The notes beneath the pieces are model-generated. The model saw nothing but the letters and a program-made list of their open reading frames with translations. It was not told the origin of the DNA and ran no database searches. The position numbers and the translations under genes were made by a program. From positions 32,001 to 96,000 of the IMG/VR virus record IMGVR_UViG_3300001525_000065: a DNA stretch of 64,000 nucleotides; one strand, written 5' to 3'. Below are positions 1 through 64,000 of this stretch, piece by piece. Positions within the stretch are counted from its first letter, which is position 1, and each line of letters begins with the position of its first letter. This DNA comes from a virus (lineage: Duplodnaviria > Caudoviricetes).

Positions 1-2343
1 GATGATTTCTGTAAGCGTGAATTGGATAATGCAGATAGGATCTCATACGATATAGAGACGAATGCAGAACCTACTTTCTCGAATAAATTTGAGGTAGTAG
101 GATTCTCATTGGCATCAAGAGGAGATAAAGGAAGTTATACAGTTATTAAATCTCTTGATTACGAGATGCCAAAGAGAGATGTATTACTGGTTAAATCGAG
201 AATACGCAAGTTATTGACAGAGAAGAATTGTGTATTGACATATAACTGCCTGTATGAGTTGCCTGGTACTCTTAATTGGGCTAATATTGAGATTAATCAT
301 GTGTTTGATGTATTCGTAATGGTCAAGCTCATGGTAGGTGACTCAGCCAAGTATATGGGTGGTCGAGGATTGAAAGCACAGTGCTCGTTACATCTAGGAT
401 ACAAGGATTGGTCAAAGGATCTGGACATTTATTTGGATGCGATTCAAGATCTCAAGCATAAGAAAGGTACAGTAGTAAAAACTCTTCTTAAATATTATAA
501 TAAAGCAGAAGTAGTGAATCTTATGCAGATACTTGAGCAGAAGATTCAAGATGATCCTGATTGTATCTCACGAGATGTTGTTTCTTATGGATTAGCACCA
601 TACAAACTCATAGGGAAGTATGGTGGAATTGATGCAGAAGTATTGTTCCCATTGTACGATTATTATGAAGATCAAATAAATAAGATGAGTGCAGAGATGA
701 ATATCGATTTGCATAAAGGTCTTGATTATTGGATGAAGCATCATCTAGCAGCATACGTTCTTGAGCGTAATGGAGCATACTGGGATGAGCAAGAAGCTCA
801 GAAAGTTTCAGCATGGTGTAGGAATATTGCACAAGAGTCATTGGCATATCTTGTATCATCTCCATTGACATTCCCATGGATAAAGAATAAAGTTATTTAT
901 AATGAATACCTGGCATGGCTTAGAAACAATAAGTGCCAAGAGATTCTAGGAAGAGATACAATTCCTAAGAGAATAACTAAGAATACATTAGAAATTATCA
1001 CAACTAATCAAGATCTTATGAGTATTCTTGAAGGCATGAGCTTGTCTCCTAGTAAGACTAGTTCAGAAGGGTATAAGTATAAACTTGCTATGGGGCATTT
1101 TGAAAAGCTGAGTGAGCCTTATCGCAATTCTCATGCAGAAGAGTTTGATGATTTTGCTCAGATGTGGATGGATAAATATATGGCAGAATCTCATTCAGTT
1201 GATGAAATGAAAGCATTATTTAATCCCATGAGTAATACAGCAGGCATAAAAGCTCAAATAAGTGAGATTCTTATAACTCCTGCAGTGAGATATGCTCGAA
1301 TTTATGACCAGATTCTTATGAAGATGGAAGCTCCAGATTTTGATATAGATGCAATTTGTACAGCTAAGTGGGATTCTAGTGTAGTATTTGAATCAGATAA
1401 GAAGTTATTGACTCTTGTGAGTAAGTTGAATAGCATGGATATCTCTCAGAGTAAGAAGCTAGAGATGTTCTCGAGGCAGCTTAATTCATCTACAGATTAT
1501 AGATCATGGATGATGAAAAATTTCATAAAGGACTCATTGAATTATAAACTGGATAGTACAGATGATAATCATATTATTGATATCTATAGATGGTATACAT
1601 TGACTGGAGTAGATATAGAGGATGAATCTACATGGAATGACAATTTTAGATGGCTGTATAACTATCGTATGTTTAAGAAGTCATCAAAGATGATATCAGT
1701 GTATATAGATGGTGCAGTTGGTCATCAGTCAGTGTATTGTGCAGATAAAGAATCGCTAGAACGTGGAGACCTAATGACTAAAACATGTGGATCATATAAA
1801 GATCATAATGGTGCATACATATTGCATACTAAGTTTTCTCCATGTGCTGCTGATACTGGACGATGGAAAGCAACGATGCATGTCCTCCCTAGTGGACGCA
1901 CAATAAAGCGTGTAATAAAATCAAGATTTCCTGGAGGAGTTGTATTCTGCCCTGACTGTTCCCAGGCAGAGGTGCGTACTCTTGCACGAGTAGCTCAGGA
2001 TAAGAATTTGATGGATGCATTTGAGAATGGTCTGGATATACATAGATATGTAGCATGCCTCACTGGAGATACGGAAGTACTGCTTGCAGATGGTTCAAGT
2101 AGAATGATAAAAGATCTAGTTGATTCAGAAGTGGGAGTAGCATGCTTGGATAAGAATAATGAAGTCACTACTAAGATGGCTACTAACATCAGAAAGACAA
2201 AGTCAACAACGAAGATAGTAGAAGTAACTCTTGATAATGGAGAAGTAATAAGATGCACGCCTGAGCATCTATGGCTTACTAAGAATGGATATATTGAAGC
2301 AAAAGATCTAGAAGGTTTAGATGTAGTAGGAGTAGCTAAATGA
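1..2343 (+). CDS. polA: Family A DNA polymerase, N-terminal part, ending in split-intein N-half (IntN 2056-2340); frame is open from base 1, so the start lies upstream of the window
   Basis: 3'-5' exonuclease motif YDIET; TGRW; motif A DCSQAEVR; DIHRYVA followed by intein block A CLTGDTEV and block B CTPEHLW; stops after 95 intein residues. Confidence 0.93.
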   Translation, partial: DDFCKRELDNADRISYDIETNAEPTFSNKFEVVGFSLASRGDKGSYTVIKSLDYEMPKRDVLLVKSRIRKLLTEKNCVLTYNCLYELPGTLNWANIEINHVFDVFVMVKLMVGDSAKYMGGRGLKAQCSLHLGYKDWSKDLDIYLDAIQDLKHKKGTVVKTLLKYYNKAEVVNLMQILEQKIQDDPDCISRDVVSYGLAPYKLIGKYGGIDAEVLFPLYDYYEDQINKMSAEMNIDLHKGLDYWMKHHLAAYVLERNGAYWDEQEAQKVSAWCRNIAQESLAYLVSSPLTFPWIKNKVIYNEYLAWLRNNKCQEILGRDTIPKRITKNTLEIITTNQDLMSILEGMSLSPSKTSSEGYKYKLAMGHFEKLSEPYRNSHAEEFDDFAQMWMDKYMAESHSVDEMKALFNPMSNTAGIKAQISEILITPAVRYARIYDQILMKMEAPDFDIDAICTAKWDSSVVFESDKKLLTLVSKLNSMDISQSKKLEMFSRQLNSSTDYRSWMMKNFIKDSLNYKLDSTDDNHIIDIYRWYTLTGVDIEDESTWNDNFRWLYNYRMFKKSSKMISVYIDGAVGHQSVYCADKESLERGDLMTKTCGSYKDHNGAYILHTKFSPCAADTGRWKATMHVLPSGRTIKRVIKSRFPGGVVFCPDCSQAEVRTLARVAQDKNLMDAFENGLDIHRYVACLTGDTEVLLADGSSRMIKDLVDSEVGVACLDKNNEVTTKMATNIRKTKSTTKIVEVTLDNGEVIRCTPEHLWLTKNGYIEAKDLEGLDVVGVAK

Positions 2344-3968
2344 AATACACTAAGAGATGCATAATTTGTGATAAAGAATTCACTACTACATCTGCAACTA
2401 AAGTGATATGCAATGATGTACACTATCGCAAATGCGAGATATGTGAGGCAGAATTCATTCTGCCTGCTAGAGCTCCTGATAGAACTACATGCAGCAAAAG
2501 ATGCACATTCATGAAGAATTATGGAGTCCCTAGTCCATTTATGTCAGAAGTAGTTAAGGCTAAATCTCGTGAGACTAGTATGAGAAAGTATGGAACTATC
2601 AATCCTTTATCATCTGATGTAGTGAAGAATAAGATCAAAGAGACCAATCAGCAGAAATATGGATGTGATAATCCTATGAAGTCAGAAGAGATAAAAGCGA
2701 AAGCTAGAGTCACTAATCAGAATAGATATGGAGTAGACTACCCTATGCAATCTACTGAGGTGCAAGAGAAGTCTAAGCGAACGTTACTTGATAAATATGG
2801 AGTAGACAATATAAGCAAGTTATCTGAGACATGGGATAAGACTCATGAAACTTGGATGAAGAATTATGGAGTACCTCATCCGCTTAAATCAGCAGTAGTG
2901 AAAGATAAAGTAATACAGACTAATCAAGATAAGTATGGAGTAGACTATTTTACACAATCTGATGAATACAAGATCAAAACTTCTGAGGCTTGTATGGATA
3001 AGTATGGAGTTGCTTATCCGTGTATGACTGATCAATGTATTCAGGCTAGTAGCCGAATATCTAAAGTGAATAAACGATTCATGAAATTCTTAAACGATCA
3101 TGGAATAGATGCTGAATATGAGTACCGTCTAGGCAGATTTTCTTATGATCTTCATGTATTGAATACTAACATACTTATAGAAATCGATCCTACATTTACT
3201 CATAATGTAACTACTCCTCATCATGATTATATGATTGATAAAAGTTATCATTTGAGCAAGACATTTATAGCTGAAGAGAATGGATTTAGATGTATACATG
3301 TCTTTGACTGGGATGACTGGAGCAAGATTCTGGACGTAATAAATCCTGATAAACATAAGGTCTATGCACGTAAATGCCAGATAACGAAGATAAGTAGTGC
3401 AGAGTGCGATGACTTCATGAACAAGTACCATTTGCAGAATACCTGCAGAGGTCAATCAGTTAGACTTGGATTATCATACAATGATGAGCTAATTCAGGTT
3501 ATGACATTTGGTAAACCTCGATACAATAAGAATTATGAGTATGAGTTGCTGAGATTATGTACTAAATCTAGATACTCTGCAGTAGGTGGATCCAATAAGC
3601 TATTCAACTACTTCATACATAATTATAATCCTAGATCCATCATCTCTTATTGTGATAATGCCAAGTTTACTGGAGATGTGTATGATTCATTAGGAATGGT
3701 ACTGCAATCATTATCAGATATAGGTATTCATTGGTTTCACAATGGTATTCACATTACTGATAATCTACTGAGACAGCAGGGATTCGATAGGTTACTAGGC
3801 GATAAGTATGGCACCTATGGCAAAGGTACTAATAATGAAGAGCTGATGAAAATGCATGGATTCATGCAAGTTCCTGATTGTGGACAAAAGATATTTGTAT
3901 GGAGTAATGAGAATAATCTGAACGAGTCTACTTGTGGAGGTAATGATAATGGAAGTAACCAAGCATAA
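2340..3968 (+). CDS. Free-standing putative homing endonuclease (Zn-finger N-terminus, KYG repeats, Vsr/PD-(D/E)xK-like nuclease, Hef-like C-terminal domain)
   Basis: CxxC pairs; repeated KYGVD/NP units; YDLHV...ILIEID...H...GFRCIHVFD nuclease pattern; sits between the two intein halves. Confidence 0.75.
   Translation: MKYTKRCIICDKEFTTTSATKVICNDVHYRKCEICEAEFILPARAPDRTTCSKRCTFMKNYGVPSPFMSEVVKAKSRETSMRKYGTINPLSSDVVKNKIKETNQQKYGCDNPMKSEEIKAKARVTNQNRYGVDYPMQSTEVQEKSKRTLLDKYGVDNISKLSETWDKTHETWMKNYGVPHPLKSAVVKDKVIQTNQDKYGVDYFTQSDEYKIKTSEACMDKYGVAYPCMTDQCIQASSRISKVNKRFMKFLNDHGIDAEYEYRLGRFSYDLHVLNTNILIEIDPTFTHNVTTPHHDYMIDKSYHLSKTFIAEENGFRCIHVFDWDDWSKILDVINPDKHKVYARKCQITKISSAECDDFMNKYHLQNTCRGQSVRLGLSYNDELIQVMTFGKPRYNKNYEYELLRLCTKSRYSAVGGSNKLFNYFIHNYNPRSIISYCDNAKFTGDVYDSLGMVLQSLSDIGIHWFHNGIHITDNLLRQQGFDRLLGDKYGTYGKGTNNEELMKMHGFMQVPDCGQKIFVWSNENNLNESTCGGNDNGSNQA
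3903..3930 (+). promoter_or_regulatory. Promoter-like motif AGTAAT-N12-AACGAGTCTA upstream of the IntC-polymerase gene
   Basis: Matches the motif at 6201, 8348, 10767, 53201(-) and 63663(-); directly upstream of an SD and ATG. Confidence 0.65.
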
Positions 3969-4923
3969 AGTTGTATCAGTAAAACAAATAGAATTAGATG
4001 AACCAATAGATGTATATGACATGGAGGTAGATGAGCATCATAACTTCTGTGTATCATGTAATGATGGTACTAGCGTAGTAGTTCATAATTGTAAAGCATT
4101 CAATAAGCCAATGGAAGAAGTTACTAAGGCTGAACGAAGCTTTGCTAAAGGTGCTGTCTTTGGTCTTCTGTACGGTGAGTCAGAAAGATCATTTGCTGAG
4201 ACATTCACACATGGTGACATTGATAGAGCTAAAGAGATATTCAATAGCATCTTCACTGCATTTCCTGGCATAAAGACTTATATTGAGAAAGCTCATCAAC
4301 AGTATAGAGATCATAAGAAAGTCACATTATTGACAGATAGATTCATAGATCTTACTGAGATAGAACGTCAGAATGGTAATGACACTGATAGAATTCTGAG
4401 ACAATCACAAAATTATGTGATACAAGGAAGTTGTTGTGACATAGCAGGTCTTATTCTGTATAAGATATGTGAATTTATAAAGAATAATAACATGAAGAGT
4501 AAGCCATTTTGTTTCATACATGACAGCATAGAGATTGATTGTGATCCTTCAGAGACCTTCAGAATGATTGATGCACTTGCTCCACTATTCAATCAGTATC
4601 CTAGAGATGCATTTGGAGTGCCTATGGCATCAGACATAGTGCTCAGTACTAACATGGGAGCAGAATGCGAAGTAGTAGAACATATTCATGACGATGATTA
4701 TCAGCACATAGAATTGACACTTAATGGATTCAAGGATGACCTAGATGATCTGTATGACAACTGGTTACCAGTGTATAAATCAGTTACTTATGTGGATGAT
4801 GAATCATCTATAACTGAAGAGAGATTCCCAAGATCTGGATTGTTTCAGAAGAAGGTTACATTCTCAGAGGATATGGGTAAGACTAAGATCAAGTTGAATC
4901 GTAAATTCATAATAGAGGTATAA
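3949..4923 (+). CDS. polA: Split-intein C-half (3949-4089) fused to the DNA polymerase A C-terminal part
   Basis: GGAGG at 3936-3940 before ATG 3949; block F VYDMEVDEHHNF, block G VVHN then Cys+1; motif B RSFAKGAVFGLLYG; motif C HDSIE. Confidence 0.93.
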   Translation: MEVTKHKVVSVKQIELDEPIDVYDMEVDEHHNFCVSCNDGTSVVVHNCKAFNKPMEEVTKAERSFAKGAVFGLLYGESERSFAETFTHGDIDRAKEIFNSIFTAFPGIKTYIEKAHQQYRDHKKVTLLTDRFIDLTEIERQNGNDTDRILRQSQNYVIQGSCCDIAGLILYKICEFIKNNNMKSKPFCFIHDSIEIDCDPSETFRMIDALAPLFNQYPRDAFGVPMASDIVLSTNMGAECEVVEHIHDDDYQHIELTLNGFKDDLDDLYDNWLPVYKSVTYVDDESSITEERFPRSGLFQKKVTFSEDMGKTKIKLNRKFIIEV

Positions 4924-4935
4924 GGAGATACACTA

Positions 4936-6036
4936 ATGAACATAGCAGTAGTAACATTCAACACAGATGCTCAGCATATGACAGGTATCATAGCTGGACC
5001 AATCTATCTATGGCAGACTCTCAATGCACAAGAAGGAGTAACTGCAGATCTGATAGCTACACATCCTAAAGGAGATCATGATCTAGATATTGTACAGTAT
5101 CCGAATGCTGATGAATGCATTCCTGAGTATTTGAATAAGTATGACTTTATTATCTTTGCTACTCCAGGATACAGAATTAATGATGTAAATTCAGTAACTG
5201 AACCAATGTATACTGAAATGCTCACTGGGCTTACAACTCCATTTGGAATAACTATTAATGCTGAGACTGATTATCAGACATACCCTAAGATCATATGGGA
5301 TGAATTTACTAGTCATCTATATTATCGAGTACTCTTTTTGAATGCTGAAGAATCCCATAATGACTTCACGCAGATACTGCCCAAGGATGGTACATGCATT
5401 GAATTCAATTTTATGATACCTATGTCACTGAAAGATGTGATAAAGAATGCAATAGCTAAGATGAATGAACCTAATCGGATTATAAGTACTGCTAGATGGA
5501 TACCCATTAAACGAGTGGCTGAGCTAGTGGATCTTGCACCTAAATTCAAAGAGAATGATATTCAGCTGCTTGTAGCAGGTGATAGGCGTACCTACTTCTA
5601 TTACAGAGACATATTAGCTAATCATTCAGAAGACTGGACTGATCTTGGCTCATTTAATCTAGAAGATCTGCCTGAGATGCTTAAGAATGTCAAGTACCAT
5701 TATGGTATGATGTTTCTGAAGAGGATTACTAAGAAGAGAACTGCGCTTAGGCATCGCCTTGAGCTAGTAACTCTTGAAGCATTGATGCATGGATGTCTAC
5801 CTGTACTATGCGATCAGCTAGCTCCATCATGGATAGGTAGTACTGGACCTTCTGCTATTGTACTCAATAAGGATGAGATGGATAAACTACCTGGCATTAT
5901 TGCATCGATAAGCCCAGAGGAATATGTCAGCAGGGTTAAGACATTCTATAATGAAGTACGAATCAATATATGGAATAAGTATCAAGAGGTATTCATACCT
6001 ACTCTGCAGAAGATAGTTGATAGCTACTCAGAATAA
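4936..6036 (+). CDS. GT-B fold glycosyltransferase, probably DNA-modifying
   Basis: ISTARWIPIKRV and LELVTLEALMHGCLPV motifs typical of GT4-like enzymes; directly after the polymerase. Confidence 0.7.
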   Translation: MNIAVVTFNTDAQHMTGIIAGPIYLWQTLNAQEGVTADLIATHPKGDHDLDIVQYPNADECIPEYLNKYDFIIFATPGYRINDVNSVTEPMYTEMLTGLTTPFGITINAETDYQTYPKIIWDEFTSHLYYRVLFLNAEESHNDFTQILPKDGTCIEFNFMIPMSLKDVIKNAIAKMNEPNRIISTARWIPIKRVAELVDLAPKFKENDIQLLVAGDRRTYFYYRDILANHSEDWTDLGSFNLEDLPEMLKNVKYHYGMMFLKRITKKRTALRHRLELVTLEALMHGCLPVLCDQLAPSWIGSTGPSAIVLNKDEMDKLPGIIASISPEEYVSRVKTFYNEVRINIWNKYQEVFIPTLQKIVDSYSE

Positions 6037-6041
6037 GCAGT

Positions 6042-6191
6042 TTACTGGATTTTGCTTCTCTGTAATGCTTACTTAGTGCTACAAGACGTTTAGAGGCTCT
6101 CTAGACCTCGTTAGTGCATATAGGGGCAAAACCCTCCCCTTGACATCAAAAGCGTCTCTAGGACGTTCTAGAGGCTCTAGAGACGTTATGT
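6042..6191. repeat. Dispersed ~130-150 bp quasi-palindromic repeat, copy 1
   Basis: Core ggggcaaaaccctcccc with TAG/CTA-rich arms; five other copies in the window. Confidence 0.9.
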
Positions 6192-6200
6192 GATTTTACG

Positions 6201-6228
6201 AGTAATTTATGATGCATAAACGAGTCTA
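6201..6228 (+). promoter_or_regulatory. Promoter-like motif AGTAAT-N12-AACGAGTCTA
   Basis: Continues as GTTCAGTAAGA, shared with the 10767 and 63663 copies; upstream of ORF 6253. Confidence 0.7.
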
Positions 6229-6252
6229 GTTCAGTAAGATGAATGGAGGATA

Positions 6253-6723
6253 ATGAGCATGAATATCAATCTCGAAGATTATCTGAGTGAAGATCAGATC
6301 AGGAGTATAATCGAAGAAGAGGTCCGAGCTGATATCAGAAATAAGATTATAGGTATGTCTGATGAACATCTTTCAACTGTTATGGTGAATGCCACGTATG
6401 AAGCAGTTGACAGGATGGTAGCAGAGAGATTCCATAATGACCTTACTGAGAAATTAGCAATTCGAGTAGCTGCACTAATAGACACTATGTCATTCTACAC
6501 TATATTCAGACAGAAAGATGCATATAGACCTGCATCGTTGTGCCAGCAGTACCTTGATGAAGCAGTAGAAGCTAATAAAGATCTTATTGCTCAGAAGGTA
6601 GTTGAGAAGATCAATGATTTTCATTATGATGAAATCAAGGAGTCCATTGAAGATACTGTGTATGAAGTAATCCATGATAAACTTTTTGGTAAGAAGGAGG
6701 ATACTACTCATGAACCTTTCTGA
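6253..6723 (+). CDS. Hypothetical protein
   Basis: 156-aa ORF with GGAGG SD after the promoter motif. Confidence 0.75.
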   Translation: MSMNINLEDYLSEDQIRSIIEEEVRADIRNKIIGMSDEHLSTVMVNATYEAVDRMVAERFHNDLTEKLAIRVAALIDTMSFYTIFRQKDAYRPASLCQQYLDEAVEANKDLIAQKVVEKINDFHYDEIKESIEDTVYEVIHDKLFGKKEDTTHEPF

Positions 6724-7306
6724 TAGATATCTGGCACTTAAGAGTGCATTGATTGATTCTGGTGATACCAGGTCAGAGCAGTTTAGTACATTACTGAACT
6801 ACATAGAGAATGAAACTCAGTATCTTGATGCCCCTGCTAGCACCAAGTATCACTGTAGTTATAAGCATGGTCTATTGGAACACTCAGTTAATGTCACTGA
6901 AGTACTTATTAAACTCAATAAAGTTCTAGGTGCTAATTTGCCTATAAGTAGCTGTATTTTTGTAGGACTTTGTCATGATTGTGGTAAGAGCGAACAGTAT
7001 ATAATGAAAGATCCTACTCCTAAACAGATCCAGTATGGATATCCTGGATCCATTGTGTATGCAGATGAGGAATCATGGATGGAGCATTCTACTAGGTCAC
7101 TCAAAATAGTCAGCAAATTCGTAGATTGCACAGATGATGAATGGGCAGCTATTGCATATCATAATGAGCCTCATAATGGTACTCTATCAGAGTGGAGAGA
7201 AACCAAGCTGGGTCTGCTCCTTCAGTATGCTGATTACTATGCAACTAGGTTCATGGAAGTGACTGGAGAAGAGAAATCCAAATCAGCTAGTCAGAATGAG
7301 GAGTGA
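6710..7306 (+). CDS. HD-domain phosphohydrolase
   Basis: APASTKYH...GLLEHS, CHDCGK, H...AIAYH, ADY; AGGAGG SD before ATG 6710. Confidence 0.85.
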   Translation: MNLSDRYLALKSALIDSGDTRSEQFSTLLNYIENETQYLDAPASTKYHCSYKHGLLEHSVNVTEVLIKLNKVLGANLPISSCIFVGLCHDCGKSEQYIMKDPTPKQIQYGYPGSIVYADEESWMEHSTRSLKIVSKFVDCTDDEWAAIAYHNEPHNGTLSEWRETKLGLLLQYADYYATRFMEVTGEEKSKSASQNEE

Positions 7307-7312
7307 GGTCAT

Positions 7313-8407
7313 ATGATCCTAGGCATTTATTCAGATCCACATGTATCATTCACAAGTAGCATACTACCTACATACAGTAGTGATAAATATTCTGCTAGAC
7401 TGCAGATGTGCATAGATTCATTTAGGTGGATGTATGAAGATATATTCTATAAGAATGATGTAGAATTAATATGTTGCTGTGGAGATCTCACTGACAAGTA
7501 CACACTAAGAGCAGATGAGATTACAGCATTGTCAGAATGCCTGGGATCTAATTACGAGAAGATTCCTGAGATACATATCACAGGTAATCATGATATGCTG
7601 AATACTCAGTTTTACTCGACATCACTGCTTAAGTTATTCGATCATGTGCAAATATTCTCTAGTCCTACTAAAATAGATGATACGTTGTCAGTGATGCCAT
7701 ATATGAAACCAGATATGGTAACTCATGAGATGCTTAAACATCTTAAGAATGAGATAGTACTTAGTCATCTCGACATATCTGGATCTCACCTCAGAGGAGA
7801 CTACATTATGGATACAGGAGTAGATCCTGAGCTACTTCGTATGTATTTCAATCTAGTACTGAATGGCCATCTTCACACACGAGAAGCAGTGAAATCTAAA
7901 GTTTGGAATGTAGGTAGCTTGACCAGTGGATCATTCAGTGATAATAACAGTTATGTACCTGGAGTTATGACATATGATACTGTAACACATGAGTTGAATA
8001 CCTATGACAATCCTCATGCAATCTTGTTCAGAAAAATTCATGTATCTGATACAGCTTCTCTTATCAAAGTAATTGATAAACTGAATCACAAATATAATTA
8101 TGTAGTGAGAGTTACTTGTCCATACGATTGTAAAGATAATTGTCATAAGATACTCAGTGAAGCAGATCAGATAATGACATTCAGAGTTATTACAGATCTA
8201 TCACAGAAGAGATCAGTAGAAATGACTAAAAATTCAGTAGCTTCTAGTATATTTACTGAGAGATCATTAGAGTCTGAGATGCTTAAGTATTTGAATGACA
8301 ATAGTAGTCTACTGAAATATCCTATGGGCATCTATCAAGATATCTTGAGTAATAAATCTAGTAAGGACGAGTCTAATATGGAGGTCATGGACAATGAACA
8401 TGAATGA
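7313..8407 (+). CDS. Mre11/SbcD-like metallophosphoesterase nuclease (T4 gp47-like)
   Basis: SDPH, GDL, GNHD and GHLH motifs; near the Rad50-like gene. Confidence 0.9.
   Translation: MILGIYSDPHVSFTSSILPTYSSDKYSARLQMCIDSFRWMYEDIFYKNDVELICCCGDLTDKYTLRADEITALSECLGSNYEKIPEIHITGNHDMLNTQFYSTSLLKLFDHVQIFSSPTKIDDTLSVMPYMKPDMVTHEMLKHLKNEIVLSHLDISGSHLRGDYIMDTGVDPELLRMYFNLVLNGHLHTREAVKSKVWNVGSLTSGSFSDNNSYVPGVMTYDTVTHELNTYDNPHAILFRKIHVSDTASLIKVIDKLNHKYNYVVRVTCPYDCKDNCHKILSEADQIMTFRVITDLSQKRSVEMTKNSVASSIFTERSLESEMLKYLNDNSSLLKYPMGIYQDILSNKSSKDESNMEVMDNEHE
8348..8375 (+). promoter_or_regulatory. Promoter-like motif variant AGTAAT-N12-GACGAGTCTA
   Basis: One mismatch to consensus; precedes GGAGG and ORF 8394. 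Confidence 0.55.
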
Positions 8408-8762
8408 ATCTAAAGAAGCTGCACCAGGAGTATTCTGGGTGATAGATGGAGAGTTGCATGCCTTTCCATTCTATGAAGATAATCTAATTATGAATGGAGT
8501 AGCTAAGTCTAGTACAACATACAATCATCAGAAACTATGGGATAAAGTGAAACCTAGAAAATGCAATAAACCATACAACTATTATCCTAGAGGTAGAGTT
8601 GATATAACTCCTAGCGGAATAGCTATTTTCTATATTAATCCCCACATCACAGATGACATGATACATGAAGTAATTAAGGAATTCGGAGTATCTAGTCTGC
8701 CAGTGAGGATTCACAAAGATTATAGTGATCATTACAAATGTTATCTTGACAAGGAGATATGA
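8394..8762 (+). CDS. Hypothetical protein, paralog of 46434-46850
   Basis: Both share GxFWxID, HxxxW, YYPRGRV and HYxC. Confidence 0.75.
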   Translation: MNMNESKEAAPGVFWVIDGELHAFPFYEDNLIMNGVAKSSTTYNHQKLWDKVKPRKCNKPYNYYPRGRVDITPSGIAIFYINPHITDDMIHEVIKEFGVSSLPVRIHKDYSDHYKCYLDKEI

Positions 8763-8769
8763 ATACATT

Positions 8770-9036
8770 ATGGTTACAAGGCATGAGCTTAAAACCCTAC
8801 CAGTCTATTTTGAGATGGCATGGTTTAGAACGAAGCAGTTTGAGCTACGCAAGAACGATAGAAACTTCCAGATAGGCGATGAAGTTATTCTCAGAGAGTG
8901 GTCACCTGAAGATGGATATTCTGGTAGATCTATTCTAGGTCATATATCATGCATTATAACTGAGCCTACATATTTAGCAGATGGTTATGTAGCACTTGGT
9001 CTCAGTAACATGGTGAATTGGGATGTTGCAGTATGA
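8770..9036 (+). CDS. ASCH/PUA-like (DUF3850-type) protein
   Basis: HELKTLPVYF...KQFELRKNDRNFQIGDEVILREW signature. Confidence 0.8.
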   Translation: MVTRHELKTLPVYFEMAWFRTKQFELRKNDRNFQIGDEVILREWSPEDGYSGRSILGHISCIITEPTYLADGYVALGLSNMVNWDVAV

Positions 9037-10754
9037 ACATAAGTTTCATCAGTATTGAGATAGAAGGATTTCAGTCCATTGGTCATGCAAGTCTGAATTT
9101 GGATGATGTAGGTACTATAATTATCAAAGGTAATAATGAGTATGAATCCAAGTCAGAATCGAATGGTAGTGGTAAATCATCAATAGCAGAAGCACTTATG
9201 TGGAGTTTGTACGGATCCACCTCTGCAGGAGTTACTAATCCAGTGAATAAATATACAGCTACTGGATGCTTAGTATCAACCATTTTCAAACTAGACAATG
9301 AAGAATACTCAGTAACTAGGACATGCGATCATCATAAATACAAGAATAGTCTGACAATTATGCATGGAGACTTAGATATCTCTGGTAGAAATAAATCAGA
9401 CAGTGATAAGATTCTGAAAGATATTCTGCCTATGACTGAGGATATATTCATGTCTACTACTTTTCTCAGTCAAGGATTCAATGCAAGACTGAGTACATTG
9501 TCACCATCTGCTAGAAAGAGTCGCCTGGAAGAACTGACTCAGACTAGTGCTCAGCTAGATAAACTCAAAGATTTCTTAAGTAATAATGCAATGAGATGGA
9601 GAACTGACTACTCAGAGCTGAGCAACAAGTTATCAGTCAGTAGAGGTCAAGTGGACATATTATCATCTGAAATAAATCGTCTAAACCAAATCATAGATGA
9701 ATATACAGAGATGAAAGATCCAGACATAGATCTTGATTCCTATAGAGCTAAACTGAATAATCTGAATGATAAGATTCTTGATGCCACTAATAAGAAATCC
9801 AATGCACAACAGAGGCTAATGGAATACAAATCTGCTAAAGCTCAGAATCAGCAGAGAATTAAGAATGCATCTAGTAGAATTACTGAGATATCGTCTATGA
9901 TAGAATCTTTGGAGAATAAGATATGTCCTACTTGTGGTCAGCATTATGAATCATCTGAATCAGAATCCCTCATTGATTCTCTCAATAGAGAGATGAAAGA
10001 GCTTACTGGGTCATCCCAAGATCTAGAAAATAGTGTCAGTGAGATAGATCATCGAATGAATGAGACGAATGAATCATTGACAGACTACAATTCAAGAATC
10101 AATAAATTCCAAGCAGCAGCTAGATCTGTTAAGAAAATAATAGAGGATAATCCAGAGAAACCTAAAAGAGACATAAGTGCTGATAAGAGATTGCTTATTG
10201 AGCATTCGTGTAGGGTCAGCGAACTCAGGTCTAGCCAGAATGACTTGGCTAAGCAAGTAGATAATGCAGAAGTGCATATCAAAGCCACTGAGCATCTTCA
10301 ATACATAGCATCTAGACAATTTCGTGGATATTTACTGAGCAATGCTATTGACTTCATCAACCAGAAGCTAGCAGAGTATTCATTAGATCTATTCAGTGAG
10401 GACATAATAAGATTATCTGATGATACTAATAAACTAGATATCTATCTTGGTGATACTAGATATGAATCATTATCTGGAGGAGAGAAACGTAAGGTAGACC
10501 TAGCAGTAACATTTGCTCAACGTGATTTAGCATCATGTATTTCTAATACATCATCTAATTTGATTATACTTGATGAAACTCTTGAACATCTTGACGAGAC
10601 AGCTACTCATGCTGCGCTGCAGCTACTCAGTACTGCTACTACTGATCTCTCTTCTGTATTTATAATTACTCATAATAATTATGATATTCCGTACGATGGC
10701 ATCTGGACAGTTACTAAGAATTCGAATCGTGTATCTACTATAAGCGAGAATTGA
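9033..10754 (+). CDS. Rad50/SbcC-like ATPase (T4 gp46-like)
   Basis: Walker A NGSGKSS, coiled coil with Zn hook CPTCGQ, signature LSGGE, Walker B IILDE. Confidence 0.93.
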   Translation: MNISFISIEIEGFQSIGHASLNLDDVGTIIIKGNNEYESKSESNGSGKSSIAEALMWSLYGSTSAGVTNPVNKYTATGCLVSTIFKLDNEEYSVTRTCDHHKYKNSLTIMHGDLDISGRNKSDSDKILKDILPMTEDIFMSTTFLSQGFNARLSTLSPSARKSRLEELTQTSAQLDKLKDFLSNNAMRWRTDYSELSNKLSVSRGQVDILSSEINRLNQIIDEYTEMKDPDIDLDSYRAKLNNLNDKILDATNKKSNAQQRLMEYKSAKAQNQQRIKNASSRITEISSMIESLENKICPTCGQHYESSESESLIDSLNREMKELTGSSQDLENSVSEIDHRMNETNESLTDYNSRINKFQAAARSVKKIIEDNPEKPKRDISADKRLLIEHSCRVSELRSSQNDLAKQVDNAEVHIKATEHLQYIASRQFRGYLLSNAIDFINQKLAEYSLDLFSEDIIRLSDDTNKLDIYLGDTRYESLSGGEKRKVDLAVTFAQRDLASCISNTSSNLIILDETLEHLDETATHAALQLLSTATTDLSSVFIITHNNYDIPYDGIWTVTKNSNRVSTISEN

Positions 10755-10766
10755 CAAGTACCTCCG

Positions 10767-10794
10767 AGTAATTCATTGAGATTAAACGAGTCTA
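10767..10794 (+). promoter_or_regulatory. Promoter-like motif AGTAAT-N12-AACGAGTCTA
   Basis: Exact consensus in the intergenic gap before ORF 10817. Confidence 0.7.
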
Positions 10795-10816
10795 GTTCAG
10801 TAAGAAAGAGAGAATC

Positions 10817-11035
10817 ATGATACTTATGAGTAAATATGAAAACATGACCGTAGAAGAATTGCTAGGAATAATGGATGCATCAGACTTCAATGACAGACCT
10901 ATGTCAGAGAAACTAGAAATTGCTCATTGTGCTGTCCATAAGAGGCTTATTCAGCTCGATGAGCAAGGTATGCTGAAGCCCCTTTCAGAAGTGTATAATC
11001 CTAGTAAATATGAGGATGATAGTGATGAGCGATGA
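10817..11035 (+). CDS. Small acidic protein, candidate antitoxin
   Basis: Overlaps the start of a MazF-like gene; positional inference only. Confidence 0.45.
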   Translation: MILMSKYENMTVEELLGIMDASDFNDRPMSEKLEIAHCAVHKRLIQLDEQGMLKPLSEVYNPSKYEDDSDER

Positions 11036-11411
11036 GATAATTAATTCAATCGTGTATCTTAAGCCGGATACTTATCATAAGGACCTTGGAAAGTCTCTCA
11101 TAAGTAGCAATCATGCATTTCTTATTTTAGACTGCCTAGGAGATTATGTAGCCCTTCCTATCTCTTCTAAGATGCATCGAACATTAAACCATGAATACAA
11201 TATCCCAATAAAGAATTACGCAGAAGCAGGTCTTATTAAGCCATCTTATGTAGATGTATCCACTTATGGCAGAATAAATGAATCTGCAATAAATCAGACT
11301 ATTGGCTTATTAAGCAGTGAAGATGTGCTAAATATTAGTTATGAATTTGCTCATTCATATCTTCGTCAGTACCTTGAACAATTCTTAAGTATGATTAATA
11401 GGAGGATTTAA
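11010..11411 (+). CDS. PemK/MazF-like protein
   Basis: HAFLIL...VALPISSK...AGLIKPSYV...IGLLSSED matches the PemK-fold pattern. Confidence 0.65.
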   Translation: MRMIVMSDEIINSIVYLKPDTYHKDLGKSLISSNHAFLILDCLGDYVALPISSKMHRTLNHEYNIPIKNYAEAGLIKPSYVDVSTYGRINESAINQTIGLLSSEDVLNISYEFAHSYLRQYLEQFLSMINRRI

Positions 11412-11414
11412 TAA

Positions 11415-11606
11415 ATGAAGTATGTAGGCATCATAAGGAGGATGGACAATCAGAATCGAGTAGTGATTCCATCAGAGATCTGTAAGAGATTCCATTTGCA
11501 TAGAGGTACTCCTATGGAGATATTTGCTATGGATGATGGATCGATTGTGCTCAGAGCATGTGATGAACGAAATGAAGGAATGGAGGATATGCATCCATGG
11601 CACTGA
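11415..11606 (+). CDS. AbrB/SpoVT-family DNA-binding protein
   Basis: GIIRRMDNQNRVVIPSEI...GTPMEIF...IVLR. Confidence 0.85.
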   Translation: MKYVGIIRRMDNQNRVVIPSEICKRFHLHRGTPMEIFAMDDGSIVLRACDERNEGMEDMHPWH

Positions 11607-12415
11607 AGATAATTGTAGAAGGTTGTGATGGTACTGGCAAATCTACTTACATAAGAAAACTCAAGAGCTTGTACCCCAGTGCTCAGGTGATCCACTGCAC
11701 TAGAACTACTCCTAATACATACCAATGGTTTTCACGACTCATCAAGGATAATAATGATTATATCTTCGATAGATTCCATGTAGGACAGTTCATATACCAA
11801 AATGAAGATGAACGCAGAGAACGAGGATGGATGACTACTCATCAGCTTCATAAGCTTGAGAGACTTATGAATCGTAGAGGAGCATACATTGTGTATGTAA
11901 CCGCACCTATTGATACTATTCTATATAATTGTCAGAAGGATGAATTCGATAGCCATTATACATGGGATTACATTAAGTACCTGACTGAGTTGTATGATGA
12001 CTTTATGTATCGAGTTAGTCAGATTCCTGTCATTCCTTATTACAATGACTACCATCCAAGTGATGCAGGTCATATCGATTATGATAAGATTCCTACAATT
12101 CTGGCAGTAGACTTCGATGGTACAATCACCACTAAGAATGGATTCCCTGACATTGATAATGCAGAACCGAATATGGAGATTATTAATAAATGTAAGTCAC
12201 TCAAGAAGTGCGGAGTCAAGATAGTGCTATGGACAAACCGTACTGGTAAGTACCTAGATGATGCAGTTAAGTTCTGCGAATCATATGGTCTTACATTTGA
12301 TGCAGTGAATGCTAACGTGCCTGAGGTAAGAGCTCTAGGATTAAATCCTCGTAAGGTATGGGCTACTGAATACTGGGATGATAAGGCAGAACACATTGGA
12401 GGGAAGAGTATATGA
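11597..12415 (+). CDS. dNMP/thymidylate-kinase-like P-loop domain fused to a HAD phosphatase
   Basis: IIVEGCDGTGKST and DR motif; then AVDFDGT, WT, RK and WDDK HAD motifs. Confidence 0.85.
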   Translation: MALKIIVEGCDGTGKSTYIRKLKSLYPSAQVIHCTRTTPNTYQWFSRLIKDNNDYIFDRFHVGQFIYQNEDERRERGWMTTHQLHKLERLMNRRGAYIVYVTAPIDTILYNCQKDEFDSHYTWDYIKYLTELYDDFMYRVSQIPVIPYYNDYHPSDAGHIDYDKIPTILAVDFDGTITTKNGFPDIDNAEPNMEIINKCKSLKKCGVKIVLWTNRTGKYLDDAVKFCESYGLTFDAVNANVPEVRALGLNPRKVWATEYWDDKAEHIGGKSI

Positions 12416-12648
12416 GACTAGTGTATGCAGGTCAGGTACCTACTGCTACTAATGAAACAATAGCAGCTATGTTTATTGATGCAGAATCTAGACATAATTA
12501 CATGGCATTTAAGTTTTGTAAGAATGGATACACTTATGGTGCTGTCACAGTGCTCGATAAGGCTCATAATGTAGTTAGTGTGCCTGAAGATGTATCTAAG
12601 TATGTATCGACCAAAATCAATCAGCTAAAGGTAATGACAGTCAAATAA
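12412..12648 (+). CDS. Hypothetical protein
   Basis: ORF coupled to the upstream gene by an ATGA overlap. Confidence 0.65.
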   Translation: MRLVYAGQVPTATNETIAAMFIDAESRHNYMAFKFCKNGYTYGAVTVLDKAHNVVSVPEDVSKYVSTKINQLKVMTVK

Positions 12649-12668
12649 GCAAGAAAGCAGGTAAGGTA

Positions 12669-12956
12669 ATGAAATTCTATAAAGCTCTGTTGTGTATTAA
12701 TGATAAGCCGTCTCTTGTTGTAGTTGGAGTACTTCATCCTCAGAAATTGAAGTACTACACTGCTAATAATCTTAAGGGGACAGACGATTATCTCCTTCTT
12801 GACGAAGAGATTAGTAAGGAAGATCTTATGGATATGTGTATTCCAATCCTCTTTCCTAAGTCCAAGACAACTATATCTTACCTGATCAATACACCTGAGA
12901 TTGAGGAAGAGATGCCATTGTTCAGAAGACAGAAGTCTAAGAAAGTAGACAAATAA
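12669..12956 (+). CDS. Hypothetical protein
   Basis: Last ORF of the + strand operon. Confidence 0.65.
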   Translation: MKFYKALLCINDKPSLVVVGVLHPQKLKYYTANNLKGTDDYLLLDEEISKEDLMDMCIPILFPKSKTTISYLINTPEIEEEMPLFRRQKSKKVDK

Positions 12957-12965
12957 GTATAAATT

Positions 12966-13003
12966 GTCCTCACTAGCTCAGATGAATTAGTGAGGACTTT
13001 TAT
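12966..13003. terminator. Probable bidirectional intrinsic terminator between convergent operons
   Basis: gtcctcactag...ttagtgaggac stem followed by tttt, between the stops at 12956(+) and 13007(-). Confidence 0.7.
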
Positions 13004-13006
13004 TAG

Positions 13007-13474
13007 TTATTTATCAGATCCATCAGATAATAGGTTCTGTCCTTTGATCTTATATACAATCTCAGATACTTTATCATTGATATATCCATTCAGATCAGAG
13101 ATAAGAGTAGATGCAGCATCCTTAGCTTCATCACTGAGAGTCTCTTGAATCTTAGATACTGCAGTATCATGCAGAGCCATCAGATCCTCTCTAGTATACT
13201 TACCATCATTAGCTGCTAGTGAATCACGAATAGCTTTAGCATACTCCTGCTCAAGAGATGTGACTACTGATAGCGCTAGTTTGTCAATAGTATCTACTGC
13301 TGACTGAGCTGCATTTTTGGTAGTTTCATCTGAGAGCTTATCAATCTTAGCTAGGATCCACTTCTGTGCATAAGAAATGAATGACTTAGCAATGATACCT
13401 AGTGCAACAATAAGTGCTATTAGTACTCCTGCTACAAGTCCCCATAGAGCTTCATTAATTACTGACCAATCCAT
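13007..13474 (-). CDS. Putative holin
   Basis: One N-terminal transmembrane segment followed by an amphipathic helical domain; end of the late operon. Confidence 0.55.
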   Translation of the reverse strand: MDWSVINEALWGLVAGVLIALIVALGIIAKSFISYAQKWILAKIDKLSDETTKNAAQSAVDTIDKLALSVVTSLEQEYAKAIRDSLAANDGKYTREDLMALHDTAVSKIQETLSDEAKDAASTLISDLNGYINDKVSEIVYKIKGQNLLSDGSDK

Positions 13475-13494
13475 AATTGTACTCTCCTTATAAA

Positions 13495-14778
13495 TTATTT
13501 ACCTTTGAAGAAAATCGTTACTTTACTAGTAGATGAATTGACTTCTACAACAGTACCTACACGATATTCCTCAGAATAGTAATCTAGCGCAGTTTGACTG
13601 AACTTAGCTCCAGTCTCAATCAGGATAGTGAATCCATTGTACTTAGTAACTGAGCCTACTACTTTAGAAGAATCAGGTAGCTTAGCACGAGGAATGCAGT
13701 ACACGGGACATCCAACAGTTACTGCAGGATTTATACCTGCAGATACCTGGCCACCAGTAGCTGATGGAAGCACTGACCATACAGGCTCCGATACTAGTCC
13801 ATATGTATATGTAACAAATCCTTCAGTACAGATTCGAGTCATCTGACCTGTAGTACCCTGACTAAGTGTATCAAGGTTGACACCTATGAATCTCTCGTCA
13901 GAAGTAGTATCAGTAGTTTCAGTAACAAATCCATCACTAGTCATGCCAGTACCACTAGCTACTGGGTGTACTAAAAGAACTGGAGCATTCGTACGATATT
14001 TAGTTGACGTAGGTACATCTATTATTCCATAGAATCCTCTGCCTTGAGGTTCATAGAACATATAAGGAGTGAAGATGCTGCCATTTAGTAATCCAGATCT
14101 TATGGATCCAGTTAGCTGCTGATTAACGTCATCCTTGGTAAGCATCTTATTTCGAATATCTGCATCAGCTTGAATACGTGCTGCAATCTCGGCATTTAGA
14201 TCTGATGCAGATGCCATGTCACTGATCTTCTTAGTAAGGTTATCTCCATCCACATCTACATAATCGGAACTGATGCGAGTAGTATCTTGCGACCATGTAT
14301 CAGATGCGATAGTGAGTGATCCGGCAATATAAGGTGCAGATGCAATAACTAGGGAATTTTCATCAGTAGGCTTAGTAGTAGTGAGAGTAATATCTAAGGC
14401 TACTGCAGTTGAATCTGAATTAGCTTTAAGAAGATCATTAACTCTACTAATTGATGCTACTACATAAAGAGTATCACCAGTATCTGAATCAGTAATCGTA
14501 GGAATGTTTGATTTAGATAGAGTGATAACTGCATTAGTGGTTATCTGATACCCATTGATAACACATGTACCTGCTGCAATGTTTATCTTAGCACCTGTAG
14601 TAGTCCACATAAGACCTGGAGTCCAACCTGATGCAGTTAGTCCACTGACTACATAATTCTTTGATGCTATGGCACGTAGTATCCCGGAGACATTCCCTTC
14701 AGTACTAATGCGGCTCTGAGTTAGTCCAGCTCCATTACTACTAGGAAACATAGTGACTATACTAGAACTTGGATTCAT
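13495..14778 (-). CDS. Tail fibre or baseplate structural protein
   Basis: YVVSGL...INIAAGTCVINGY N-terminal pattern; short coiled coil; Thr/Ser rich. Confidence 0.6.
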   Translation of the reverse strand: MNPSSSIVTMFPSSNGAGLTQSRISTEGNVSGILRAIASKNYVVSGLTASGWTPGLMWTTTGAKINIAAGTCVINGYQITTNAVITLSKSNIPTITDSDTGDTLYVVASISRVNDLLKANSDSTAVALDITLTTTKPTDENSLVIASAPYIAGSLTIASDTWSQDTTRISSDYVDVDGDNLTKKISDMASASDLNAEIAARIQADADIRNKMLTKDDVNQQLTGSIRSGLLNGSIFTPYMFYEPQGRGFYGIIDVPTSTKYRTNAPVLLVHPVASGTGMTSDGFVTETTDTTSDERFIGVNLDTLSQGTTGQMTRICTEGFVTYTYGLVSEPVWSVLPSATGGQVSAGINPAVTVGCPVYCIPRAKLPDSSKVVGSVTKYNGFTILIETGAKFSQTALDYYSEEYRVGTVVEVNSSTSKVTIFFKGK

Positions 14779-14801
14779 AACTTATACCTCCATATACTTA
14801 T

Positions 14802-15365
14802 TTAATTCGTAGTCTCTGCTACGGATGTTATTGTGATTGTCCATTGCACATCAATTATCTCATTATTACCTTGAGTAATCGCTATCACTGTACTAGGATT
14901 ATCAGGATCTCTCAGGACAGTGCGTGCTAGTAGTGCACCTGAGCTGCTGAATAGACCTACCTCTCCTAGTGAATCAGTAGGTGCATAGACACCAGTGCCT
15001 ACATATGCATGAAATACTGCTTGAGTAGCATCATTATCTACATTACCTCGTATGCCTTCATGAGCAGGCACTGAAATCTCTGCTTTCTTACTTATATCAT
15101 AAGGTGCATCAAGACTAGTCAGAGCTGCATCAGACCCAGTATGTAGATTCTGCCCTGATCCGAATAATACATATGCTGGTATGTATTTGAGATACAGATT
15201 AGGATCATTAAGTAGAGTACCTACTAGATACTCACCTATGCCATATAGCATGCTCATGGTCACTCGATTCTTACCGTAGTAGAATCTCTGCTTATTCGTT
15301 ATAGTATCTATTACAGATACTTGAACGTTAGCCATGAGAGCACATTGAGAATTGTTTATTAGCAT
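14802..15365 (-). CDS. Baseplate or fibre-attachment protein
   Basis: FGSG...EVGLF...LLAR...WTI pattern of tail-collar-type proteins. Confidence 0.6.
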   Translation of the reverse strand: MLINNSQCALMANVQVSVIDTITNKQRFYYGKNRVTMSMLYGIGEYLVGTLLNDPNLYLKYIPAYVLFGSGQNLHTGSDAALTSLDAPYDISKKAEISVPAHEGIRGNVDNDATQAVFHAYVGTGVYAPTDSLGEVGLFSSSGALLARTVLRDPDNPSTVIAITQGNNEIIDVQWTITITSVAETTN

Positions 15366-15406
15366 AACTATCTATCATCTCCATTAATAAATTATTAGTC
15401 ATTTAT

Positions 15407-15558
15407 ACATAACGTCTCTAGAGCCTCTAGAACGTCCTAGAAGCCTCGTTCATTCCAAGGGGAGGGTTTTGCCCCTACATACCTAAACAACGTCTAAAGA
15501 GCCTCTAAACGTGCTAGAGCACTAAGTGAACGTTATGGAGAAGCAAAATCCAGTAAAC
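15407..15558. repeat. Dispersed quasi-palindromic repeat, copy 2 (inverted relative to copy 1)
   Basis: Core ggggagggttttgcccc; shares flank gaagcaaaatccagtaaac with copy 1. Confidence 0.9.
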
Positions 15559-15568
15559 CACCAGTGAA

Positions 15569-16285
15569 TTACTCAACTTCATTTATTTCACTGAGACCAA
15601 TAATAGCACTATACTGACGATTAGCTATTTGTGGATCATTGAACTCATCATAAGTACTGTCATAAGGTATCTGATTAGTATAACCTGATGTACTAGTACT
15701 GTATGAACCATCACCAATGAATCCTGTCTTATGAGTGTATTTCTTATAAATGACTTTATCAGATATATCAACTTTATCAGTCTGATTAACTGGATGAGTC
15801 AGGACTACCTGGAGTCCTACTCCTGCAGGTCTTACTACTTCAAGTAGGTCATGTATTTTAGGTAGTGCTGCAGGATCATAAACACATACATAAATGTATC
15901 CAGTAGCTTCATCTTGGAATACATTGAATCCAGATAATGGATCAATAGCTGAATTGGATTGTTCAGCCACTCTTGATGCTAAAGCAGATGCAAGTTTGAA
16001 TCCAGTGTAGCTACCTCTATTTCTAATAAGATATGGATAATACTTTATGATAGCTCTATTGGAGTTTATGGATTCTCCTGCATCATAGTCATATCCTACA
16101 TAATCAGCTAATAGTGGTAGTAGGTTATCTGGACATTTATCTGGATCAATAAGAGATGGGAAGAGATCTGCATCAGTCTTAGCTGCATTGACTACTAGTT
16201 CTAGTAGCTTAAGTAAGATTTGATAGTCACGAGAATTAGCATAGGTCTTAGGAACCATGTATCGTGTATTAAGTAGCATTCTCAA
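15569..16285 (-). CDS. Baseplate wedge protein (P2 gpI-like)
   Basis: DPDKCPDNLLPLLADYVG, RGS and VRPAG motifs. Confidence 0.75.
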   Translation of the reverse strand: MRMLLNTRYMVPKTYANSRDYQILLKLLELVVNAAKTDADLFPSLIDPDKCPDNLLPLLADYVGYDYDAGESINSNRAIIKYYPYLIRNRGSYTGFKLASALASRVAEQSNSAIDPLSGFNVFQDEATGYIYVCVYDPAALPKIHDLLEVVRPAGVGLQVVLTHPVNQTDKVDISDKVIYKKYTHKTGFIGDGSYSTSTSGYTNQIPYDSTYDEFNDPQIANRQYSAIIGLSEINEVE

Positions 16286-16290
16286 TCACC

Positions 16291-18135
16291 TCAGATCTTC
16301 AGACTCTCAGGCGCAATGTAGAAGTCATTATTATCTAGAGACAAAGCTATACCTGCATAATGGCAAATGCCTATCTTATTCTTATTATAATTAGCAGTAG
16401 CTGATGTAACATCATTACTGAATACAAGGTCTACTACACCATTACGATAATCCACTGACGATGACACTAGTGGATCAGTACGATTTAGGTACATAACAGT
16501 AGCCATAGATCCCATACCATTCTCATCAGGATATCCATAATCTCGTAGCTCATACTTCATACCATTTATAACAACTGTAATAGATAGGGATCCAGGAGTT
16601 ATGCTACCTAGATTAGTGAAGGTTACTGAGTCATCAGATACAGTACCTGATAGCCCTGTTGCTTTCCCTGATATATCTTTAGCAGTAATTGATCCACCAT
16701 TGTAAACTAGATTATCAAGATTGACATATCTAATGCGAGAATCAGCATCCATTATCTCAGATACTAGATTCACATAATTAATTGGAGTATTGAATGAAAC
16801 ATTAGCTGTACTATAAACATACTGAAGTCTAGTATTGATTTTAGTAAGAATCTCCTGCCCATCAGCTGCACTAACTGGTGCATGAAGATAGACTTCCCCA
16901 GTAGGTGACCATTCATAGTACTGAATAACGTCTTCTGCATTTGGATCATTATGAAGATAGATATTAGTAGTAAGTGGAACACAAGTGAAGTCACGGATAC
17001 TAGCATATATAGATGATTTGAAATTCTCTTTATCTGCAGCTGATCCTTCATCTACTTGTGCACTAGGAATGACATAGAGATTTATAGTATGCTTAGGAGT
17101 AGGATAGGGATCAGTCATTATGTCAGTAGCTAGGCAATTATTTACGTTATCAAGTCTTAGCACTGCATTTTGGTAATCTCTAAGAGTGATAAGTGTATTG
17201 AGTGTATTGCGATACTTATCTATGTTAAGTCTAGCTTCTTCAGGAGTCTCTGGATCAGATCCTGTAGTAGAAGCTGTATTGCTGATTAGTCTACGCTGAG
17301 GATCAGATAGTGTATTTTCATTTATGGAGCCATTAGATCCAAGTGACTGTAGGTAGAATAGTCTGAATGATCCCGGAGCTTCATAGCTACCTACTGCTTT
17401 ATTCCAGTTCTGTGGGAACTGAATATAGGGAGTATCGTACTCATCTATATTTATCTCAAAGAATCTACCATCAGCTGATTCAAGATCAAGACTGATTCTA
17501 CTAGTACCTGCATAATCAGGGTACTGCCATTGAATACCTGTATCGTCAATGAGAAATATAGATTCTTCTGCAATAGCTGTACCTTTAGCGAAATAATATC
17601 TATTATCTACTATATCTGATGCCATGATGTTAGGTAGATACTTATCATACCATACATCACTAGTAGGATTAGGATTAGTAGCTGGTAGCACTGGTGCACC
17701 TTGCATCAATGACCAATTAGACGGAGTAGTTGTAAGCGTAATAGTTTGTAGATTAGAATACTTTATATTATTGGATGTAGTAAATACAGAGTATGGAGGA
17801 ATTGTTTCGCCACTAGATGAAGTTCTCTGGAATGATCCTTCACAAGTAGCAGATACATACCAATGCAATCTGTATCCTAGTAGTCCAAAGATCTGATTAG
17901 CATTCTTACGTTGAGTAACTGTAGCTGGATAAACCTCTAGAGCTTGCTTATCCTGTGTGTATGAGAGCATGTCACCTAGCATTGCCATAAGCTTGACTAA
18001 CACAATACCTGGATCAGTTTCTTCTCTGCTAGTCCATTTATCAGTCATGGTAGGTATGGCTTTGTACAAATCTTCAAAGATGGATAAGTATTCTCGTGAG
18101 GTGTATCGAAGGCTACTTAATTCATTAGTATCCAT
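16291..18135 (-). CDS. Baseplate wedge protein (T4 gp6 / P2 gpJ-like)
   Basis: YTSREY...DPGIVLV...LSY...LGY; GSDPETPEEAR...ITLRDY. Confidence 0.85.
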   Translation of the reverse strand: MDTNELSSLRYTSREYLSIFEDLYKAIPTMTDKWTSREETDPGIVLVKLMAMLGDMLSYTQDKQALEVYPATVTQRKNANQIFGLLGYRLHWYVSATCEGSFQRTSSSGETIPPYSVFTTSNNIKYSNLQTITLTTTPSNWSLMQGAPVLPATNPNPTSDVWYDKYLPNIMASDIVDNRYYFAKGTAIAEESIFLIDDTGIQWQYPDYAGTSRISLDLESADGRFFEINIDEYDTPYIQFPQNWNKAVGSYEAPGSFRLFYLQSLGSNGSINENTLSDPQRRLISNTASTTGSDPETPEEARLNIDKYRNTLNTLITLRDYQNAVLRLDNVNNCLATDIMTDPYPTPKHTINLYVIPSAQVDEGSAADKENFKSSIYASIRDFTCVPLTTNIYLHNDPNAEDVIQYYEWSPTGEVYLHAPVSAADGQEILTKINTRLQYVYSTANVSFNTPINYVNLVSEIMDADSRIRYVNLDNLVYNGGSITAKDISGKATGLSGTVSDDSVTFTNLGSITPGSLSITVVINGMKYELRDYGYPDENGMGSMATVMYLNRTDPLVSSSVDYRNGVVDLVFSNDVTSATANYNKNKIGICHYAGIALSLDNNDFYIAPESLKI

Positions 18136-18521
18136 TAGTATCCCTCCCTAATGGCAAGCTGAAGCACTAATGTGTCTCTCATGCCAGTATTCTTTACTAT
18201 ATATGATAATTGTATGTATAGCTGACTCAGTCTCTGACCTATTGTTATGTCATTATGAGTCAAGGTAATTCTAGGTTCATAAGCAGTAACTGATGTGACT
18301 ATATTAGTCTTTACTACATCAATCAATGCTAGGTCATTAGGTTCATATATTAATGATAGCAGATCAGTGCCATAGCCAGGATCACCAAGTAATTCTCCTG
18401 GTACTGTAGTCAGTAGGAGTCTAAGTGACTCATGAATGGACATTTGATCCTCTGCTATATTAGTCTTTCCTGTGATTGGATTGAAGCAAGTAGGATGTCT
18501 TATTGAATTAGATAATGCCAT
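18135..18521 (-). CDS. Baseplate wedge protein, gp25-like
   Basis: LLLTTVPGELLGDPGYGT and YEPRI; AGGAGG SD before ATG 18521. Confidence 0.85.
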   Translation of the reverse strand: MALSNSIRHPTCFNPITGKTNIAEDQMSIHESLRLLLTTVPGELLGDPGYGTDLLSLIYEPNDLALIDVVKTNIVTSVTAYEPRITLTHNDITIGQRLSQLYIQLSYIVKNTGMRDTLVLQLAIREGY

Positions 18522-18532
18522 TAGATACCTCC

Positions 18533-20056
18533 TTATACATCTCCTGTAAACTCTGTTCTGAAGTAGTATACTGGATTGACTATGCCATTCCATCTGTCAG
18601 AATTATAGTTTAATAGTAGTTCAAGGTGCAGATGAGCTCCAGAAGAGTTACCTGTATTACCTATGTATCCCAGTACCTGACCCTTGGTGACTGATTGATT
18701 AGCTACTACATCTATTTTAGACAGATGGGCATATCTCAATGCAACTCCAGCTGATAGTTGATTAGTAGGCAATACATCTGAATCAGTAAGCTTAAGATCT
18801 ATGCAATTGCCATATGACCAATCTAATGCATAAGGACTATCATATACACCTTGTACTACTGACACAACTCCGCTGCATGGAGCTACTACTGGCTGACCAT
18901 GTATATCCCACTGTGATATATCAATACCTCGATGATTAGGATCATAGTTAGTAGGTCCAAATCTCTGAGTAATATTAGTGCAACTAGGCACTACCCAGTT
19001 AAGAGTGAAGTCAGCTGATCTTGCTGACTTATCATATGGAGATTCTACTAGATCAATAATAGTAGATGCACCTGGAGTGGCTATCTCTGTCATCAATCTA
19101 CCATCTTCTTCATAAGTCTTTATAGTCTGATACAAAGATTCAATAATCTCATACTGCTTACTAGACCATCTATGTGTAAGTAGCACTCTATGCATGTCAT
19201 CGATAGAATAGCTAGTTGATAGAAGTCCATCAAGAGATGATAGTTCATCTTTAGTGAACGATGTACTGAGTAATGCATAAAAAGCTCTATTACTAGTGCC
19301 TTGGATACCTACAGTCACTGCATCAGATAGATATTGAGATAGCTGATCTTGAGCATACTTCTTCTGAGCTGATATACCTTCATCGGATTCTAACAAAGTA
19401 GATATCTTCAATGCATTAATTTTATTCACTGCAAAATCAGTGAATCCTTTAGATGCCTCATTAATAGTCCATTTATACATTGATCCTAGATACATCTGAG
19501 TGGCTATCTTATTATCAGTATTGAGATCCATTATGATATTACTGAGATCAGTATCTGACCATAAGAAGAGTCCAAATTTATCATAGGATCCATTGGAATT
19601 TGCCTCAGTAGATCCAAATGTTGTAATTCCACTATCTATGTATGCATCAAGTATTACGGAGCTAAGAGTACCTCCACGTAGCATGGATGGATCAGATGTA
19701 TTAGATACCACATCTGAACCTGCACATAGTGTACCTAGGTAAATTGGGTACCTGATGTCTCCACCTTCAAATCCTACCCATACTACATCATTGACATCTG
19801 GTAATGCAGCTACAGGTGAGTCACTACTTAATAGAGATTTAATGAAGCTAGTTGATTCAGTACCTAGTAATGGAGCACATACCTGAGCCCATGGTAGACC
19901 TTCATACACATTACCCTTAGATCTGTATTCTCTTAATGCTTGATGATACGACGGTATCCATACCTGAATACGACCTAGGCTATCAGGATCTTCATTGGAC
20001 ACTACTATGGCTTTTACTAGTGAGAAGTGATTTTTGAATGTATTCTTATCGATCAT
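18533..20056 (-). CDS. Baseplate spike/hub protein (gp5-like OB fold) with C-terminal M23 peptidase
   Basis: DPDSLGRIQV...LPWA...VWVGFEGGD...P; HRGIDI, YAHL and GNTGNSSGAHLHLE. Confidence 0.88.
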   Translation of the reverse strand: MIDKNTFKNHFSLVKAIVVSNEDPDSLGRIQVWIPSYHQALREYRSKGNVYEGLPWAQVCAPLLGTESTSFIKSLLSSDSPVAALPDVNDVVWVGFEGGDIRYPIYLGTLCAGSDVVSNTSDPSMLRGGTLSSVILDAYIDSGITTFGSTEANSNGSYDKFGLFLWSDTDLSNIIMDLNTDNKIATQMYLGSMYKWTINEASKGFTDFAVNKINALKISTLLESDEGISAQKKYAQDQLSQYLSDAVTVGIQGTSNRAFYALLSTSFTKDELSSLDGLLSTSYSIDDMHRVLLTHRWSSKQYEIIESLYQTIKTYEEDGRLMTEIATPGASTIIDLVESPYDKSARSADFTLNWVVPSCTNITQRFGPTNYDPNHRGIDISQWDIHGQPVVAPCSGVVSVVQGVYDSPYALDWSYGNCIDLKLTDSDVLPTNQLSAGVALRYAHLSKIDVVANQSVTKGQVLGYIGNTGNSSGAHLHLELLLNYNSDRWNGIVNPVYYFRTEFTGDV

Positions 20057-21333
20057 TTACTCACCTCTTCTTGTAACTTGAATAATTCAAAGTTAGTAGT
20101 AAGACCTGAACTATCTAGTCTATCATAAGAAGATAGCACTGCATATGTACCTGCTGTATGATGTTCTTGATTGTGTATCAGTGGCCTTATCTGAAGCTTA
20201 GTAAGTATAGGTATCTCAGTTGGAATACCTATTGTAGATAATGTAGCTTTATATGGATACTCACGAATAAGATCCATCCACTTCTGATCTTTCCATGCAG
20301 CATCAGATGCTAGCTGATCGCCTACTTGCAGGTCATTACTACTTTCTACTGGAGTAGATGTAATTGATCCATCCGACTTAATACCATAAGTAGGTGTAGA
20401 TGACTCTTTTTCTGCATCATAAGACATCAGCACCGATCCATCAAAGTCAGGTCTGAAGTCCCTGATAAGATTAAAATGATTAGACTGAGGTGAGCAATCC
20501 ATCCAATCAAAAATAGTAGGAACTAATTCTGCAGATGGATTGCCTGCAGATGCAGATACCTTACGAATAATGAATTTCTTTTCAGTATCATCTACTTCGT
20601 ATGTATAAGTGAATTTATCTCGAGCATCAGTAGTATCATCTTGAGTCTTATCCACTGCAGATGCCAATACATTATTTATCCATTCTACTAAAGTAGTACG
20701 TGACTTGGATAATCCTAGTAGTTGAAGATCCACTACTTGGTCAGAGCCTACTACATTATCTGGATCAGAGAATTCATACTTGAATTGATCCTCAGTATCA
20801 TCCATGACTTTATTAAATACATTCTGCACTACTTGTGTAGGAGATAGATTCACTGATTCTTCATCAAGCTGAATGGTGATAATCCTGTTATTTAGTGCCA
20901 CAATGCTGCTGTACCCATTCATGCTATATACTAAGAATCCATCACGAATCTCTGCAGTATATTTAGTAAGTAGACCATTGTATATAGGGGATCTCAAAGC
21001 AGTATGGGGCATGGAGTACCCATACTGCAATGAGAACTGAGTCATATCAGCTTCAAGCCCTACTTTAGATAGAATCTTATCTATCTTATTTATATCTTCA
21101 TTAACCTGAGGTCTCCATGCAATGACTAGTGTGAATGAGTTACATAGTCCTGATCCATTCTTCTTATTTTCAAATGATACTACATAGTTATTAGTAGGAT
21201 CATCAGTGCATAGTACCATATCTGGACGATTAGAGTTTCCTAGTACAATTCTGTACCATGGAGCATAGAATGGTGAGTATTGTAGTGTACTAGTTAAAGT
21301 AGATATGAAATCACTGACTGGAGTATCACTCAT
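20053..21333 (-). CDS. Baseplate hub protein (gp27-like)
   Basis: Position next to the gp5-like gene; LQYGY and C-terminal GTYAVLS...TTNFEL. Confidence 0.55.
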   Translation of the reverse strand: MSDTPVSDFISTLTSTLQYSPFYAPWYRIVLGNSNRPDMVLCTDDPTNNYVVSFENKKNGSGLCNSFTLVIAWRPQVNEDINKIDKILSKVGLEADMTQFSLQYGYSMPHTALRSPIYNGLLTKYTAEIRDGFLVYSMNGYSSIVALNNRIITIQLDEESVNLSPTQVVQNVFNKVMDDTEDQFKYEFSDPDNVVGSDQVVDLQLLGLSKSRTTLVEWINNVLASAVDKTQDDTTDARDKFTYTYEVDDTEKKFIIRKVSASAGNPSAELVPTIFDWMDCSPQSNHFNLIRDFRPDFDGSVLMSYDAEKESSTPTYGIKSDGSITSTPVESSNDLQVGDQLASDAAWKDQKWMDLIREYPYKATLSTIGIPTEIPILTKLQIRPLIHNQEHHTAGTYAVLSSYDRLDSSGLTTNFELFKLQEEVSK

Positions 21334-21337
21334 ATAC

Positions 21338-21742
21338 TCACCTCCTCATTAATCCCTTTACTCCAAAAATTGAGGAGATGTTAGGAATTCTCAGTGTAGT
21401 ACCAAGAGGTATCTCAAATGGATCATGTATGTTATTAGCAAGAGCTATGACCCACCATTGTAGTGGAGTTCCATAGACTTTATTGGATATAATATCTAAT
21501 CGATTCTCATTAGTCTTATCAGTAGTGACATACACATCAGCTTCACTCTCAGGTATATCAGTCTTATTAGGTGATTCATAATAAGATTTACTACCATTCT
21601 CAATGACTCTAGTAGCAGTGTATCTACTAGTATAAGGTCTACGAATTGGCTCATCGTACTTAAGCTGATCATAAATAATTCTTAGATGAGCTAGGTATGC
21701 AGGAGAGGTAGCAGCTAATTTACTATCATAATAAACGATCAT
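21338..21742 (-). CDS. LysM-like baseplate protein (gp53-like)
   Basis: RLDIISNKVYGTPLQWWVIALANNI...GTTLRIP. Confidence 0.85.
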   Translation of the reverse strand: MIVYYDSKLAATSPAYLAHLRIIYDQLKYDEPIRRPYTSRYTATRVIENGSKSYYESPNKTDIPESEADVYVTTDKTNENRLDIISNKVYGTPLQWWVIALANNIHDPFEIPLGTTLRIPNISSIFGVKGLMRR

Positions 21743-21744
21743 GA

Positions 21745-22758
21745 TTATCTACCTCCAAATAATGACTTCATAGATGTAATGAATGGTCTGCTAGGAGTGC
21801 CACTGAACTGAGCAGATGGAACTCCTGCAACAACTTCAGTCATTGATACTGAAACTGATACTACTCCGAATGCCGTAGGGCGATTGTAAGCTACATGTCT
21901 TAGTATAGGTCTCTTCCAATCAAAATTGACACTATTTACATACCCAGTAGTTCTGAAGTCATAGAAGCAGAATGTAGTAATAGGTGGTACTAGTCCAGCT
22001 TGATTATCGTACAATGGATACACAGTAGCTCTCAGTGCATTTATGACTGAGTCAATACGTGGAGTATTATCATCGTACAATGTATTATCTTCTTTGAATC
22101 CACCTGAATACGCATTCTCATCTGGATCTCTGGATAGATCGAATGAGAATGATACACTACGTGCACCTGTATCTCCGTAAGCTGCTATTGGTGCGCCTCT
22201 ACCTGGAATAGACTGGCTACTCCAATTAGCAGATGTAGCATCACTTATTGAGTCAGGTACTACTGGTAGCACTATGTATTTATTATCTGGTAGCACTGAG
22301 CTGAAGAAGTAGCATGGATTCTTCTCCATTTCTACTGTCTCAGTGGTCATTGCAGCTCTCTCAAGATATGCTTGCCACTGATCACTACTGGTGAGAGTAG
22401 CTTTCTCACGAAACGGGTTCGCTGATTCAGGTATCCTACCTATGATGCCACCTGTATTCTGCCATTCTCTATTCTCAGTAGCTAACTCAATGATAAGAGC
22501 TTTATTAGCAGCTTTAGTGGCTACCACTTCATCAGAATCACTTGGTAATGGTTTAGTCCATAGATCTACTGATGCTAGAACTGATGGAGGCATTAGATCA
22601 CCATTAGTGCCATTATTAAGGTAGTCTAGCAAGATGCCACTTTTACCTAGTGATGCAAAGCTACTACCTGGTAAGCTACTAGCCCATGTCTCTTGCTTAT
22701 ACCATCCAACAATTAGATGACCTGCATCATAGTTACTGAGAGTCTCAGAAGAACTCAT
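21745..22758 (-). CDS. Tail tube initiator-like baseplate protein
   Basis: PDSISD...W...IPGRGAPI...Y...R.VSFSF...YP...PP pattern. Confidence 0.6.
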   Translation of the reverse strand: MSSSETLSNYDAGHLIVGWYKQETWASSLPGSSFASLGKSGILLDYLNNGTNGDLMPPSVLASVDLWTKPLPSDSDEVVATKAANKALIIELATENREWQNTGGIIGRIPESANPFREKATLTSSDQWQAYLERAAMTTETVEMEKNPCYFFSSVLPDNKYIVLPVVPDSISDATSANWSSQSIPGRGAPIAAYGDTGARSVSFSFDLSRDPDENAYSGGFKEDNTLYDDNTPRIDSVINALRATVYPLYDNQAGLVPPITTFCFYDFRTTGYVNSVNFDWKRPILRHVAYNRPTAFGVVSVSVSMTEVVAGVPSAQFSGTPSRPFITSMKSLFGGR

Positions 22759-23698
22759 AGTAATCCATCTCCTCTCCTAGATTTAGTGCATTCATCTCCA
22801 TATAATTCTCTACCTTAGGAGTGAAGAATCCAAAATTGAATACATCAGCATTATCACCTAAATTATCTTCTATATTATCAATAAGTGAGGTGAGTTGACT
22901 ATCCCATACACCTACTTGAGTACTCAAGTATCCTGCCTGATCTGCCATAGCTTTCTGTACATACCAAATGTCATCTGGAGTACTTATAGGAGTTATGCAG
23001 TGATCCAGTAGATATGGAATAAATTCATCATGTAAGATCCATGGATTTTTGTTATACACTGTCCTCAAGTAGTCCATCTCACTAGTACTAGTGGACGACA
23101 ATAAGAATGCAGTCAGATCAGTAGGTAGTGGAATACCTATGATCATGTATTTCCATACACCATAGGTATCAGCATCTTTAGTAGAATCAGGATCTCTTAG
23201 AATAGTGGATAGATCAAATGATGCATAAGTAGTAGAAGATGCATTCATAATAGATGACCATACGCCAGTACCCGGAGTTTTATCAGTGCTATCAACAAGT
23301 ATCTTATAGATAGATGATCTGGATGTGAATCGATACTTCACATTCATAGGAGGAAAATTAGCAACAAGAGGTGAGTCTTGTACATCTAAGTAAGAGACTG
23401 GAATAATAAAGCATCTGTACTTAGTAGAATCAGTTTTAGATGAGAAGACTCTGAAATCATCTTGCTCATCATAGTACTCAGTAGGACATCTATTAAACAT
23501 TGTGAGAAGCGAAGAATAGACACTTGCAGATGCATCACCTGCATTATACAGTAGCTCCTGATAGTAGTTTAGTAGAAGCTGATGGCACTCAGAGGTATAT
23601 TCATTATCTAGATGATAAGTCTGTCTGAATAGTTCTGACTTATCCTGCAATAAGGAGTAGATGTATTGAACTACATAACCTTTATCACCAATATTCAT
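22745..23698 (-). CDS. Hypothetical tail-region protein
   Basis: 317-aa ORF within the tail operon. Confidence 0.7.
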   Translation of the reverse strand: MNIGDKGYVVQYIYSLLQDKSELFRQTYHLDNEYTSECHQLLLNYYQELLYNAGDASASVYSSLLTMFNRCPTEYYDEQDDFRVFSSKTDSTKYRCFIIPVSYLDVQDSPLVANFPPMNVKYRFTSRSSIYKILVDSTDKTPGTGVWSSIMNASSTTYASFDLSTILRDPDSTKDADTYGVWKYMIIGIPLPTDLTAFLLSSTSTSEMDYLRTVYNKNPWILHDEFIPYLLDHCITPISTPDDIWYVQKAMADQAGYLSTQVGVWDSQLTSLIDNIEDNLGDNADVFNFGFFTPKVENYMEMNALNLGEEMDYYEFF

Positions 23699-23713
23699 TA
23701 TACATCTACCTCC

Positions 23714-26449
23714 TTATGCCATAGCCCATCTGACCATGGAGATCATATTATCATTATAACCTATGGATCCAGGTAACTTTACATCAAGACTACCATTACC
23801 ATTCGATGTAGCAGAGACTGATGAAGAAATAGCAGGTAATAGCTGTCCTACTGCCCACTTAATGGCGTCTATGATTTCAGTGGATGACTTATTCTGATTG
23901 GAATAATAAGTGGACATAGTAGACGATGCATTCTGACCGATGGTACGAAGTAGAGCTGAGTCAGCTTTAGTAAGTACCATTTCACCTTCATGAATGGTAG
24001 CTATCTGGTCATGAGTAATGTAGTCAGAACCTATTGCGTAGCTAGCACCCTTCCCACCATGTCTGCCTTTATATCCTTCTGCCCTACTACTCATCCAGTC
24101 AGACCATGCAGATAAATTAGATGAAGAGATTCCAAGGAGCTCATAATATTCTGGATTATTCAAGATATTACCGAGTTGTCTATAAACATTCTCTACTTGA
24201 TTAGCAGTTAGATATTGAGCATTCTCATAAATATCACCAAAGGCTTGCAATGCTGATATAGCATCTGATAGTTGTGACTCTGCTTTAGATATCTTAGTAG
24301 AATCTCCTGATTCATATGCTTTAGTATATGCTTCTTTAGCAGAATAGTATGCAGATTTAGCAAGACCCCAGTCTTCTCCAAGTGTCTCTGAGCCAGCAAA
24401 TTCACGTACCTGTGACTCAGCTACTTGCTGCTGTACTGCATACGTCTCTTTCAGTACTTGCAATTGTACCTTCTGCTCAGTAGTCAGTGATTCATAACTA
24501 TCAGTGAGTGACTTAATCGTACTTTGAGTATCAGCTGCCTTATTTAGGTCACTAATGCTCTGAGATAGCTTATTCACTCTCTCTATGGTTTTCTCATAAG
24601 GAGAGTCATAGAATGCAGAAGCTACTTGTCCTATTACTGCGCCTGCTAATGCGCCTACGCCTACGCCAATGGGACCACCTACTGCTCCAATAGCTGCACC
24701 AATAGCTGCACCACCTAGAGCTCCTCCTGCCTTGAGAACACCACGAGTTTTCTCGCCTTCACCTGCTACGCCTGATTGTGAACCAGTAAAATCTTTTATG
24801 CCCTCATAAGCAGTATAAACACCTGCTAGCACACCTGCCCCAGCAGCTACTGATGACAAAGCACTTCCTGCAGCTGCAGTTGATCCTCCTATCAGCTTAC
24901 TACCTACTCCAGTTTGCAGAGCTTTAGTGAGAATGCCACCTTTGCCAGATGCTCCTATGCCTTTACCTAGTAGTGAGATGCCTTGACCACTTACTATTGC
25001 ACCAAAGATCATCCATAACAGATTAGTGATAGGCTGAGCTATGTCTTTAGTCCACATACCTAGCATCTTAGCACCTAGATTCTCTACTGAGTTATTCAGC
25101 TTATCAGTGTTATGAACTACATCTTCAATTTGTGATACTTGCTGATTGTAGAATGCTTTAGCATCTTTAGCAGTTTGAGAAGAAGTTTTCTCTAGTCCTG
25201 CTCGTACACTAGCTAAGACCTCAGGAGTAGTAGCAGACAAGGACCAGCCCATTGCAGATGCCATTGCACCTGTGTCTATTTTATTAGTTGCTCGAGTGCC
25301 AAGACCATAAGAACGTTGTAGTCCTTCTATGCCTGAGCCACCACGAGCTACATCCATTCCTGCTAAGATTGCTGTAGGTGATCCACTAGTTAGGGCAGCG
25401 AATGGATTCTTGCTAGCTGATATAGCAGTCTTGACAATATCATAGGCTTCTCGTTCAGATACTCCCTCTGCTACTAAGCCTTCTAGTACACTTTGGTATT
25501 CGCCCATGTCTCTAGCACTTGTATTGTACTCAATATCACGTAGCAATGGTTCTAGCTCATCAGTAAGTGAATTAATGACGCCTGACTGCAGTAGTCGACT
25601 ACCTGCCTCAGTTTGCTTGAGCAGTAGCTGCTGACCTTTCAAGGTCTGTATGTTAGATTCACTCAAATTAGCATACAAGTTAGTCCATGCAGCTGACTGA
25701 GTTTCTAGATATGGCATTATCTTACTAGCTATTACATCATCAGTAGCCTTAGTAATGGCTTTACTACCCTGAAGACCAGTACTAGCGACTTTTTCTAATG
25801 CAGGTAATAGATCCCTAGTAATGTTATAAGCCCTAGATCCAATAGAGCTATCTAACTGGTCAATTGATGATGAGATGATGGTAGTAAGACCTTTATAATT
25901 AGTATTGAATGCAGTAGTGTACTTATTATAATTCTGAGTATAAGTCTTGACAAACTGATCAGCACCATCTAAGAATGTCTTGAAGAATTCTTTTACTACA
26001 GTAGTTATGATATCTAGTCTCTCAACTACTTTTTCATCATTCTTGTCTTTCTTATCCTTATCTTTGTCACTAGGAGGCGAAGAAGAAGGAGTAGTGCCGC
26101 CATTACCATTATGAGGTATGTTAGCAGCTCCACCCCATATCTGAGCAATCTTATCATGAGCAGCTTTCTCACGATTAACTAGATTAGTCAGATATTGAGA
26201 ATGCTGATGAGACAGATCTTTATACATACGAGTGTATGTAGCTTTAGCAGATTTCTCAACTGCACCTAGATAAGTCTTATGCTGATTACTCAGATTCTGA
26301 TAGATCTTCTTAGCATCATCTCTAGCTTGAGTTACATTAAATGAGAAGGTATTTAGAGTAGTATCGATCTCTGACTGAATAGGACTTCTATTCTTATCTC
26401 TTGATCTATTACGATCAACTCGAGACCGATTCTCATCATTGGTTGCCAT
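23714..26449 (-). CDS. Tape measure protein
   Basis: Long helical Ala/Gly-rich protein with hydrophobic segments and IATIHEGEMVL; downstream of tube and chaperone genes. Confidence 0.8.
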   Translation of the reverse strand: MATNDENRSRVDRNRSRDKNRSPIQSEIDTTLNTFSFNVTQARDDAKKIYQNLSNQHKTYLGAVEKSAKATYTRMYKDLSHQHSQYLTNLVNREKAAHDKIAQIWGGAANIPHNGNGGTTPSSSPPSDKDKDKKDKNDEKVVERLDIITTVVKEFFKTFLDGADQFVKTYTQNYNKYTTAFNTNYKGLTTIISSSIDQLDSSIGSRAYNITRDLLPALEKVASTGLQGSKAITKATDDVIASKIMPYLETQSAAWTNLYANLSESNIQTLKGQQLLLKQTEAGSRLLQSGVINSLTDELEPLLRDIEYNTSARDMGEYQSVLEGLVAEGVSEREAYDIVKTAISASKNPFAALTSGSPTAILAGMDVARGGSGIEGLQRSYGLGTRATNKIDTGAMASAMGWSLSATTPEVLASVRAGLEKTSSQTAKDAKAFYNQQVSQIEDVVHNTDKLNNSVENLGAKMLGMWTKDIAQPITNLLWMIFGAIVSGQGISLLGKGIGASGKGGILTKALQTGVGSKLIGGSTAAAGSALSSVAAGAGVLAGVYTAYEGIKDFTGSQSGVAGEGEKTRGVLKAGGALGGAAIGAAIGAVGGPIGVGVGALAGAVIGQVASAFYDSPYEKTIERVNKLSQSISDLNKAADTQSTIKSLTDSYESLTTEQKVQLQVLKETYAVQQQVAESQVREFAGSETLGEDWGLAKSAYYSAKEAYTKAYESGDSTKISKAESQLSDAISALQAFGDIYENAQYLTANQVENVYRQLGNILNNPEYYELLGISSSNLSAWSDWMSSRAEGYKGRHGGKGASYAIGSDYITHDQIATIHEGEMVLTKADSALLRTIGQNASSTMSTYYSNQNKSSTEIIDAIKWAVGQLLPAISSSVSATSNGNGSLDVKLPGSIGYNDNMISMVRWAMA

Positions 26450-26482
26450 TAGTCATATATGCCTCCTCTCATTATAAATATC

Positions 26483-26698
26483 TTATTGTGGTGATGAAGT
26501 AGATTCTCTTTCTATCTCTTTGATCTTCATTAGATTCTTAAGAATCAATTTACGTTCATGAGGTGATACATCATCGGTGTAGTCCATTGAAATACCACCT
26601 TGAGACAGATAACTAATCATCACTTGTTCTTCTATGATATCTTCATAGATTAATACTTTATATGGAGTACCAGAGTCATCAGTCGAAACTGGGTCGAA
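26483..26698 (-). CDS. Unannotated open frame (gp51-like), probably reached by a +1 frameshift from 26679-27440
   Basis: 72-codon open frame FDPVSTDDSGTPYKVLIYEDIIEEQVMISYLSQGGISMDYTDDVSPHERKLILKNL...; no SD-linked start; overlaps TTC TTT CGA. Confidence 0.55.
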   Translation of the reverse strand, partial: FDPVSTDDSGTPYKVLIYEDIIEEQVMISYLSQGGISMDYTDDVSPHERKLILKNLMKIKEIERESTSSPQ

Positions 26699-27440
26699 AG
26701 AACTCAGTAGTCACAGGTAGTGAATACTGAACCTCCCCTCCGCACTCAGGACAGATGTCTATCCTAGACAGATCCATACCAATGCTATTGACTACTTTCT
26801 CATACTTACTACGCAGGTATGCACCATCTTTAGCATGCATGGATTCGATATAACTCTGGATATCTTTCTTAAGTACTTCAGCTCCATTAACTGTCTTAAT
26901 GATATATTTCCATCTGATAATGAATTCAGGATCACCTACGTACTCAGGGAATTTACTGAGAATACGTTTAGACTCATTCTGAATGGCAGTGATATCTGAT
27001 GCACTCTGCAGTGCACATTCTACTACATCTCCACTTACAGGCAATGTAATGGTGAGCTGCTCATGTATGTCATCAGGTACTGGATTAACAGGTATATCGC
27101 TAAGCAGCATTTCTGCAGTGAAGACATGGCCACATTCTGGGCATCTGAGTTCTACTTTGTATTCAGGTCCATAAGTAGCAATACGTAGCATATACATAAG
27201 ATACTGAATATCAAACATCTTAAGTTCTGCTACGTCTAGATCTTTAGGTTCTATCATGCACTGCTTAATAAGCTGAGGAATAATAAGAATACCATTGGAT
27301 GATGACAGTCGTAGCTTCTCATCAAGAGTAGACATAGCACGAAGTGTTACTACCTCTGGTACTTTGAAATCATAAATGTTACTACCACCTGAACTAGGCA
27401 GTGTATAGGACTCGTGAATACTTACTTTCTTATCTGACAT
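26679..27440 (-). CDS. Tail/baseplate assembly chaperone (T4 gp26-like) with two CPEC motifs
   Basis: LPS, LRIATYG, CPECG twice, ends EFFRP; between tail tube and tape measure. Confidence 0.75.
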   Translation of the reverse strand: MSDKKVSIHESYTLPSSGGSNIYDFKVPEVVTLRAMSTLDEKLRLSSSNGILIIPQLIKQCMIEPKDLDVAELKMFDIQYLMYMLRIATYGPEYKVELRCPECGHVFTAEMLLSDIPVNPVPDDIHEQLTITLPVSGDVVECALQSASDITAIQNESKRILSKFPEYVGDPEFIIRWKYIIKTVNGAEVLKKDIQSYIESMHAKDGAYLRSKYEKVVNSIGMDLSRIDICPECGGEVQYSLPVTTEFFRPSFD

Positions 27441-27478
27441 AATTTATAACCTCCATTAATAAATTATTAGTCATTTAT

Positions 27479-27606
27479 ACATAATGCCTCTAGAGCCTCT
27501 AGAACGTCCTAGGAGCCTCGTTAGTGTCAAGGGGACAACCGTACCCCTATATGCACTAACGAGGTCTAGAGAGCTCCTAGACGTGCTAGAGCGCTAAGTG
27601 AACGTT
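27479..27606. repeat. Dispersed quasi-palindromic repeat, copy 3
   Basis: cctcgttagtg...cactaacgagg arms; shares ~30 bp flank ctccattaataaattattagtcatttatacataa with copy 2. Confidence 0.9.
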
Positions 27607-27640
27607 CATACGAAGCTAACTCTTACTAATTGTGAATAAA

Positions 27641-28252
27641 TCAGAGTGAGCTAAATGGTAGCTCTTCTCCATCAGCAGGATAGCAGTAGTCATAGATTAT
27701 AGTGCCAGTGATGCGACGCACACTATTATCATCAGAGCTGTAGTCACCCATACTAAGATTAGAGAGCCATGCACCTTTGATTACCCACTGACGAGCAACT
27801 GTACCATCAGGTGAGTACTGGTTTACCCATGCATTCTTCTTGTATCTACTAGCTAGTCCTACTGCCTGAGTGCGAATGTCATAAGACTGCTTCTGCCATG
27901 CCATAAGTATCTTTTCTGTATCGATACCAATGTAGTCATTGAGAGTAATGGAGCAATCACTGAATTCTGGTACTCCAGCGTACTTCACTGCATTGTTACC
28001 TCTACGAATCTGAATGTTAGAGATGTTCACACTCGGAGGAGTGAAGCTAGATGCTGCAAGAGTGATGTATCCAGATGAAGCAGCTGCATCAAGTGCAGTA
28101 CCATTCCATGCTGTCTGAAGAGGAGTGTTGTTAGGTCCACCTAGGTCAACATAAACCTCGTAGTTATTAGTTCTCTGAGGCTCATATTCATTCTTACCTA
28201 CCATGTGATAGGTACCTAGATACCCATTAAAAGTTTTGATATCGTTAGCCAT
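27641..28252 (-). CDS. Tail tube protein (gp19-like)
   Basis: YEPQRTNNY, YAG, YKK...QYSPDG...W...GAW...YD. Confidence 0.88.
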   Translation of the reverse strand: MANDIKTFNGYLGTYHMVGKNEYEPQRTNNYEVYVDLGGPNNTPLQTAWNGTALDAAASSGYITLAASSFTPPSVNISNIQIRRGNNAVKYAGVPEFSDCSITLNDYIGIDTEKILMAWQKQSYDIRTQAVGLASRYKKNAWVNQYSPDGTVARQWVIKGAWLSNLSMGDYSSDDNSVRRITGTIIYDYCYPADGEELPFSSL

Positions 28253-28275
28253 AATTATCTATCTCCTTTCATCCA

Positions 28276-29490
28276 TTAGTCCTCAAACGTAACTGCCTGA
28301 GGCTCAATGTAGAAGTCAACTACGATATCTTCTACTATGTTGACTACTGAGATATATACCTTACCACGGAGTCTATTAGCAGCAAGATCATCGGGAGTTG
28401 TAGTAGTCTCGTCCATGATGATACGGTAGTCAGTTATACCACGGTCAGCCTGAATAGCCTCAAGAGTATTACCAAGTCGAGTCTTGAAGAGTGTCCATGT
28501 ATTGACCTCATTCTGATCAAACATGAGTCCAATACCTACATTGAAAATAGCCTTTTTGATGACATTGGTAACAAGAGTAGTATTTATATTTCTGAATGAT
28601 GACTGAGGATCACCATACTTCATGGTACGCTGACCGAAGATGGTATATCCATAGTTACGAATGTTCATTATAGGATTGACAGGGTGTTTACCACTAGGTA
28701 CATTATTCTGCCATGCATCAAGTGTAGCACCTGATATCTCGTAATCAGGATCACTTGCATTTCTAACAGTCATTCTTGATACACCTGCTGGAGGATACCA
28801 AATGTTACGGGACTGAAGGCTCTCAGCGAGAGTTACTAGGAATACGAATGCACCATCCATCTTAGTTGCTACTCCCATAATTGGTACCTTAATGCTAGGA
28901 CCATAAGGAGCAGTCATGAATTCCGATGTAAGCGTAGTACCTAGAGCTGAGTTAGCATCAGCCTGAGAGCATCCATTGTAGAGACCTACAACTACCATGC
29001 AGTCAGCTCTACTAGTAGCGACTGTATTAAGGTTTGTATAGACCTTAACATAATTGGTACTAAGGCTAGCAGTATCACTAGGTACTCCTGCACAAAGTCC
29101 ACCATCAGTAAGGAAATCTACATCATAGAGGAACTTGTCAGTGATAGCCATCTGAGTGGTATCAGTAGCAAGTGCACTAATGGCATCTGCAGCAGTAGCT
29201 ACTGCAGTACCACCTGTCTTAGTGAGAGGTTTGACTAGTAGTGCATAACCCTTAGCCAGTAGACCCTTAGCATAATTGTAGCTTATGAGCTGAACAGTAT
29301 CAGTAGGAGCAGTGTTAGCAGTGTAGTAAGATGTCTCTAGCTGATTGAGAGTAGTTACTCTCTTGTACACATCTGACTCACCTTCAGGTATCTGCTTTAC
29401 TACTAGTGGTACATACACAGTGAATCCATTAGTAGCTTCAGTCCTAGCGAATACTGACTCATCATAAGTATTAATTGTAATACTAGGCAT
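28276..29490 (-). CDS. Tail sheath protein (gp18-like)
   Basis: WYPPAG, VNPI, IFGQRT, RGITDYRIIMDE sheath motifs. Confidence 0.92.
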   Translation of the reverse strand: MPSITINTYDESVFARTEATNGFTVYVPLVVKQIPEGESDVYKRVTTLNQLETSYYTANTAPTDTVQLISYNYAKGLLAKGYALLVKPLTKTGGTAVATAADAISALATDTTQMAITDKFLYDVDFLTDGGLCAGVPSDTASLSTNYVKVYTNLNTVATSRADCMVVVGLYNGCSQADANSALGTTLTSEFMTAPYGPSIKVPIMGVATKMDGAFVFLVTLAESLQSRNIWYPPAGVSRMTVRNASDPDYEISGATLDAWQNNVPSGKHPVNPIMNIRNYGYTIFGQRTMKYGDPQSSFRNINTTLVTNVIKKAIFNVGIGLMFDQNEVNTWTLFKTRLGNTLEAIQADRGITDYRIIMDETTTTPDDLAANRLRGKVYISVVNIVEDIVVDFYIEPQAVTFED

Positions 29491-29716
29491 TTATGTTATC
29501 TCCTTTATTAGAGTTATTGATCTTAGTAGCATCCTTATCTACCTTATGCTTAGATGATTCATTATGAGCAGTATAGTAGATGTATCCTATCTTAGATGCT
29601 GATAGAATGTTATCAGGAATAGTATCTACTGAGAGATCGATTGTACAACCTGCATGTACAACAGTATCAGCTACTGGCACTGAGAAGGTCATACGATTAG
29701 TTATAGTGAGTTTCAT
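29483..29716 (-). CDS. Hypothetical protein
   Basis: Small ORF overlapping both neighbours. Confidence 0.6.
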   Translation of the reverse strand: MKLTITNRMTFSVPVADTVVHAGCTIDLSVDTIPDNILSASKIGYIYYTAHNESSKHKVDKDATKINNSNKGDNINA

Positions 29717-30342
29717 CTAGTCACCTCACTTGTTATGGGATTATTTATATCACCTTTCACTACATGAAGTGATACATCATCAGGATCAACAATATTAACA
29801 GGTTCATTACTTGACTTCCAAAGATATGCATCATCAGTGTACATACCCATGGTTTGTCTGAAGTATTGTCCTTGTTGACTAAATTGAGTGATGTCTGAGT
29901 TATCATCTACATCTGGTGAAAGGAATACATTGAATTTATGATGGAAGTTAAGCCCATAAGGCACTAGTACTTCAAGAGATGAATGAGTTTTGAAATAGAA
30001 GATGAGCTCACGCATCAGTAGATCATTATCAAGTCGATTACGAGTTATAACATCTAACTGATAATCAATTCTGATTGGAATAGTCTGATGTCTAAGCATC
30101 TTCAATGTTTCTTGATCAAATGAAGTAACTGCACCAGTGAAGATCTGAGGATGAGATTCTCGATCAGTTATGATGGACCATCCTACTCGAGTTAGATGTA
30201 TTAGTGGCAATCTGACTGAATCATCTTTTACTCGAGACATGAGATTGAAACTCTCTTCAAATGGTACAATGTATACTGAATCATTATGAACTAGTCCACG
30301 TAGCTCTTGTATAATTGCATCATCGTACATGTATACACTCAT
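29713..30342 (-). CDS. Tail completion/terminator protein (gp15-like)
   Basis: YDDAI, LPLIHLTR, PIRIDYQLD; upstream of the sheath gene. Confidence 0.6.
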   Translation of the reverse strand: MSVYMYDDAIIQELRGLVHNDSVYIVPFEESFNLMSRVKDDSVRLPLIHLTRVGWSIITDRESHPQIFTGAVTSFDQETLKMLRHQTIPIRIDYQLDVITRNRLDNDLLMRELIFYFKTHSSLEVLVPYGLNFHHKFNVFLSPDVDDNSDITQFSQQGQYFRQTMGMYTDDAYLWKSSNEPVNIVDPDDVSLHVVKGDINNPITSEVTR

Positions 30343-30856
30343 GTATCTTCACTACTCCTTCCTTAGCTTGTATGAATGCATCCCAGTACTTATTTATCTT
30401 AGGTCTCACTACTGCTTCTGCATGAGAGATAAATAAGATAGGTCTTGATGCATCTTGATCTCCAAATTCAATCCATCTAGCTACTTGTTCTAGTAGATTA
30501 GACGATCCAGGCATTCGAGATCTAGGATTAATCTGAATCTTATAAATGGATTTGTCCACCTGATACCATTGCATCTCACTCAGAATAAGATTAGCTAATC
30601 GTAGCATCTTGAGCTTTCTAGGCTTACGGTACCATCTTACCCAATCAGCATTAATGAGATGAGATGACTTAGATTCTAGATAAGTTACATTCAGATGATC
30701 CATGACTTCATCATGAATAGTACTAATTAACATATCTAAGAACTGAGGCACATATTCCTTATGCTCACTAGACATCTTATTGAAATCAACGATCAGCATC
30801 TGGAACATCTCCATACTCAGTATCAAGGTAATTATAGTTACCAGTAGAATAGTCAT
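30320..30856 (-). CDS. Hypothetical neck-region protein (true start probably ~30799)
   Basis: ORF within the neck/tail operon. Confidence 0.6.
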   Translation of the reverse strand: MTILLVTIITLILSMEMFQMLIVDFNKMSSEHKEYVPQFLDMLISTIHDEVMDHLNVTYLESKSSHLINADWVRWYRKPRKLKMLRLANLILSEMQWYQVDKSIYKIQINPRSRMPGSSNLLEQVARWIEFGDQDASRPILFISHAEAVVRPKINKYWDAFIQAKEGVVKIHECIHVR

Positions 30857-31319
30857 TACGAATAGGTGATGTCTTGTACACTGGTACTACTAGGCAGGTG
30901 AAGCAGTCAGGGAATTCCATTAATGATTCAATTCTAGTGATCTCAAACATTCTAGGTTCTGCATCTGGAATTGACATATCTGGATTCATTGATACTCGGC
31001 AATGAGTAGTCAAATGAGGAGTATCCCATGGCACCTGCATGACATATGGCTTATCTGTACTGGATTCTGATGACCATCCTAGATGATGCAATGTAGAGAT
31101 CTTAGGATTAGTATCAAATATCACATGCATCTCTACTGGATCAGATAAGTCAGTAGGTTCTATCTCTCCATGAATAGATGCATTATAATCTCGTAAGTAC
31201 TGGTACTGGACAGTGATGCCTCTGAGGAACGCCATCTCTTTAAACCAGTTTCGGAATAAAGTAGCATCAGGTCTGGTCAAATTTCCCATCAGTACCGCCT
31301 CCATTAGTATCAGTTTCAT
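30786..31319 (-). CDS. Neck / head-closure protein (gp14-like; start probably ~31289)
   Basis: FRNWFKEM...RGI...Y, LGW; position in the neck module. Confidence 0.5.
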   Translation of the reverse strand: MKLILMEAVLMGNLTRPDATLFRNWFKEMAFLRGITVQYQYLRDYNASIHGEIEPTDLSDPVEMHVIFDTNPKISTLHHLGWSSESSTDKPYVMQVPWDTPHLTTHCRVSMNPDMSIPDAEPRMFEITRIESLMEFPDCFTCLVVPVYKTSPIRNDYSTGNYNYLDTEYGDVPDADR

Positions 31320-31968
31320 TATTAAGTAGTCCAGTAGTAACTTTCTTAGGTCTTCTAGGATGTTTCAATTGATCATTAGGTAATCTAGGTCTACCTGCAG
31401 ATCTCATGGTGACTTCATCATGAGTATAACCTAGCTTATCAAGTATCTCATCATAGTTAGATCTGATGAATCTATTTATCTCTGATGAGATCTTGATCAT
31501 CCATGTCCTATTAGCTAATAGAGCTGCAAGATGCTTACAGACTCCACCTCTATTGTATGGATTAGTTATCTTAGCTGGACGATTCTCAAGGTCTCCATAC
31601 TTGTATCCAAATTTAGAACTGACATATGCATATCTGTACTTGAAGTCAGGGCATGAACACATGACTCTTACATCTGGATTGTCAAATGACTTAGTTACTG
31701 CTCGGATGACTGATTGTAGATTAATAACAGGTGATGACTTAAGTATCTGCTGCAGAGTAGCTAGTACTCCAGTGTATTCTATTGTGCAAACATAATCACC
31801 TACTGCTACTTGTGCTACTAATCGGTCATCACTGAGCAGGTTAGATGTATCAAGTTTATAACCTTTAGATCTATAACTAAGTCGCTTAGCATATCTAAGT
31901 GGAGTCTGAGATTTTGTTTTACCTAAAATGTTCTTACGAGTTATCTCCACTAAGGAGTGATTATTCAT
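31267..31968 (-). CDS. SWIM zinc-finger protein
   Basis: CSCPDF...CKH motif. Confidence 0.75.
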   Translation of the reverse strand: MNNHSLVEITRKNILGKTKSQTPLRYAKRLSYRSKGYKLDTSNLLSDDRLVAQVAVGDYVCTIEYTGVLATLQQILKSSPVINLQSVIRAVTKSFDNPDVRVMCSCPDFKYRYAYVSSKFGYKYGDLENRPAKITNPYNRGGVCKHLAALLANRTWMIKISSEINRFIRSNYDEILDKLGYTHDEVTMRSAGRPRLPNDQLKHPRRPKKVTTGLLNNETDTNGGGTDGKFDQT

Positions 31969-32017
31969 TTATTCTGGTCACTCCTTTCATACATAGCTTA
32001 TCCTGGTATGGTATCAA

Positions 32018-32842
32018 TCATTTCTCTGCGAAGTGGAATAAATCTAGTAGTCCATTAATCTCTCCACCATGATCATCTATGTCTGGAATGAAATCTATTC
32101 CTAGCTCATGATCACGAAAAGCGCCAACATACTCTCTGTCCCATAATGCAGGACCATAAAACTTACGTGTACCTCGCTGGAATCTATGTCTGTTGTCACG
32201 ATATATATCATATATTGAAAGACCATTAGGATAGTACTTTTCAAGAGCTGCCTTAGGGTCTGTATCTCCTGGTTCAGTCCATCGACGTTCTCCATCAAGA
32301 TCATGATCTGCTTCATAATAGTCCCTTGCATATTTTCCAGGCTTTGATGACTGTTTCTTCGTCTGCACAAGACCAGGATCTTTGAAGATAACTGTATACA
32401 TATCATCATATGAGTTGTATACAATTACTACCTTAGCACCTTTAATAGTACTAAGTCTAGCATCAGCATATTCATTTGGTTCTCCAATAGCTGAGCCTCT
32501 CTTCCAAGCACTTTTAATGGCTCTGTTTGCAGTACTAAGATATTCCTGATCAACATCACTGAATTCCCATGCAGTATCATGATCACGAATAGCTGCATCT
32601 GCTGGAGCAATGCCTAGGGCTTCTAGTCCTGCGCTAATTACTCCGCCCATATCTGCATCGAGTGCTTTCACTCTATCTGCATTACTCTTATCAGGATAGA
32701 GTGATTCTCCTGCTTGCCATTCAGGCATCCATGTGACAAGAGTTTCTTCACCAGTACCTTCTCTAAGAGACTGATGCATAGGATTACATGATTCCCTAAG
32801 TGACCTACTTAGAATAATTGATTCAAATATCTTCTCTGCCAT
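32018..32842 (-). CDS. Putative internal head protein
   Basis: Starts MAEKIFESII, a motif shared with neighbours; SLRE repeats. Confidence 0.6.
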   Translation of the reverse strand: MAEKIFESIILSRSLRESCNPMHQSLREGTGEETLVTWMPEWQAGESLYPDKSNADRVKALDADMGGVISAGLEALGIAPADAAIRDHDTAWEFSDVDQEYLSTANRAIKSAWKRGSAIGEPNEYADARLSTIKGAKVVIVYNSYDDMYTVIFKDPGLVQTKKQSSKPGKYARDYYEADHDLDGERRWTEPGDTDPKAALEKYYPNGLSIYDIYRDNRHRFQRGTRKFYGPALWDREYVGAFRDHELGIDFIPDIDDHGGEINGLLDLFHFAEK

Positions 32843-32847
32843 AGTTC

Positions 32848-34905
32848 TTATCTCTGAGATCTTCTCTTCTCGAACTTGATATCTTCATCAACTTCAGCTT
32901 CTGCTTCCTTAGCAGCTCTTTGTCTAGCCGTTTCTTTCTCTGCATATTCATTATCACCCACAAACATGACGAGTTCAGGCATATAAGGTTCATCATCAGG
33001 GAGATAATGAATAACAATAATCGGAAGATCTCTAAACTTACCCTTATAGACTGCATAAATATCATTTGCAAATATTGGAGTACCATTCGCTACAATACTT
33101 CTGACTACATCTTCGAGCTTAAAGTCTTGATGGAACCAAAGCTGATCAGTTGTACGGAACACAACTTCATCAGGAGTAGCATTAAGAGCATCAACACCAG
33201 CCCTAATAGCCTCTCTGACCTCATCAGGGTAGGCATCTTCAGGATTAGCTAGTTCATCAGCAGCAGTACGTGATCCTTTGTAGAATGCATATACAAGCTG
33301 ATCAGATGTCTCTTTTGCTCCTTCACGAAGCTTCTTAACTCTAGGATTACGTGACTCTTTAAGTGATTTCTTCTGACTTCCTAGAATAATTGATTCAAAT
33401 TTCTTTTCTGCCATAGTTTTTCTCCTTGATTCATAATATCGATTTCTATGATATCTCTGAATGAACTCTTCTTGTTCTTCAGGGTCACCCCAGTCTATAT
33501 AGTCAGCTTCTACTACATTGACAGCATGCAGAGGAGCTTCATCTCCCCACGCATCAAGCTCATCAGGATATCTAACAACTTCAAAGAATAGATCATGATC
33601 ATTATCATAAGCATACAAATGACCTTTATGATGTATGAAGTCATATCTGACTTCATCTTCAATATCTATGCCATCTGAGTAGAACCTGGCATTATACACT
33701 ACATCTTCTTCATCATCTATAGTGCCCCTATACTGATCTACATAATAGTCTTCAATTGCCTCACCTACAAAGCGTGCTTTAGAAGAATCAGTCATCTTCT
33801 TCTCAATTACTGATTTACCATGAATTCTCTTACCTTCAGACACTACATAGTTATATCTGAAAGCTACTGGAATGATCTGACCTTTGACTATCTTGGACTC
33901 AAGAAGAAAAGGATACTTAGATGTAGTAGCAATAGCTTTGCACTCAAGCTTACCTTTAGTCTTATTAATGGACTTACTAGTAGTGAATCCTTCGAACTTA
34001 ATAGCAGCTCTATGCTTCTTACCTGATGCAGTGGTAATAACGCACTCGCATACTAGATTAGATCCTACAAGAGTGACCTTTTTAACCTCCATGCACTTGA
34101 CACCTTTATATGTCTTAGATGCATAATCAGTCATAAGAGCATTGAGCTTAGACTCATCAAGAGTAAGATCCTTAGACTTTGTAGATGCAGCTCTAGTAGC
34201 AGATCTCTTAGCGCTTAGACGTTTCATAGTCTCAGTGAATTCTCTTTTAGACTTCAGACGTCCCTTGATGGACTTTATCTTCTTACTCTCTTCAACCTCA
34301 AGATCCTCAATCTTATCCTCTTCATCATCCTGAAGATCATCGATCTCATCTCTAGCAGCATCAACTGCAGCAGCTACATCATCAATAGCATCCCCAGCTT
34401 CCTCTGCATCAGTCTGAGCTTCAATCTCTTCAGCTGCTTCCTTAGGATCCTCTACGGTACCCACTAGTACATATCCATCAGGAGTATCGCCACATACAGG
34501 GCATGCTTCTCCATCTTCCATAGGTTCCTCAGAGAAGAAGTTATTACCACATACAGGGCATGCATAGATGTGATCATCTACATACTCATCAGAGGTAGCA
34601 ACTTCATTATCTACAGTAGCATCAAGAATATCCTGAAGATTCTCGAGATTATCAACAAGATCATCCATAGAGATATCAGGATCGACTACTACAACTGCAT
34701 CATCGATCTCTTCCTCTTCTTCAGGTTCGACAACTACTACATCATCTCTTGCATCAATGACTTCTGTATTATCATCGTCTTTGTCTTCATGGAGTGACTT
34801 GTTACATTTGCACTTTCTAGTAGCCTTCTTATCAAGATTCTGACCACTAGTGATAATAGATTCAAATATGTTCATTATTGTACCTACCCTTCTTATGGTA
34901 TTCAT
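32848..34905 (-). CDS. Acidic multi-domain putative head protein with Zn ribbon; second in-frame start at 33414
   Basis: MNIFESII, CPVCG twice, D/E-rich; internal AAGGAG SD and MAEKKFESII. Confidence 0.65.
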   Translation of the reverse strand: MNTIRRVGTIMNIFESIITSGQNLDKKATRKCKCNKSLHEDKDDDNTEVIDARDDVVVVEPEEEEEIDDAVVVVDPDISMDDLVDNLENLQDILDATVDNEVATSDEYVDDHIYACPVCGNNFFSEEPMEDGEACPVCGDTPDGYVLVGTVEDPKEAAEEIEAQTDAEEAGDAIDDVAAAVDAARDEIDDLQDDEEDKIEDLEVEESKKIKSIKGRLKSKREFTETMKRLSAKRSATRAASTKSKDLTLDESKLNALMTDYASKTYKGVKCMEVKKVTLVGSNLVCECVITTASGKKHRAAIKFEGFTTSKSINKTKGKLECKAIATTSKYPFLLESKIVKGQIIPVAFRYNYVVSEGKRIHGKSVIEKKMTDSSKARFVGEAIEDYYVDQYRGTIDDEEDVVYNARFYSDGIDIEDEVRYDFIHHKGHLYAYDNDHDLFFEVVRYPDELDAWGDEAPLHAVNVVEADYIDWGDPEEQEEFIQRYHRNRYYESRRKTMAEKKFESIILGSQKKSLKESRNPRVKKLREGAKETSDQLVYAFYKGSRTAADELANPEDAYPDEVREAIRAGVDALNATPDEVVFRTTDQLWFHQDFKLEDVVRSIVANGTPIFANDIYAVYKGKFRDLPIIVIHYLPDDEPYMPELVMFVGDNEYAEKETARQRAAKEAEAEVDEDIKFEKRRSQR

Positions 34906-34920
34906 ACTACTTTATTATAG

Positions 34921-35808
34921 TCATTCGTAATCAAGTATATTAATAAAGATAGATAGACGTTCTCTTACATCTGGATTAAATCTACTCTTAGCCGAAGTCT
35001 TAGCCGTAATTATATTTGGATCCTCACGGTCTACTTTAAATTCCTTAACACGAGGATATTTAGCCCTAAGGTTGGACATTACTTCAGAGAGACTATATTC
35101 ACCCTGACCTCTAACAATAGGCCATCCAGTGTAAGAAGTGTTTATTGTACAAGAAAATCTTGACCCATGAGTACCAAGGTAATCCTCTAACTCGTCGTAC
35201 CCAAATAACAATCTCGCCTGATAAAGGTAATCTGCCTTTTCTTCCATAGGCTTCAGAGTATCAACTAATTCATCAGATAAATCTGAATAGTCACCATATC
35301 CATACTCAAGAATAACACTTTTGCCATCACTACGGGCAGGTGTCTCATAGTAATACTTAACGTTAGTGTCCCTATCAAGTACCTTCTTAATAGTATGATT
35401 ACAATACTGAAGTATCGAATTAATAGAAGATGTGTCATCTGGAGTTATCTTAATTTGTACCATTTTTGTCTTGTCGTTTTTAGGGGTACGAGTAACTCCA
35501 CGGATATCAGAATATTTACGTACTATTGTTCTTACTGTAGCCCCTGGGAACTTTTTCTTTATCATTGAAACTGCATCACTATTGACTGATTCTTTCAATG
35601 ATTCATCATACTTAGCTATGACTTCATAGTCACCATATTCATCTTTGACTACTTCAAGTCCAGCTTTATCAAGCTTATCCTGAGTGATCTTAGAGATTCT
35701 ATGGTATCTCTTCATGTCATAATCTACCCATTTCTGATACTCAGATAGATCATAGCTGAGATCAGACTCTACTAGATTGTGAATTACGGATTCGAATATG
35801 TTACTCAT
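34921..35808 (-). CDS. Putative internal head protein
   Basis: Starts MSNIFESVI; LVE and LKE motifs. Confidence 0.6.
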   Translation of the reverse strand: MSNIFESVIHNLVESDLSYDLSEYQKWVDYDMKRYHRISKITQDKLDKAGLEVVKDEYGDYEVIAKYDESLKESVNSDAVSMIKKKFPGATVRTIVRKYSDIRGVTRTPKNDKTKMVQIKITPDDTSSINSILQYCNHTIKKVLDRDTNVKYYYETPARSDGKSVILEYGYGDYSDLSDELVDTLKPMEEKADYLYQARLLFGYDELEDYLGTHGSRFSCTINTSYTGWPIVRGQGEYSLSEVMSNLRAKYPRVKEFKVDREDPNIITAKTSAKSRFNPDVRERLSIFINILDYE

Positions 35809-35825
35809 ACTAGAATCCTCCTTTC

Positions 35826-36506
35826 TTAGTCAATTGGCATTACCATGTCTGAATTATCACTCAGGTAATTCCTCATGTCATTCAACTCAGCAGTACCTTC
35901 TGCAAGTAGCGCATCTCCATCGAGACCATATGTAGCACTATTCAATGTGTATTTACCTCTAACCCTCCCTAGAGTTATCTTACACATAGCTAATGCTAGT
36001 TTAATAAGCTGAGTCTGCCAGTAAGGCTCAGTCAGATCTTCCACTGACTGATAATCAGGAATGTACTGCAGAGTGATAGATGCAGGCTTAGGATAATTGC
36101 AATATACATAAAGATCTTTAGTCTCAGGTTCCCACTTGAAATCAAGATCTGTAGCTAATGTATTCTTGACTTGCTTGACTAGCATAGCTCTAGTATAATC
36201 ATCTGCAGGTATTGCACTGAAGTTTCTATTAGCCAGTAGCCATGCAGTATCAGCATAGTCACCTAGGAGATACTCAGACTGGGATCTCATGACATAGAGG
36301 ACTGTAGAGATATTCTTATCACTGAGATTCATATGTTCTGCATAAGGTATTGTCATTGTAGTTGAGTCAGTTATGTAATTCTTCAACTCTCTAAATGCCA
36401 TCTGAATTATCTTAGGTATCTGATGCTCAATCTCTATATCAATGATTGGTGCACCTAGACTAGTCATGATCGTATCGACATATTCATCAAGTTTCATATA
36501 TCCCAA
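35826..36506 (-). CDS. Neck / head-tail adaptor protein (gp13-like)
   Basis: SLGAPIIDIEI and LGRVRGKY...LDGDALLAEG. Confidence 0.8.
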   Translation of the reverse strand: MGYMKLDEYVDTIMTSLGAPIIDIEIEHQIPKIIQMAFRELKNYITDSTTMTIPYAEHMNLSDKNISTVLYVMRSQSEYLLGDYADTAWLLANRNFSAIPADDYTRAMLVKQVKNTLATDLDFKWEPETKDLYVYCNYPKPASITLQYIPDYQSVEDLTEPYWQTQLIKLALAMCKITLGRVRGKYTLNSATYGLDGDALLAEGTAELNDMRNYLSDNSDMVMPID

Positions 36507-36542
36507 TCATCTCCTTTCATTCATAATTATAATCATATAGAT

Positions 36543-36606
36543 TAGTACTGACAAGGATGACTGAGCTAGGAGGTATCACTCAGTCATCCATACGTATGTC
36601 AGTAGC
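36543..36606 (-). promoter_or_regulatory. Long hairpin whose loop carries anti-SD ACCUCCU
   Basis: Stem TACTGACA-GGATGACTGAG / CTCAGTCATCC-TGTCAGTA; upper stem resembles 46173-46203. Confidence 0.5.
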
Positions 36607-36645
36607 TACTATCTAAATGAATAGATAGTTAAGGTTGATAAGTTA

Positions 36646-37014
36646 TTACTTATCCTCTGATTCATCAGTAGTATCTTCTATTGCATCAGATTCAATCTCA
36701 GTATCCTCTGATTCGTCTAATACTAGAGCAGACTTAGCAGATGCATTCTGCTGACTTGCATTAGTGTCAGGATTTGGATCAGGCTTCTTAGCTGATGGAT
36801 CTGTTACTTCATAAGTAGCACCTAGGAGCTTACATAACTTATCAGTGAGTGCAAGCTGATAACTGTTATCAGTCTTGACCATGAGCTCATCACCGGTAGC
36901 AAGAGTAACGAGATGATTCTCATTCAGGTGCTTAGTGATGATAGATAGCTTAGTAGCATCAGTAGCAGTGATGGTCACTATTGCTGGTGCTATCGAATAA
37001 TCAAATGTAGCCAT
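36646..37014 (-). CDS. Putative capsid decoration protein, paralog of 37034-37246, with acidic tail
   Basis: MATFDYSIAPAIVTITAT versus MATIDYSAVPAVVTITAT; just downstream of the capsid gene. Confidence 0.55.
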   Translation of the reverse strand: MATFDYSIAPAIVTITATDATKLSIITKHLNENHLVTLATGDELMVKTDNSYQLALTDKLCKLLGATYEVTDPSAKKPDPNPDTNASQQNASAKSALVLDESEDTEIESDAIEDTTDESEDK

Positions 37015-37033
37015 GTAGGATTACCTCCTACAC

Positions 37034-37246
37034 TTATGACTTAGCTGCATTAGTGACAGTGACATCAATCGCATTAGCGAGTTCTTTATAATATGCAAGC
37101 TCTGCAGAAGAGTTTGCTACGACCTTGAGGACATCATCCTTAGCAAGATCAATAGAGAAATTAGGTACACTGAAAGGTACCTTTACATCAGCGGTGGCAG
37201 TAATAGTAACTACTGCAGGTACTGCAGAATAATCAATAGTAGCCAT
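37034..37246 (-). CDS. Putative capsid decoration protein
   Basis: Small beta-rich ORF immediately after the capsid gene, with strong SD. Confidence 0.55.
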   Translation of the reverse strand: MATIDYSAVPAVVTITATADVKVPFSVPNFSIDLAKDDVLKVVANSSAELAYYKELANAIDVTVTNAAKS

Positions 37247-37279
37247 TGTTATTTATATCCTTTCATATATGAAATTCAG

Positions 37280-37398
37280 TAACGTCTACAAGGGGTCTAT
37301 AGAGCTCTAGGAGCCTCGTTAGTGCGAAGCGGGCAAGTGTGCCCCTACATGCACTAACGAGGTCTAGAGGGTCTATAAACGTGCTAGAGCACTAAGTG
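37280..37398. repeat. Dispersed quasi-palindromic repeat, copy 4
   Basis: cctcgttagtgc...gcactaacgagg arms and gtgctagagcactaagtg end. Confidence 0.88.
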
Positions 37399-37438
37399 TG
37401 TGCTCAAGAGAAGGTTAATTTGCTAAAATGCTAGATAA

Positions 37439-40400
37439 TTATGCCAGTATCGCGCCTCTGCAATACATATTGCTATTGATCATGCGCTTACCATAGCTCA
37501 TCATCCATGCACGACGTCCTACAAGGTCATCAGTGCGAAGGAGATCAGAAGGAGTAATGGGAAGGAAAGGACAATATACATCGTTTGTGTTACTGCTACT
37601 TCGTTTCCAAGTAGCATCACTAAGTTTCCTTAGTGACCAGACTATATCATTACCTCATGTATTATGATGAGGTATCTCACACTTTGAACTCACTTGAGTC
37701 CTACAGAGTTGCCACTCTTAGTCGTTGAACTTTCTACTTATACATAATGTATAAGATAGCTTAGCTGCTGATTATCCATTGTTGCAAGAGGTTAGATTAC
37801 TCATACTCTTATACTGAAGATTCTTTCTGCTTTCGCTGCATTCGCACTTGCCATCACTGGCTATGTTGTAGCTCTTCAGCCTTTAGGAGTTTCCAGCAAT
37901 TCATGAGATTTTCAATGACCAGTCACCTGGCCATGGGACTGTTTAGTAACCAATTGCTTATGCAGCTTTATTAGTACTAGTTAATCCTGCATCAAAGAGA
38001 CCTGTACCTCTGTATCCAAGCACGTACTCATTAGCAGGGAAGTCAGGAGATACATATACAGTGAACTGCCCATAAGTGCCAAGGAGGTAAGGACCTACAC
38101 CTGCATTACCGCTAGGAACAAAGTTACGAGAAGCAGAGATAACTGCTGCTACGCCAAGTCCACATACGAGAACATTCTATTCATTCAATAAGAATCGTTA
38201 CTTCTTATTCGTGTATCATACATGCACTGCTAATCATTTCTGACTAGAATAGACTATATCTTCATCATGGCATCTATTACCAATGACATGATGCTCATCA
38301 TTTTGATCTTACTTAAGATCTACTCTACTTGCTTCTTCACTAGTGGATTTCTCACTAGTTATGCTTTCGATAGTCGTTGAACTTCTACTCATGACTAATC
38401 ATGATGTAGTAGCTGCTGATTGTCCATGTATCTCAATAATTCTCAAGCATTCACACTTGTCATCACTGACTATGTTGTAGCTTATTGAGCTTTAGGAGTT
38501 TCCAGCAATTAGATGAGTTTAGACAGACCGATGTTACGCAGCCTGTACCTTGCGAGTATTCTGATAGATGATGTTGCTACCTTCAAGAAGTCTAGCATAG
38601 AAGGAGTCATAGTGGTCAAGGAGTGAAATGGCAGTGGGCTGAGCCTTAGACCATGCAGTGTTAGTAGCGCCTGCCTGAGCAAGAAGGTCTCCGCATACCT
38701 CCATATCCACTTCATGTGCTAGCTCACCAGCAACCTCAGCTGCCATTAGAGCATCGATCTGATTTCCATCATTTATGTTAGCTAGTCATTTCTGACTAGA
38801 TCAGACTATATCTTCATCTCATTGTCAGTGAGATGTCATTCATTTCGATTTAAGGGGATCTCACCCACTCATCATGTATTGTGATGAGCCCTACTCCTAT
38901 AGAATAGTTTATGTCAGTCTATTCCTTATAATTGGGATAGTCGTTGAACTTTATCCTATTCGGATTTTAGCTGCTGATTGTCCATTATGGAGATGTTTAG
39001 GATTTAACCATGCATCATATACTCATTTCTTTTTACTTTCGTAGCATTCACACTTGTGCTTATTTCATCACTATGTTGTAGCATGAGTATCTTTGGGAGT
39101 TTCCAGCAATTAGAATGATTTATTATTGTACTCATCACTGAGTACCGGAGCTTGGCTTTCAGATGATCGCTAACTCCTTCTCGAACTGAAGCGCAGCACT
39201 GAGGGAATAAAGAGATTTAATGGTACGATCCTTAGCTACGATCGGAAGAGATTCAATAGAGAGCTGAACCTCAGGAACTGCAGCAGGAGCATACTTATTG
39301 TTATAAGTGTATGTAGCAGTCCATGTACCTGCACCAGGAGCAGCAGTGAAGGTAAGTGCGCCAGTTGCATAGTCAATAGAACCAGCATCAGTGCCGCCCT
39401 TCTTGAGGTTGCCATTACCATCATCAGTGTAGACATTAGTGCCTTCAGTGATGTTGACAGATCCAGGAGCTACAGGAATCCATGCAAGAGATACAGTCGT
39501 ATCAGTTGCACCAAGTGCAAGAACTTCACCATCAACAAGTTCTGCAGTGTAGTTCTCATCAGACTGACCACCATAGATGGACGTCATGAAGGTGTCACCT
39601 GCTTTAACCTGACCCTTGTTGGATCCATAGTTATACTTAATATAATTTACCATACCTACGCGAGCAGACCAATTACCTTACAAATACATCGTATCCACGT
39701 ATTCTCTACATATTACTATGTAGTTGAGACTATATCATCATCTGAAGTACTGTTACTATACATCAGATGCTTCGCACTTCGATTTAAAGGATTTATCATG
39801 AGTTATTATCGCTCATGTACCTACCACTTGGCTCTACTCTACTCAGTTATTCACTAGTGTATTTCTCACTAGTTATCCTTTCGATAGTCGTTGCTCCTCT
39901 AGTACTACTCAGGGCACTAGAGGATCAGGATTGTCCATGTACTGCGTAACTTTACATGGAGGTTCCCTGAGTTCACGAAGTTTATCATAATAGATCACTC
40001 TATTATGCCACCTCATTGATGGGCTGCACTGAAACTAGATCGTACATAATGGTGTTAGGTACCATTGCATTAACGATATCCACATTTATCTTACGAATGT
40101 ATCGTATCCATACATTCTCTATACATTACTGTATAGATGAGACTATATCACATTCTCATTGACTCTTCACCAATGAGAACCTCACCATTTCGATTTAAAG
40201 GATTTACCATAAGCTAATCTCACTCATGTACCTACCACTTGGCTCTACTCTACTAGCTTATCATCACTGTCATATCTCAGATTAATTAGTGATTATGCTT
40301 TCGATAGTCGTTGAACTACCATCCTGCATCTAGATGATAGCTGCTGATTGTCCTAGAACTAGTTAATGATCATCCTGGGAGTTCCCAGCAATTAAGTGAG

Positions 40401-40644
40401 TTTGCATAACTAATCACTTAGTTATGGCGCAGGAGATTTACGCCCATCTCTTATATGATCCAGCAGAACCACCAATAGAAGTTACCTGAGTAGCCTCGAG
40501 GAGGTTCTTAGTATTCTCAAGAGTTGCAGCAAGTGCATTCTTACGATCGATGGAGAGAGCCTTACCAGTGGCTTTCTCAGTCATGGTTATACGCTTACCC
40601 CACTTCTCCATAAGAGCTGAATTAGTTTTAGAAATTGCATTCAT
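37439..40644 (-). CDS. Major capsid protein (gp23-like), 443 aa after splicing; exons 40644-40440, 40082-40019, 39669-39173, 38769-38540, 38176-37984, 37581-37439
   Basis: Exons total 1332 nt (444 codons) with no internal stop; junctions restore gp23 motifs WA-L-DIV, VSVQP-M-SARVG, EKE-Y-GNQID, QA-NVLV and DAG-Y-VYCPF. Confidence 0.93.
37582..37983 (-). ncRNA. Group I intron 5 in capsid gene (402 nt, no ORF; enlarged 44-nt P1 loop)
   Basis: P1 GGAU/GUCC with U.G; P AAUUGCUGGAAA, Q AAUCAGCAGC, R GUUCAACGACUA, S GAUAUAGUCU; terminal G. Confidence 0.92.
38177..38539 (-). ncRNA. Group I intron 4 in capsid gene (363 nt, no ORF)
   Basis: P1 ACAGGCU/GGUCUGU; P, Q, R and S elements; P10 AACAU/AUGUU; terminal G. 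Confidence 0.92.
38770..39172 (-). ncRNA. Group I intron 3 in capsid gene (403 nt, no ORF)
   Basis: P1 GGAGU/GCUCC; P, Q, R and S elements; terminal G. Confidence 0.92.
39670..40018 (-). ncRNA. Group I intron 2 in capsid gene (349 nt, no ORF)
   Basis: P1 CCAU/GUGG; covaried P4 UCAGG/CCUGA; R CAACGACUA, S GAUAUAGUCU; terminal G. Confidence 0.9.
40083..40439 (-). ncRNA. Group I intron 1 in capsid gene (357 nt, no ORF)
   Basis: P1 GGCGU/GCGCC; P AAUUGCUGGGAA, Q, R and S elements; terminal G. Confidence 0.92.
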
Positions 40645-40659
40645 GATTAGATTCTCCTA

Positions 40660-42201
40660 TCATTTCTTATTAAAATTAGTAAGGACATTCATTGTATCCA
40701 TGTCCTCATCTGTAGCAGGAGTATCTACATGCATTGAGACTACATGATTTAAACCTTCATTCATAGCAATAGGCATCTTAGCCATTCGATCATTGTAGTT
40801 AAGTAGATTAGCTACTACCTTATCTACATCTGAGCAGGTGTAGTTCTTAGGTAGCTTACCAATGATAAGTGACTCAGATAGACCTGACTTACTAGCCTGA
40901 AGACGAATGTATGATTTCATTGTAGATGAGTACTTATTCCTCATTGACTCAGTCAGTGATTTAGCATCAGAGTACTGAGAAGCATTAGTATCTAGTTTCT
41001 CAGTGAGTTCTTTATTCTTTGTATGAAGTGACTCATTCTTAGCAACTAGATCTCTAATGCGAATGTATGACTCATTTAACTTAGATCTACATTCATCAAG
41101 ATCACGCTGAATCTCAGATGCATTGAGATTCATGCTACGCATGTGTTTTACTTTCTCTAGTAGTTTATCACGATCAGTGACTACTACTTTGTACTTCTCA
41201 TTGAGATCACTAAGCTGATTACTTAGATCATCACACTGAGCAGCACCATCCACTAGTGCTTCACTCATCTCATTAATATGAGAATTAGCAGTTAGTAGAT
41301 TAGCTCGAAGACCTTTGGATCCAGATCTGAACTTTTCAATGAGTGACTCAAGACGCTTTATCCTGATATCATCAGCTGACTTAGCTTTCTTAAGCTCATT
41401 GATCTCAGTAGTCAGAGATTCATTAGCCTTCAGGCTTTCTCCCAGATCAGCCATCAATCCAGATGAGATATTGTCTCCATTCTGAAGCTCAGATGACTTT
41501 ATATCAATAGATGCTTTTATTGCATCCATCTCTGGTAAATTAAGTGACTCAACTATGGACTGAATAGTACTCAGCTCACTAGTTGATTTAGCATTACTGA
41601 TCTGAGTATTAAGAGTCTCAGTCAGTGTAGTATGCTCAGTAGCAGTAGGATCATACGACTCATGCATACTAGGTCTAGCAGCAACTACTGCAGGAGTAAC
41701 TACTGCATCGAAGCATACGAAGTAATATGTATCTGCTTCTACCATAGGTCCATCTTCAGGATCTTCACAGATATCTCCAGATCCTCTAGATGATACACCT
41801 ATCTGACATCCTGAGTCTAGCAATGTCTTGAGTAGTCGTCCATTAGGTGTATCAAGGATACCAAATTTAGCCCATACAATACCATCCTCATGGATGTCAA
41901 GACTGAGTAGCACTATTGCTACTTCACGAAGATCAATATCTAGTCGAGAGTCATCAAATGGATGATTCAACTCTCCTAGGCATGTTCTAGTTGACATAGC
42001 TTCTTTGAAGTCTTCAGACTCAATTACTCGAGTCCATAGCTCTAATGGATACATTCTACTATTACGAGTAGGATGTTTATAGTCAGCTGCAGGACCTTCG
42101 AAGTATGCCAAGAAGGGAGATGCACTTTCTTTAGATTCAGCTATGTAAGTCATTGTACCTACATTGAATCTCTCAGTAAGAACACTAGCCATTGATCTCA
42201 C
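40660..42201 (-). CDS. Prohead protease (gp21-like) fused to a coiled-coil scaffold
   Basis: NSRMY, LGELNHP, ILDTPNG, GVSSRGSG, FDAVVTPA, then a long coiled coil. Confidence 0.9.
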   Translation of the reverse strand: MRSMASVLTERFNVGTMTYIAESKESASPFLAYFEGPAADYKHPTRNSRMYPLELWTRVIESEDFKEAMSTRTCLGELNHPFDDSRLDIDLREVAIVLLSLDIHEDGIVWAKFGILDTPNGRLLKTLLDSGCQIGVSSRGSGDICEDPEDGPMVEADTYYFVCFDAVVTPAVVAARPSMHESYDPTATEHTTLTETLNTQISNAKSTSELSTIQSIVESLNLPEMDAIKASIDIKSSELQNGDNISSGLMADLGESLKANESLTTEINELKKAKSADDIRIKRLESLIEKFRSGSKGLRANLLTANSHINEMSEALVDGAAQCDDLSNQLSDLNEKYKVVVTDRDKLLEKVKHMRSMNLNASEIQRDLDECRSKLNESYIRIRDLVAKNESLHTKNKELTEKLDTNASQYSDAKSLTESMRNKYSSTMKSYIRLQASKSGLSESLIIGKLPKNYTCSDVDKVVANLLNYNDRMAKMPIAMNEGLNHVVSMHVDTPATDEDMDTMNVLTNFNKK

Positions 42202-42671
42202 CTCACTTCCTTTCCATTATCTTTATTGGTTATTGACTTTATCATAGATCGCAATGTATCAAATGTAGATAACATTGCATTAGTATCATCCATAGAGTAC
42301 TTAGACAATGCAGATGATACTGAATGAATTTGCATCTCGCTGAGCAGCTTATGCCTAGATGCGTCATCTAGTGATTTACTAGCTATAAGTACTCGAGTGA
42401 TGTACGATGATAATGCAATAGCTTTATCAACATCAGATGCAGATTCATTCACTAATGATTTATATAAAGGATTCTTATGACGTCTGTCATAAATATCATT
42501 CACTACTGTCTCATTAAGACTAGTAGAAGCTGATTCATAAGAGCTAATGAACTCTAGAATAGATGAATCTATAGTAGATGATGAAGCCAGCTTAGTTAGA
42601 TAAGATGATACATCTGCATGATGAGTATCTCTTATCTCAAATAATTTCTTATAACATGTTAGCCTATCCAT
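42198..42671 (-). CDS. Hypothetical head-module protein
   Basis: Coupled ORF between portal and protease. Confidence 0.7.
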   Translation of the reverse strand: MDRLTCYKKLFEIRDTHHADVSSYLTKLASSSTIDSSILEFISSYESASTSLNETVVNDIYDRRHKNPLYKSLVNESASDVDKAIALSSYITRVLIASKSLDDASRHKLLSEMQIHSVSSALSKYSMDDTNAMLSTFDTLRSMIKSITNKDNGKEVR

Positions 42672-44464
42672 TATTCTACCTCACCTGAGTAATCACCAAA
42701 TTCTTCATCACTAGCAGTAACTGATCCTGGAGGAGTACTGGTCAGTTCATTCTCATCACTGGATGACTCAATAGGACTAGTAGTCTCGCCAGAGGGAGCA
42801 GTTACATCTATATCAATATCATGTGATGGACTTCCACTAATAGGAGTAGATCCGAAGTCACCTGCATCATTGAACTCTTCTTGACCTACTTCATCTTCAG
42901 GTGCATCTCTGAGAATATCTACTAGCTCCGGATCATTCATGAACTGATTAAGCAGATACTCAAATACATCTCTCTTAGTATCATCTGTATATGCCTCACC
43001 AAGTAGCTGCATAATTGCATCAGTGATGTCTAACTTAGTTCTGAGTGTCTCATCACGCTCAGCATCCTCAGTAGTACTAGGTGATACCATCTTGACTGAG
43101 AAGTTATTCACATAATCAGTGAATCCTCTATCAATGGCATATAAATTAAGTAGAGTAGTTATACCTGCGATGTATGCATTCTGTACTCGTTGTACTGATC
43201 TAGCATATCTAGCATCTACTTTAGTAGCGCTTACTCCACCTGAGAATCCATTATCTGGACTATCTAGTCCTAAGTACTGTCTAGGAATTCTGAATCCAGC
43301 TGCAAGCTTATTAGCATAGTGATCTACATCAGTGATGGATCTTACATCAATATCTCCACCTAGTGACTGGAAACTGATAGCACCTTTACCATTACGAGTA
43401 GTAGAATACACTACATTATCAATAGGTCCAGGAGCAGCTTGTGACTTATATGTATCACTGTTCTTATCCATCAGATTCTTCTGCTCGACCATGTTCTTTA
43501 CACGTTTTAGTAGTTCATTAACACGGTTCTTAGGCATGTCACCTACTTCTATCTGAAGGAATCTGATAATAGCTGACCTAGATGCACGATTCATTACTAA
43601 GCTATCTTCCATCAATGATAGATCTTGATAAGTACTGTATACATTCTCTAGTAGAGATCTACCTCTCTTGACTCTGAATGTTTCATTAGTGACTTCACCT
43701 TTACCATTCTTTATCTGAAGAGTGATAGTCTCAGGCACTCTCTCAGTACCTGCAGCTAGATAGATATGCACATAAGACTTCTCATCATAGAGATTATCAG
43801 TAGTATCAATCCAGTATCTGTTATTATATAAGTATTGATTAGCGCCATCCACTGCTTCTTCAGTAGGAGTAGGTGTCTCAGCGAATCCAACTGTCTTACC
43901 TCTGTAGACTATATCAAATATATCTGCAGGATTAGGCACTTGCTCTACATACTCAGAGTAGATGTACCCTTTCTTGACCTTATTGAGTATGAGTCCATCT
44001 TGATTGATCTTATGAACAGCATTATCTGAATCATAATGCAGTTTGAGATATACATCTCCATACATGCATAATGAGTAGATGTGACTCCATGCATTATCAT
44101 TAATGCCTAATACATCTAGCAATCTATTGCAGAATGCAGCAGTATTCTGATCCTCACTCTCTACCCATATAACTTGACCTTGTCTATTTGATGGAGTAGC
44201 ATCATCTGCATACATCTCAATAGCAGATGAAACTAGTGCATCCTGTACCATTCGATCATAAGCTCTGTATCTCTCATTACGAGATGTAGCTAATGTACGA
44301 AATCCATTAAGTGCATTACGATCTAGAAGAGTAGTACCATCTACTTCGAATAGATCAACTAATCCAGCTCTAGCTATCGATGTATTATCAATAGCATCTG
44401 TATTAGCTTTTACTCTAAGTCCTAGTGCCTCACGTAGTCTAGTACCTAGTGGTTTATTAGCCAT
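42671..44464 (-). CDS. Portal protein (gp20-like)
   Basis: YDRM...SAIEMYADD, YGDVY, GRSLLE...LMEDSLVMNR, IEVGDMP, DVDHY...RIP. Confidence 0.92.
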   Translation of the reverse strand: MANKPLGTRLREALGLRVKANTDAIDNTSIARAGLVDLFEVDGTTLLDRNALNGFRTLATSRNERYRAYDRMVQDALVSSAIEMYADDATPSNRQGQVIWVESEDQNTAAFCNRLLDVLGINDNAWSHIYSLCMYGDVYLKLHYDSDNAVHKINQDGLILNKVKKGYIYSEYVEQVPNPADIFDIVYRGKTVGFAETPTPTEEAVDGANQYLYNNRYWIDTTDNLYDEKSYVHIYLAAGTERVPETITLQIKNGKGEVTNETFRVKRGRSLLENVYSTYQDLSLMEDSLVMNRASRSAIIRFLQIEVGDMPKNRVNELLKRVKNMVEQKNLMDKNSDTYKSQAAPGPIDNVVYSTTRNGKGAISFQSLGGDIDVRSITDVDHYANKLAAGFRIPRQYLGLDSPDNGFSGGVSATKVDARYARSVQRVQNAYIAGITTLLNLYAIDRGFTDYVNNFSVKMVSPSTTEDAERDETLRTKLDITDAIMQLLGEAYTDDTKRDVFEYLLNQFMNDPELVDILRDAPEDEVGQEEFNDAGDFGSTPISGSPSHDIDIDVTAPSGETTSPIESSSDENELTSTPPGSVTASDEEFGDYSGEVE

Positions 44465-44484
44465 GTATAACTCACCTCACTCTT

Positions 44485-45951
44485 CTAGAATATTAAGAAG
44501 TCATCGTCATTGTTATACAACAAATCAGATATCTCATCATCAGTAACTTTCCATCGATCCTTAGGATCTATCTTGTTACGTACATCAACTACTGATGTAT
44601 CTATTTGATTCTCATCCATTACTGCATTTAACTCAGCTTCAATAGCTTCATCAGTCAACTCAGGTTTATCATCCATATGAGTAGATGGATCATCAAGTAA
44701 TGCATTAGCTGCAGATGCATCAGTAGTAGGTTTATCATCAGTATTAGCATCCATTACATTGTATGCATCATCAGATAGATAAATCTGATCACTGCAGTCA
44801 TACTGAGATGCATTGAATAATGCAGCTGCAAGACTGTCCAGACCATCTTTTGAGCCTTTACCGTCATATGTATGATCGATCTTACCTGTCATGTTATTAC
44901 GTTCTACATTAACCATCTCTAGTACTAATTCATGTATGTTCAATAGACTTACACGTTTCTCATTGATAGCTGACTTAAGACACATGTATGCATCTGGAGT
45001 TCTATCAACTGATAGTAGCTTAGCAGGATATCCAGCATTCTGAAGTATCTGTATGTTATCACGAGATTGGAATCCATCCTGAGTGATACCACATATATTA
45101 AATCCAGATTCCTTCAGATAGTAGATGAATTGTCTATTCTTCTCAAGTGATATCTCATCACCAGATGGACATTGAATAAACACAGTAAAGATATGAGCGA
45201 ATTGCATCTCATGTACTGGGACTGCTTCACCTACATCATTATCGAATCTATCAACCTTTCTTGTACCGGTAATAGCTACCATAGATATACCAGTACGGTC
45301 ACCTGTTAATGACCCATCTATGTGTAAGAAGCAGGGTTTGCTCCTCAGTACTAAATTCACCAATTTAGGATTAAAGTAGTCTGACAATGATTGTGAGTCG
45401 TGACAACCTATTGTCAATACAGGTGTAGTGAATGGATTAGTACGAGGTCCAAATGCCTCTTTTATACGATCATACACTAAGAATTTAGTAGTCAGTGATG
45501 AGCTAATACCTGCATAATCCATTAGTGATGTATCTACATCAAGATCAAATGCAGACTTGAACTCAATAGGTACCTCTATGATCTTATAACCTTGATTAGC
45601 CATAGCTACCTGATCATCTTCATCAGTCATTACTCTACTACGTAGTATCTTATTACCTACTGCTACTAGGAACTTCTTACCTGAATAGATGTTACTAGGC
45701 TTTACATTCCATTGAGGTTCATCTATGACTAGTACAGATGGATTATCTTTGACTGTCTGTATATATGACTCAAGGAAGTCTTGTTCACTCTTCTTAGATG
45801 ATACTAGGAATAGCTTAGCTGCTAGGTCACCACCATCTCGTAGGAATCGAGATTCCATACGACGCTTTATGGCACGATATGACTTCATGATCTTGGACTT
45901 CTCAAATTGTACATCAGCTCCTCCCACGAAGTCTACCTCATCCAATAAAGC
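44485..45951 (-). CDS. Terminase large subunit, C-terminal part from Walker B onward (C-extein of the split intein at 45959-46093)
   Basis: ALLDEVDF, VSS coupling motif, nuclease HID...DRTGI, DGFQS, KIDH...SKD; Walker A absent; frame closed upstream by TGA at 45952-45954. Confidence 0.88.
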   Translation of the reverse strand, partial: ALLDEVDFVGGADVQFEKSKIMKSYRAIKRRMESRFLRDGGDLAAKLFLVSSKKSEQDFLESYIQTVKDNPSVLVIDEPQWNVKPSNIYSGKKFLVAVGNKILRSRVMTDEDDQVAMANQGYKIIEVPIEFKSAFDLDVDTSLMDYAGISSSLTTKFLVYDRIKEAFGPRTNPFTTPVLTIGCHDSQSLSDYFNPKLVNLVLRSKPCFLHIDGSLTGDRTGISMVAITGTRKVDRFDNDVGEAVPVHEMQFAHIFTVFIQCPSGDEISLEKNRQFIYYLKESGFNICGITQDGFQSRDNIQILQNAGYPAKLLSVDRTPDAYMCLKSAINEKRVSLLNIHELVLEMVNVERNNMTGKIDHTYDGKGSKDGLDSLAAALFNASQYDCSDQIYLSDDAYNVMDANTDDKPTTDASAANALLDDPSTHMDDKPELTDEAIEAELNAVMDENQIDTSVVDVRNKIDPKDRWKVTDDEISDLLYNNDDDFLIF

Positions 45952-45958
45952 TCATGAT

Positions 45959-46093
45959 CTAGCAATTATGAGATACTATATAATTATCATGATCACATTT
46001 TACTAAGAAGTTATGATAAGGATTAGCATTTATAACGTCATATACTGGTATTGGATTATCATAATGAATATGTGATACTTTAGTTACTCTCAT
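45959..46093 (-). CDS. Split-intein C-half (43 aa plus Cys+1) of the terminase; missing from the ORF track
   Basis: MRVTKVSHIHYDNPIPVYDVINANPYHNFLVKCDHDNYIVSHN-C then TAG; blocks F and G; SD GGAGGTGATC upstream. Confidence 0.88.
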   Translation of the reverse strand: MRVTKVSHIHYDNPIPVYDVINANPYHNFLVKCDHDNYIVSHNC

Positions 46094-46123
46094 AATTACT
46101 TGATCACCTCCTTCACAAATGTA

Positions 46124-46276
46124 TTATAAATCTTATCTAGCAGTATGCATAGTAATGCATTTGAATATATGAGATGACTAGTGAAGGAGATAGTCATCCA
46201 TACTTCATTTACTTTACTATGTATACTTATCTCATAAGGTCATGAGTCTTATGCTACCTAGATAAGAATTTATAAG
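46124..46276 (-). promoter_or_regulatory. Structured leader (branched stem-loop) upstream of the IntC-terminase gene
   Basis: Closing stem TTATAAATTCTTATCTAG/CTAGATAAGATTTATAA; arm CATAAG/CTTATG; long arm ending GATGACTA/TAGTCATC with loop TCTCCTTCAC. Confidence 0.65.
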
Positions 46277-46309
46277 TTATATAATAGAATTTTACTAATG
46301 CAGAATGCC

Positions 46310-46423
46310 CACTTAGTGCTATGAGACGTTTAGAGCCTCTCTAGACGTTGTTTAGACATACAGGGGCAAAACCCTCCCCTTGGAATCAAAGACGCTTATA
46401 AGACGTTCTAGACGTGCTAGAGC
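46310..46423. repeat. Dispersed quasi-palindromic repeat, copy 5
   Basis: Core ggggcaaaaccctcccc with periodic arms. Confidence 0.9.
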
Positions 46424-46433
46424 ATGAATGAGT

Positions 46434-46850
46434 TTATCTACAATTATGGCAAGTATAATGATCTATACCTGCACGTTCTTTAAGAGATGCCATCCACATA
46501 ATGGGTAAACATGAAGATATATCCAAATTATAATAGCTAGTGATGAGATCTTTATAATGATCAGTGTCTATGCACTTATCCATAAATATCATAACTGAAT
46601 AAGATGTGAATTTATTATCAGATGTATAGTTAGGATCTACTATCACTCTACCTCTAGGATAATAGTCAAATGGCACTTCATGACCATCCACTAGGTATTT
46701 AGATCTGTAATGATGCCATGTATTCTCATGAGTCTTATTAGCTAATGAGTATTCATAGTTATAATGAGGCACTTCTACTGCAGAACCTACCACTTCATTA
46801 TCAATAATCCAGAAGTATCCTTCAGATGGATAAGATTCTAAAATCTTCAT
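46434..46850 (-). CDS. Hypothetical protein, paralog of 8394-8762
   Basis: GYFWIID, HENTW, YYPRGRV, HYTC. Confidence 0.75.
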   Translation of the reverse strand: MKILESYPSEGYFWIIDNEVVGSAVEVPHYNYEYSLANKTHENTWHHYRSKYLVDGHEVPFDYYPRGRVIVDPNYTSDNKFTSYSVMIFMDKCIDTDHYKDLITSYYNLDISSCLPIMWMASLKERAGIDHYTCHNCR

Positions 46851-46862
46851 AATACATCTCCA

Positions 46863-47360
46863 TTACTCTTTCTCTCTAGGAGATAGATCTACTGATCCAT
46901 TCTCATAAGTAGCTATCCTCTTAGGTATCCATTCATATTTACTCTTCTTCATATATGATGCACGATTAAGTGCATTTGATCTGGTAGGGAAGATAAGTAT
47001 GGACTCATTACTCTTATCAGTAGTATAGCCATCAGATGTGAGATATCTATTGCCTGATGCCAATACATAACCATAACCATAAGAATCCATATTCTTAGAT
47101 AGCATACTCACTGTAGATGATTTCTTAGTCTTGAACTTGAGAGTAGGAATTTCTATTTCACCAGGATCAGTAGTATTCTGTAGGATACTCTTCACTTCTG
47201 CATCAATGTCTAAGATCTTATCTTTAGGCAAGTCTAATTCTAGGAGTTTCTTAGCTACTTCCTCAGGATAATTATACATGATTGATACATGTTCAATGCC
47301 ATCCTTAGCAATTATAGCAGAGTATCTACGCTCAATTAACACTATCATTGTATCATTCAC
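46863..47360 (-). CDS. Hypothetical protein
   Basis: Coupled ORF. Confidence 0.65.
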   Translation of the reverse strand: MNDTMIVLIERRYSAIIAKDGIEHVSIMYNYPEEVAKKLLELDLPKDKILDIDAEVKSILQNTTDPGEIEIPTLKFKTKKSSTVSMLSKNMDSYGYGYVLASGNRYLTSDGYTTDKSNESILIFPTRSNALNRASYMKKSKYEWIPKRIATYENGSVDLSPREKE

Positions 47361-47887
47361 CTCATTATATCTATCTTACTACCTAGTGATAATCTAGCAT
47401 ACTTGAATCCATGACTATGCATCTGATAATTCTTATTAGTCTCATAAAGATGACCAGATGAATAGTACCTACGAATTCTATCTACTACATAATCAGTACC
47501 ATCATCTAGTGTATACATCTTAGATTGATCACCTATCAGTACTTCTACTATGTGAGTAGTCCTAGCAAGATAATCTAGCCATACTAATAATGTGTTAGAT
47601 TGTTCATGAGTAATGACATGATCAGGACTACACATGACATAGTACTTAGGTACATCACATCTTATGCATCCTAGATCTCTCAGGGTTGGACTGCCTGCAG
47701 TTCTGATGTATTCATATGATGATAAATTATTATCAATGAGCCATTTCTCTACATCCGAATGATGACTGCATCTGGATAGATTCAATAAGTATCCATTAGG
47801 TAGAATGTATGCAGGTCCATTGTATGGATGATCAATAGTACCATAATGATCTACTATGAGATCTAATAATGCATCTGAATCCATCAT
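47357..47887 (-). CDS. Hypothetical protein
   Basis: Coupled ORF; YILPNG...H...GCIR. Confidence 0.7.
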   Translation of the reverse strand: MMDSDALLDLIVDHYGTIDHPYNGPAYILPNGYLLNLSRCSHHSDVEKWLIDNNLSSYEYIRTAGSPTLRDLGCIRCDVPKYYVMCSPDHVITHEQSNTLLVWLDYLARTTHIVEVLIGDQSKMYTLDDGTDYVVDRIRRYYSSGHLYETNKNYQMHSHGFKYARLSLGSKIDIMR

Positions 47888-49506
47888 AGGATATCATCTA
47901 GGAGATCAAGCTGAACAATCTCATAGTCTAGACAATCATCCTCAGTACAATCAGAATCAGGATCAGGCTCAAGTAGCTCTAGCTGCTCAGCACCTTCATC
48001 CTCACCTTTAGCTATGTCATTAGTGACCTCTGAGATCTGCTTAAGACACTCCTGAAGCTGACCTACATGCTTATTCTCCTCAGAGTTGATATCATCAATA
48101 ACTGCTAGCATCTGATTATGACCTAGTTCTACTATGTAATCATGAAGCTTATTATAGTCATTGATGGTATCCCATTCTGCATTGATCATCTCAATGAGTG
48201 CATCTGCTAGCTCAGTATCATTAGCGCATAGTTTATTATTGAGTTCTAGCTTCTCAGTCTTAGCCTTATTAGCAAACATAGCACGTCTCTGTGCATCAGC
48301 TTGTTTCTTAGTTCTAAACTCTCCATGAGTCTTGCCTGACTTACCTACATTGACCCATTTATTACCTCTCTTGACTGTGTCTTCACTGAGATTATCATGC
48401 ATAAGACTGAAGGTATTTCTGATTGATGCTACCTGACTAAGTATCTCAGTTCTATACTCAGGATGTTTATCAATCATCTTCTCTAAAGAATACTTGATTG
48501 CATATGCATCTTCATTTATCTTATCTAGATATTTATCTAGATCATCCTGAGTAAATGATCCATCTCTCCAATCTTCGTCAAGTGGCACTTCTACATCATC
48601 AGGTAGCACATAGATATCAGTAAGATCTACATCACTGAGCTCTCTCGCACAGTCTCTGGCATCCTGTACATATCTAACGAACTGTTCATACTCGTTGAGC
48701 CTCAGAGATCCATAGTTGTCAGTTGTAATTTTGAATTCTTCAGTCCTATAATCGTACCAAATCTCAGGAGCGTACTGATGATCATTGGATAGTTCTATAA
48801 CTATCTGATCTCCATCACGGAATGCATTGCCAAGAATGTATCCGTACTTATATGCTATCTCATCTATCTCAAGAAATACATCAGAATCTCTCATCTCTTG
48901 CTCAGGGTCTATGTACTCAAGCAGGTCAATACTATCTACCTTACCCGAAGATACATTAGATGCCTGAGTAGCTTCCTCGAAGATATCATCATCCTCATCA
49001 TAATCATCAGGATAACTAATTACCTTATCTGCAAGATCTTTCTTAATGGACCATCCAGACTCATCATCAGGCTCATCAGATGCCCACCATGTCTCATCAT
49101 CTATCTCACGCACAATGTATAGATCACCATAAGGTCCAAAGTCCACTAAGGTGCCTTTAGGAAGATCAGTAGGAACTTTATCTTCAGTCAGGCATTCACC
49201 AACCTCACAAGGTATCTCGATCTCATCTGCATGATAGTCAGTAACGTCTTTATAGATCTTATCACCTGATTCTTCATCCTGACCCGTAATATTATGAGTA
49301 GTCACTGAGTACTTCACCTTATACTTATGACCAGTTTCAGTATCTCCTAGATCCTCATAAGAATCTAGAGAAATGGATGACATCTCATTATCATTAGCAT
49401 TATTAAGATAATCAGTTATCTTAGTTCTGACTTCTTCTGATTCTCTAATTATTTTCATTGGAATCACTCCTTTATAGATTTCCATATAGGTGCTGTATTC
49501 TGCCAA
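47884..49506 (-). CDS. Acidic multi-domain protein with C-terminal ferritin-like motif (start probably ~49458, MKIIRES)
   Basis: INAEWDTINDY...EENKHVGQL; domains joined by LxE linkers. Confidence 0.65.
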   Translation of the reverse strand: MAEYSTYMEIYKGVIPMKIIRESEEVRTKITDYLNNANDNEMSSISLDSYEDLGDTETGHKYKVKYSVTTHNITGQDEESGDKIYKDVTDYHADEIEIPCEVGECLTEDKVPTDLPKGTLVDFGPYGDLYIVREIDDETWWASDEPDDESGWSIKKDLADKVISYPDDYDEDDDIFEEATQASNVSSGKVDSIDLLEYIDPEQEMRDSDVFLEIDEIAYKYGYILGNAFRDGDQIVIELSNDHQYAPEIWYDYRTEEFKITTDNYGSLRLNEYEQFVRYVQDARDCARELSDVDLTDIYVLPDDVEVPLDEDWRDGSFTQDDLDKYLDKINEDAYAIKYSLEKMIDKHPEYRTEILSQVASIRNTFSLMHDNLSEDTVKRGNKWVNVGKSGKTHGEFRTKKQADAQRRAMFANKAKTEKLELNNKLCANDTELADALIEMINAEWDTINDYNKLHDYIVELGHNQMLAVIDDINSEENKHVGQLQECLKQISEVTNDIAKGEDEGAEQLELLEPDPDSDCTEDDCLDYEIVQLDLLDDIL

Positions 49507-50183
49507 TTACTGGCATCAGATGCAGGTAGTTGTTCCAGAGCATATACCACTTTCTTATCTCTACGATAAACTAGCGCACCTACTTCCACATCTGTAAGGC
49601 TGGTCATGCTTGATTCATCATCAGCTACAAAGATCTGAGGAGTAGCTCTAGCACTCTTATTAAGATCAGGATCTCTTACAAATGATCGAGTAACTGCATC
49701 ATAATAATAGTACACTGTATCCTGATTATAATTCTTATCATGCACTACCTTGATTACTTTACCATTAGCTAGGAAATCAGAAGGTAGTCTAAGCATCGAA
49801 TCGAAAGTAGGTACTACTATGAATTTATCAGCATCTGGATTAAGATAAGATGATGCTTGGTAAGTAAGTGTTAATTCATAACTGCTAGTCAATACATCAA
49901 TATCATCTGCAATAAGCGTTATGATGAACTTACATGAGATAACCTTATTAGGTTCAACTAGATCAGATGGAATTGATACATCTCCATTAGCATCTAGTTC
50001 TATTCTCTCAGATGTAAGTCCAGTATCATTTATCATGTATTGCATCTTGTACTTGTCAGTAGTGTAATTATCTGGATAATTAGTACGAATAACATATGTA
50101 TCAACTATTGTTGGATCAACCTGAATGACTGACCATGCATCACCACTAGCAAATCCATTCGAGTTAATATCTATATTAATCAT
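49464..50183 (-). CDS. Hypothetical, possibly structural protein
   Basis: Two short related C-terminal modules. Confidence 0.6.
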   Translation of the reverse strand: MINIDINSNGFASGDAWSVIQVDPTIVDTYVIRTNYPDNYTTDKYKMQYMINDTGLTSERIELDANGDVSIPSDLVEPNKVISCKFIITLIADDIDVLTSSYELTLTYQASSYLNPDADKFIVVPTFDSMLRLPSDFLANGKVIKVVHDKNYNQDTVYYYYDAVTRSFVRDPDLNKSARATPQIFVADDESSMTSLTDVEVGALVYRRDKKVVYALEQLPASDASNWQNTAPIWKSIKE

Positions 50184-50581
50184 ACATACTCCTTACCTAG
50201 TGCTAGAGGTCTACATAGCCTACGAATCTCATCCTCAATGATGAATGTGTTCTGACTGAGCTTATCAGTATCCATGGTCCTAGCACTAGTTACTGACTGA
50301 CCAGTCATGAGATTGATCTTATCCTTATTGATCTCGACAATAACCTGATCATCCTTAGGTTCACAAGGTTTAGCTACTGCAGAATTGCCTCTGATTACTC
50401 GATTGATAGCTGCAGCAGTATCAATGGTAATTTGATAAGGGCAGTCAACTCCAGTAATAGTATTGTAATTGATAAGTTCATTGAGTATCTCAGCTAGGTC
50501 ACCTGACTTGAGTACTTTCATCACATTATCAAATCCAATGCCAGTAGTCATAATTGCTTCATTGACTCTCTTTACTCTCAT
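50180..50581 (-). CDS. Hypothetical protein
   Basis: Coupled ORF. Confidence 0.65.
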   Translation of the reverse strand: MRVKRVNEAIMTTGIGFDNVMKVLKSGDLAEILNELINYNTITGVDCPYQITIDTAAAINRVIRGNSAVAKPCEPKDDQVIVEINKDKINLMTGQSVTSARTMDTDKLSQNTFIIEDEIRRLCRPLALGKEYV

Positions 50582-51587
50582 TCATTTTATCCTCACTTTC
50601 ATTAGAATTATTCCTAGGTCTGTATGCTCTCATCTTCTTATGAGTGTAGTGCCTACGTACCTGGTACTTAGAAAACTCACAAAAGATATTCTCTAGTGAC
50701 ATTATATTTATACATCTGTCATATTCTAGTAGATCATAGAATAATTCATTAGGATTATAATGCAGATGATTCTGATTAAAGATACTAGCTAGATTATCTC
50801 TAATCCAGAATAAAAGCTCATCATCTGATAATCCATCTAAGTCAGTTATCAACATATGCAATCCATATGAGCATCCAGGTCCACTGACTACAAATTCATT
50901 CTCACTAAATGGAAATTCATCTATGTAGCATAGATCTACATAGAACTGATAAGCTAAGAATGATCCACATCCAAAGATGCTATGTTGTAATAAATTATAC
51001 ACATCTACTTGACTATTGCATGATAACAATTTATCAGCTAGTCCATTCTGTATAAGATCTCTAGTTATGTATAATGGAGCATACTGGGATTGACTAGAAT
51101 AGTCCAGATCATACTTCTTACAGTTATGTATTCTGAATCCAATAGTCTTGTATGCATTAGTGTAATATAATGCATTAGTAACTGAATCAAGAGCAGTTAT
51201 GCATCGATCAATCCATCCATCAGTAAATCTGATAGGAAGATCAAGCAGCTCACCAGTAGTATCTACATTATACATTCTATACAGCAATGTATTGTAAATT
51301 CTATCTGATAAACTAAATGAATCATTGTTACTTATGTGATTGATCAGCCATTTACTGCATCTGTCATGCTCACGTCTTACCTGAGTGAATCTTAGCCTAC
51401 TTAGTATTGGATCAGTAGTCCATGGACTAGGTAGTTGCAATACATCTTTCTTTATATGTATTGAGTATCTTTCGTGGATATAGTAGTGCAGTAGTTTAAG
51501 CATCTCAAGATCATACGATGGATGAGCATTATGGATCTTAGATTCATCCACATTGCAATAATGTATGTCACTAGGTTTAGTTATCAT
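50559..51587 (-). CDS. aGPT-Pplase1-like (amino acid:DNA transferase) thymidine hypermodification enzyme
   Basis: ER...PWTTDPIL...FTQVRREHDR, GSFLAYQFYVDL, GPG, ENIFCEFSKY signature. Confidence 0.82.
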   Translation of the reverse strand: MITKPSDIHYCNVDESKIHNAHPSYDLEMLKLLHYYIHERYSIHIKKDVLQLPSPWTTDPILSRLRFTQVRREHDRCSKWLINHISNNDSFSLSDRIYNTLLYRMYNVDTTGELLDLPIRFTDGWIDRCITALDSVTNALYYTNAYKTIGFRIHNCKKYDLDYSSQSQYAPLYITRDLIQNGLADKLLSCNSQVDVYNLLQHSIFGCGSFLAYQFYVDLCYIDEFPFSENEFVVSGPGCSYGLHMLITDLDGLSDDELLFWIRDNLASIFNQNHLHYNPNELFYDLLEYDRCINIMSLENIFCEFSKYQVRRHYTHKKMRAYRPRNNSNESEDKMNESKESQ

Positions 51588-51616
51588 AAGTAACCTCCAT
51601 TGCCTATGATAATCAA

Positions 51617-52471
51617 TTATACACTAGTTAGATCAGATGCATCCTGACTCCATATATCTGCTAATGCATCTCCATACTCTGATACCTGATTATTGATCCA
51701 TGACATCTCACTAATGACATCTGCATTATTCTGGATGTTATCATTAATAGCATCTGAGATATCTTCTCCGTTCTCTCTAGCATCTCGTATAATTGGATAG
51801 AATACATCTGGTAGAATATCAGCTATGCCCTGATAAACTCTATTATAGCTATACTGTGTAGAGATCTCGTTACTACGTGCAGCAGCATAGATAGCAAAAT
51901 AATCATCTTCAGGAGATGGATCGACTGGTATTACATCGTCAATGATAAGATCTATAAGACCCTTCTTGGTATCAATACCTTCATACTCCTTCATGATGTC
52001 AAGAATTTCAGAGTCATCACTATCTACTGCAGATGTGTCATCTTCTGTCTCTTCTGCTTCAGTCACTGCTAGCTTGGATTCATCAAGATTAGTAGGTACT
52101 ACAAATAGCCAATAAGGATATCTACCCTCATCTGCATCAGTAGTATCTACCATCTTGTACCCTAGCTTACGTAGCTGAGCTGCTTGAGTTCTACGATCAC
52201 CTTTAGTCTTATAACTAAGCTGATACACATTGTCAGTATCGATGAAGTCATAAGGATCATAGTACACATACTTGTCTACCTGATTCTTAGTGAGATGCTT
52301 TACCTTAGGTGCATACTTAGATAGCTCAGGAATCTTATCAGTAAACTTACCATCAATGAATGCCTTAGCTACTTCTTCAGTAGGTAAATCTGCCATATCC
52401 TCCATCTTATCGATGAATACTGAATAGCTGCCATCATCCATCTTCTTGATTTCATAACCTCTATAAGTCAT
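51617..52471 (-). CDS. Acidic hypothetical protein
   Basis: 284-aa ORF with LDES and VTEA linkers. Confidence 0.7.
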   Translation of the reverse strand: MTYRGYEIKKMDDGSYSVFIDKMEDMADLPTEEVAKAFIDGKFTDKIPELSKYAPKVKHLTKNQVDKYVYYDPYDFIDTDNVYQLSYKTKGDRRTQAAQLRKLGYKMVDTTDADEGRYPYWLFVVPTNLDESKLAVTEAEETEDDTSAVDSDDSEILDIMKEYEGIDTKKGLIDLIIDDVIPVDPSPEDDYFAIYAAARSNEISTQYSYNRVYQGIADILPDVFYPIIRDARENGEDISDAINDNIQNNADVISEMSWINNQVSEYGDALADIWSQDASDLTSV

Positions 52472-52474
52472 GAG

Positions 52475-52657
52475 TTACTTACCTCTCTTCTTTTGTCTCT
52501 TCTCACTCATCTTATCAAAATATCCATTATGAAGATTTTCAGCTCGACGAGTGAGATTAATCAATTTTCTATCCTCATCATATGCTTTATATGGATCACA
52601 CTCAGAATGACAATGAGGATGCCTATTCTGACAATCCTTACATGGACTAACGAGCAT
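52475..52657 (-). CDS. Small Cys-rich protein
   Basis: PCKDC...CHSEC...Y motif common in Firmicutes phages. Confidence 0.65.
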   Translation of the reverse strand: MLVSPCKDCQNRHPHCHSECDPYKAYDEDRKLINLTRRAENLHNGYFDKMSEKRQKKRGK

Positions 52658-52970
52658 GACCGAATACTTTATGGATTATCTTACTAATCCATGACTCATG
52701 ATGAGTAGGTGCATCCGCAATGCTCTCATCAGGTTCTATCTCATCAATACATATCTGATCTGTTCCAGGTGTATCTGCTGAAATTGCAGTATCTATGTAT
52801 GATGTACCATCATCAGTAAATAGTGGATAAACTCGCTCACCTTCATAGAATACTGCATAACCTTCGTGCTCATCCACAGTAGCCATAGCATGATTAATGT
52901 CTGCATAACTAGCTATCTGACTAGCAGAATCATCTGCTGACTTACGCACTTTGTATGGTCTAGTAGGCAT
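52647..52970 (-). CDS. Small protein resembling a stand-alone clostridial lysin cell-wall-binding repeat
   Basis: YKVRKS...SQIASY...NHA...GYAVF...G.RVYP. Confidence 0.5.
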   Translation of the reverse strand: MPTRPYKVRKSADDSASQIASYADINHAMATVDEHEGYAVFYEGERVYPLFTDDGTSYIDTAISADTPGTDQICIDEIEPDESIADAPTHHESWISKIIHKVFGHAR

Positions 52971-53009
52971 GGTTCTTACTATCCTTTCAGTTAATTTTGT
53001 TAATGCATG

Positions 53010-53133
53010 ACGTTCACTTAGCGCTCTAGCACGTTTAGAGCCTCTCTAGACCTCGTTAGCGCATGTAGGGGCAAAACCCTCCCCTTGACACTAACGAGGC
53101 TCCTAGGACGTTCTAGAGGCTCTAGAGACGTTA
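53010..53133. repeat. Dispersed quasi-palindromic repeat, copy 6
   Basis: Core ggggcaaaaccctcccc; TAG at 53019/27/36/47/57/66 and CTA at 53091/103/113/122. Confidence 0.9.
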
Positions 53134-53200
53134 GGACTAGAGTACCCTCTTTTCAAAAGTTTAGGAGACACTAAGTATTGATACATTGAGTCACCTAAAC

Positions 53201-53227
53201 TAGACTCGTTCATGCGCATGAATTACT
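53201..53227 (-). promoter_or_regulatory. Promoter-like motif AGTAAT-N11-AACGAGTCTA
   Basis: Intergenic and oriented toward the downstream - strand genes. Confidence 0.6.
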
Positions 53228-53247
53228 TCATAATACAATTACTGTAT

Positions 53248-53853
53248 TTAAGTTATTTCTTGATTGACTGTAATTATTACATTATGAATGGATGTCTCTA
53301 CTAGTACTACTGCCATGTATGCCATGTTATTAGTAGTTGATGACTGCTTTAATGTGAAATCAAGAACTCCTTGACTAGGCATATTAGTTATTGGAGTTGC
53401 TACATTAGCTAAGCCATTGAAGTTATTATATCCTACAGCTATCTCAGTTTTATCAGCATCATAAAACTTAAATGATTGATAGCTTAGGTCGTTTGATCCA
53501 GTCCATCTAATTCTAATTGTATCACCTATCTTACATGGAATCAAGCCTACGATATTTGTAGATGCTTCAGCTACAGGTGAGCCACTTGAGCCATTGAATC
53601 TCATGCCAGTATATAACCATGATTTTCCTACGTTATTCCCACTAAAATCGACTCCATTCCATGCATAATTAGTATATCTAGGAATAGAAATAGTAGCAGA
53701 GCGTAGTTTCCCTAGCATTTCTGATGGTCTATACTTTTGTGTAGTACCTAATACACTACGGATAATGTCTGCGAAACCTACTAAGATCTCCCTCGAAATT
53801 GTATATCTATTATACTCTATTACCTCAGTTGTATCAGAAGGATCAGTTGCCAT
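53248..53853 (-). CDS. Fibre-associated hypothetical protein
   Basis: Follows the large fibre gene; beta-rich C-terminus. Confidence 0.6.
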   Translation of the reverse strand: MATDPSDTTEVIEYNRYTISREILVGFADIIRSVLGTTQKYRPSEMLGKLRSATISIPRYTNYAWNGVDFSGNNVGKSWLYTGMRFNGSSGSPVAEASTNIVGLIPCKIGDTIRIRWTGSNDLSYQSFKFYDADKTEIAVGYNNFNGLANVATPITNMPSQGVLDFTLKQSSTTNNMAYMAVVLVETSIHNVIITVNQEIT

Positions 53854-53868
53854 AATTGTATACCTCCT

Positions 53869-56800
53869 TTAGAATGAAGAAATTTCAGCAGTACCTGTTT
53901 CAGCCCATTCAGGCTTACCATCAGTACCTACTACCAAGATCTTACCTGCATCTGATGTAGTACACATAGGTACTACATATCCACCTAGCATAAGATTACC
54001 ATCAGTACCAACTACTACTGCTTTACCTGCATTATTGGTACCTTGATCAATACTCATCAGAGATAACTCAGAGATGGACCATCCACCTGATGTGCATACT
54101 AGTGTAGATGTCTTATTAAGCGATACATTAGTGAATGCTAATTGATCACTACTAATATAAACTAGATGATACAAACTATTATTGAGACTAGCATACAGAC
54201 GTAGATGAGATTCAGTAACTAATGATGTAAGATATGCAAATGTATCAGTACCATTACTAGGTGTTATAACCTTAGTAGTTGAGTTCTGAGTAAGAGTAAC
54301 TACATATCCTTGATTAGTTACCCATAATTTATTATTAATATCTGATATTACAGGAAAACCATTTGTAGGAATGTCCCCTGTACCTGTTTCAGGTATCTTC
54401 GCTAGTATATTCTGGCTAGCTACTACTACTGCAGAATAATCTATTAGGTCAGTAGCATGAGGTGGATTATTAACATTATCTGCAGTAACAATACCTGTAA
54501 TGCTATCTAGCACTGCCTTATTAGTATGAGAATGCCTAGCAGCTGTATTAGCAGCTATGTCATCAGTAGGTACTTCAGGTATCTTTACAGTAATTTCACT
54601 ACTACCATCATATGACTGAGTAGATGCTCCAGTGAATACTAGTGCATAAGGATTCTTGAGTGAAGTAGGTAGATCTGGCGAAGGTTTAGTGTATAGCTTA
54701 CCCTCTGCATCAATACCTACATCTTGGGTCATTTCATCTGTCTTATCAATAGGTTGAACCATACCTGCTTTAGATGAAGTAGCTATAGCCCTGAGATCAG
54801 TTTTACGTATCACAAATCCTTTAATAGTACCAGTAGTCTTGTCATAGGTTCCTAAGCTAGTCCATGAAGTTGTGACTGCACTGGTATCTCGGATTGTAGC
54901 AGTATGATATCCATCTGATTTTATAGAGACCAAGAACTGTGCATGTTCTTGAGCAGCAGGAAGCGAACCCAGAATAAGCTCATTATAATAAGAAGCTCTA
55001 AACGAGTCACTCTCTGTTTCATAAATTCTCCAATGGATACCACGCACTACTGCAGCAGTGCTTCTACTGTTGCTAGCTCTGAGTTCATCAATAAGTATCA
55101 CTTCGTTAGCAGGATCAGTAGCATCTAGGATTCTTACATAGGGTGTATCTGACGTAACTGGCAGATAATTGTAGTCTAACTTATGATAATTATCTATCTT
55201 AGGGTATGAGAATGATGATACATAAGATGATCCATCAGTACTTTTATACAAATAGATATCATAATTAGCGGAGAATGTATGACTAGCGCTGCCTAAGGCA
55301 GCATAAGTTGCAGTAGTTGGCGTAGCGAAAACTATTAATACAGTAGATTGGTCAGCAGTACTAGTACTAAGCATACATGATCCTTCAGGGGTATCAGCAG
55401 AAGATCCATCAGTAAATGTCGTTACTGCTTGGCCATTGATTTTCATTTTTGTATAATTATCTTTGACATAGTCATACGTCATATATGATGGTACTGTCCA
55501 CTGCTTTGACCAAAGGGTACCTGAACTAAGACCCCCATCTGCAGCTACTTGAACTCTTGAAGCCCAATTAGTAGTATCGCCATCCCATGATAATGTATAA
55601 GTATTATTCACTGATGGGTTATTTGCATCGTAGTAGTGAGTACGGTTAAGAATATGTCCTGCAGTATGAGAATTAGAATCATTATTAGACCAGTCTGGAG
55701 CAGTTGAGAATGTATATGATTCTAGGGTACCATTACCCCTATACACTAAATCCACAGCTTTATTAGCGTTAATAAGTGATTGAACCTTAACGCGCAAGAA
55801 GCCATCTACGCCACGTGAGTACGCATAATTGCTAACTGCTATCATCTGAGAATCAGTGTATAGGGATGAACGTAGACTGCTTTCTTCTAGAAGATACGAG
55901 TAGATTTCTAACAATGTACTAGGTGCTACACCATCATTAGTAGTCCATTTGTTACCTATAAGTATTACTTGCTGATTTTGTTTGATTGCTCCTCTTATCA
56001 CATTATTGTATATGTTAAATGGACTTGCCAATATATTTGTATTAATTACTGGTGAATGAACTTCTTGTGGTGCAGATACATATGCCCATCCGGCAGATGA
56101 TGTAGATAATGCTACTATAATTGCAGAACTAGGAGGGTATATTGAAGGAGTTTGCGATACTGCTACTTGAGTGAGAAATGTATCATTATATATCTCAAGA
56201 GTTAAGTATGATGAACCAGATTGACCAAATCGTGAGTACACTCTAGTAGTCCTACCTGCTGATCGAACACTAGAATATGGGTCACTAGAAGTAGACTCAG
56301 ATTCTATAACTTTCCAAAATAAACCATCGATGATCCATGCGTTACTATCTCCATTAGTAGAATGACTTGCAATATAATCAGCAAGTATCACTGGATTATT
56401 ACTATCAGTAGCATCAATTGTGTATGGATCATCTGATCCTGATTCGAATTTTCTCCATTGTACATCTACGACTAATGAATCAAGTTGGAAGCCTAGATTT
56501 ACTATCGCTAGCGATACATTACTGTTACTATCATACAATTCACTCACTGCATAGACTCTTAATTCATCAGAAGAAGCGTATGTATTAATAGCAACTAAAC
56601 GCGATCCATCTTCCAGCTCTACTATGAGGTTTACATGCTTCATCAATCTAAAGTAACTGTAGCATACAGCTGCCCATGACGGCTTATTATGATTTGCAAT
56701 TACATATGCACCTTGATCAGTATCATAATAAATATTTAGATAAGGCGCATTAGTTATATCATATGCATATGCATCATACCAATCATTAGATATGTCATAA

Positions 56801-58968
56801 ATCATATAATCTGCAAATGCACCTGTATCTTGGACTGATACATAAATGCCTGCAGATGGGAATACTATAGTATCATTAGCTGTTGGATCAGTGACTGATT
56901 GATTTTCTTCAACTGCAAAATATGCATAGAAGTTATAAGAAGCGCCACTACCAGTTTGCAAGGTAAAATATACACCAAAATTAGTGGGTTCATTACCAGT
57001 GAAATAATTCATTCCACCTACTGCTTGAAAATTAGTGTAGTCATCTGCAGATGGTGATGTACTGTATTTCCTAATGGATAGTTTACTGAATGCAAGATCA
57101 TCCATATTATCGACTGGATCGCTTATCTTGACAATAGTTCTACCAGCAGTTGATGTAGCTTTAGGAAGAGATGATATACTAGTTTTAGTATATCTTATAG
57201 ATGATTGATTGGATGAGACAATCCCAAATACACTATCATGATCAGGCGTATATAAGATAGACATACCTTCTTCTAGATGATAAACCTTAGCCTCATCAGA
57301 TAGCATGTCAGAAGTACCGTTGAAGTACTTTATAGATTTGCTATATTCTGAAATTGTTGTCTCTTGTAGAGTCACTCGATACTTAGCATCTTGATCCTTT
57401 ACTTTGCCAATACATACATACGGAGTCTCTCCACCGCTTTTCATAGCTTTCAAGGTAAGATCACCAGCAATACCTAATGGCACTTCTTCTATGCTTTGTA
57501 TGCTTAGTGCATTGCCACTACCTACCTTAACGATGACTTTCAGATAATATGGAACATCATGAGATAGACTTGTGATGGATACCAGTATCTGAGAATTATC
57601 AGTACTGTCTAGAGCTGCATCTACAGTTACTCCGTATCCAGTATCCATAGAGTGCATTGTCTCTAGCTGATCATCAGTCTCAGTACCAGTGAGTCTCCAT
57701 GCTAGAGTACTGATGCGAGCATTAACAACAATATCATGATGATATTCATAATCTTGTAGATACTTCAGAATAGTATATGCAGGATCAGCAACTGGTGGAT
57801 TCTTGATGGTACTTGGATAATCTAGTATTATATCCGTTAATGCGGTTGTAGTATCACTGTATACATTTTGGGTACGTGTGTATGTTACCTCTGTCTGCAA
57901 ATTCGTTATGTGGAATGTCAATGGACGTACATTAAACATAGATCCGTGATCTTCAATAGTGAATGCAAAACTACGACCATCATATGTTAGTAACTGCCAT
58001 GCCTCATCTTCATCCTGACTATCCCATACTTTCCAGCTTAGACCTTCAATGATTCCATAGGTTACTATCTTAGATTTCCAGTGAGTAGTATCATCATCAG
58101 CTAAGTACAAAGTCTTAGATACATCATTAGCATCTATAACTATCTTCGCATCATCAGGCAGATAGTTAATGTCTAGTGGATAATAAGTAGTGTGCTGCAT
58201 AGGAGCTACTAGCTCTGCACCTGCATCAGTATAACCAGTTACTGAATATATACCTGCTTTAGGGAATGTGACGTTTACTCTAATGCTAGGAACTAATTCC
58301 ATTGGTTCAGTAGATGTGTAATCTGATTTATTGAGCGTAGTGTTATTGTAGAACACAAAGAATAAATAATTTGTAGCAAGTACTACATTACTAGGTTCCT
58401 GCACTGCTGTTGAGCATAGATAAAGCCAATTAGTATTAGAGCTAGGACCAATTATATTAGTAACTTTTACGTCATTAATAAGGAATTCTTTATAATGATT
58501 CATTACCCATTCATAATCCATGCCACTAGGCAAATCAGCTATCTTGTATAACCTATCACCCTGATTGATCATACCTGTAAAGACATCAGTAGCCTTCTTA
58601 TCCCATGATACAATAAGATCACTAGTAATGGTATCTTCTTTCCAATGAGTACGATTCTCAATGTATCCTGCAGCAGATGAATCATTCTCATTCCAATCAG
58701 GCTTAGCTGATCCAAGTATGAATGATTTAGTACCATCTACATCAGTATGCACTATATAGATCAATGATGTATCATCAGTATCTAGTATGTATACATTATT
58801 AGGATCAGCTTCAGATACATCAGGTAGTGCAGTGGCATGTACTACGTTGTTTATAGCTACCTTAGTGGATCCTACATACATTTCATGTACATCTGTACAA
58901 AAGTATAGATCATCTGGAGTAGGAGTTACAGATTTATATTCATCTATAGTTCCAATTCTAAAATCCAT
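53869..58968 (-). CDS. Large tail fibre / receptor-binding protein with repeated modules (1699 aa)
   Basis: Repeats PDW.END...GYI.NRTH (x2) and IDA.D...I.G..W.V (x3); C-terminal DAGKILVVG..G..W fibre motifs. Confidence 0.7.
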   Translation of the reverse strand: MDFRIGTIDEYKSVTPTPDDLYFCTDVHEMYVGSTKVAINNVVHATALPDVSEADPNNVYILDTDDTSLIYIVHTDVDGTKSFILGSAKPDWNENDSSAAGYIENRTHWKEDTITSDLIVSWDKKATDVFTGMINQGDRLYKIADLPSGMDYEWVMNHYKEFLINDVKVTNIIGPSSNTNWLYLCSTAVQEPSNVVLATNYLFFVFYNNTTLNKSDYTSTEPMELVPSIRVNVTFPKAGIYSVTGYTDAGAELVAPMQHTTYYPLDINYLPDDAKIVIDANDVSKTLYLADDDTTHWKSKIVTYGIIEGLSWKVWDSQDEDEAWQLLTYDGRSFAFTIEDHGSMFNVRPLTFHITNLQTEVTYTRTQNVYSDTTTALTDIILDYPSTIKNPPVADPAYTILKYLQDYEYHHDIVVNARISTLAWRLTGTETDDQLETMHSMDTGYGVTVDAALDSTDNSQILVSITSLSHDVPYYLKVIVKVGSGNALSIQSIEEVPLGIAGDLTLKAMKSGGETPYVCIGKVKDQDAKYRVTLQETTISEYSKSIKYFNGTSDMLSDEAKVYHLEEGMSILYTPDHDSVFGIVSSNQSSIRYTKTSISSLPKATSTAGRTIVKISDPVDNMDDLAFSKLSIRKYSTSPSADDYTNFQAVGGMNYFTGNEPTNFGVYFTLQTGSGASYNFYAYFAVEENQSVTDPTANDTIVFPSAGIYVSVQDTGAFADYMIYDISNDWYDAYAYDITNAPYLNIYYDTDQGAYVIANHNKPSWAAVCYSYFRLMKHVNLIVELEDGSRLVAINTYASSDELRVYAVSELYDSNSNVSLAIVNLGFQLDSLVVDVQWRKFESGSDDPYTIDATDSNNPVILADYIASHSTNGDSNAWIIDGLFWKVIESESTSSDPYSSVRSAGRTTRVYSRFGQSGSSYLTLEIYNDTFLTQVAVSQTPSIYPPSSAIIVALSTSSAGWAYVSAPQEVHSPVINTNILASPFNIYNNVIRGAIKQNQQVILIGNKWTTNDGVAPSTLLEIYSYLLEESSLRSSLYTDSQMIAVSNYAYSRGVDGFLRVKVQSLINANKAVDLVYRGNGTLESYTFSTAPDWSNNDSNSHTAGHILNRTHYYDANNPSVNNTYTLSWDGDTTNWASRVQVAADGGLSSGTLWSKQWTVPSYMTYDYVKDNYTKMKINGQAVTTFTDGSSADTPEGSCMLSTSTADQSTVLIVFATPTTATYAALGSASHTFSANYDIYLYKSTDGSSYVSSFSYPKIDNYHKLDYNYLPVTSDTPYVRILDATDPANEVILIDELRASNSRSTAAVVRGIHWRIYETESDSFRASYYNELILGSLPAAQEHAQFLVSIKSDGYHTATIRDTSAVTTSWTSLGTYDKTTGTIKGFVIRKTDLRAIATSSKAGMVQPIDKTDEMTQDVGIDAEGKLYTKPSPDLPTSLKNPYALVFTGASTQSYDGSSEITVKIPEVPTDDIAANTAARHSHTNKAVLDSITGIVTADNVNNPPHATDLIDYSAVVVASQNILAKIPETGTGDIPTNGFPVISDINNKLWVTNQGYVVTLTQNSTTKVITPSNGTDTFAYLTSLVTESHLRLYASLNNSLYHLVYISSDQLAFTNVSLNKTSTLVCTSGGWSISELSLMSIDQGTNNAGKAVVVGTDGNLMLGGYVVPMCTTSDAGKILVVGTDGKPEWAETGTAEISSF

Positions 58969-59000
58969 ATATTATCTCCTTTCATATTGAATAAATAGAT

Positions 59001-59053
59001 AAAGATGGATCACTTAGATAACTTATGAATAATTACCTCCATGATCCATCTTA
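59001..59053 (-). terminator. Intergenic hairpin, possible terminator
   Basis: AAGATGGATCA...TGATCCATCTT stem followed by a T-rich tract. Confidence 0.45.
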
Positions 59054-59068
59054 TCCTAGAATTATAAA

Positions 59069-59995
59069 TTAATCAAAGTATCCCTCAGTATCATCAGAAG
59101 TAATCATGACTCCATGATCAAACCAGATATTCCGATTCTTCACTTCTGCATCTGGATGAGCCTCTATGTATCTCTTCTCAGCAATACGAATTGCAGCTTT
59201 AGCGGTCTTAACTGAATCATAATCCTTATTACCAGGCATGACATTGTATTTACCATCTTCAGTAGGAGTGATCTTCCATGTAGATGCATAACCATGAATA
59301 ACAATAGGATTATTATCCTCAACTATCTTCTTAGATTCACCAAATTCAAATGCAAGGTCATCAGCAGCCATAGATAGTTCATCTGCTTGATTCATGAGAT
59401 ACTCATCGATGAACTCACCACGCGCATCTTTATCCATCCAATTGCTATTGCGTAGTCCTACTACATCAAGTTCTCTCCATGGAGCTTCATCACCTAGCTC
59501 AGCTACTTCATCCTCATCTTTGAATACTTCGATAAGGAGCGCATCATTTATGTCATAAACAAAGTTATGACCTTTATACTTGTAGAACTTGTATCTCTCT
59601 TTATCAGTAATATCCACTCTAGGGAAATACTTGTCATTGAACTGATCATCAGCCTCAGTAAGCTTAGCAGTCTTAGCTATCTTCTTAGACTCACCTAGGA
59701 ATATAATACCTGCATCAACCATAGCTGCAGTAAGCTCAGGAGTTATCTCATCTTCATTTACCTCAATGGTAATGTACTTACTAGCATCTCTAAGTGGAAT
59801 TTCAGTCTGAGCACTACCATAGCCAGATGGACCTGCATGACCTGTGAGCATTAGTTTACCATCAAGGATATCTATGTCAGTATCCCATGGCATAGGAAAG
59901 TCATCAGATACTGGAGTGATGGTGAGCTCAGCATCAATCATTTCATCATAGAGTTCATGATCCAGCTTAGTCAGTTTAGAAATATCAATCTTCAT
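59069..59995 (-). CDS. Acidic multi-domain hypothetical protein
   Basis: Repeated GESKKI...E linkers. Confidence 0.7.
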   Translation of the reverse strand: MKIDISKLTKLDHELYDEMIDAELTITPVSDDFPMPWDTDIDILDGKLMLTGHAGPSGYGSAQTEIPLRDASKYITIEVNEDEITPELTAAMVDAGIIFLGESKKIAKTAKLTEADDQFNDKYFPRVDITDKERYKFYKYKGHNFVYDINDALLIEVFKDEDEVAELGDEAPWRELDVVGLRNSNWMDKDARGEFIDEYLMNQADELSMAADDLAFEFGESKKIVEDNNPIVIHGYASTWKITPTEDGKYNVMPGNKDYDSVKTAKAAIRIAEKRYIEAHPDAEVKNRNIWFDHGVMITSDDTEGYFD

Positions 59996-60017
59996 TTTAC
60001 TCTCTCTCTCTTGTGAA

Positions 60018-60794
60018 TTACTTTCTACCTGATAGCTTACGCATAAGCTTTATCAGATCTTTCATTGTCACATAACCATCCTGATCCAGATCAGCCTGAG
60101 ACTCATTAATAGGTACGTTCCATCCAGACATCTTACGAATCATGGTAATGACATCTTTATTGTCGATCTTACCATCATCATTAGCATCACCAATGATGTC
60201 TAGTGCTACATTGACATCCACATTACCTGAGATGCCATCAACTGCACCTTTAGATGAGTACTGCCACATACGTGCACGATCAGACATCTTACCTGCACTC
60301 CAGTTAGCTTCCCAGACAGGGACATTCTTAGGAGCCTTGAATCGATGATCAAGCCAGTAGCTATTAGCATACACCATAGGTCTGAATCCTGCACAAGCGA
60401 TTAGATGACAGAATGTCTCTACATGACTAGATAGTGTCTTGTAGTTAGTAGTGATAGAAGGATCTTCTACATCCACTGCAGCCCATAGCTGATGATTGTA
60501 CTTATAAGGCTTAAGTAGCTCTATATAGTACTTAGCTTCCTCACGTACCTGCTCCTCAGTATTAGCCATGAAGTACCAGTAAGATCCCTGATAAAAATCG
60601 TCACCAATCTGAGATGCAGCTTTGATGTTACGTATGAACTTAGGATCAGTAAATGGAGCATTGTATGATCCATCAGCTAGTCTACCCTGACCTGCCTTAT
60701 GCATAACGAAGTCCATACCAGATGCATGCACTTTCTCGAAGTTGGGATTACCCTGATACAGCGATATGTCTATGCCTTTATAAATAGTTGACAT
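60018..60794 (-). CDS. GH25 muramidase (endolysin-like) with C-terminal dockerin domain
   Basis: GIDISLYQG, AVDVE, WQYSSKG...VDVN; two Ca-loop repeats GDANDDGKIDNKD and ADLDQDGYVTMKD. Confidence 0.9.
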   Translation of the reverse strand: MSTIYKGIDISLYQGNPNFEKVHASGMDFVMHKAGQGRLADGSYNAPFTDPKFIRNIKAASQIGDDFYQGSYWYFMANTEEQVREEAKYYIELLKPYKYNHQLWAAVDVEDPSITTNYKTLSSHVETFCHLIACAGFRPMVYANSYWLDHRFKAPKNVPVWEANWSAGKMSDRARMWQYSSKGAVDGISGNVDVNVALDIIGDANDDGKIDNKDVITMIRKMSGWNVPINESQADLDQDGYVTMKDLIKLMRKLSGRK

Positions 60795-60823
60795 ATTCTC
60801 TTATTCCTTTCTATAAATTATAT

Positions 60824-61528
60824 TTAATTATTAATAGGTTTACTTAGTGACTCTAGTGACAATTCACTAGACAATAACTCAAGTCGAGCTACCTTCAGCT
60901 CATCCAGTAGTCCAGCATTACGGATCTCCTTGAAGATCAGATTACCTTTACCATACTCACCATCTACTGCAATAGAATTCTTACGTATACGATACAACTC
61001 ATTAATAGCATTATCAATGGCATCTAGATCATACTCAGCTATAGCTTCATTGACCATATCATATGTATCAGATAGCTCAGGTTCTAAATCTACATCAGGT
61101 ACTTCAATCTTCAGAGGATACTTGATCCATTCATCATGCATTACTGAGTAAATGCCATTAGAGATAGTGGATGTATGAACATCCTCAACATATAACTCTA
61201 CATCGATACCTTTTATAGTTATATCATAATTCTTATTGAACTGAGCTCTAGCAGAATTATACATAGCTTGTACTATCTCAGGAGATGCATCCATCAGATC
61301 ATAATTAGCTACTAGATGAAGATCCAAATCTGAATGATCTGTATAGTTGTATGATGCATTACTACCTAGCAGTAAGATATCTACTGGAGTAAACTGGATC
61401 TCTAGATCTTTCATGAATGTATCAGCTACTTCTAATGCAGCTTCACGTACATCTGACTTGAGTTTGTCTCCATCCCATAGCTTAGGATTCAAGGTATCAT
61501 GTACCTCAGGCATCTCAGTCAGTACCAT
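60824..61528 (-). CDS. Pol-beta superfamily nucleotidyltransferase
   Basis: GSNASYNY...SDLDLH and VELYVE. Confidence 0.8.
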   Translation of the reverse strand: MVLTEMPEVHDTLNPKLWDGDKLKSDVREAALEVADTFMKDLEIQFTPVDILLLGSNASYNYTDHSDLDLHLVANYDLMDASPEIVQAMYNSARAQFNKNYDITIKGIDVELYVEDVHTSTISNGIYSVMHDEWIKYPLKIEVPDVDLEPELSDTYDMVNEAIAEYDLDAIDNAINELYRIRKNSIAVDGEYGKGNLIFKEIRNAGLLDELKVARLELLSSELSLESLSKPINN

Positions 61529-61531
61529 AGA

Positions 61532-61837
61532 TTATTCACCTGCTCTTACTGCAGAGATGACTTCTGCATTAGTCCAGTATCTACCAGCTTTACCTGACTT
61601 CTTATTCCTGATGTACTTCTTACCTGCAGCAATAGCATCTTCTTCACTAGAAGCTACTACATGGACAGTAGTGTATGCCATAGAGTCATCATTCCAGTCA
61701 TCTTCATCGTCATCATACATAGGAAGATGAATGATTACATCGTACTGCATAACTTCGTTTTCTTCATTTTCAATGATAACTTTCATAATACGTATTCCTT
61801 TCTCATGTGACATTTCTGTCACCAATTTAGGAGCCAC
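61532..61837 (-). CDS. Hypothetical protein (start probably ~61786, MKVIIE)
   Basis: SD GAAAGGA before the second ATG. Confidence 0.6.
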   Translation of the reverse strand: MAPKLVTEMSHEKGIRIMKVIIENEENEVMQYDVIIHLPMYDDDEDDWNDDSMAYTTVHVVASSEEDAIAAGKKYIRNKKSGKAGRYWTNAEVISAVRAGE

Positions 61838-61873
61838 TAGGTGTTACTCATTATATCATGCCATCTCAGAGTA

Positions 61874-61933
61874 TAAAATAAGTGAGATAACTCATCCAAG
61901 TACTAGGACTTATGAAGAGTCACCTCACTTATC
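61874..61933 (-). terminator. Probable intrinsic terminator
   Basis: ATAAGTGAG-GTGACTC...GAGTTAT-CTCACTTAT stem followed by TTT, after ORF 61956. Confidence 0.5.
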
Positions 61934-61955
61934 ATTACTTTATTCGGATACAACA

Positions 61956-62429
61956 TTAATATCTGAAGTGTGCTGACGTTGGCACTGGTACTACATAGTG
62001 CCGATTATTAAGTGTATACTGATTATCCATGATCATCTGCCTAATCAGATTTGTCATACATCTCAATCCTTCTTGTTCAGAGACGAATGTAGCTAATGAT
62101 TTCAATGATCCACTAGGAGTAATGTACACTAAATGTGCTCTATTGTCAATACCAGTAGGGACCATGATTCCTAGCATCTTAGGCTCTAGGTCTCTTATGA
62201 CATAGGACACATGGCTAGCTTTTCTGAAGACATCTCTGATACTTATACTGGATATATTAGGATGAGATACATAATCAGGCACATATGCAATATTCACAGT
62301 ACCAAATATATCAGATAACTTATGAATGTCCTCATTATCATCTATGAAGTAGTCATCTCTAATGCTCTTTATCTGTCTAAGTACCATATCATACACTACT
62401 ACATAATCACCTATGCTATAATACTTCAT
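61956..62429 (-). CDS. Hypothetical protein
   Basis: Coupled ORF. Confidence 0.65.
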   Translation of the reverse strand: MKYYSIGDYVVVYDMVLRQIKSIRDDYFIDDNEDIHKLSDIFGTVNIAYVPDYVSHPNISSISIRDVFRKASHVSYVIRDLEPKMLGIMVPTGIDNRAHLVYITPSGSLKSLATFVSEQEGLRCMTNLIRQMIMDNQYTLNNRHYVVPVPTSAHFRY

Positions 62430-62701
62430 TATGATCCTCCTGCAATAGAATTTCTAGTTATTATGCAATCTACTCCTGTTATAAGCCTGTGCATAAGAAC
62501 CTCTATGTACTCAATAGCTTCATTCTTACTAGAGAAACCATCCCATATCAATCTCTCATGAACTTTATCACCTGATGTATACATCCGTATTATAATCTGA
62601 TATGTATTAGAGTACGCTTCTCTGCGTATCATAAATTCGCAATTACTATCAGGAATAACTATGTAGCTATTATAATCTGTCTTAATGCATTTATTCATCA
62701 T
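62429..62701 (-). CDS. Hypothetical protein (domain B), paralogous to the N-half of 62691-63194
   Basis: IKTD..SYI.IPD and LIW.GF.SK shared. Confidence 0.7.
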   Translation of the reverse strand: MMNKCIKTDYNSYIVIPDSNCEFMIRREAYSNTYQIIIRMYTSGDKVHERLIWDGFSSKNEAIEYIEVLMHRLITGVDCIITRNSIAGGS

Positions 62702-63194
62702 CTATAGGCACCTCAATGCATGACATTGGAAAGTTAGCACCGCAATCCAGGATCTTGAAGGATCTCCTATCAGAAGATACAGATTTAATTATGCAATCTC
62801 TACCTAGATACTTTATCATTGGGCTTACTATCACTGGATCTGTATCTATGCAATTTCCATGACCTCCATATTCCAACATCAAACTCTCATAGGTTCTGAG
62901 ACTAACCTTGCTACCCTTATGGAGACTACGATCAATTTTACTTCGTTCTACTACATCTGAATTCTCTAGTGCGTGTACAAGAGATGATAAGCAATTCATG
63001 GCATCATCTTTGGAATAGAATCCACCCCAGATCAGAGATTCATATATTGCTGATGATCCTGTCAGAGCCGGTACTCTTAGAATTATTGAGCATGTAGGAT
63101 CATCATAACTTCCTTCTCTCACATATAAGTCATGAAGAGTATCAGGAATTCTAATGTAGCTATCTAAATCTGTCTTAATGTACTTAGTCATCAT
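62691..63194 (-). CDS. Hypothetical protein, fusion of domains B and A
   Basis: N-half matches 62429-62701; C-half matches 63184-63462. Confidence 0.7.
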   Translation of the reverse strand: MMTKYIKTDLDSYIRIPDTLHDLYVREGSYDDPTCSIILRVPALTGSSAIYESLIWGGFYSKDDAMNCLSSLVHALENSDVVERSKIDRSLHKGSKVSLRTYESLMLEYGGHGNCIDTDPVIVSPMIKYLGRDCIIKSVSSDRRSFKILDCGANFPMSCIEVPIDDE

Positions 63195-63462
63195 ATACCT
63201 CTGCTATGCTCACAAGCGGATAGTAAAATCCGAGTTCATCAGAGACAATAGTGAATGAAGGATCTTCATCATCCAGATATACCTCTTTGATTATCTGATC
63301 AGTATTCAGATATTTCATCATAGACTCAACGATTATTGGGCTAGTCATGATCCATCCAAGATTGCCAGATACATCATATTCATATGCATATGCAGCACAT
63401 AATTCTTCGACAGATTTCAGTCTAACTCTAGCACCTTTATAAAGTTCCATTGTTTCATTCAC
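63184..63462 (-). CDS. Hypothetical protein (domain A)
   Basis: KG..V.L, T.P.IV..M.KYL and IIK.V shared with 62691-63194. Confidence 0.7.
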   Translation of the reverse strand: MNETMELYKGARVRLKSVEELCAAYAYEYDVSGNLGWIMTSPIIVESMMKYLNTDQIIKEVYLDDEDPSFTIVSDELGFYYPLVSIAEVYDD

Positions 63463-63631
63463 CCCTCTTCAATTCCTTCTGAACTTCATCCTCAAGTACC
63501 ATAAGATAGTGAATGATCTGTGAAGCATCTGAGTAGCTCAATACATCTCCAGGGATCTCACTTACTTTCTTTATAGATTCAGAGATGGCTTTGAGAGCAG
63601 ACTTTCTAGCTTCTGTAGAATAATACATCAT
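63455..63631 (-). CDS. 58-aa hypothetical protein, absent from the ORF track
   Basis: MMYYSTEARKSALKAISES...; GGAGG SD and promoter motif upstream. Confidence 0.65.
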   Translation of the reverse strand: MMYYSTEARKSALKAISESIKKVSEIPGDVLSYSDASQIIHYLMVLEDEVQKELKRGE

Positions 63632-63662
63632 AATTATTTATCCTCCATTCATCTTACTGAAC

Positions 63663-63690
63663 TAGACTCGTTTAGTGATTATGGATTACT
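63663..63690 (-). promoter_or_regulatory. Promoter-like motif AGTAAT-N12-AACGAGTCTA
   Basis: Continues as GTTCAGTAAGATGAATGGAGGATAA, identical to the 6201 copy. Confidence 0.7.
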
Positions 63691-64000
63691 CGGATAAATT
63701 CAATTTGCCCCATGTAAACTCAGGATGATTCACTATGAAAGGTATAACTACCTCATCTATAGCATGACATGCTGCATCGTTAGTAGCGAAGTATACATTA
63801 TCTGTACAATGAGTTGTATCACAAGAAACCACATATTCCTTAGTAAAAGGCATAGTGTCACTATAATTACACTTCAGAATGTAGTAATGATAATTAGACC
63901 CATTCCAATCTTGTCTATCTATTACATCATTATCATAAGCGTACTTGAGCAATTTACGATACAGAAGTTGATGAAGAGCTACTTGTTCTGCAGCTTTCTC
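63686..64000 (-). CDS. Hypothetical protein, 5' end outside the window
   Basis: Frame stays open to the window edge; VYFAT.DAA..AIDEV. Confidence 0.6.
   Translation of the reverse strand, partial: EKAAEQVALHQLLYRKLLKYAYDNDVIDRQDWNGSNYHYYILKCNYSDTMPFTKEYVVSCDTTHCTDNVYFATNDAACHAIDEVVIPFIVNHPEFTWGKLNLSE

Follow-up and report, generated by a model that had tools for sequence, protein, structure and literature searches.

What are the imperfect palindromes of about 130 bp that recur every 10 kb or so along this phage chromosome, and do they act as DNA or as RNA? The window is a stretch of 64,000 nucleotides from a 109,711-bp (109.7-kb), circularly assembled myophage contig with a 75-bp terminal overlap. 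A preliminary description had listed six such quasi-palindromes in it, all intergenic, with a GGGG...CCCC core and periodic TAG/CTA arms, and had assigned them a role at the DNA level, with gyrase-type wrapping as one candidate.

A dispersed family of intergenic repeats

A dispersed family of intergenic repeats of ~130 nt exists in this genome. The six elements in the window were borne out, being 75-88% identical among themselves, and a profile search of the entire contig extended the family to 11 copies (E-values 1e-37 to 1e-48, Table 1), which occupy ~2% of the compact genome. As described for the window, the copies are intergenic and carry the GGGG...CCCC core, and both properties hold for 11 of 11. 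No homologue was found in Rfam, INPHARED, IMG/VR, the JGI metagenomes or four distant relatives; Rfam covariance models yielded nothing at gathering score and only chance-level matches at E up to 10. The repeat is assigned to no described family and is lineage-specific. A comparable array is absent from a distant relative, and the distant relative G002 carries at least 18 terminator-plus-promoter cassettes at gene junctions.

Table 1 Positions of repeat copies and of associated flanking motifs (window coordinates unless marked as genome).
Feature	Position	Strand	Properties
Copy c1	6041-6191	+	co-oriented with genes; inner stem broken; arm types L1/R3; RNA z -2.4; ssDNA z -1.4
Promoter-like motif CGAGTAAT-N13-ACGAGTCTAGTTCAG	6199-6234	+	directly downstream of c1, before SD and start at 6253
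3' flank of c2, common to c3 (TGTATAAATGACTAATAATTTATTAATGGAG)	15366-15405	-	TATAAAT box and SD
Copy c2	15406-15557	-	co-oriented with genes; RNA z -2.3
3' flank of c3, homologous to c2 flank	27441-27477	-	TATAAAT box and SD
Copy c3	27478-27624	-	co-oriented; near-continuous long hairpin; RNA z -5.2; ssDNA z -6.6
Copy c4	37280-37427	-	co-oriented; best hairpin (z -7.1); variant apex; variant word TATAGACCC in both arms
Copy c5	46284-46430	+	opposite to flanking genes; 3' end eroded; transcribed-strand z -0.8 (not better than shuffled)
Copy c6	52987-53136	+	opposite to flanking genes
Promoter-like motif GAAGTAAT-N13-ACGAGTCTAGTTTAG	53195-53230	-	upstream of c6 in transcription direction
Five copies beyond window	genome 6148, 16800, 21205, 31137, 98621	-, -, +, +, -	found by profile search

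The regular spacing of roughly 10 kb noted for the window holds up when all copies are mapped. The gaps between the 11 copies measure 10.6, 4.4, 9.9, 6.9, 9.4, 12.1, 9.8, 9.0, 6.7, 13.6 and 17.2 kb (CV 0.33), which is more even than chance whether the null is uniform placement (P 2.7e-4), random gene junctions (P 3.3e-4) or the 46 intergenic gaps of at least 45 nt (P 1.8e-4), these P-values being post hoc because the finding had been picked for its spacing.

The copies are recombinant mosaics, in which the variants of arm, apex and flank do not assort congruently, and several copies are degraded. Towards the flanks the resemblance between copies is lost gradually and pair by pair, leaving fuzzy element boundaries, and neither a terminal inverted repeat with target duplication nor a common duplication was recognised in the copies' flanks. 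An empty site bearing a target duplication was likewise not seen. In a metagenome relative with ~90% identity, position 46320 is joined to 47895, so that the fused outer ends of c5 remain and three genes are gone; this joint is known from one contig of a single metagenome run, at 80% likeness. The deletion falls between the element's own direct repeats.

Arm anatomy, periodicity and folding

Each copy is an imperfect fold-back of ~130 nt in which a 27-nt module occurs twice, on either side of a central hairpin whose stem carries GGGG/CCCC. The modules consist of ~9.5-nt words centred on CTAG, and the two arms, which are imperfect and separated by a 9-nt spacer, are direct and inverted repeats of the same module, with an operator-like layout (ACGT-TCTAGAG-GC-TCTAGAG-ACGT) and CTAG and ACGT as small palindromic cores. 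In c4, one variant word (TATAGACCC) occurs in direct orientation in the left and in the right arm. The word units vary in their sequence and in their length (8-11 nt), and their count is constant across copies except where a CTAG has been lost; since unit count is equal in all copies, nothing points to slippage still under way. In this the arms differ from tandem-word arrays of the CTAG-box type, in which one short unit is repeated and its number varies between loci. Only complete units are present, and isolated sub-motifs do not occur in the rest of the genome.

The periodicity ascribed to the arms is significant, though not as helical phasing. TAG starts follow one another at intervals of 8, 9, 11, 10, 9, [38], 10 and 9 nt, the TAG/CTAG spectrum peaks at 9.5 nt (P ~0.002 for one copy), the A/T-versus-G/C spectrum peaks likewise at 9.5 nt, and both contain only background power at 10.5 nt. 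With such a period, successive cores rotate around B-DNA and do not all lie on one face, which speaks against gyrase- or nucleosome-type wrapping; taken with the lack of a comparable array in the distant relative, the proposal of gyrase-type wrapping is not supported. Conservation is somewhat higher in the TAG cores than in other columns, a modest effect (odds ratio 2.9, P 0.026).

A long-hairpin model pairs 83% of cells, compared with 33-49% when the partners are slid. As RNA, the element's sense strand folds better than shuffled sequence in nine of 11 copies (z -2.3 to -7.1). Poor arm pairing had been noted for c1, c2 and c5, and these indeed give z values of -2.4, -2.3 and -3.2 (c3, c4 and c6: -4.9 to -7.1); the same three reach only -1.1 to -1.4 as single-stranded DNA, for which three of the six window copies tested fold better than shuffled. 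On the strand that would be transcribed together with the neighbouring genes, clear structure is predicted for eight of 11 copies, while g17k (+0.3), g21k (-1.2) and c5 (-0.8) do not go beyond chance. G.U pairs exceed A.C pairs (59 versus 27 across copies, 4 versus 0 in the consensus), which favours one strand. In the central stem, GGGG/CCCC pairing is kept despite loop changes, and two variants have an extended stem. The two best hairpins, c4 and c3, come after the capsid and the tail-tube gene, respectively.

Several properties of the set count against an RNA hairpin. Covariation in the long hairpin does not rise above that of shuffles, no compensatory change maintains pairing, and columns that pair are as variable as those that do not. 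Only four of 11 copies retain an unbroken 11-bp inner stem, three copies are antisense, and three are not structured beyond chance on the transcribed strand. No U-tract follows the stem, and ordinary hairpin-plus-T-tract terminators are present elsewhere in the phage.

Position relative to genes and promoters

Eight of the 11 copies are co-oriented with transcription and three are antisense to their own genes. In the co-oriented copies (n=8) the upstream stop codon lies 3-17 nt from the element's 5' side and the next start codon 34-83 nt beyond; a gap of 3-17 nt on the 5' side is found in ten of 11 copies, with a Shine-Dalgarno sequence (SD) and start downstream. A 366-aa gene ends 5 nt before c1, and the next start follows 62 nt after it. 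Copy c2 comes after a P2-I-like tail protein gene (15569-16285) and before a 187-aa gene, c3 separates a tail-tube gene (27641-28252) from a T4-type baseplate gene (26679-27440), c4 lies directly 3' of the major capsid gene, which is itself intron-split, and c5 has a 138-aa gene and the terminase leader as neighbours. The copies delimit functional gene modules: a thymidine-modification module including a 5-hmdU DNA kinase between c6 and c5, terminase, portal, protease and capsid between c5 and c4, neck, sheath and tube between c4 and c3, and baseplate and tape measure between c3 and c2. The thymidines of the phage are probably hypermodified.

A phage promoter-like motif occurs 17 times, each time 13-30 nt ahead of a gene start, and in five copies (about half) it comes after the element, within 16-26 nt. 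A 107-aa gene starts at 52970 and such a motif lies at 53195-53230; c6 falls between the two and would thus be part of a 5' leader. A consistent TTGACA-N17-TATAAT arrangement was not present in the aligned flanks, where g99k alone scores 10/12, and the late region shows no enrichment of consensus promoters.

Orientation had been described as independent of transcription. Copies c5 and c6 are indeed opposite to their neighbours within the minus-strand block, but the predominance of co-oriented copies and the strand bias in G.U pairs speak otherwise, and the argument is weak in any case, since both strands of a quasi-palindrome can fold.

The phage encodes a T4-type topoisomerase II, with one copy of the repeat immediately upstream of the large-subunit gene, an SbcC-like subunit, and selfish elements in the form of five group I introns and an HNH homing endonuclease. 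A ribbon-helix-helix or Arc-type gene was not detected in the phage, and no transposase or RAYT partner was seen among the ~55 of 130 ORFs scanned.

Known systems and competing readings

One close resemblance is to the promoter-early stem-loop (PeSL) cassettes of T4-type phages (PMC2839356; Comeau et al. 2014, PMC4122927), which consist of a stop codon, a stem-loop with G/C tracts, a promoter and an SD (Arbiol et al. 2010, PMC2839356). Each is an intergenic cassette that recurs in T4-like myophages, and each follows the order stop codon, G/C-tract stem-loop, promoter, SD and start. Recombination between copies, implicated for PeSLs in indels among close relatives, may act likewise here, as the single contig joint from one metagenome run would suggest. 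The PeSL stem-loop is short and its repeat includes a sigma-70 promoter, whereas here a ~130-nt hairpin has periodic, word-built arms, the repeat contains no such promoter, and a phage-specific motif lies beside about half of the copies. Some 50 PeSLs cluster in hyperplastic regions, mostly upstream of ORFans; the 11 copies found here are evenly placed, occur also within the conserved head, tail and baseplate modules, and include three that are inverted.

REP/BIME, ERIC and Correia repeats serve as mRNA stabilisers or processing sites, and BIMEs bind gyrase and IHF. Like the phage repeat, they are imperfect palindromes of 100-150 bp, strictly intergenic, found in either orientation inside transcription units and heterogeneous between copies. 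The present family differs in being phage-borne and regularly spaced, in its CTAG-word arms of 9.5-nt period, and in that neither a RAYT/transposase partner, within the ORFs scanned, nor a terminal inverted repeat with target duplication was seen. The RNase III sites of phage T7 are likewise about ten related intercistronic hairpins along a phage genome; they separate module-sized mRNAs, as the present copies would. The T7 sites are shorter, all sense-oriented, possess a defined internal loop and have demonstrated cleavage, whereas several copies here fold poorly. The strong gyrase site of phage Mu is a single central site, and the gyrase motif of ~130 bp has a period of ~10.5 bp. Length, dyad-like organisation and periodic arms are shared with it; the 9.5-bp period and the presence of eleven copies are not, and the topoisomerase II that the phage encodes is of the T4 type, which does not wrap DNA. 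Cluster O mycobacteriophages carry more than 30 copies of a dispersed 17-bp dyad repeat, likewise genome-wide, often at gene junctions and oriented independently of transcription, but not known to be evenly spaced and with invariant arms and some copies inside genes, unlike the ~130-bp mosaic copies of this phage (PMC4351075). A Prevotella MAG contains strict 9-nt TCTAGAAnn arrays at at least seven loci, dispersed hairpins of tandem CTAG words whose arms are also rows of short CTAG-bearing units with periods (7-10 nt) other than the helical repeat; arrays of CTAG units fold back on themselves because the CTAG core is self-complementary. The element model matches these arrays with 24-30 bits while skipping the centre, a resemblance for which homology is not demonstrated, and the phage units are non-identical, fixed in number, arranged around a unique central hairpin and repeated as an entire 130-nt unit.

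We tentatively favour, at somewhat less than an even chance, an intergenic repeat spread by recombination whose role would lie at the RNA level, as a punctuation hairpin in the manner of PeSL or REP/ERIC elements. This RNA role offers no reason for the even spacing, even against the 46 available intergenic gaps. The spacing would be explained if each copy were a double-stranded docking site of ~130 bp, with a row of CTAG/ACGT cores at ~9.5 bp to which a phage or host protein binds cooperatively. A site every ~10 kb would then organise the chromosome whatever the direction of transcription, as topological-domain/topoisomerase sites, loading or nicking sites, or module insulators. We regard this, the main rival, as possible but rather doubtful. 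The sequence and its TAG periodicity outlast lost pairing, the cores are the more conserved columns, the arms repeat an operator-like module both directly and inverted, with the variant word of c4 direct in both, only complete units occur, elements lie in both orientations, and a topoisomerase II is encoded with a copy next to its large-subunit gene. The period, however, weakens wrapping of the gyrase or nucleosome type, core conservation is modest, no Arc-type gene was detected in the phage, the distant relative has no comparable array, c5 has apparently been cut to its fused ends in one relative, the spacing statistics are post hoc, and a double-stranded site leaves the excess of G.U over A.C pairs unexplained. 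The absence of compensatory change, the two to three copies that fold no better than shuffled and the somewhat better conserved TAG cores fit the preliminary view of a role beyond a strict RNA hairpin; the DNA-level reading is nevertheless not the better supported of the two.

Mosaic and partly degraded copies, the internal deletion between direct repeats in the relative, a genome rich in selfish elements and the dispersed CTAG-word hairpins of Prevotella would all suit a functionless selfish or neutral repeat, a MITE- or REP-like fold-back born by slippage from a CTAG-bearing unit of ~9-10 nt, copied to tolerant intergenic sites and now decaying. This is unlikely, as random insertion is not expected to give even spacing, the boundaries are fuzzy with no terminal inverted repeat and target duplication recognised, no transposase-like partner was noticed in the scanned ORFs, the constant unit count gives no sign of continuing slippage, and ~2% of a compact genome is kept in these elements. 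More improbable still are hotspots at which hairpins extruded in single-stranded DNA would be cut by a phage Mre11/Rad50 (SbcCD-like) nuclease, the regular breaks priming recombination-dependent replication: the SbcC-like subunit and the regularly spaced long quasi-palindromes fit, but as single-stranded DNA three of the six copies in the window do not exceed shuffled sequence in folding, and the imperfect arms are split by a spacer.

For the RNA punctuation hairpin, the analysis establishes how many copies there are, their anatomy, their intergenic position and mosaicism, and how they are predicted to fold; transcription through the element, any cleavage or attenuation, and spread by recombination are inferred. 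Copies would have been spread and kept similar by homologous recombination in a recombination-proficient T4-like phage, coming to lie at gene-module junctions just past a stop codon and usually just before a promoter. Those still able to fold would form a long hairpin in the transcript that punctuates expression by attenuating read-through, by providing an RNase III-type cleavage site or by blocking exonucleases; cleavage or an exonuclease block would uncouple the stability of adjacent modules. The element would then correspond to the stem-loop half of PeSL terminator-promoter cassettes and to bacterial REP/ERIC, and the repeats may double as recombination points for the gain and loss of gene cassettes. 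It is distinctly more doubtful that the eleven copies are double-stranded docking arrays for a putative phage or host protein that split the chromosome into ~10-kb domains, where the protein may act as a topological or replication-transcription insulator or at loading or nicking sites. If true, this would be a chromosome-organising system undescribed for tailed phages, acting on DNA with probably hypermodified thymidines.

Copy number, spacing and anatomy of the element

All six copies that the preliminary description had placed in the window were recovered (c1 to c6, mutual identity 75-88%). Used as a profile, they retrieve 11 copies from the phage genome, with E values of 1e-37 to 1e-48 and everything else at noise level; the five copies outside the window are labelled by their genome kilobase (g6k, g17k, g21k, g31k, g99k). 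The intergenic location described for the six holds for 11 of 11 copies genome-wide. The window corresponds to bases 32001-96000 of one contig of 109,711 bp; this is a circular assembly that has direct terminal repeats, as its ends overlap by 75 bp. On the 109.6-kb circle, consecutive copies are separated by 10.6, 4.4, 9.9, 6.9, 9.4, 12.1, 9.8, 9.0, 6.7, 13.6 and 17.2 kb. The spacing CV of the 11 copies on the circular genome is 0.33, and values as low occur in 2.7e-4 of uniform placements, in 3.3e-4 of draws from all 129 gene junctions and in 1.8e-4 of draws from the 46 intergenic gaps of at least 45 nt, P-values that are to be discounted because the finding was selected for its spacing. The regular spacing of about 10 kb thus stands when mapped over the entire genome, being more even than under each of the three null models, and module size alone fails to account for it.

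The consensus starts with an outer left part (CACTTAGTGC), which is followed by a 27-nt module (TCTAGCACGTTTAGAGGCTCTCTAGAC), the left strand of an inner stem (CCTCGTTAGTG), an apex of the form GGGG-loop-CCCC, the inner stem partner (CACTAACGAGG), the 27-nt module repeated in direct orientation (TCTAGGACGTTCTAGAGGCTCTAGAG) and an outer right part (ACGTTATG). As the module is built of self-complementary cores (CTAG, ACGT), it is a direct and an inverted repeat at once, and this is why the element folds back as a whole, with arms that contain bulges. None of its sub-motifs occurs anywhere in the phage genome outside the 11 copies. The intervals between TAG starts are 8, 9, 11, 10, 9, [38], 10 and 9 nt in almost all copies. 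The spectrum of the TAG words peaks at 9.5 nt (single-copy P 0.002 against the same number of TAGs placed randomly); the A/T-versus-G/C pattern also peaks at 9.5 nt, and its power at 10.5 nt equals background. The periodicity that had been proposed is therefore real, but it is not the DNA helical repeat, and the element departs in precisely this feature from gyrase wrapping sites, with which it had been compared. TAG cores are somewhat more conserved than the remaining columns (odds ratio 2.9, P 0.026).

Folding and conservation of structure

When the copies are arranged on a long-hairpin model, 82.6% of the cells are standard pairs, as opposed to 33-49% when the partners are slid. No measure of covariation in this model rises above shuffles, and variation is equal in paired and unpaired columns. 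Four copies have an intact 11-bp inner stem, and the other seven join mismatched left and right variants. Copies cluster differently in the outer-left, inner-left, apex, inner-right and outer-right segments, which identifies them as recombinant mosaics. RNA folding is heterogeneous among copies, and folding of single-stranded DNA exceeds shuffles only in c3, c4 and c6. G.U pairs outnumber A.C pairs (59 versus 27 across copies, 4 versus 0 in the consensus), so that, judged by the z-scores, 8 of the 11 copies fold better on the sense strand. This asymmetry is weak evidence, given that a single sense-strand fold served to build the model structure.

RNA folding z-scores (against shuffled sequence) of the 11 copies, and location of the inverted copies
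Copy	Sense z	Antisense z	Location of inverted copy
c4	-7.1	-4.7	
c3	-5.2	-5.6	
g31k	-5.1	-4.1	
c6	-4.9	-3.4	Between promoter motif and next gene; would fall in a 5' leader
g6k	-3.5	-1.4	
c5	-3.2	-0.8	Ahead of the terminase leader
g99k	-3.0	-3.2	
c1	-2.4	-1.4	
c2	-2.3	-1.7	
g21k	-1.2	+0.3	
g17k	-0.7	+0.3	In the topoisomerase II gene leader

Gene content and surroundings of the copies

The genome is that of a tailed phage with a contractile tail. Its gp20-like portal protein is 36% identical to that of Streptococcus phage GXN1 and 32-34% identical to those of the Bacillus phages HSE3 and SP-15. Structural genes encode a prohead protease, sheath, tube, T4-type baseplate proteins, a tape measure and a gp5-like spike, and those for DNA metabolism a DNA polymerase, an SbcC-like nuclease subunit, an NAD ligase and a T4-type topoisomerase II. 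Ribosome-binding sites are strong and of the GGAGG type. As called with a simple ORF picker, genes lie on the minus strand at 0.5-16.4 kb of the genome, on the plus strand at 16.6-45.0 kb and on the minus strand again at 45.0-109.7 kb. Inside the major capsid gene, in the interval from the prohead protease gene to c4, five group I introns follow one another. GC skew is about zero around the gene for the 1699-aa protein, in contrast to the flanking late genes. The presence of a 5-hmdU DNA kinase gene suggests that the phage probably hypermodifies thymidine after replication; hypermodified thymidines, if present in the phage DNA, could alter the T-containing cores as seen by proteins.

Eight copies are co-oriented with their genes, a proportion that is non-significant by binomial reasoning. 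Here the order is always stop codon, 3-17 nt, element, 34-83 nt and next start. Within 16-26 nt after g6k, g21k, g31k, c1 and g99k, the motif CGAGTAAT-N13-ACGAGTCTAGTTCAG follows. The genome has 17 copies of this motif, most of them in the early and replication regions, each co-oriented and with a gene start 13-30 nt downstream. We read it as a putative phage-specific promoter; a motif of this kind suggests a sigma factor or RNA polymerase specificity that the phage itself encodes. A flank of another type, with a TATAAAT box and a Shine-Dalgarno sequence, is common to c2 and c3. Orientation blocks were considered as a signal of replication direction and rejected (4 runs, P 0.26).

Within the late block (50 kb, minus strand), recognisable modules are separated by copies: thymidine modification between c6 and c5, terminase, portal, protease and capsid between c5 and c4, neck, sheath and tube between c4 and c3, and baseplate, tape measure and spike between c3 and c2. 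The two strongest hairpins are located directly 3' of the capsid and tail-tube genes. c5 and c6, which bracket the thymidine-modification module, are direct repeats of each other. Unique ordinary hairpins with T-rich tracts, likely terminators, occupy other module junctions, so that the elements are only a subset of the punctuation marks. One of these T-tract hairpins is bidirectional and sits at the convergence of plus- and minus-strand gene blocks. Several candidate roles and partners were discarded. The copies have no consistent sigma-70 promoter of their own that could drive a small RNA, and a pseudoknot between 5' flank and loop conflicts with a flank that is, by eye, constant across loop variants. 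Regions upstream of genes show no enrichment of the T4-type late promoter TATAAATA, which was considered as a general partner, and the lack of an adjacent U-tract contradicts a classical intrinsic terminator.

Coordinates of features (window coordinates; those with prefix L009 refer to the whole genome)
Feature	Position (strand)	Remark
HNH/homing endonuclease, 542 aa	2340-3968 (+)	3' of DNA polymerase frame ending at 2343
Internal repeat of the endonuclease gene	2511-2909	69 nt (23 aa), four copies
CGAGTAAT-N13-ACGAGTCTAGTTCAG	6199-6234 (+)	13 others lie elsewhere in the genome
CGAGTAAT-N13-ACGAGTCTAGTTCAG	10765-10800 (+)	
CGAGTAAT-N13-ACGAGTCTAGTTCAG	53195-53230 (-)	
CGAGTAAT-N13-ACGAGTCTAGTTCAG	63657-63692 (-)	
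Hairpin with T-rich tract	12957-13006	
Hairpin with T-rich tract	36507-36645	
Hairpin with T-rich tract	58969-59068	
Hairpin with T-rich tract	61838-61955	
Five group I introns	37618-40449 (-)	Rfam RF00028, 66-91 bits
Three small genes	46434-47887	Absent from relative in run X1
Thymidine-modification module	46434-52970	
Gene matching the 5-hmdU DNA kinase helical domain	50559-51587 (-)	PF18723, E 1e-57
1699-aa protein	53869-58968 (-)	No PHROG match
NAD-dependent DNA ligase	L009:4209-6086 (-)	Element copy immediately upstream
T4-type topoisomerase II large subunit	L009:16921-18894 (+)	Element copy immediately upstream

Relatives, candidate functions and significance

The element matches no Rfam family, and blastn with one copy yielded no match among INPHARED phages. 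A conserved-core pattern gave four chance matches in IMG/VR, which nhmmer did not confirm, and a second pattern gave none; two such scans of JGI metagenomes returned 0 and 0. A search of four distant IMG/VR relatives with the covariance model of the element (R1) was negative. In the GTDB representative genomes, the pattern scan hit a single Prevotella MAG, which contains a different CTAG-array family, and the element is absent. This MAG (Prevotella sp. JAZLCN01, L018-L028) carries at least seven loci with strict 9-nt TCTAGAAnn tandem arrays that form 60-100-nt hairpins, and one further locus (L019) is built of TTGTAA/TTACAA words. The arrays look like an unnamed dispersed repeat family; the principle of construction is alike, but homology to the element is not demonstrable (24-30 bits, with the model centre skipped). 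A distant phage relative (G002, IMG/VR UViG 3300028888_000073, 118 kb) contains at least 18 repeated cassettes in one orientation, each with a short terminator hairpin, a TTGACA...TATACT promoter, a Shine-Dalgarno sequence and a start. Their stems vary in sequence and keep pairing, as in true terminators. These cassettes resemble promoter-early stem-loop (PeSL) cassettes, in a phage with Gram-positive-type signals. A reduced energy scan of the same genome detected no family of large palindromes or hairpins.

Close relatives are known as proteins (P0001 and P0002, whose baseplate protein is 96% and 80% identical). A search of sequencing runs yielded no match in RNA data. At the nucleotide level, the metagenome run X1 is the only one with relatives (about 90% identical); it covers a small share of words, and uncovered parts are uninformative. 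One X1 contig joins position 46320, 11 nt into the c5 core, via 18 other letters to position 47895. Read with the flanks, this relative has CACTTAGTGCT-CTAGAACGTTAGGG here, which reads as the fused outer ends of an element, and it is devoid of the three small genes and most of c5. Such fused ends are what one would expect from a deletion between direct repeats within the element. The contig, a single one with 80% likeness, is only a hint that copies mark end-points of indels and can decay. Several contig joints in X1 also fall within 37.8-40.6 kb, over the intron row.

For the element, we lean tentatively towards a repeat that was spread by recombination and acts as RNA punctuation. Such a role accounts for the placement 3' of stops and 5' of promoters, the coincidence with module boundaries, strong hairpins 3' of those structural genes that are presumably expressed most highly, the G.U bias, and a conserved central stem with a variable loop, and it has a parallel in the PeSL cassettes (PMC2839356). 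What it leaves unexplained is that the spacing is even, that covariation is lacking, that some copies fold poorly and that three are antisense. Spacing and indifference to orientation would follow if the copies formed an array of docking sites on the DNA, as would the persistence of sequence and periodicity where pairing is lost and the direct-plus-inverted, operator-like build of the modules. We nevertheless regard this as a rather doubtful, if serious, possibility: the period is 9.5 bp, the cores are only modestly conserved, a search of the phage for ribbon-helix-helix/Arc-type genes provided no candidate binder, and there is no analogous array in a relative. A functionless, purely selfish repeat would explain mosaicism and decay and does not explain the spacing; we deem it unlikely. 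That the copies are hotspots for hairpin breakage appears very improbable.

The nearest analogues in mode of action are REP/ERIC elements and, among PeSL cassettes, their stem-loop half, although the internal sigma-70 promoter and the clustering in hyperplastic regions that define PeSL are missing. Cluster O mycobacteriophages are known to carry dispersed dyad repeats (PMC4351075). We class the element with intergenic palindromic repeats or regulatory cassettes, from which it is set apart by its unusual size, its word-built arms and its regular spacing.

Promoters and short terminators are commonly regarded as the sole punctuation of large phage genomes. Here, an elaborate 130-nt element appears again and again where modules meet, more regularly than chance would explain. 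With only eleven sites to mutate or pull down, it is experimentally tractable. If it is an array acting at the DNA level, it would be evidence for evenly spaced organising sites on phage chromosomes. If, on the other hand, it is an RNA punctuation hairpin, the PeSL idea that regulatory cassettes double as recombination joints would extend to a Firmicute-type phage and to core structural modules, and would offer a handle on how expression ratios are set at the level of modules.

Follow-up and report, generated by a model that had tools for sequence, protein, structure and literature searches.

We find that the major capsid gene of an SP-15-like phage of ~110 kb is split into six exons by five group I introns, and that reading on from the exons into introns of this capsid family usually ends in a short alanine-terminated tail resembling the tmRNA tag. 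The comparisons presented here probably reflect mobile self-splicing introns in which selection has shaped tmRNA-like tails on read-through fragments. A little less firmly, we favor the view that introns in genes for self-assembling phage proteins carry a form of quality control, either mimicry of the tmRNA tag or a spare last exon, which would lift the cost of insertion and allow five or more turning-over introns per capsid gene.

The window, the whole stretch of DNA that was analyzed, is 64 kb long and corresponds to bases 32001-96000 of a phage genome of 109,711 bases with terminal repeats. The capsid gene, the only one in the 109.7-kb genome, belongs to the head module, where the portal and prohead protease genes precede it, and both this position and its match to PF07068 identify it as gp23-like. 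The locus is laid out as follows (window coordinates):

40654..40658, minus strand: Shine-Dalgarno motif (AGGAG), located 9 nt ahead of the capsid ATG
40440..40644, minus strand: exon 1, 205 nt, capsid residues 1-68 plus one base
40083..40439, minus strand: intron 1, 357 nt, phase 1, ORF-less group I; guide at 40430-40426
40019..40082, minus strand: exon 2, 64 nt
39670..40018, minus strand: intron 2, 349 nt, phase 2, ORF-less group I; guide at 40011-40008
39173..39669, minus strand: exon 3, 497 nt
38770..39172, minus strand: intron 3, 403 nt, phase 1, ORF-less group I
38540..38769, minus strand: exon 4, 230 nt
38177..38539, minus strand: intron 4, 363 nt, phase 0, ORF-less group I without P2
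37984..38176, minus strand: exon 5, 193 nt
37582..37983, minus strand: intron 5, 402 nt, phase 1, ORF-less group I; guide at 37939-37936
37958..37983, minus strand: read-through tail encoded by intron 5, 8 residues ending NKAA, then TAA
37439..37581, minus strand: exon 6, 143 nt, including the stop codon

Joined together, the six exons give 443 codons without an internal stop. The product aligns over its full length with the intact capsid proteins of Bacillus phage HSE3, Listeria phage LIS04, and Streptococcus phage GXN1 (42-43%, E ~1e-126 to 1e-132), with no gap at any of the five exon junctions; exon 3 alone gives a weak Gp23 match. A first-pass annotation had read this locus as a gp23-like capsid gene holding five endonuclease-free group I introns and missed by standard annotation, and that identification was right. 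Its exon lengths are reproduced exactly, its 443-aa product is collinear with intact homologs from end to end, and its intron share of about 58 percent of the locus computes to 58.5%. Six of the eight listed exon differences from close strains fall at third codon positions, as expected of a working capsid gene. In alignment with relatives, the insertions fall in conserved capsid motifs. Every single-exon skip shifts the frame, which is kept only without exons 2 and 3, 4 and 5, or 2 to 5; exon skipping was therefore rejected as a source of capsid variants. Sigma-70-like sites, sought as internal promoters, are no more common than in shuffled sequence.

All five inserts match the Rfam group I model (RF00028; gathering score, 50 bits) at 91, 84, 78, 73, and 67 bits (E 5e-22 to 1e-14). 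The Rfam group I introns in the window are exactly these five, all on the minus strand between 37.6 and 40.5 kb, which bears out the earlier assignment of the 349-403 nt inserts to group I. At all five introns the upstream exon ends in U, the intron ends in G, and a P1 with a U.G pair folds at the 5′ splice site, followed by P2 where present; the U.G-closed P1 and terminal G had also been read correctly in the first pass. The proposed P/Q/R/S core holds in five introns for Q, R, and S and in four for P, which takes a variant form in intron 2. With the guanosine site in P7, these elements mark the inserts as group I introns. In all five, R is separated from the 3′ strand of P3 by a long insert, a possible P7.1/P7.2 extension of subgroup IA (IA2/IA3). 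As had been noted, the introns are ORF-less: within near-final boundaries, no sense-strand stop-free stretch exceeds 55 codons. None of the window introns codes for an endonuclease, whereas introns at the same sites in relatives do carry endonuclease ORFs. One contig from an RNA run skips approximately intron 1, with a short side of 30 letters, and would look identical if it came from an intronless DNA allele; the other joints in RNA-run contigs are short or match introns of other organisms.

The ribozymes thus belong to a known kind. IA-type phage introns (T4 td, nrdB, and nrdD; Twort; Bastillevirinae; RF00028; PMC11878797, PMC3073962) have the same U.G pair in P1, P/Q/R/S elements, and terminal G, as well as a P7-P3 extension, an early in-frame stop, and forms with and without an endonuclease. 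The window differs in having five introns in one structural gene, and in tmRNA-like codons before the stop, of which PMC11878797 and PMC3073962 make no mention. In crAss-like phages, the capsid gene is in five fragments within a genome full of introns and inteins (Yutin et al. 2021, PMC7886860); that group is unrelated, three of the four capsid inserts encode intron proteins, as against none here, and no tails are described. Orf142 of Staphylococcus phage Twort, as summarized in PMC11878797 and PMC3073962, resembles the window gene in holding several similar introns in one late structural gene and undergoes exon skipping. By those summaries, it is a tail gene with three introns, whereas the window gene encodes a capsid protein, has five introns, and loses its frame with any single-exon skip. 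There is also a precedent within the family: the capsid gene of Bacillus phage SP-15 (KT624200) has a group I intron six codons from the intron-3 site, whose read-through ends FDAA, although this is a single intron with an endonuclease ORF rather than five without.

We found ~20 insertion sites in the SP-15-like capsid family. Relatives were found through alignments of intact relatives, the single-exon query having returned zero matches among viral contigs. Intron load ranges from at least six (locus L318), at least four (L321), and four (L187), through three in several rumen phages, to none in 47 distinct full-length relatives. The first pass regarded five endonuclease-free introns as unusual; given L318 and the crAss-like, Twort, and SP-15 precedents, this overstated their rarity. 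The intron load of the window gene is high but not unique, and the locus is a real, extreme member of a known intron kind.

At several sites, short ORF-less introns exist alongside longer ones that carry GIY-YIG, endonuclease-I-like, or DUF7487 ORFs. Invasion followed by endonuclease loss is the usual cycle of group I introns. Recent in-place duplication of one intron was rejected as an origin of the five, since they are only 56-72% alike and the tree does not unite them in a single clade. In that tree, which is otherwise poorly resolved and from which a motif filter excluded 14 introns, intron 3 clusters with the same-site introns of L029, L318, and L321 (support 96/94); L029 also has an intron at the intron-1 site. 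Intron sets differ even between strains that are ~92-99% alike. In contigs of close strains, sequence like intron 2 is joined to codon 274/275 in two independent studies, sequence like intron 1 to codon 95/96 in two other studies, and sequence like intron 4 to approximately codon 16/17 in one study. Metagenome contigs of close strains can be misjoined, but the agreement between studies suggests that capsid intron content turns over quickly; relatives also have introns at codons 274/275 and 95/96. Elsewhere in the genome, introns, inteins, and an endonuclease ORF have likewise invaded the terminase and polymerase genes, indicating a general parasite load. This pattern of presence, absence, and apparent turnover fits mobile parasites better than a required checkpoint.

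Ribosomes reaching an unspliced intron would halt within one to nine codons and release an N-terminal capsid fragment. In-frame stops near the intron 5′ ends had already been noticed, and they lie at read-through codons 1, 6, 5, 2, and 9 of introns 1 to 5; the ssrA-like tail in the codons before them had been overlooked. The predicted fragments are 68, 94, 259, 333, and 404 aa long. Read-through of intron 1 ends KRWA, where the Ala is exon-encoded and nothing is added, TAA forming at the splice site itself. The intron 2 fragment ends NEVA, with its stop (40005-40003) inside the 5′ arm of P2. Where the stop lies in P2, RNA pairing could account for part of the tail pattern. The intron 3 fragment ends LAII, nonpolar but not Ala (stop 39161-39159), whereas tails of the introns at this site in L029, L318, and L321 end TKVA. 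The intron 4 fragment ends VQAA, with the last Ala intron-encoded (stop 38536-38534). Intron 5, in which a 44-nt loop precedes the guide, would yield a truncated capsid protein with the polar tail NKAA; relatives' introns at this site also have long loops, different in sequence, that encode tails of 8-10 residues in the frame of the upstream exon, ending AA, VA, or IA. Overall, four of the five window tails end in Ala and two (introns 4 and 5) in Ala-Ala, both with polar residues upstream. The Ile-Ile end of intron 3, the lack of any addition by intron 1, and the Leu-Ala end of the mature 443-aa capsid protein itself run against selected tagging.

Across the family, the tails are strongly enriched. 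Among 46 distinct capsid introns, read-through ends in Ala in 40, always after a nonpolar residue, and in Ala-Ala in 22, compared with 3 of 130 controls (stops in the other two frames or the next in-frame stop); ordinary ORF ends at the same loci (n = 1510) are Ala in 6.6% and Ala-Ala in 0.66%. Full-length capsid proteins of the family end in TA or LA in 9 of 75 cases. The last tail codon is GCA in 16 introns, GCG in 12, GCT in 11, and GCC in 1, and all three stop codons are used. The enrichment is thus frame-specific, and with all four Ala codons and all three stops in use, it is the peptide that is constrained and not the RNA letters. Counted by site, ~15 of 19 sites mostly end in Ala.

Furthermore, the tail varies with the length of the fragment. 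An Ala end is found in 34 of 35 introns at sites past residue 247 and in 6 of 11 before residue 92, where five of the six exceptions are located. The Fisher test gives P = 0.002 by intron, which overstates the case because the 46 introns are mutually related, and P = 0.018 by site. Introns in the first 26 codons of other genes show no such tail; most of these are, by eye, capsid starts after a scaffold gene. Such length dependence would be expected if long, foldable, shell-joining fragments are the harmful ones. Family-wide selection for Ala-ended tails is well supported by these comparisons.

The pattern appears to extend beyond the family. In an independent sample of 112 viral introns selected by ribozyme motifs alone, six end in Ala-Ala (P = 1e-4) and four in Val-Ala. 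Where the gene with such an end could be named, it encodes a capsid protein of one of two other families, a tail sheath, or a single-strand binding protein (SSB), while introns with other ends are mostly in DNA polymerases, RNA polymerase, psbA, reductases, and endonucleases; this gene-class pattern, drawn from the nameable members, is a trend rather than a full count. Two capsid introns of another family, with fragments of 60-100 aa, are without an Ala tail.

A dockerin domain is present in the phage lysin, for which the closest relative among genomes comes from an Oscillospiraceae assembly (47%). Judged from this one lysin relative at 47% identity, Oscillospiraceae is the likely host family. 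We compared 14 tmRNA tags from Oscillospiraceae, all of which end in Ala-Ala, as VAMAA, VALAA, VAVAA, LAMAA, or VAQAA. Relatives' tails at the intron-5 site end VAMAA, VTLAA, and YAVAA, such that some share their last five residues with host-family tmRNA tags; other family tails end LVA. Like the tmRNA (SsrA) tag, these are short C-terminal nonpolar-Ala-Ala tails on an unfinished protein. Unlike it, they are encoded in cis and ended by a normal stop rather than added by trans-translation, many are Val-Ala, and they are putative degrons. In Escherichia coli, terminal Ala-Ala is the key feature of ClpXP degrons, present in 91% of the strongest, but is insufficient alone for ClpXP, and polar residues upstream weaken the degron (PMC10862746). 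Many relatives place Ala-Ala after nonpolar residues. The window tails appear weaker than the strongest in the family, all of them being less tag-like than those of the best relatives.

At the last sites of the gene, related introns appear to meet the same problem with a spare copy of the final exon. Ten loci have an intron, six codons after the intron-5 site, whose first 41 codons duplicate the last exon in frame; copy and exon are 72-80% alike at the DNA level and 85-95% at the protein level. Thus, the unspliced RNA would yield a complete capsid protein. A GUAC guide that fits the true 5′ exon end follows the spare exon in eight or nine of the ten loci. Shorter last-exon copies occur at later sites in L004, L029, L346, and L353. 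Two other introns at the spare-exon site (L016 and L321) use an Ala-Ala tail instead. Tag and spare exon would both avoid a stable truncated subunit.

We propose that the five introns arrived one at a time, as mobile elements inserting at conserved positions in the capsid gene, and have since lost their endonuclease genes. Each would excise itself from the late mRNA, and only full splicing would yield the 443-aa capsid protein. Long capsid fragments released by read-through could poison shell assembly. Selection would then have shaped the intron 5′ ends such that a fragment finishes with a tmRNA-like nonpolar-Ala or Ala-Ala tail, and host Clp proteases should destroy it. These tails may explain how so heavy an intron load is tolerated.

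It is unlikely, although worth weighing, that these are ordinary selfish introns whose early stop only shields the ribozyme, with Ala arising as a by-product of P1/P2 pairing and shared ancestry. The introns are indeed related to each other. Bacterial group I introns routinely have an early stop in frame, described as excluding ribosomes from the ribozyme (PMC3073962), and the P2 arm contains the stop of intron 2 and of several relatives, with Val-Ala codons overlapping the guide. At the intron-5 site, however, 8-10 codons lead to a stop in the loop 5′ of the guide; tail length varies by whole codons, and nine different codon pairs keep the nonpolar-Ala end. Introns of enzyme genes with a stop in P2 do not end in Ala, whereas unrelated capsid and sheath genes have the same end, and the tail pattern varies with fragment length. 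Still less probable is that the introns are kept as a regulatory delay, or as a GTP, Mg, or translation checkpoint on capsid synthesis, with the tails part of the off state. Having to splice five times in series must slow the production of capsid protein, and with tags the unspliced state would be a clean one; an on-switch role has also been proposed for phage introns (PMC11878797). However, the 47 intronless relatives, the different intron sets of close strains, and the similarly invaded terminase and polymerase genes all speak against a required step, and spare-exon introns bypass splicing, which removes the dependence on which a checkpoint relies. The first-pass suggestions of a splicing delay, a GTP/Mg checkpoint, an intron RNA product, or target break-up find no support for the same reasons.

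We give little credence to the idea that the introns persist by breaking conserved targets of competitor homing endonucleases or CRISPR spacers. It is compatible with selected tails on mobile introns: insertions lie in conserved motifs, and an ORF-less intron would protect its site from the endonucleases that relatives encode there. A DUF7487 ORF in this genome is 44% identical to the capsid-intron ORF of L314, but it sits inside a split polymerase intein, its likelier target, and target breaking leaves the tails unexplained. Most improbable is that the long 5′ loop of intron 5 serves as an antisense guide for a 10-nt coding gap in the terminase mRNA. The gap is real, being found in a contig of a related strain, and it resembles the 10-nt bypass in the terminase of Streptomyces phage Hau3 (PMC10732093). 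The loop pairs with both gap flanks at -20.4 kcal/mol, a value equaled by 0.2% of shuffles but also by 2.4% of ordinary 44-nt genome windows. Both partners are hairpins, so the arms are not independent, and the pair was chosen after the fact. Moreover, the long loops of same-site relatives encode tails and pair poorly with the target (-7 to -14), and the guide has A, not G, facing the candidate cut site.

Tagging by selected tails on mobile introns is thus the reading that we favor. Literature searches for natural intron-encoded degrons or truncated products returned synthetic uses only, with most subscription journals outside their coverage. The self-tagging read-through tail is therefore an apparently undescribed damage-control feature, with strong comparative support among the sequences compared here. 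In practical terms, the capsid genes of a common group of gut, rumen, and digester phages get fragmented by automatic annotation, and for anyone building tight splicing-based switches, the self-tagging intron is a ready-made part. Such an intron also offers a concrete, testable answer to how introns are tolerated in bacteria and phages when translation outruns splicing, which bears on the old question of what limits intron spread in prokaryotes. If true, damage control at the protein level would join the accommodations already known at the RNA level, and the intron would represent a mobile RNA that mimics the tmRNA tag. A single capsid family with both tag and spare exon, even at the same site, constitutes a natural experiment.

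Comparison of contigs from three sequencing runs (X1, X2 and X5) with window 37000-46500 places window-like introns of close strains at three more capsid sites, near codons 16/17, 95/96 and 274/275. The paralogous introns therefore seem mobile within the gene.

In relatives of the phage, some capsid introns hold the last exon a second time, as a spare copy in frame. This is the case at residue 403 in ten viral loci (L014, L028, L275, L293, L295, L306, L307, L308, L312 and L344) and at later capsid sites in four (L004, L029, L346 and L353). Because the intron carries a spare last exon, two full-length capsid variants are predicted, one from unspliced and one from spliced RNA. In the GenBank phage GXN1 (L004), the spare-exon intron lies 3′ of the annotated gene and is itself unannotated.

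Group I introns whose read-through peptide ends in Ala also occur in unrelated structural genes, namely those for tail sheath (L141, L150 and L190), other capsids (L086, L130 and L140) and SSB (L103). These ends are mostly Ala-Ala or Val-Ala.

The terminase gene is interrupted repeatedly, and part of it lies outside the window (G000:C1 is the whole-genome numbering and L005 the locus handle for the same stretch):

G000:C1 3222-539 (L005:539-3222), minus: terminase N-half, absent from the window
G000:C1 1815-1499, minus: 317-nt insert, with U and G at its 5′ and 3′ boundaries
G000:C1 from 1351, minus: group I intron (RF00028, 60.7 bits)
Window 45952-45961, minus: coding gap of 10 nt that separates the end of the C-intein from the terminase Walker B

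The N-half comprises, in order, an ORF with a cis intein containing a weak HNH, the 317-nt insert, the group I intron and an N-intein half, whose matching C-intein half is ~32 kb away around the circle. The insert interrupts the Walker A region, escapes detection with RF00028, and has a read-through ending in RHA; that of the group I intron ends in SDV. The 10-nt gap begins with TAG, ends with TGA, and is kept without indel in a contig of a related strain. Its take-off (UGC) and landing (UGA) triplets agree at two of three positions. The gap is similar to the 10-nt bypass of the phage Hau3 terminase (PMC10732093).

The DNA polymerase is also split:

Window 22-4923, plus: DNA polymerase A in two intein-bearing halves (N-intein and C-intein)
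Window 2340-3968: DUF7487 ORF (542 aa) between these halves

The DUF7487 ORF shares 44% identity with one inside a capsid intron of a further viral locus, L314.

A clue to the host comes from a lysin gene, whose nearest genomic relative is in an Oscillospiraceae assembly:

Window 60018-60794, minus: GH25 lysin with dockerin domain

Whole-genome Pfam counts also include UDP-galactopyranose mutase, gyrase subunits and two MazF-like proteins. Among the same counts are a 5-hmdU DNA kinase domain, dCMP deaminase and the thymidylate synthase family. This gene content suggests that the phage DNA may be hypermodified, as is that of SP-15.

Follow-up and report, generated by a model that had tools for sequence, protein, structure and literature searches.

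The large terminase locus of this phage raises the question of how one polypeptide can be read across ten nucleotides that are closed by a stop codon in both frames. The locus lies on the minus strand of the window (the whole stretch of DNA analysed, 64,000 nucleotides long). A 44-codon open reading frame (ORF) coding for the carboxyl-terminal part of an intein (IntC) ends with the motif H-N-C followed by TAG, and the terminase frame restarts 10 nt further on. This arrangement, with a strong Shine-Dalgarno (SD) sequence in front of IntC, had been given in a preliminary description of the DNA and is confirmed at the following coordinates.

46125..46276, minus strand: conserved structured leader 5' of IntC, near-invariant in relatives L008 and L009 (fold z -3.7)
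46102..46111, minus strand: extended SD of IntC, including GGAGG at 46111-46107, kept in L008 and L009
45959..46093, minus strand: ORF1, coding for the IntC (43 amino acids) of a naturally split intein plus the +1 Cys; ATG at 46093, closed by TAG
45962..45964, minus strand: putative take-off codon UGC, codon 44, coding for the Cys that is the +1 nucleophile of the intein; exact take-off and landing pairs occur in L160 and L162
45952..45961, minus strand: 10-nt coding gap TAGATCATGA, composed of UAG (45961-45959), 4 nt and the putative near-cognate landing triplet UGA (45954-45952); the same in L008 and L009
44485..45951, minus strand: ORF2, the carboxyl-terminal half (C-half) of the terminase large subunit, from the middle of the Walker B strand to the nuclease domain (PHROG 9, weak match)
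42671..44464, minus strand: T4-like portal gene, directly downstream (context; PF07230, E 2e-51)

TAG closes the IntC frame and TGA the terminase frame, so that the double block described earlier is real. Past the gap ORF2 opens with GCT TTA TTG GAT GAG, coding for the start of A-L-L-D-E-V-D-F. Excision of the 10 nt gives C-A-L-L-D-E, the spacing found in 97 of the 111 intact homologs (a longer one is found in 0 of 111), in agreement with the claim that a normal Walker B motif appears once the gap is removed.

The gene is a large terminase with an ATPase and RNase H-like nuclease fold and Walker A and B motifs, adjoining the portal gene. This identity is based on the weak PHROG 9 match, the fold of the intact homolog P0124 and the portal-adjacent context; Pfam gave no match for ORF1 or ORF2, PDB sequence searches were blank, and no identical ORF2 protein occurred in the contig index. 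ORF2 aligns at 49% with residues 205-688 of P0124, whose predicted model (pLDDT 82) matches the large terminases of HK97 and D6E and T4 gp17. The junction falls within strand 201-208 of the model, the strand that ends in the invariant D-E. The distance from Cys+1 to D-E is at most 3 residues in all 111 IntC-bearing homologs, and the corresponding position is exactly eight residues after the HxxG motif in 106 of 106 intein-less homologs.

The amino-terminal half of the terminase (N-half) is encoded outside the window, at G000:3222-539 on the minus strand, 75 kb off in coordinates. It reads through after removal of a cis intein and of two group I introns (about 1816-1499 and 1351-1010) with U..G boundaries, one of them confirmed by Rfam, and terminates with QDVF and a 97-residue IntN that matches the IntC. 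IntN thus closes one ORF while IntC, with its own start, opens the other at the same insertion point. In homologs P0002-P0004, P0132 and P0138 an IntC is fused in frame with the terminase C-half. Because such IntC-first C-halves are common among homologs, the terminase intein is, by sequence, a naturally split one, whose motifs predict trans-splicing. The intein part recognized in the preliminary description is a clear IntC, with the correction that its partner IntN lies at the end of the distant N-half.

The phage genome is 109.6 kb long with terminal repeats and uses standard stop codons, TAG being the rarest. On the minus strand the terminase C-half precedes the T4-like portal and prohead protease genes. 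The host may be a clostridium, as suggested by a lysin whose tail is dockerin-like and by a relative found in a Firmicutes MAG. Group I introns are abundant (seven or more); five consecutive ones recognized by Rfam occupy window 37618-40449 (minus strand), apparently within the major capsid gene. The DNA polymerase is also split (window about 2340-4923, plus strand): an IntN is followed by a 542-amino acid ORF, probably an endonuclease, and by a gap-free IntC at 3949-4092. The two split inteins of this genome would have to stay orthogonal. The hexamer TCATGA occurs 109 times genome-wide, about 37 being expected from base composition. A promoter and terminator scan gave no excess of promoters over shuffled sequences.

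The 10 nt are identical in L008 (an ENA contig, 97% at the amino acid level) and in L009 (a Logan contig, 79%, dS 0.68), where synonymous changes (AAT/AAC, TTA/CTT, GAC/GAT) flank the invariant gap on both sides. The dN/dS ratios relative to L009 are 0.15-0.2 for ORF2 and 0.18 for IntC, at dS of 0.7-0.9, and 0.20 for the portal gene; the full range for ORF2 is 0.07-0.2, indicating purifying selection. Since the gap is kept and selection is like that on the portal gene, an assembly error or a dead gene is very unlikely. Alignment of homologs, proposed earlier as a check on the gap, thus sustains the view that a simple sequencing slip does not account for it. A dead gene had also been considered unlikely unless a second copy existed. 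Only four sites in the genome match intact terminase homologs, which corresponds to one terminase.

Short gaps in related terminase loci

A survey of the terminase loci of relatives yielded 16 distinct short gaps, including that of the window. Their lengths are 1, 4, 4, 6, 7, 7, 9, 9, 9, 10, 10, 11, 11, 11, 25 and 39 nt, covering all three frames, and they are situated 0, 3, 6 or 7 codons past the Cys (+0, +3, +6 and +7); the count leaves out IntC ORFs ending in FFDEIN or NF[TS]DK. An in-frame stop codon (TAA, TAG or TGA) opens all 16 directly 3' of the take-off codon, and cutting each gap at its stop restores the Walker B motif and spacing in every case. The last triplet of the gap equals the take-off codon at the first two bases in 13 of the 16 (exact in five, identical or synonymous in nine), where neighbouring triplets predict 1.0 and permutation gives 3.25 (0/200,000), statistics that overstate independence, with optimistic p-values, since the loci are related. 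The first-two-base match is missing in L174, L166 and L176, while in the window UGA and UGC are alike at two of three positions. Take-off and landing codons co-vary in identity, CUC..CUC in some loci corresponding to CUG..CUG in others and UGC..UGC to UGU..UGU. The exact +0 pairs, UGC..UGC in L160 and UGU..UGU in L162, identify Cys as the residue at which take-off would occur. Short duplications produced by insertion might account in part for the matched flanks.

Every gap sits in a split-IntC gene and none was found among the intein-less loci surveyed. About 50 clusters of short IntC proteins end 0-7 residues past the Cys after removal of likely intron classes; DNA was seen for ~15 of these ~50 clusters and some may be contig ends. 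The Walker B codons that harbour the gaps are also the site of an Rfam group I intron in L015 and, in L175, of an insert of roughly 0.3 kb that resembles an intron but scores below the Rfam threshold, for which reason the two kinds of ORF ending named above were left out of the count. Longer intron-like inserts are found within the same codons in L032 and L038. Two terminase homologs, L047 and L052, have in-frame TGA codons at conserved Trp positions, suggesting hosts in which TGA codes for Trp.

The gaps require six changes on a quick tree, from which L171 and P0196 are absent. Near-identical phages differ: L007 has a +6 gap while P0138 is gap-free, and L162 has a +0 gap while that of P0128 and P0250 is apparently at +6. 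The tree changes and these pairs show that gaps are gained, lost and replaced. The gap of L007 is a 6-nt stop hop of textbook form. The shortest one, of 1 nt, lies in L176-L178 (about 2630-2645) at CUU-UGA-C, within a complete cassette of N-half, endonuclease and IntC; the sequence is presumably a +1 shift site of the type known from release factor 2 (prfB).

A GIY-YIG-like ORF lies just 5' of IntC in 10 of the 16 gap loci versus 2 of 12 gap-free split loci (p 0.02, for loci that are not independent). One group of these endonucleases (L005, L160, L162 and L163) always accompanies a +0 gap and another (L040, L043 and L176) a +3 gap. Both the group I intron of L015 and a six-codon deletion in L167 occur at the same spot beside an endonuclease. 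In L167 (2115-2130) H-N-C is directly followed by D-F, the six missing codons including the catalytic D-E, and the neighbouring gene is GIY-YIG; this is either a dead allele or an assembly collapse. In L040 (1398-2140) a second, diverged IntC-terminase-like ORF precedes the endonuclease and the gap-bearing copy. Bypass gaps have probably spread together with the GIY-YIG endonucleases. An origin in which the gap disrupts the target of a free-standing enzyme of this type, and so protects the gene against homing, appears somewhat better founded than its opposite. No related GIY-YIG gene was found in the genome of the present phage, and both this phage and L009 retain the gap without the endonuclease.

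The start-codon helix and a model for a probable hop

The take-off region of the window is complementary to the initiation region of the same ORF through the following segments.

46088..46107, minus strand: 5' strand of the helix, comprising the 3' end of the SD, the spacer, the start codon and codon 2
45954..45973, minus strand: 3' strand of the helix, with 13 bp over the S-H-N-C codons plus the first base of the stop, followed by 6 bp over gap bases 3-8

The 13-bp arm is made by the stretch from -7 to +5 around the AUG and the 6-bp arm, onto the gap, by the end of the SD, the duplex amounting to -26.5 kcal/mol. In a genome-wide scan of 14,614 windows the IntC start region is the best non-self partner of the junction (-32.9 kcal/mol), and when leader, IntC and junction are folded together the pair probability of the helix is about 1.0. 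Its value is reached by 0 of 99 other ORFs of the genome, and no comparable helix is present in the DNA polymerase IntC (-6.6), which lacks a gap. The bypass suggested in the preliminary description included a local hairpin (CUCAU/AUGAG) around the landing codon, which is no better than shuffled sequences (z +0.6) and is displaced by the long-range helix. That hairpin is not supported, while the combination of take-off UGC, stop UAG and near-cognate UGA conforms to a rule that fits relatives at four positions. An arm of the leader was also considered as a partner of the junction and rejected: it ranks 447 of 14,614, the TCATGA that they share is common genome-wide, and the pairing is weaker in L009.

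A helix of 9-14 bp is present in all eight +0 loci, although other folds outcompete it in L160. Two-sided compensatory changes replace A-U by G-C in L009 and, conversely, G-C by A-U in L162, the change in L174 being one-sided; taken over the aligned +0 loci, covariation is modest, as high a score being reached in 12-14 of 500 shuffles. Among upstream sequences the start region pairs best with the take-off segment in 14 of 17 gap loci versus 2 of 14 gap-free or intron loci. In most +3, +6 and +7 loci the start region is altered to pair with the segment that ends at the new take-off codon. Self-pairing exceeds cross-pairing between loci (0/100,000; rank 3 of 5040 inside the +0 class). The IntC ORFs that stop at HNC begin with M-R in 9 of 12 cases versus 7 of 48 intact ones (p 1e-4). 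Exceptions to the helix are L040 and L043, with a strong partner inside IntC, L017, with none, and L013, in which the start region is the partner but a weak one.

Conservation, selection, the stop and landing rule, the helix and the association with endonucleases were all obtained by sequence comparison, and on this basis programmed translational bypassing triggered by the stop codon is very probably the best explanation of the gap. The terminase would result from two genes whose products are joined by protein trans-splicing, the second gene requiring a ribosomal hop. The ribosome would read the 44-codon IntC and stall once UAG occupies the A site, with peptidyl-tRNA-Cys still paired to UGC. 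This tRNA would then detach and the ribosome slide 10 nt, re-pair at UGA through two of three bases and resume at GCU to yield IntC-C-A-L-L-D-E. Splicing of this product with the IntN of the distant N-half would restore Walker B (QDVF-C-ALLDE).

Zipping of the helix behind the ribosome might drive the forward slide over the gap. The helix can close completely only after the take-off codons emerge from the ribosome, in line with the driver model put forward for T4 gene 60. As the start site would be buried in the helix, fewer trailing ribosomes should load and lone ribosomes would be favoured. It can be speculated that termination at UAG frees an IntC-Cys able to splice onto the N-half and waste it, and that hop efficiency limits the terminase. 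A broader proposal, for and against which the arguments are evenly poised, is that minimal stop-triggered bypass elements of 1-39 nt are widespread in phage terminases and have been repeatedly re-created. The helix between initiation region and take-off site would be their driver, linking initiation with hopping so that ribosomes pass one by one, and would be re-tuned when the gap moves; the proportion of active terminase relative to dead-end IntC-Cys would depend on how efficient the hop is.

Other readings of the gap

Removal of the 10 nt from the mRNA is an improbable alternative. It could be carried out, for example, by a group I intron acting in trans with an antisense segment of capsid intron 5 as guide, leading to C-S-L-L-D-E. 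The genome is indeed intron-rich, one register of the gap in the window has U before the insert and G at its end as group I splice-site rules demand, and the intron 5 segment (window 37951-37974, minus strand) is complementary to both gap flanks (11 bp and 8 bp). The U..G register is however available in just 3 of the 16 gaps. The duplex with the intron (-20.4 kcal/mol) ranks 495 of 14,614, compared to -32.9 for the cis helix, and the intron segment pairs into the gap instead of bringing the flanks together. Excision would need neither an in-frame stop as first codon nor a matched triplet as last one. A group I intron at the gap itself gave no Rfam match, the insert being just 10 nt long.

A +1 frameshift at UGC-UAG combined with readthrough of UGA is somewhat less probable still. 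The product would be three residues longer, placing in the Walker B strand extra residues that were seen in 0 of 217 homolog counts. TAG is the rarest stop in the genome, and the 1-nt gap of L176-L178 indicates that simple frameshifting probably occurs among relatives. The window would nevertheless require two rare events, no suppressor tRNA was found in the genome, and gaps of 6, 9, 11, 25 and 39 nt would be left unexplained.

The same low probability applies to translation of ORF2 from its own start at TTG 45945, the C-half pairing non-covalently with an N-half that the intein merely caps with one Cys. Most +0 loci do have a TTG or ATG two codons past the gap, with SD-like bases in some of them. 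In L160, L010, L040 and L043, however, the first start codon lies 18-21 codons past the gap, beyond the catalytic D-E, and in L009 the Leu before TTG is preserved through a two-base synonymous change. A separate start would also cut inside a core strand and leave selection on IntC serving nothing. The independent start at this TTG, raised in the preliminary description as one of the findings that would speak against bypassing, is not borne out, since it cannot supply Walker B in the relatives. A dead gene or assembly artefact, for which the six-codon deletion at the same spot in L167 might be quoted, is barely conceivable given the same 10 nt in three independent assemblies separated by dS up to 0.68, a dN/dS matching the portal gene and the lack of a second terminase in this genome, which has terminal repeats.

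Comparison with known bypassing systems and fractured genes

Ribosome hopping is very rare in natural genes, and to our knowledge its experimentally supported occurrence in bacteria is essentially limited to gene 60 of T4 and the terminase of one Streptomyces phage. Stop-triggered bypassing in the present locus would place it in the ATPase core of the sole DNA-packaging motor gene. If true, the making of a single enzyme would involve RNA splicing, both cis- and trans-splicing of protein, and ribosome hopping. The relatives offer 16 natural variants in an essential gene, from a 1-nt shift through hops of 4-11 nt to one of 39 nt, each short enough for a reporter of about 200 nt. Annotation pipelines label such genes as truncated.

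Precedents for bypassing have been described in several studies (PMC10732093; PMC5009743; bioRxiv 10.1101/2024.12.09.627546; 10.1101/2022.08.31.505936). The 50-nt bypass of T4 gene 60 and its mobA cassette resemble the terminase gaps in having a stop after the take-off codon, a matched or wobble landing and take-off near codon 45 (PMC5009743; bioRxiv 10.1101/2022.08.31.505936; 10.1101/2024.12.09.627546). Both are associated with a free-standing homing endonuclease, and the proposal of a protective gap parallels the protection that the gene 60 gap gives against MobA. Pairing behind the ribosome is the proposed driver in the two systems; in gene 60, where such mRNA pairing was put forward, monosomes bypass better (bioRxiv 10.1101/2024.12.09.627546). 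The helix described here bears on this model, in which exiting mRNA pushes the ribosome, and on the monosome effect. No sequence relationship to gene 60 and mobA was seen. The gene 60 insert, of about 50 nt at Gly46/Asp45 of a topoisomerase subunit, is served by a local take-off stem-loop and a mini-SD, whereas the terminase gaps are mostly of 4-11 nt, variable in sequence and position, and lie in Walker B behind a split intein. In place of a local stem-loop there is a long-range helix that buries the start codon of the ORF itself; no clear mini-SD precedes the landing site, and inspection of IntC revealed no nascent-peptide motif of the KKYK type.

Terminases of Streptomyces phage phiHau3 and of prophages carry non-coding inserts of 7-10 nt at conserved sites, and for a UAA variant of g6/g7, studied in E. 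coli, mass spectrometry confirmed the bypass (PMC10732093). Their trigger is the rare codon UUA, they were found in 3 of 100 genes, and they have no intein (PMC10732093). In contrast, true stop codons would be the triggers here, in a T4-like phage with a split intein, and ~50 clusters are apparently gapped. Synthetic stop hops in E. coli and the byps of Magnusiomyces mitochondria likewise skip a stop or unused codon by a short hop, two of three bases sufficing for landing; the latter rely on relaxed mitochondrial ribosomes and not on a local RNA signal (PMC5009743). A natural in-frame stop hop was not known at the time of the 2016 review (PMC5009743).

The order N-half-IntN, endonuclease and IntC-C-half is that of fractured genes (PMC2677866). 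It is intact in L176. Subsequent endonuclease loss and separation of the halves, as seen in this phage, is a further trait in common with the fractured genes. In the available part of that paper, bypassing is named just as an unlikely alternative to trans-splicing and a coding gap after IntC is not met.

The terminase gap works like gene 60 and phiHau3 bypassing and belongs to neither family, because the gene or site is different, a stop replaces UUA, the gaps are short and variable, the intein is split and the helix involves the initiation site. No description of a helix between initiation site and take-off codon was found in the literature searched, and this helix is the new element that the terminase locus adds to the known systems.

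Follow-up and report, generated by a model that had tools for sequence, protein, structure and literature searches.

A conserved, structured leader RNA precedes a split terminase gene of a phage and carries a loop complementary to its Shine-Dalgarno sequence

A conserved, structured sense-strand leader RNA of ~180 nt precedes a split terminase gene in the phage sequence analyzed here. The window, i.e., the whole stretch of 64,000 nucleotides under analysis, comprises bases 32001-96000 of a 109,711-bp IMG/VR phage record with a GC content of 37%. We tentatively favor the reading that this RNA is a translation-limiting 5' leader acting via a pseudoknot that masks the Shine-Dalgarno (SD) sequence, although we hold this to be slightly short of probable.

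A three-armed leader RNA at the split terminase locus

All genes around the leader are located on the minus strand. The features of the locus and of the leader fold are as follows.

45959-46093, minus strand: IntC, the split-intein C fragment (44 codons, with the end ..VSHNC followed by TAG)
44485-45951, minus strand: TerL-C, the terminase large subunit C-extein, from Walker B (LLDEVDF) to the stop codon
45952-45961, minus strand: 10-nt noncoding insert TAGATCATGA, preceded by the +1 Cys codon of the intein and followed by GCT-TTA-TTG (A-L-L-DEVDF)
46258-46274, minus strand: 5' strand of the closing stem P1 (UAUAAAUUCUUAUCUAG), which pairs with 46140-46125 in the minimum free energy (MFE) fold and in the RNAalifold consensus
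46125-46140, minus strand: 3' strand of P1 (CUAGAUAAGAUUUAUA), which overlaps an invariant TATAAT-like box (46127-46122)
46233-46253, minus strand: arm 1 (P2), a short hairpin (CAUAAG/CUUAUG) present in the MFE and consensus folds
46142-46227, minus strand: arm 2 (P3), a long hairpin with interruptions (~34 bp), the tip of which is the anti-SD loop
46268-46274, minus strand: TATAAAT box, the exact 5' boundary of conservation with the relative L007

The insert TAGATCATGA disrupts the reading frame between the Cys codon and GCT-TTA-TTG. Since it was unchanged in 11 of 11 independent contigs (the window and 10 relatives), an assembly error was ruled out as its source. In the Bacillus phages SP-15 and HSE3 and the Listeria phage LIS04, the same intein fragment is found in frame (..VVVHNC-G/A-LLDEVEF). 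TerL-C is directly followed by a T4-type portal gene, and the N-terminal terminase pieces are located at genome positions 539-3222 (minus strand), beyond the window. This N-terminal half comprises at least three ORFs (1792-3222, 1313-1558, and 539-1012), in which intein-like segments separate the matches to HSE3 gp054; its distance to TerL-C is ~75 kb on the linear contig and ~32 kb around the circle. The presence of a similar leader on the N-terminal terminase gene was rejected, because only ~70 nt with a simple hairpin are available upstream of it.

RNAfold analysis of positions 46088-46280 (minus strand) revealed a three-way junction composed of the closing stem, a short arm, and a long arm. 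Its free energy was -52.2 kcal/mol (z = -4.16), and none of 200 dinucleotide shuffles was as stable. This bore out the closing stem with two arms that the initial annotation had described upstream of IntC, and every sequence quoted there was found in its place on the minus (coding) strand. In a 511-nt context the leader fold was unchanged (z of -4.44), and the sense-strand z values of the leaders of L007 and of another relative, L013, were -3.0 and -3.49, respectively. In P1, 16 of 16 pairs were invariant in the 11 sequences. Arm 1 has a loop of 9 nt, ACUCAUGAC (46247-46239), which holds the palindrome UCAUGA, and it can also pair in an alternative register (CUCAUG/UAUGAG); because this arm is invariant in all 11 sequences, it gives no covariation information. 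At its tip, arm 2 has a stem of 8 bp that closes the 10-nt loop UCUCCUUCAC. Seven pair positions of arm 2 vary on one side yet still pair via G·U, and two positions are broken. The indels found in the leaders of relatives (GAA, ATT, CA, and C) are, without exception, located in a bulge or a loop.

The protein search that defined the relatives yielded a cluster of 13 sequences with 97% identity and one protein with 79% identity (L007). The alignment consisted of the window and ten contigs from ten different samples (11 sequences); ten of these sequences are ~97% alike, and only L007 is diverged. Each of the 11 sequences contained the leader from TATAAATTC to the ATG. In a comparison of the window with L007, the leader was 96.1% identical, IntC 78.8%, and TerL-C 80.7%, with 69 to 71% identity at the third codon positions of the two coding regions. 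An identity of 96.1%, compared to ~70% at third positions, argues for strong purifying selection on this noncoding segment. When the 6-kb locus was analyzed in 60-nt windows, the leader (~180 nt) was its most conserved part, except for the capsid exon/group I intron region. Furthermore, unpaired leader bases were conserved as strongly as paired ones, suggesting a constraint beyond simple pairing.

Conservation of unpaired bases is typical of RNAs with tertiary or protein contacts. The leader could accordingly be read as a sensor platform, the junction of which binds a protein (e.g., a terminase subunit for autoregulation or a phage translational repressor) or a small ligand and thereby gates the contact between the apical loop and the SD. 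Its junction and loop bases, conserved like the stems in a leader with 96% identity versus ~70% at neutral positions, are consistent with this, and so are two sets of mutually exclusive pairings: two copies of AGAUAAG are alternative partners for the leader sequence CUUAUCU, and arm 1 can adopt its two registers. However, these alternative pairings are located in AT-rich invariant sequence and hence beyond covariation, and no candidate binding protein or ligand was identified. Moreover, no family was matched when positions 45850-46500 were searched against Rfam 15 down to E = 10 (best score of 19.6 bits versus a cutoff of 58; E = 0.33). We consider a sensor platform unlikely. The only matches at the Rfam gathering score in the window were five group I introns, all away from the leader.

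Neither in INPHARED phage records nor in IMG/VR was a relative above ~45 to 48% protein identity detected. Exact-pattern scans of JGI metagenome contigs and IMG/VR found no leader; the lone chance match, in L049, was located in unrelated coding DNA. SP-15, HSE3, LIS04, and the more distant relatives L017 to L037 have short leaders that do not contain an anti-SD complement, and the leader described here is therefore specific to its own clade. Several other descriptions of the segment were rejected. As a duplicate of the IntC 5' end, it was no better than shuffles in a local alignment (p = 0.38). As a dispersed repeat, it was dismissed since the three-way junction is unique in the genome and only the upstream block at ~46310-46430 is repeated. 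Finally, the small leader ORFs read from the sequence (MTL*, MR*, MKYG*, and MDDYLLH*) are broken by indels in relatives.

The fold was strand specific. In 8 of 8 distinct variants, the sense fold had a free energy of -47.3 to -50.7 kcal/mol, whereas the antisense fold reached only -33 to -39 kcal/mol in 7 of the 8; for L013, the z values were -3.49 (sense) and -0.82 (antisense). This asymmetry argues for a sense-strand RNA element and against a duplex-DNA site. The RNAalifold consensus retained the three-way junction. We also scored a combined structure comprising the junction, the loop-SD pairing, and the helix between the translation initiation region (TIR) and the take-off region (both described below), in which 98.8% of the alignment cells pair. 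In this structure, 11 positions that vary on one side pair via G·U, 3 break, and 1, in the TIR helix, changes on both sides. Pair compatibility of 11 of 14 stem substitutions corresponds to a binomial p of ~0.03, assuming that a transition is compatible half the time. Regarding covariation across related phages, which the initial annotation had named as a check, the fold was kept in the 10 relatives, but none of the 66 leader and pseudoknot (loop-SD) pairs had changed on both sides in a compensatory manner. The covariation score was reached in 67 of 500 shuffles, with a single diverged relative in the alignment; this control is weak because ten of the sequences are nearly identical. In being more stable than shuffled sequences and kept on one strand across relatives, the leader resembles conserved structured cis-regulatory RNAs.

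Alternatively, the segment could function at the DNA level, either as a promoter or operator with inverted repeats or as a pac site beside the terminase gene. It adjoins terL and contains a 16-bp inverted repeat (TATAAATTCTTATCTAG ... CTAGATAAGATTTATA). In addition, its conservation has a sharp boundary at the TATAAAT box: the homology of L007 to the window starts exactly there, and the sequence upstream is unrelated. However, substitutions keep the pairing only on the sense strand, via G·U, and produce A·C mismatches on the other strand, a pattern not expected under selection on duplex DNA. Moreover, TATAAAT is not clearly enriched in noncoding DNA (15 of 64 sites versus 13% noncoding), and a search of the record for sigma-70 region 2 and region 4 domains found no sigma-factor domain. 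We regard a DNA-level function as very improbable. The use of T4-type late promoters likewise received no clear support, with neither TATAAAT nor TATAAATA clearly enriched in noncoding DNA. Judged from its sequence, the TATAAAT box may be the outer part of the 5' strand of P1 or, alternatively, a -10-like promoter element. The invariant TATAAT-like box at 46127-46122, a putative promoter located between the mask and the SD, was not called in a consensus sigma-70 scan; if transcription started at this box, the mRNA would lack the whole structure.

Complementarity of the apical loop to the Shine-Dalgarno sequence

Two features are central to the proposed masking.

46181-46190, minus strand: apical loop UCUCCUUCAC, an anti-SD mimic with an invariant 3' part, CCUUCAC (46187-46181)
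46102-46116, minus strand: extended SD GUGAAGGAGGUGAUC, with the loop partner GUG(A/G)AGG

The loop UCUCCUUCAC (46190-46181) and the sequence GUGAAGGAGG (46116-46107) can form nine Watson-Crick pairs and one G·U pair, with a duplex energy of -15.0 kcal/mol that is equalled by 1 in 10,000 genomic 10-mers (top 0.01%). An upstream complement to the SD, as in leaders that mask ribosome-binding sites, is thus present, and its 7-bp core was found in 11 of 11 sequences. Within the 3.6-kb operon, the best partner of the loop is its own SD, and the next best has a duplex energy of -10.8 kcal/mol. When genes were ranked by the complementarity of the TIR to the 180 nt upstream, the IntC gene was second of 113, and the gene ranking first does not have a real SD. 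In the nested-structure ensemble, the loop was 99% unpaired and GGAGG was 62 to 78% unpaired, so that both are free to meet.

The 10-nt complementarity between loop and SD pointed out in the initial annotation is therefore present and rare, but the full 10-bp match was found only in the window and L007. The other nine relatives have 7 bp (CCUUCAC with GUG(A/G)AGG; -9.9 to -13.2 kcal/mol) and a C opposite an A of the SD. For every loop variant, the SD duplex was within the top 1% of genomic 10-mers. The U-to-C change in the loop, found in 9 of 11 sequences, reduces the match from 10 to 7 bp and indicates that the extended pairing is not selected. As far as the alignment can tell, the conserved loop-SD contact is one of 7 bp. 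The three or four 5' loop bases (UCU, CUC, UUC, UCC, or UCCC) are always pyrimidines and represent the most variable spot of the leader. The A/G polymorphism in the SD faces a loop U and is tolerated for this reason.

In the MFE and consensus folds, the anti-SD is always an unpaired apical loop and the SD lies outside the junction. Pairing between them thus requires a pseudoknot, and an invariant 3' loop half next to a variable 5' half is the pattern predicted for the H type. The SD starts 8 nt after P1, and the loop is located at the far end of the ~34-bp arm; given this distance, the pseudoknot would probably need a kinked arm 2 or a partly open P1. A nested alternative helix, GAUGACUAUCUCCUUCAC:GUGAAGGAGGUGAUC (-21.4 kcal/mol), was rejected because 8 of 11 sequences lack its additional GAU:AUC pairs, and a nested hairpin with the SD in its 3' strand did not appear in any fold.

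According to the model that we favor, positions 46274-46117 would form the structured 5' leader of the IntC-TerL(C) mRNA, a three-way junction in which the tip of the long arm presents CCUUCAC in imitation of the 16S rRNA anti-SD. This loop sequence would pair with GUG(A/G)AGG of its own SD, giving rise to an H-type pseudoknot. In it, no spacer would separate the paired 3' half of the loop from the 3' strand of the hairpin stem, and the variable 5' bases would span the crossing as a linker. The rest of the TIR, comprising the SD tail and the AUG, would be held by a separate 20-nt helix with the take-off/gap sequence located 125 nt downstream, and the leader loop would add an SD lock immediately 5' of this TIR helix. 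Together, the two contacts would hold ribosome loading low or conditional. The mask would be opened, if at all, by an RNase III cut in the long arm, by a protein, or by use of a second promoter. We infer the formation of the pseudoknot and the lowered translation from the fold, its conservation, and the rarity of the loop pairing. Since the leader is a conserved sense-strand RNA with a loop capable of masking the SD, a role in translation initiation is plausible. To this extent we agree with the control of initiation claimed in the initial annotation, but formation of the pseudoknot itself is only predicted.

Instead of limiting translation, the leader could be a processing or stability element, such as an RNase III-type site or a 5' stabilizer of the late structural operon. 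The strong SD would then act as a ribosome-binding stabilizer, and the loop-SD match would be incidental or relevant only before cleavage. With ~34 bp and internal loops, arm 2 has the general shape of phage RNase III sites such as T7 R1.1 and the lambda N leader, and its length is compatible with the ~20 bp or more of interrupted duplex required by RNase III. The position of the leader, at the head of the conserved IntC-TerL-portal-protease block and directly preceded by a variable region and a palindromic repeat resembling a terminator, would suit such an element, as would the conserved sense-strand structure. This does not explain, however, why seven 3' loop bases are invariant beside variable neighbors and why the SD of the same gene is the best partner of the loop in 3.6 kb; moreover, related phages manage with leaders of 40 to 90 nt. 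Altogether, a processing or stability function seems rather unlikely to us.

The start-region helix, the short arm, and the 10-nt gap

The long-range helix at the start codon involves two further features.

46088-46107, minus strand: TIR strand of the helix (20 nt), from the SD tail through the AUG (46093-46091) to +3
45954-45973, minus strand: 3' strand of the TIR helix, made up of the take-off region (..UCUCAUAAUUGC) and gap nucleotides 1 to 8

The TIR strand GUGAUCAAGUAAUUAUGAGA (46107-46088) pairs with UCUCAUAAUUGCUAGAUCAU (45973-45954), which consists of the last intein codons, the stop codon, and five more gap bases. The helix contains one A·A mismatch and two G·U pairs, and when 9,140 genomic windows were scored against the junction, its duplex was among the three best. 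In L007, it shows a compensatory A-U to G-C exchange (AGTTATG/CATAACT) and a C-G to U·G change. In ensemble folds, the AUG was 0% unpaired in the full-length mRNA, compared to 53% before the take-off region is transcribed, which suggests that the start codon is locked by the gap region independently of the leader. According to these models, the gap is engaged by the TIR of the gene itself and not by the leader arm.

The initial annotation had matched the second arm of the leader (arm 1) to the landing site of the gap. The match was recovered at 12 of 13 positions, including one G·U pair, but the duplex has only -10.5 kcal/mol, and the best leader:junction duplex (-22.0 kcal/mol) has its equal in 11% of size-matched genomic windows, i.e., it is within chance. 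Two more arm-landing pairs are lost in L007 through two silent changes (TTA to CTT), and no compensation occurs in arm 1, which is unchanged. The contribution ascribed to the palindrome TCATGA was correct: the invariant core of the match is only 7 nt long (CUCAUGA/UCAUGAG) and is built on UCAUGA. On these sequence comparisons, we treat the extended arm-landing pairing as probably due to chance and its 7-nt core as a candidate contact at most. The suggested displacement by the intron 5 RNA found no support, and the intron-5 antisense idea was rejected, because the duplex of the intron-5 segment with the junction (-20.4 kcal/mol) ranked merely 165th of 9,140 genomic windows.

A separate observation concerns the leader sequence UUAUGAGAUA (46227-46236, minus strand), which shares 8 nt with the true start context UUAUGAGAGU. 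It is perfectly complementary to 10 nt at 45975-45966 and could compete for the take-off region. L007 retains 8 of these 10 pairs and has a U for A at the position matching 45974.

Gaps at the same junction were also found in L017 and L018 (IMG/VR, 45% identity), which have HNC-stop-L-stop-GILDEV with an in-frame 9-nt gap, TAACTATGA. In both (L017, 1477-1510; L018, 36-70), the sequence reads HNC-TAA-CTA-TGA-GGA with two stops, and the insert again ends in ..ATGA. L017 and L018 have no such leader, and in them an ORF runs into the SD; the leader is therefore not required for a gap at this junction. Located upstream of the start codon and absent from these gap-bearing relatives, the leader does not behave as a bypass stimulator. 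In L019 (1471-1510), a TAG is present inside Walker B (LDEI*INF). Of the other IMG/VR relatives with 45% identity, five have the intein fragment in frame, and the rest do not have an intein. The upstream:SD duplexes of the IMG/VR relatives had -3.6 to -15.2 kcal/mol, compared to -21 in the window, and an upstream SD complement was not present in them.

These data bear on the idea of an integrated switch, in which initiation and the 10-nt hop would both be under the control of the leader, via pairing of arm 1 with the landing site and/or via displacement by the excised capsid intron 5. The core CUCAUGA/UCAUGAG is invariant in 11 of 11 sequences, and the TIR:take-off helix provides a physical connection between the leader, the TIR, and the gap. 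For T4 gene 60, pairing of the exiting mRNA and inter-ribosome spacing have been argued to affect bypassing (bioRxiv 10.1101/2024.12.09.627546), in line with such a switch. Nevertheless, the low energy and chance-level frequency of the arm pairing, its uncompensated losses in L007, the 9-nt gap without a leader in L017 and L018, and the low rank of the intron-5 segment all speak against it, and we consider an integrated switch quite improbable. The control of gap crossing claimed in the initial annotation is not upheld, since the arm pairing is within chance and not conserved and the gap occurs without the leader in L017 and L018.

With the same low probability, the leader, the start region, and the gap may act together as a single RNA device, linking the hop to ribosome loading. 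In this device, initiation would be metered by the anti-SD loop, with only one ribosome at a time on the 44 codons of IntC. The vacant start region would then re-pair with the take-off sequence emerging from the lead ribosome, and this pairing of the exiting mRNA would push the ribosome over the 10 untranslatable bases. It is because of the gene 60 work on exiting mRNA and ribosome spacing that we retain this coupling as a low-probability possibility. If it is true, the initiation rate would set the bypass efficiency in an essential packaging gene.

Comparison with known systems and neighboring loci

Ribosome-binding sites are hidden in leader structures in T4 e, soc, 49, and I-TevI and in Aeh1 mobE (PMC3014915), and structures masking them have also been found in split-intein "fractured gene" loci (PMC2677866). 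As in the T4-type leaders, the SD of a phage gene is complementary here to an upstream sequence of the same mRNA, and a TATAAAT-like box is part of the structure; with the "fractured gene" hairpins, the leader shares the location at a split-intein locus. In contrast to the T4-type leaders, which are simple local hairpins with the SD in the 3' strand, the complement here is the apical loop of a 150-nt three-way junction. In the T4-type leaders, furthermore, a late promoter inside the 5' strand gives rise to open transcripts, whereas here TATAAAT is located upstream of the anti-SD, so that transcription from this box would still include the mask. A further difference is the regulated gene, here the intein-extein fragment itself and not a homing endonuclease.

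H-type pseudoknots serve as translational operators in the T4 gene 32 leader, the E. coli rpsO leader, and the SAM-II and preQ1-II riboswitches. In these operators, as in the leader proposed here, loop bases find their partner downstream, in a single strand located at or close to the SD, and the 3' loop half abuts the stem, favoring coaxial stacking. In contrast to them, the leader has a connecting strand of 64 nt that is itself paired within the three-way junction, no effector was identified for it, and it has no sequence or Rfam similarity to them. The Min Jou interaction of MS2 is a long-range translational lock in RNA phages, and its comparison concerns the neighboring TIR helix and not the leader. 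In both cases, the start region pairs with a distant internal coding sequence; however, the partner here is the bypass take-off site with the gap instead of an upstream cistron opened by ribosomes.

Candidate 10-nt frame-breaking inserts have been described for the terminase of the Streptomyces phage Hau3 (PMC10732093), and the locus analyzed here likewise has a terminase gene with a 10-nt frame-breaking insert. It also shares with the bypassing signals of T4 gene 60 and Hau3 an mRNA pairing upstream of the take-off site. Known bypass stimulators are located inside the coding region or the gap, in contrast to the leader, which lies upstream of the start codon.

If our preferred reading of an SD-masking, translation-limiting leader is true, the leader would represent an undescribed conserved RNA motif without an Rfam family. 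It would control a terminase C-half that needs a hop over the gap and then protein trans-splicing to an N-half encoded at a distance of ~32 kb or more, so that three unusual steps would be stacked on one essential gene. The locus would then be a compact natural system in which to study the interplay between bypassing, ribosome loading, and long-range mRNA pairing. A leader that does no more than dampen translation or stabilize the message would be of an ordinary phage type, though in an unusual place.

The region upstream of the leader is variable. A palindromic repeat of ~130 nt (window positions 46310-46430, minus strand) is present in at least eight intergenic copies in both orientations; the other copies are at genome positions 6198, 16844, 21298, 31235, 38139, 47459, and 85084. 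Its core is GGGGAGGGTTTTGCCCC, with flanking CTAGA/ACGTC motifs. Candidate functions of this repeat are those of a bidirectional terminator, of a processing site, and of a miniature mobile element. Of the Logan contigs, three (L013 to L015) terminate within it. Further upstream, at window positions 46434-47887 (minus strand), there are three small ORFs (138, 165, and 176 aa) that did not match a family. Together with the repeat, these ORFs are present in the window, L009, L010, and L012 and absent in L008, L011, and L016, in which an ORF of 527/540 aa directly abuts the leader, revealing an indel polymorphism immediately upstream of it.

Two observations were made at other loci of the window. 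The ORF at 49464-50183 (upstream region ~50184-50400, minus strand) has an initiation region, UCUAGCACUAGGUAAGGAGUA, with a contiguous 11-bp complement (-19.4 kcal/mol) within the 180 nt upstream; this complement ranks third of the 113 genes and may represent a second masked ribosome-binding site. At positions 40131-40550 (minus strand), capsid exon 1 and the first group I intron are 90 to 100% identical to L007, compared to 60 to 85% for the flanking coding sequence, which suggests homogenized or recently spread introns.
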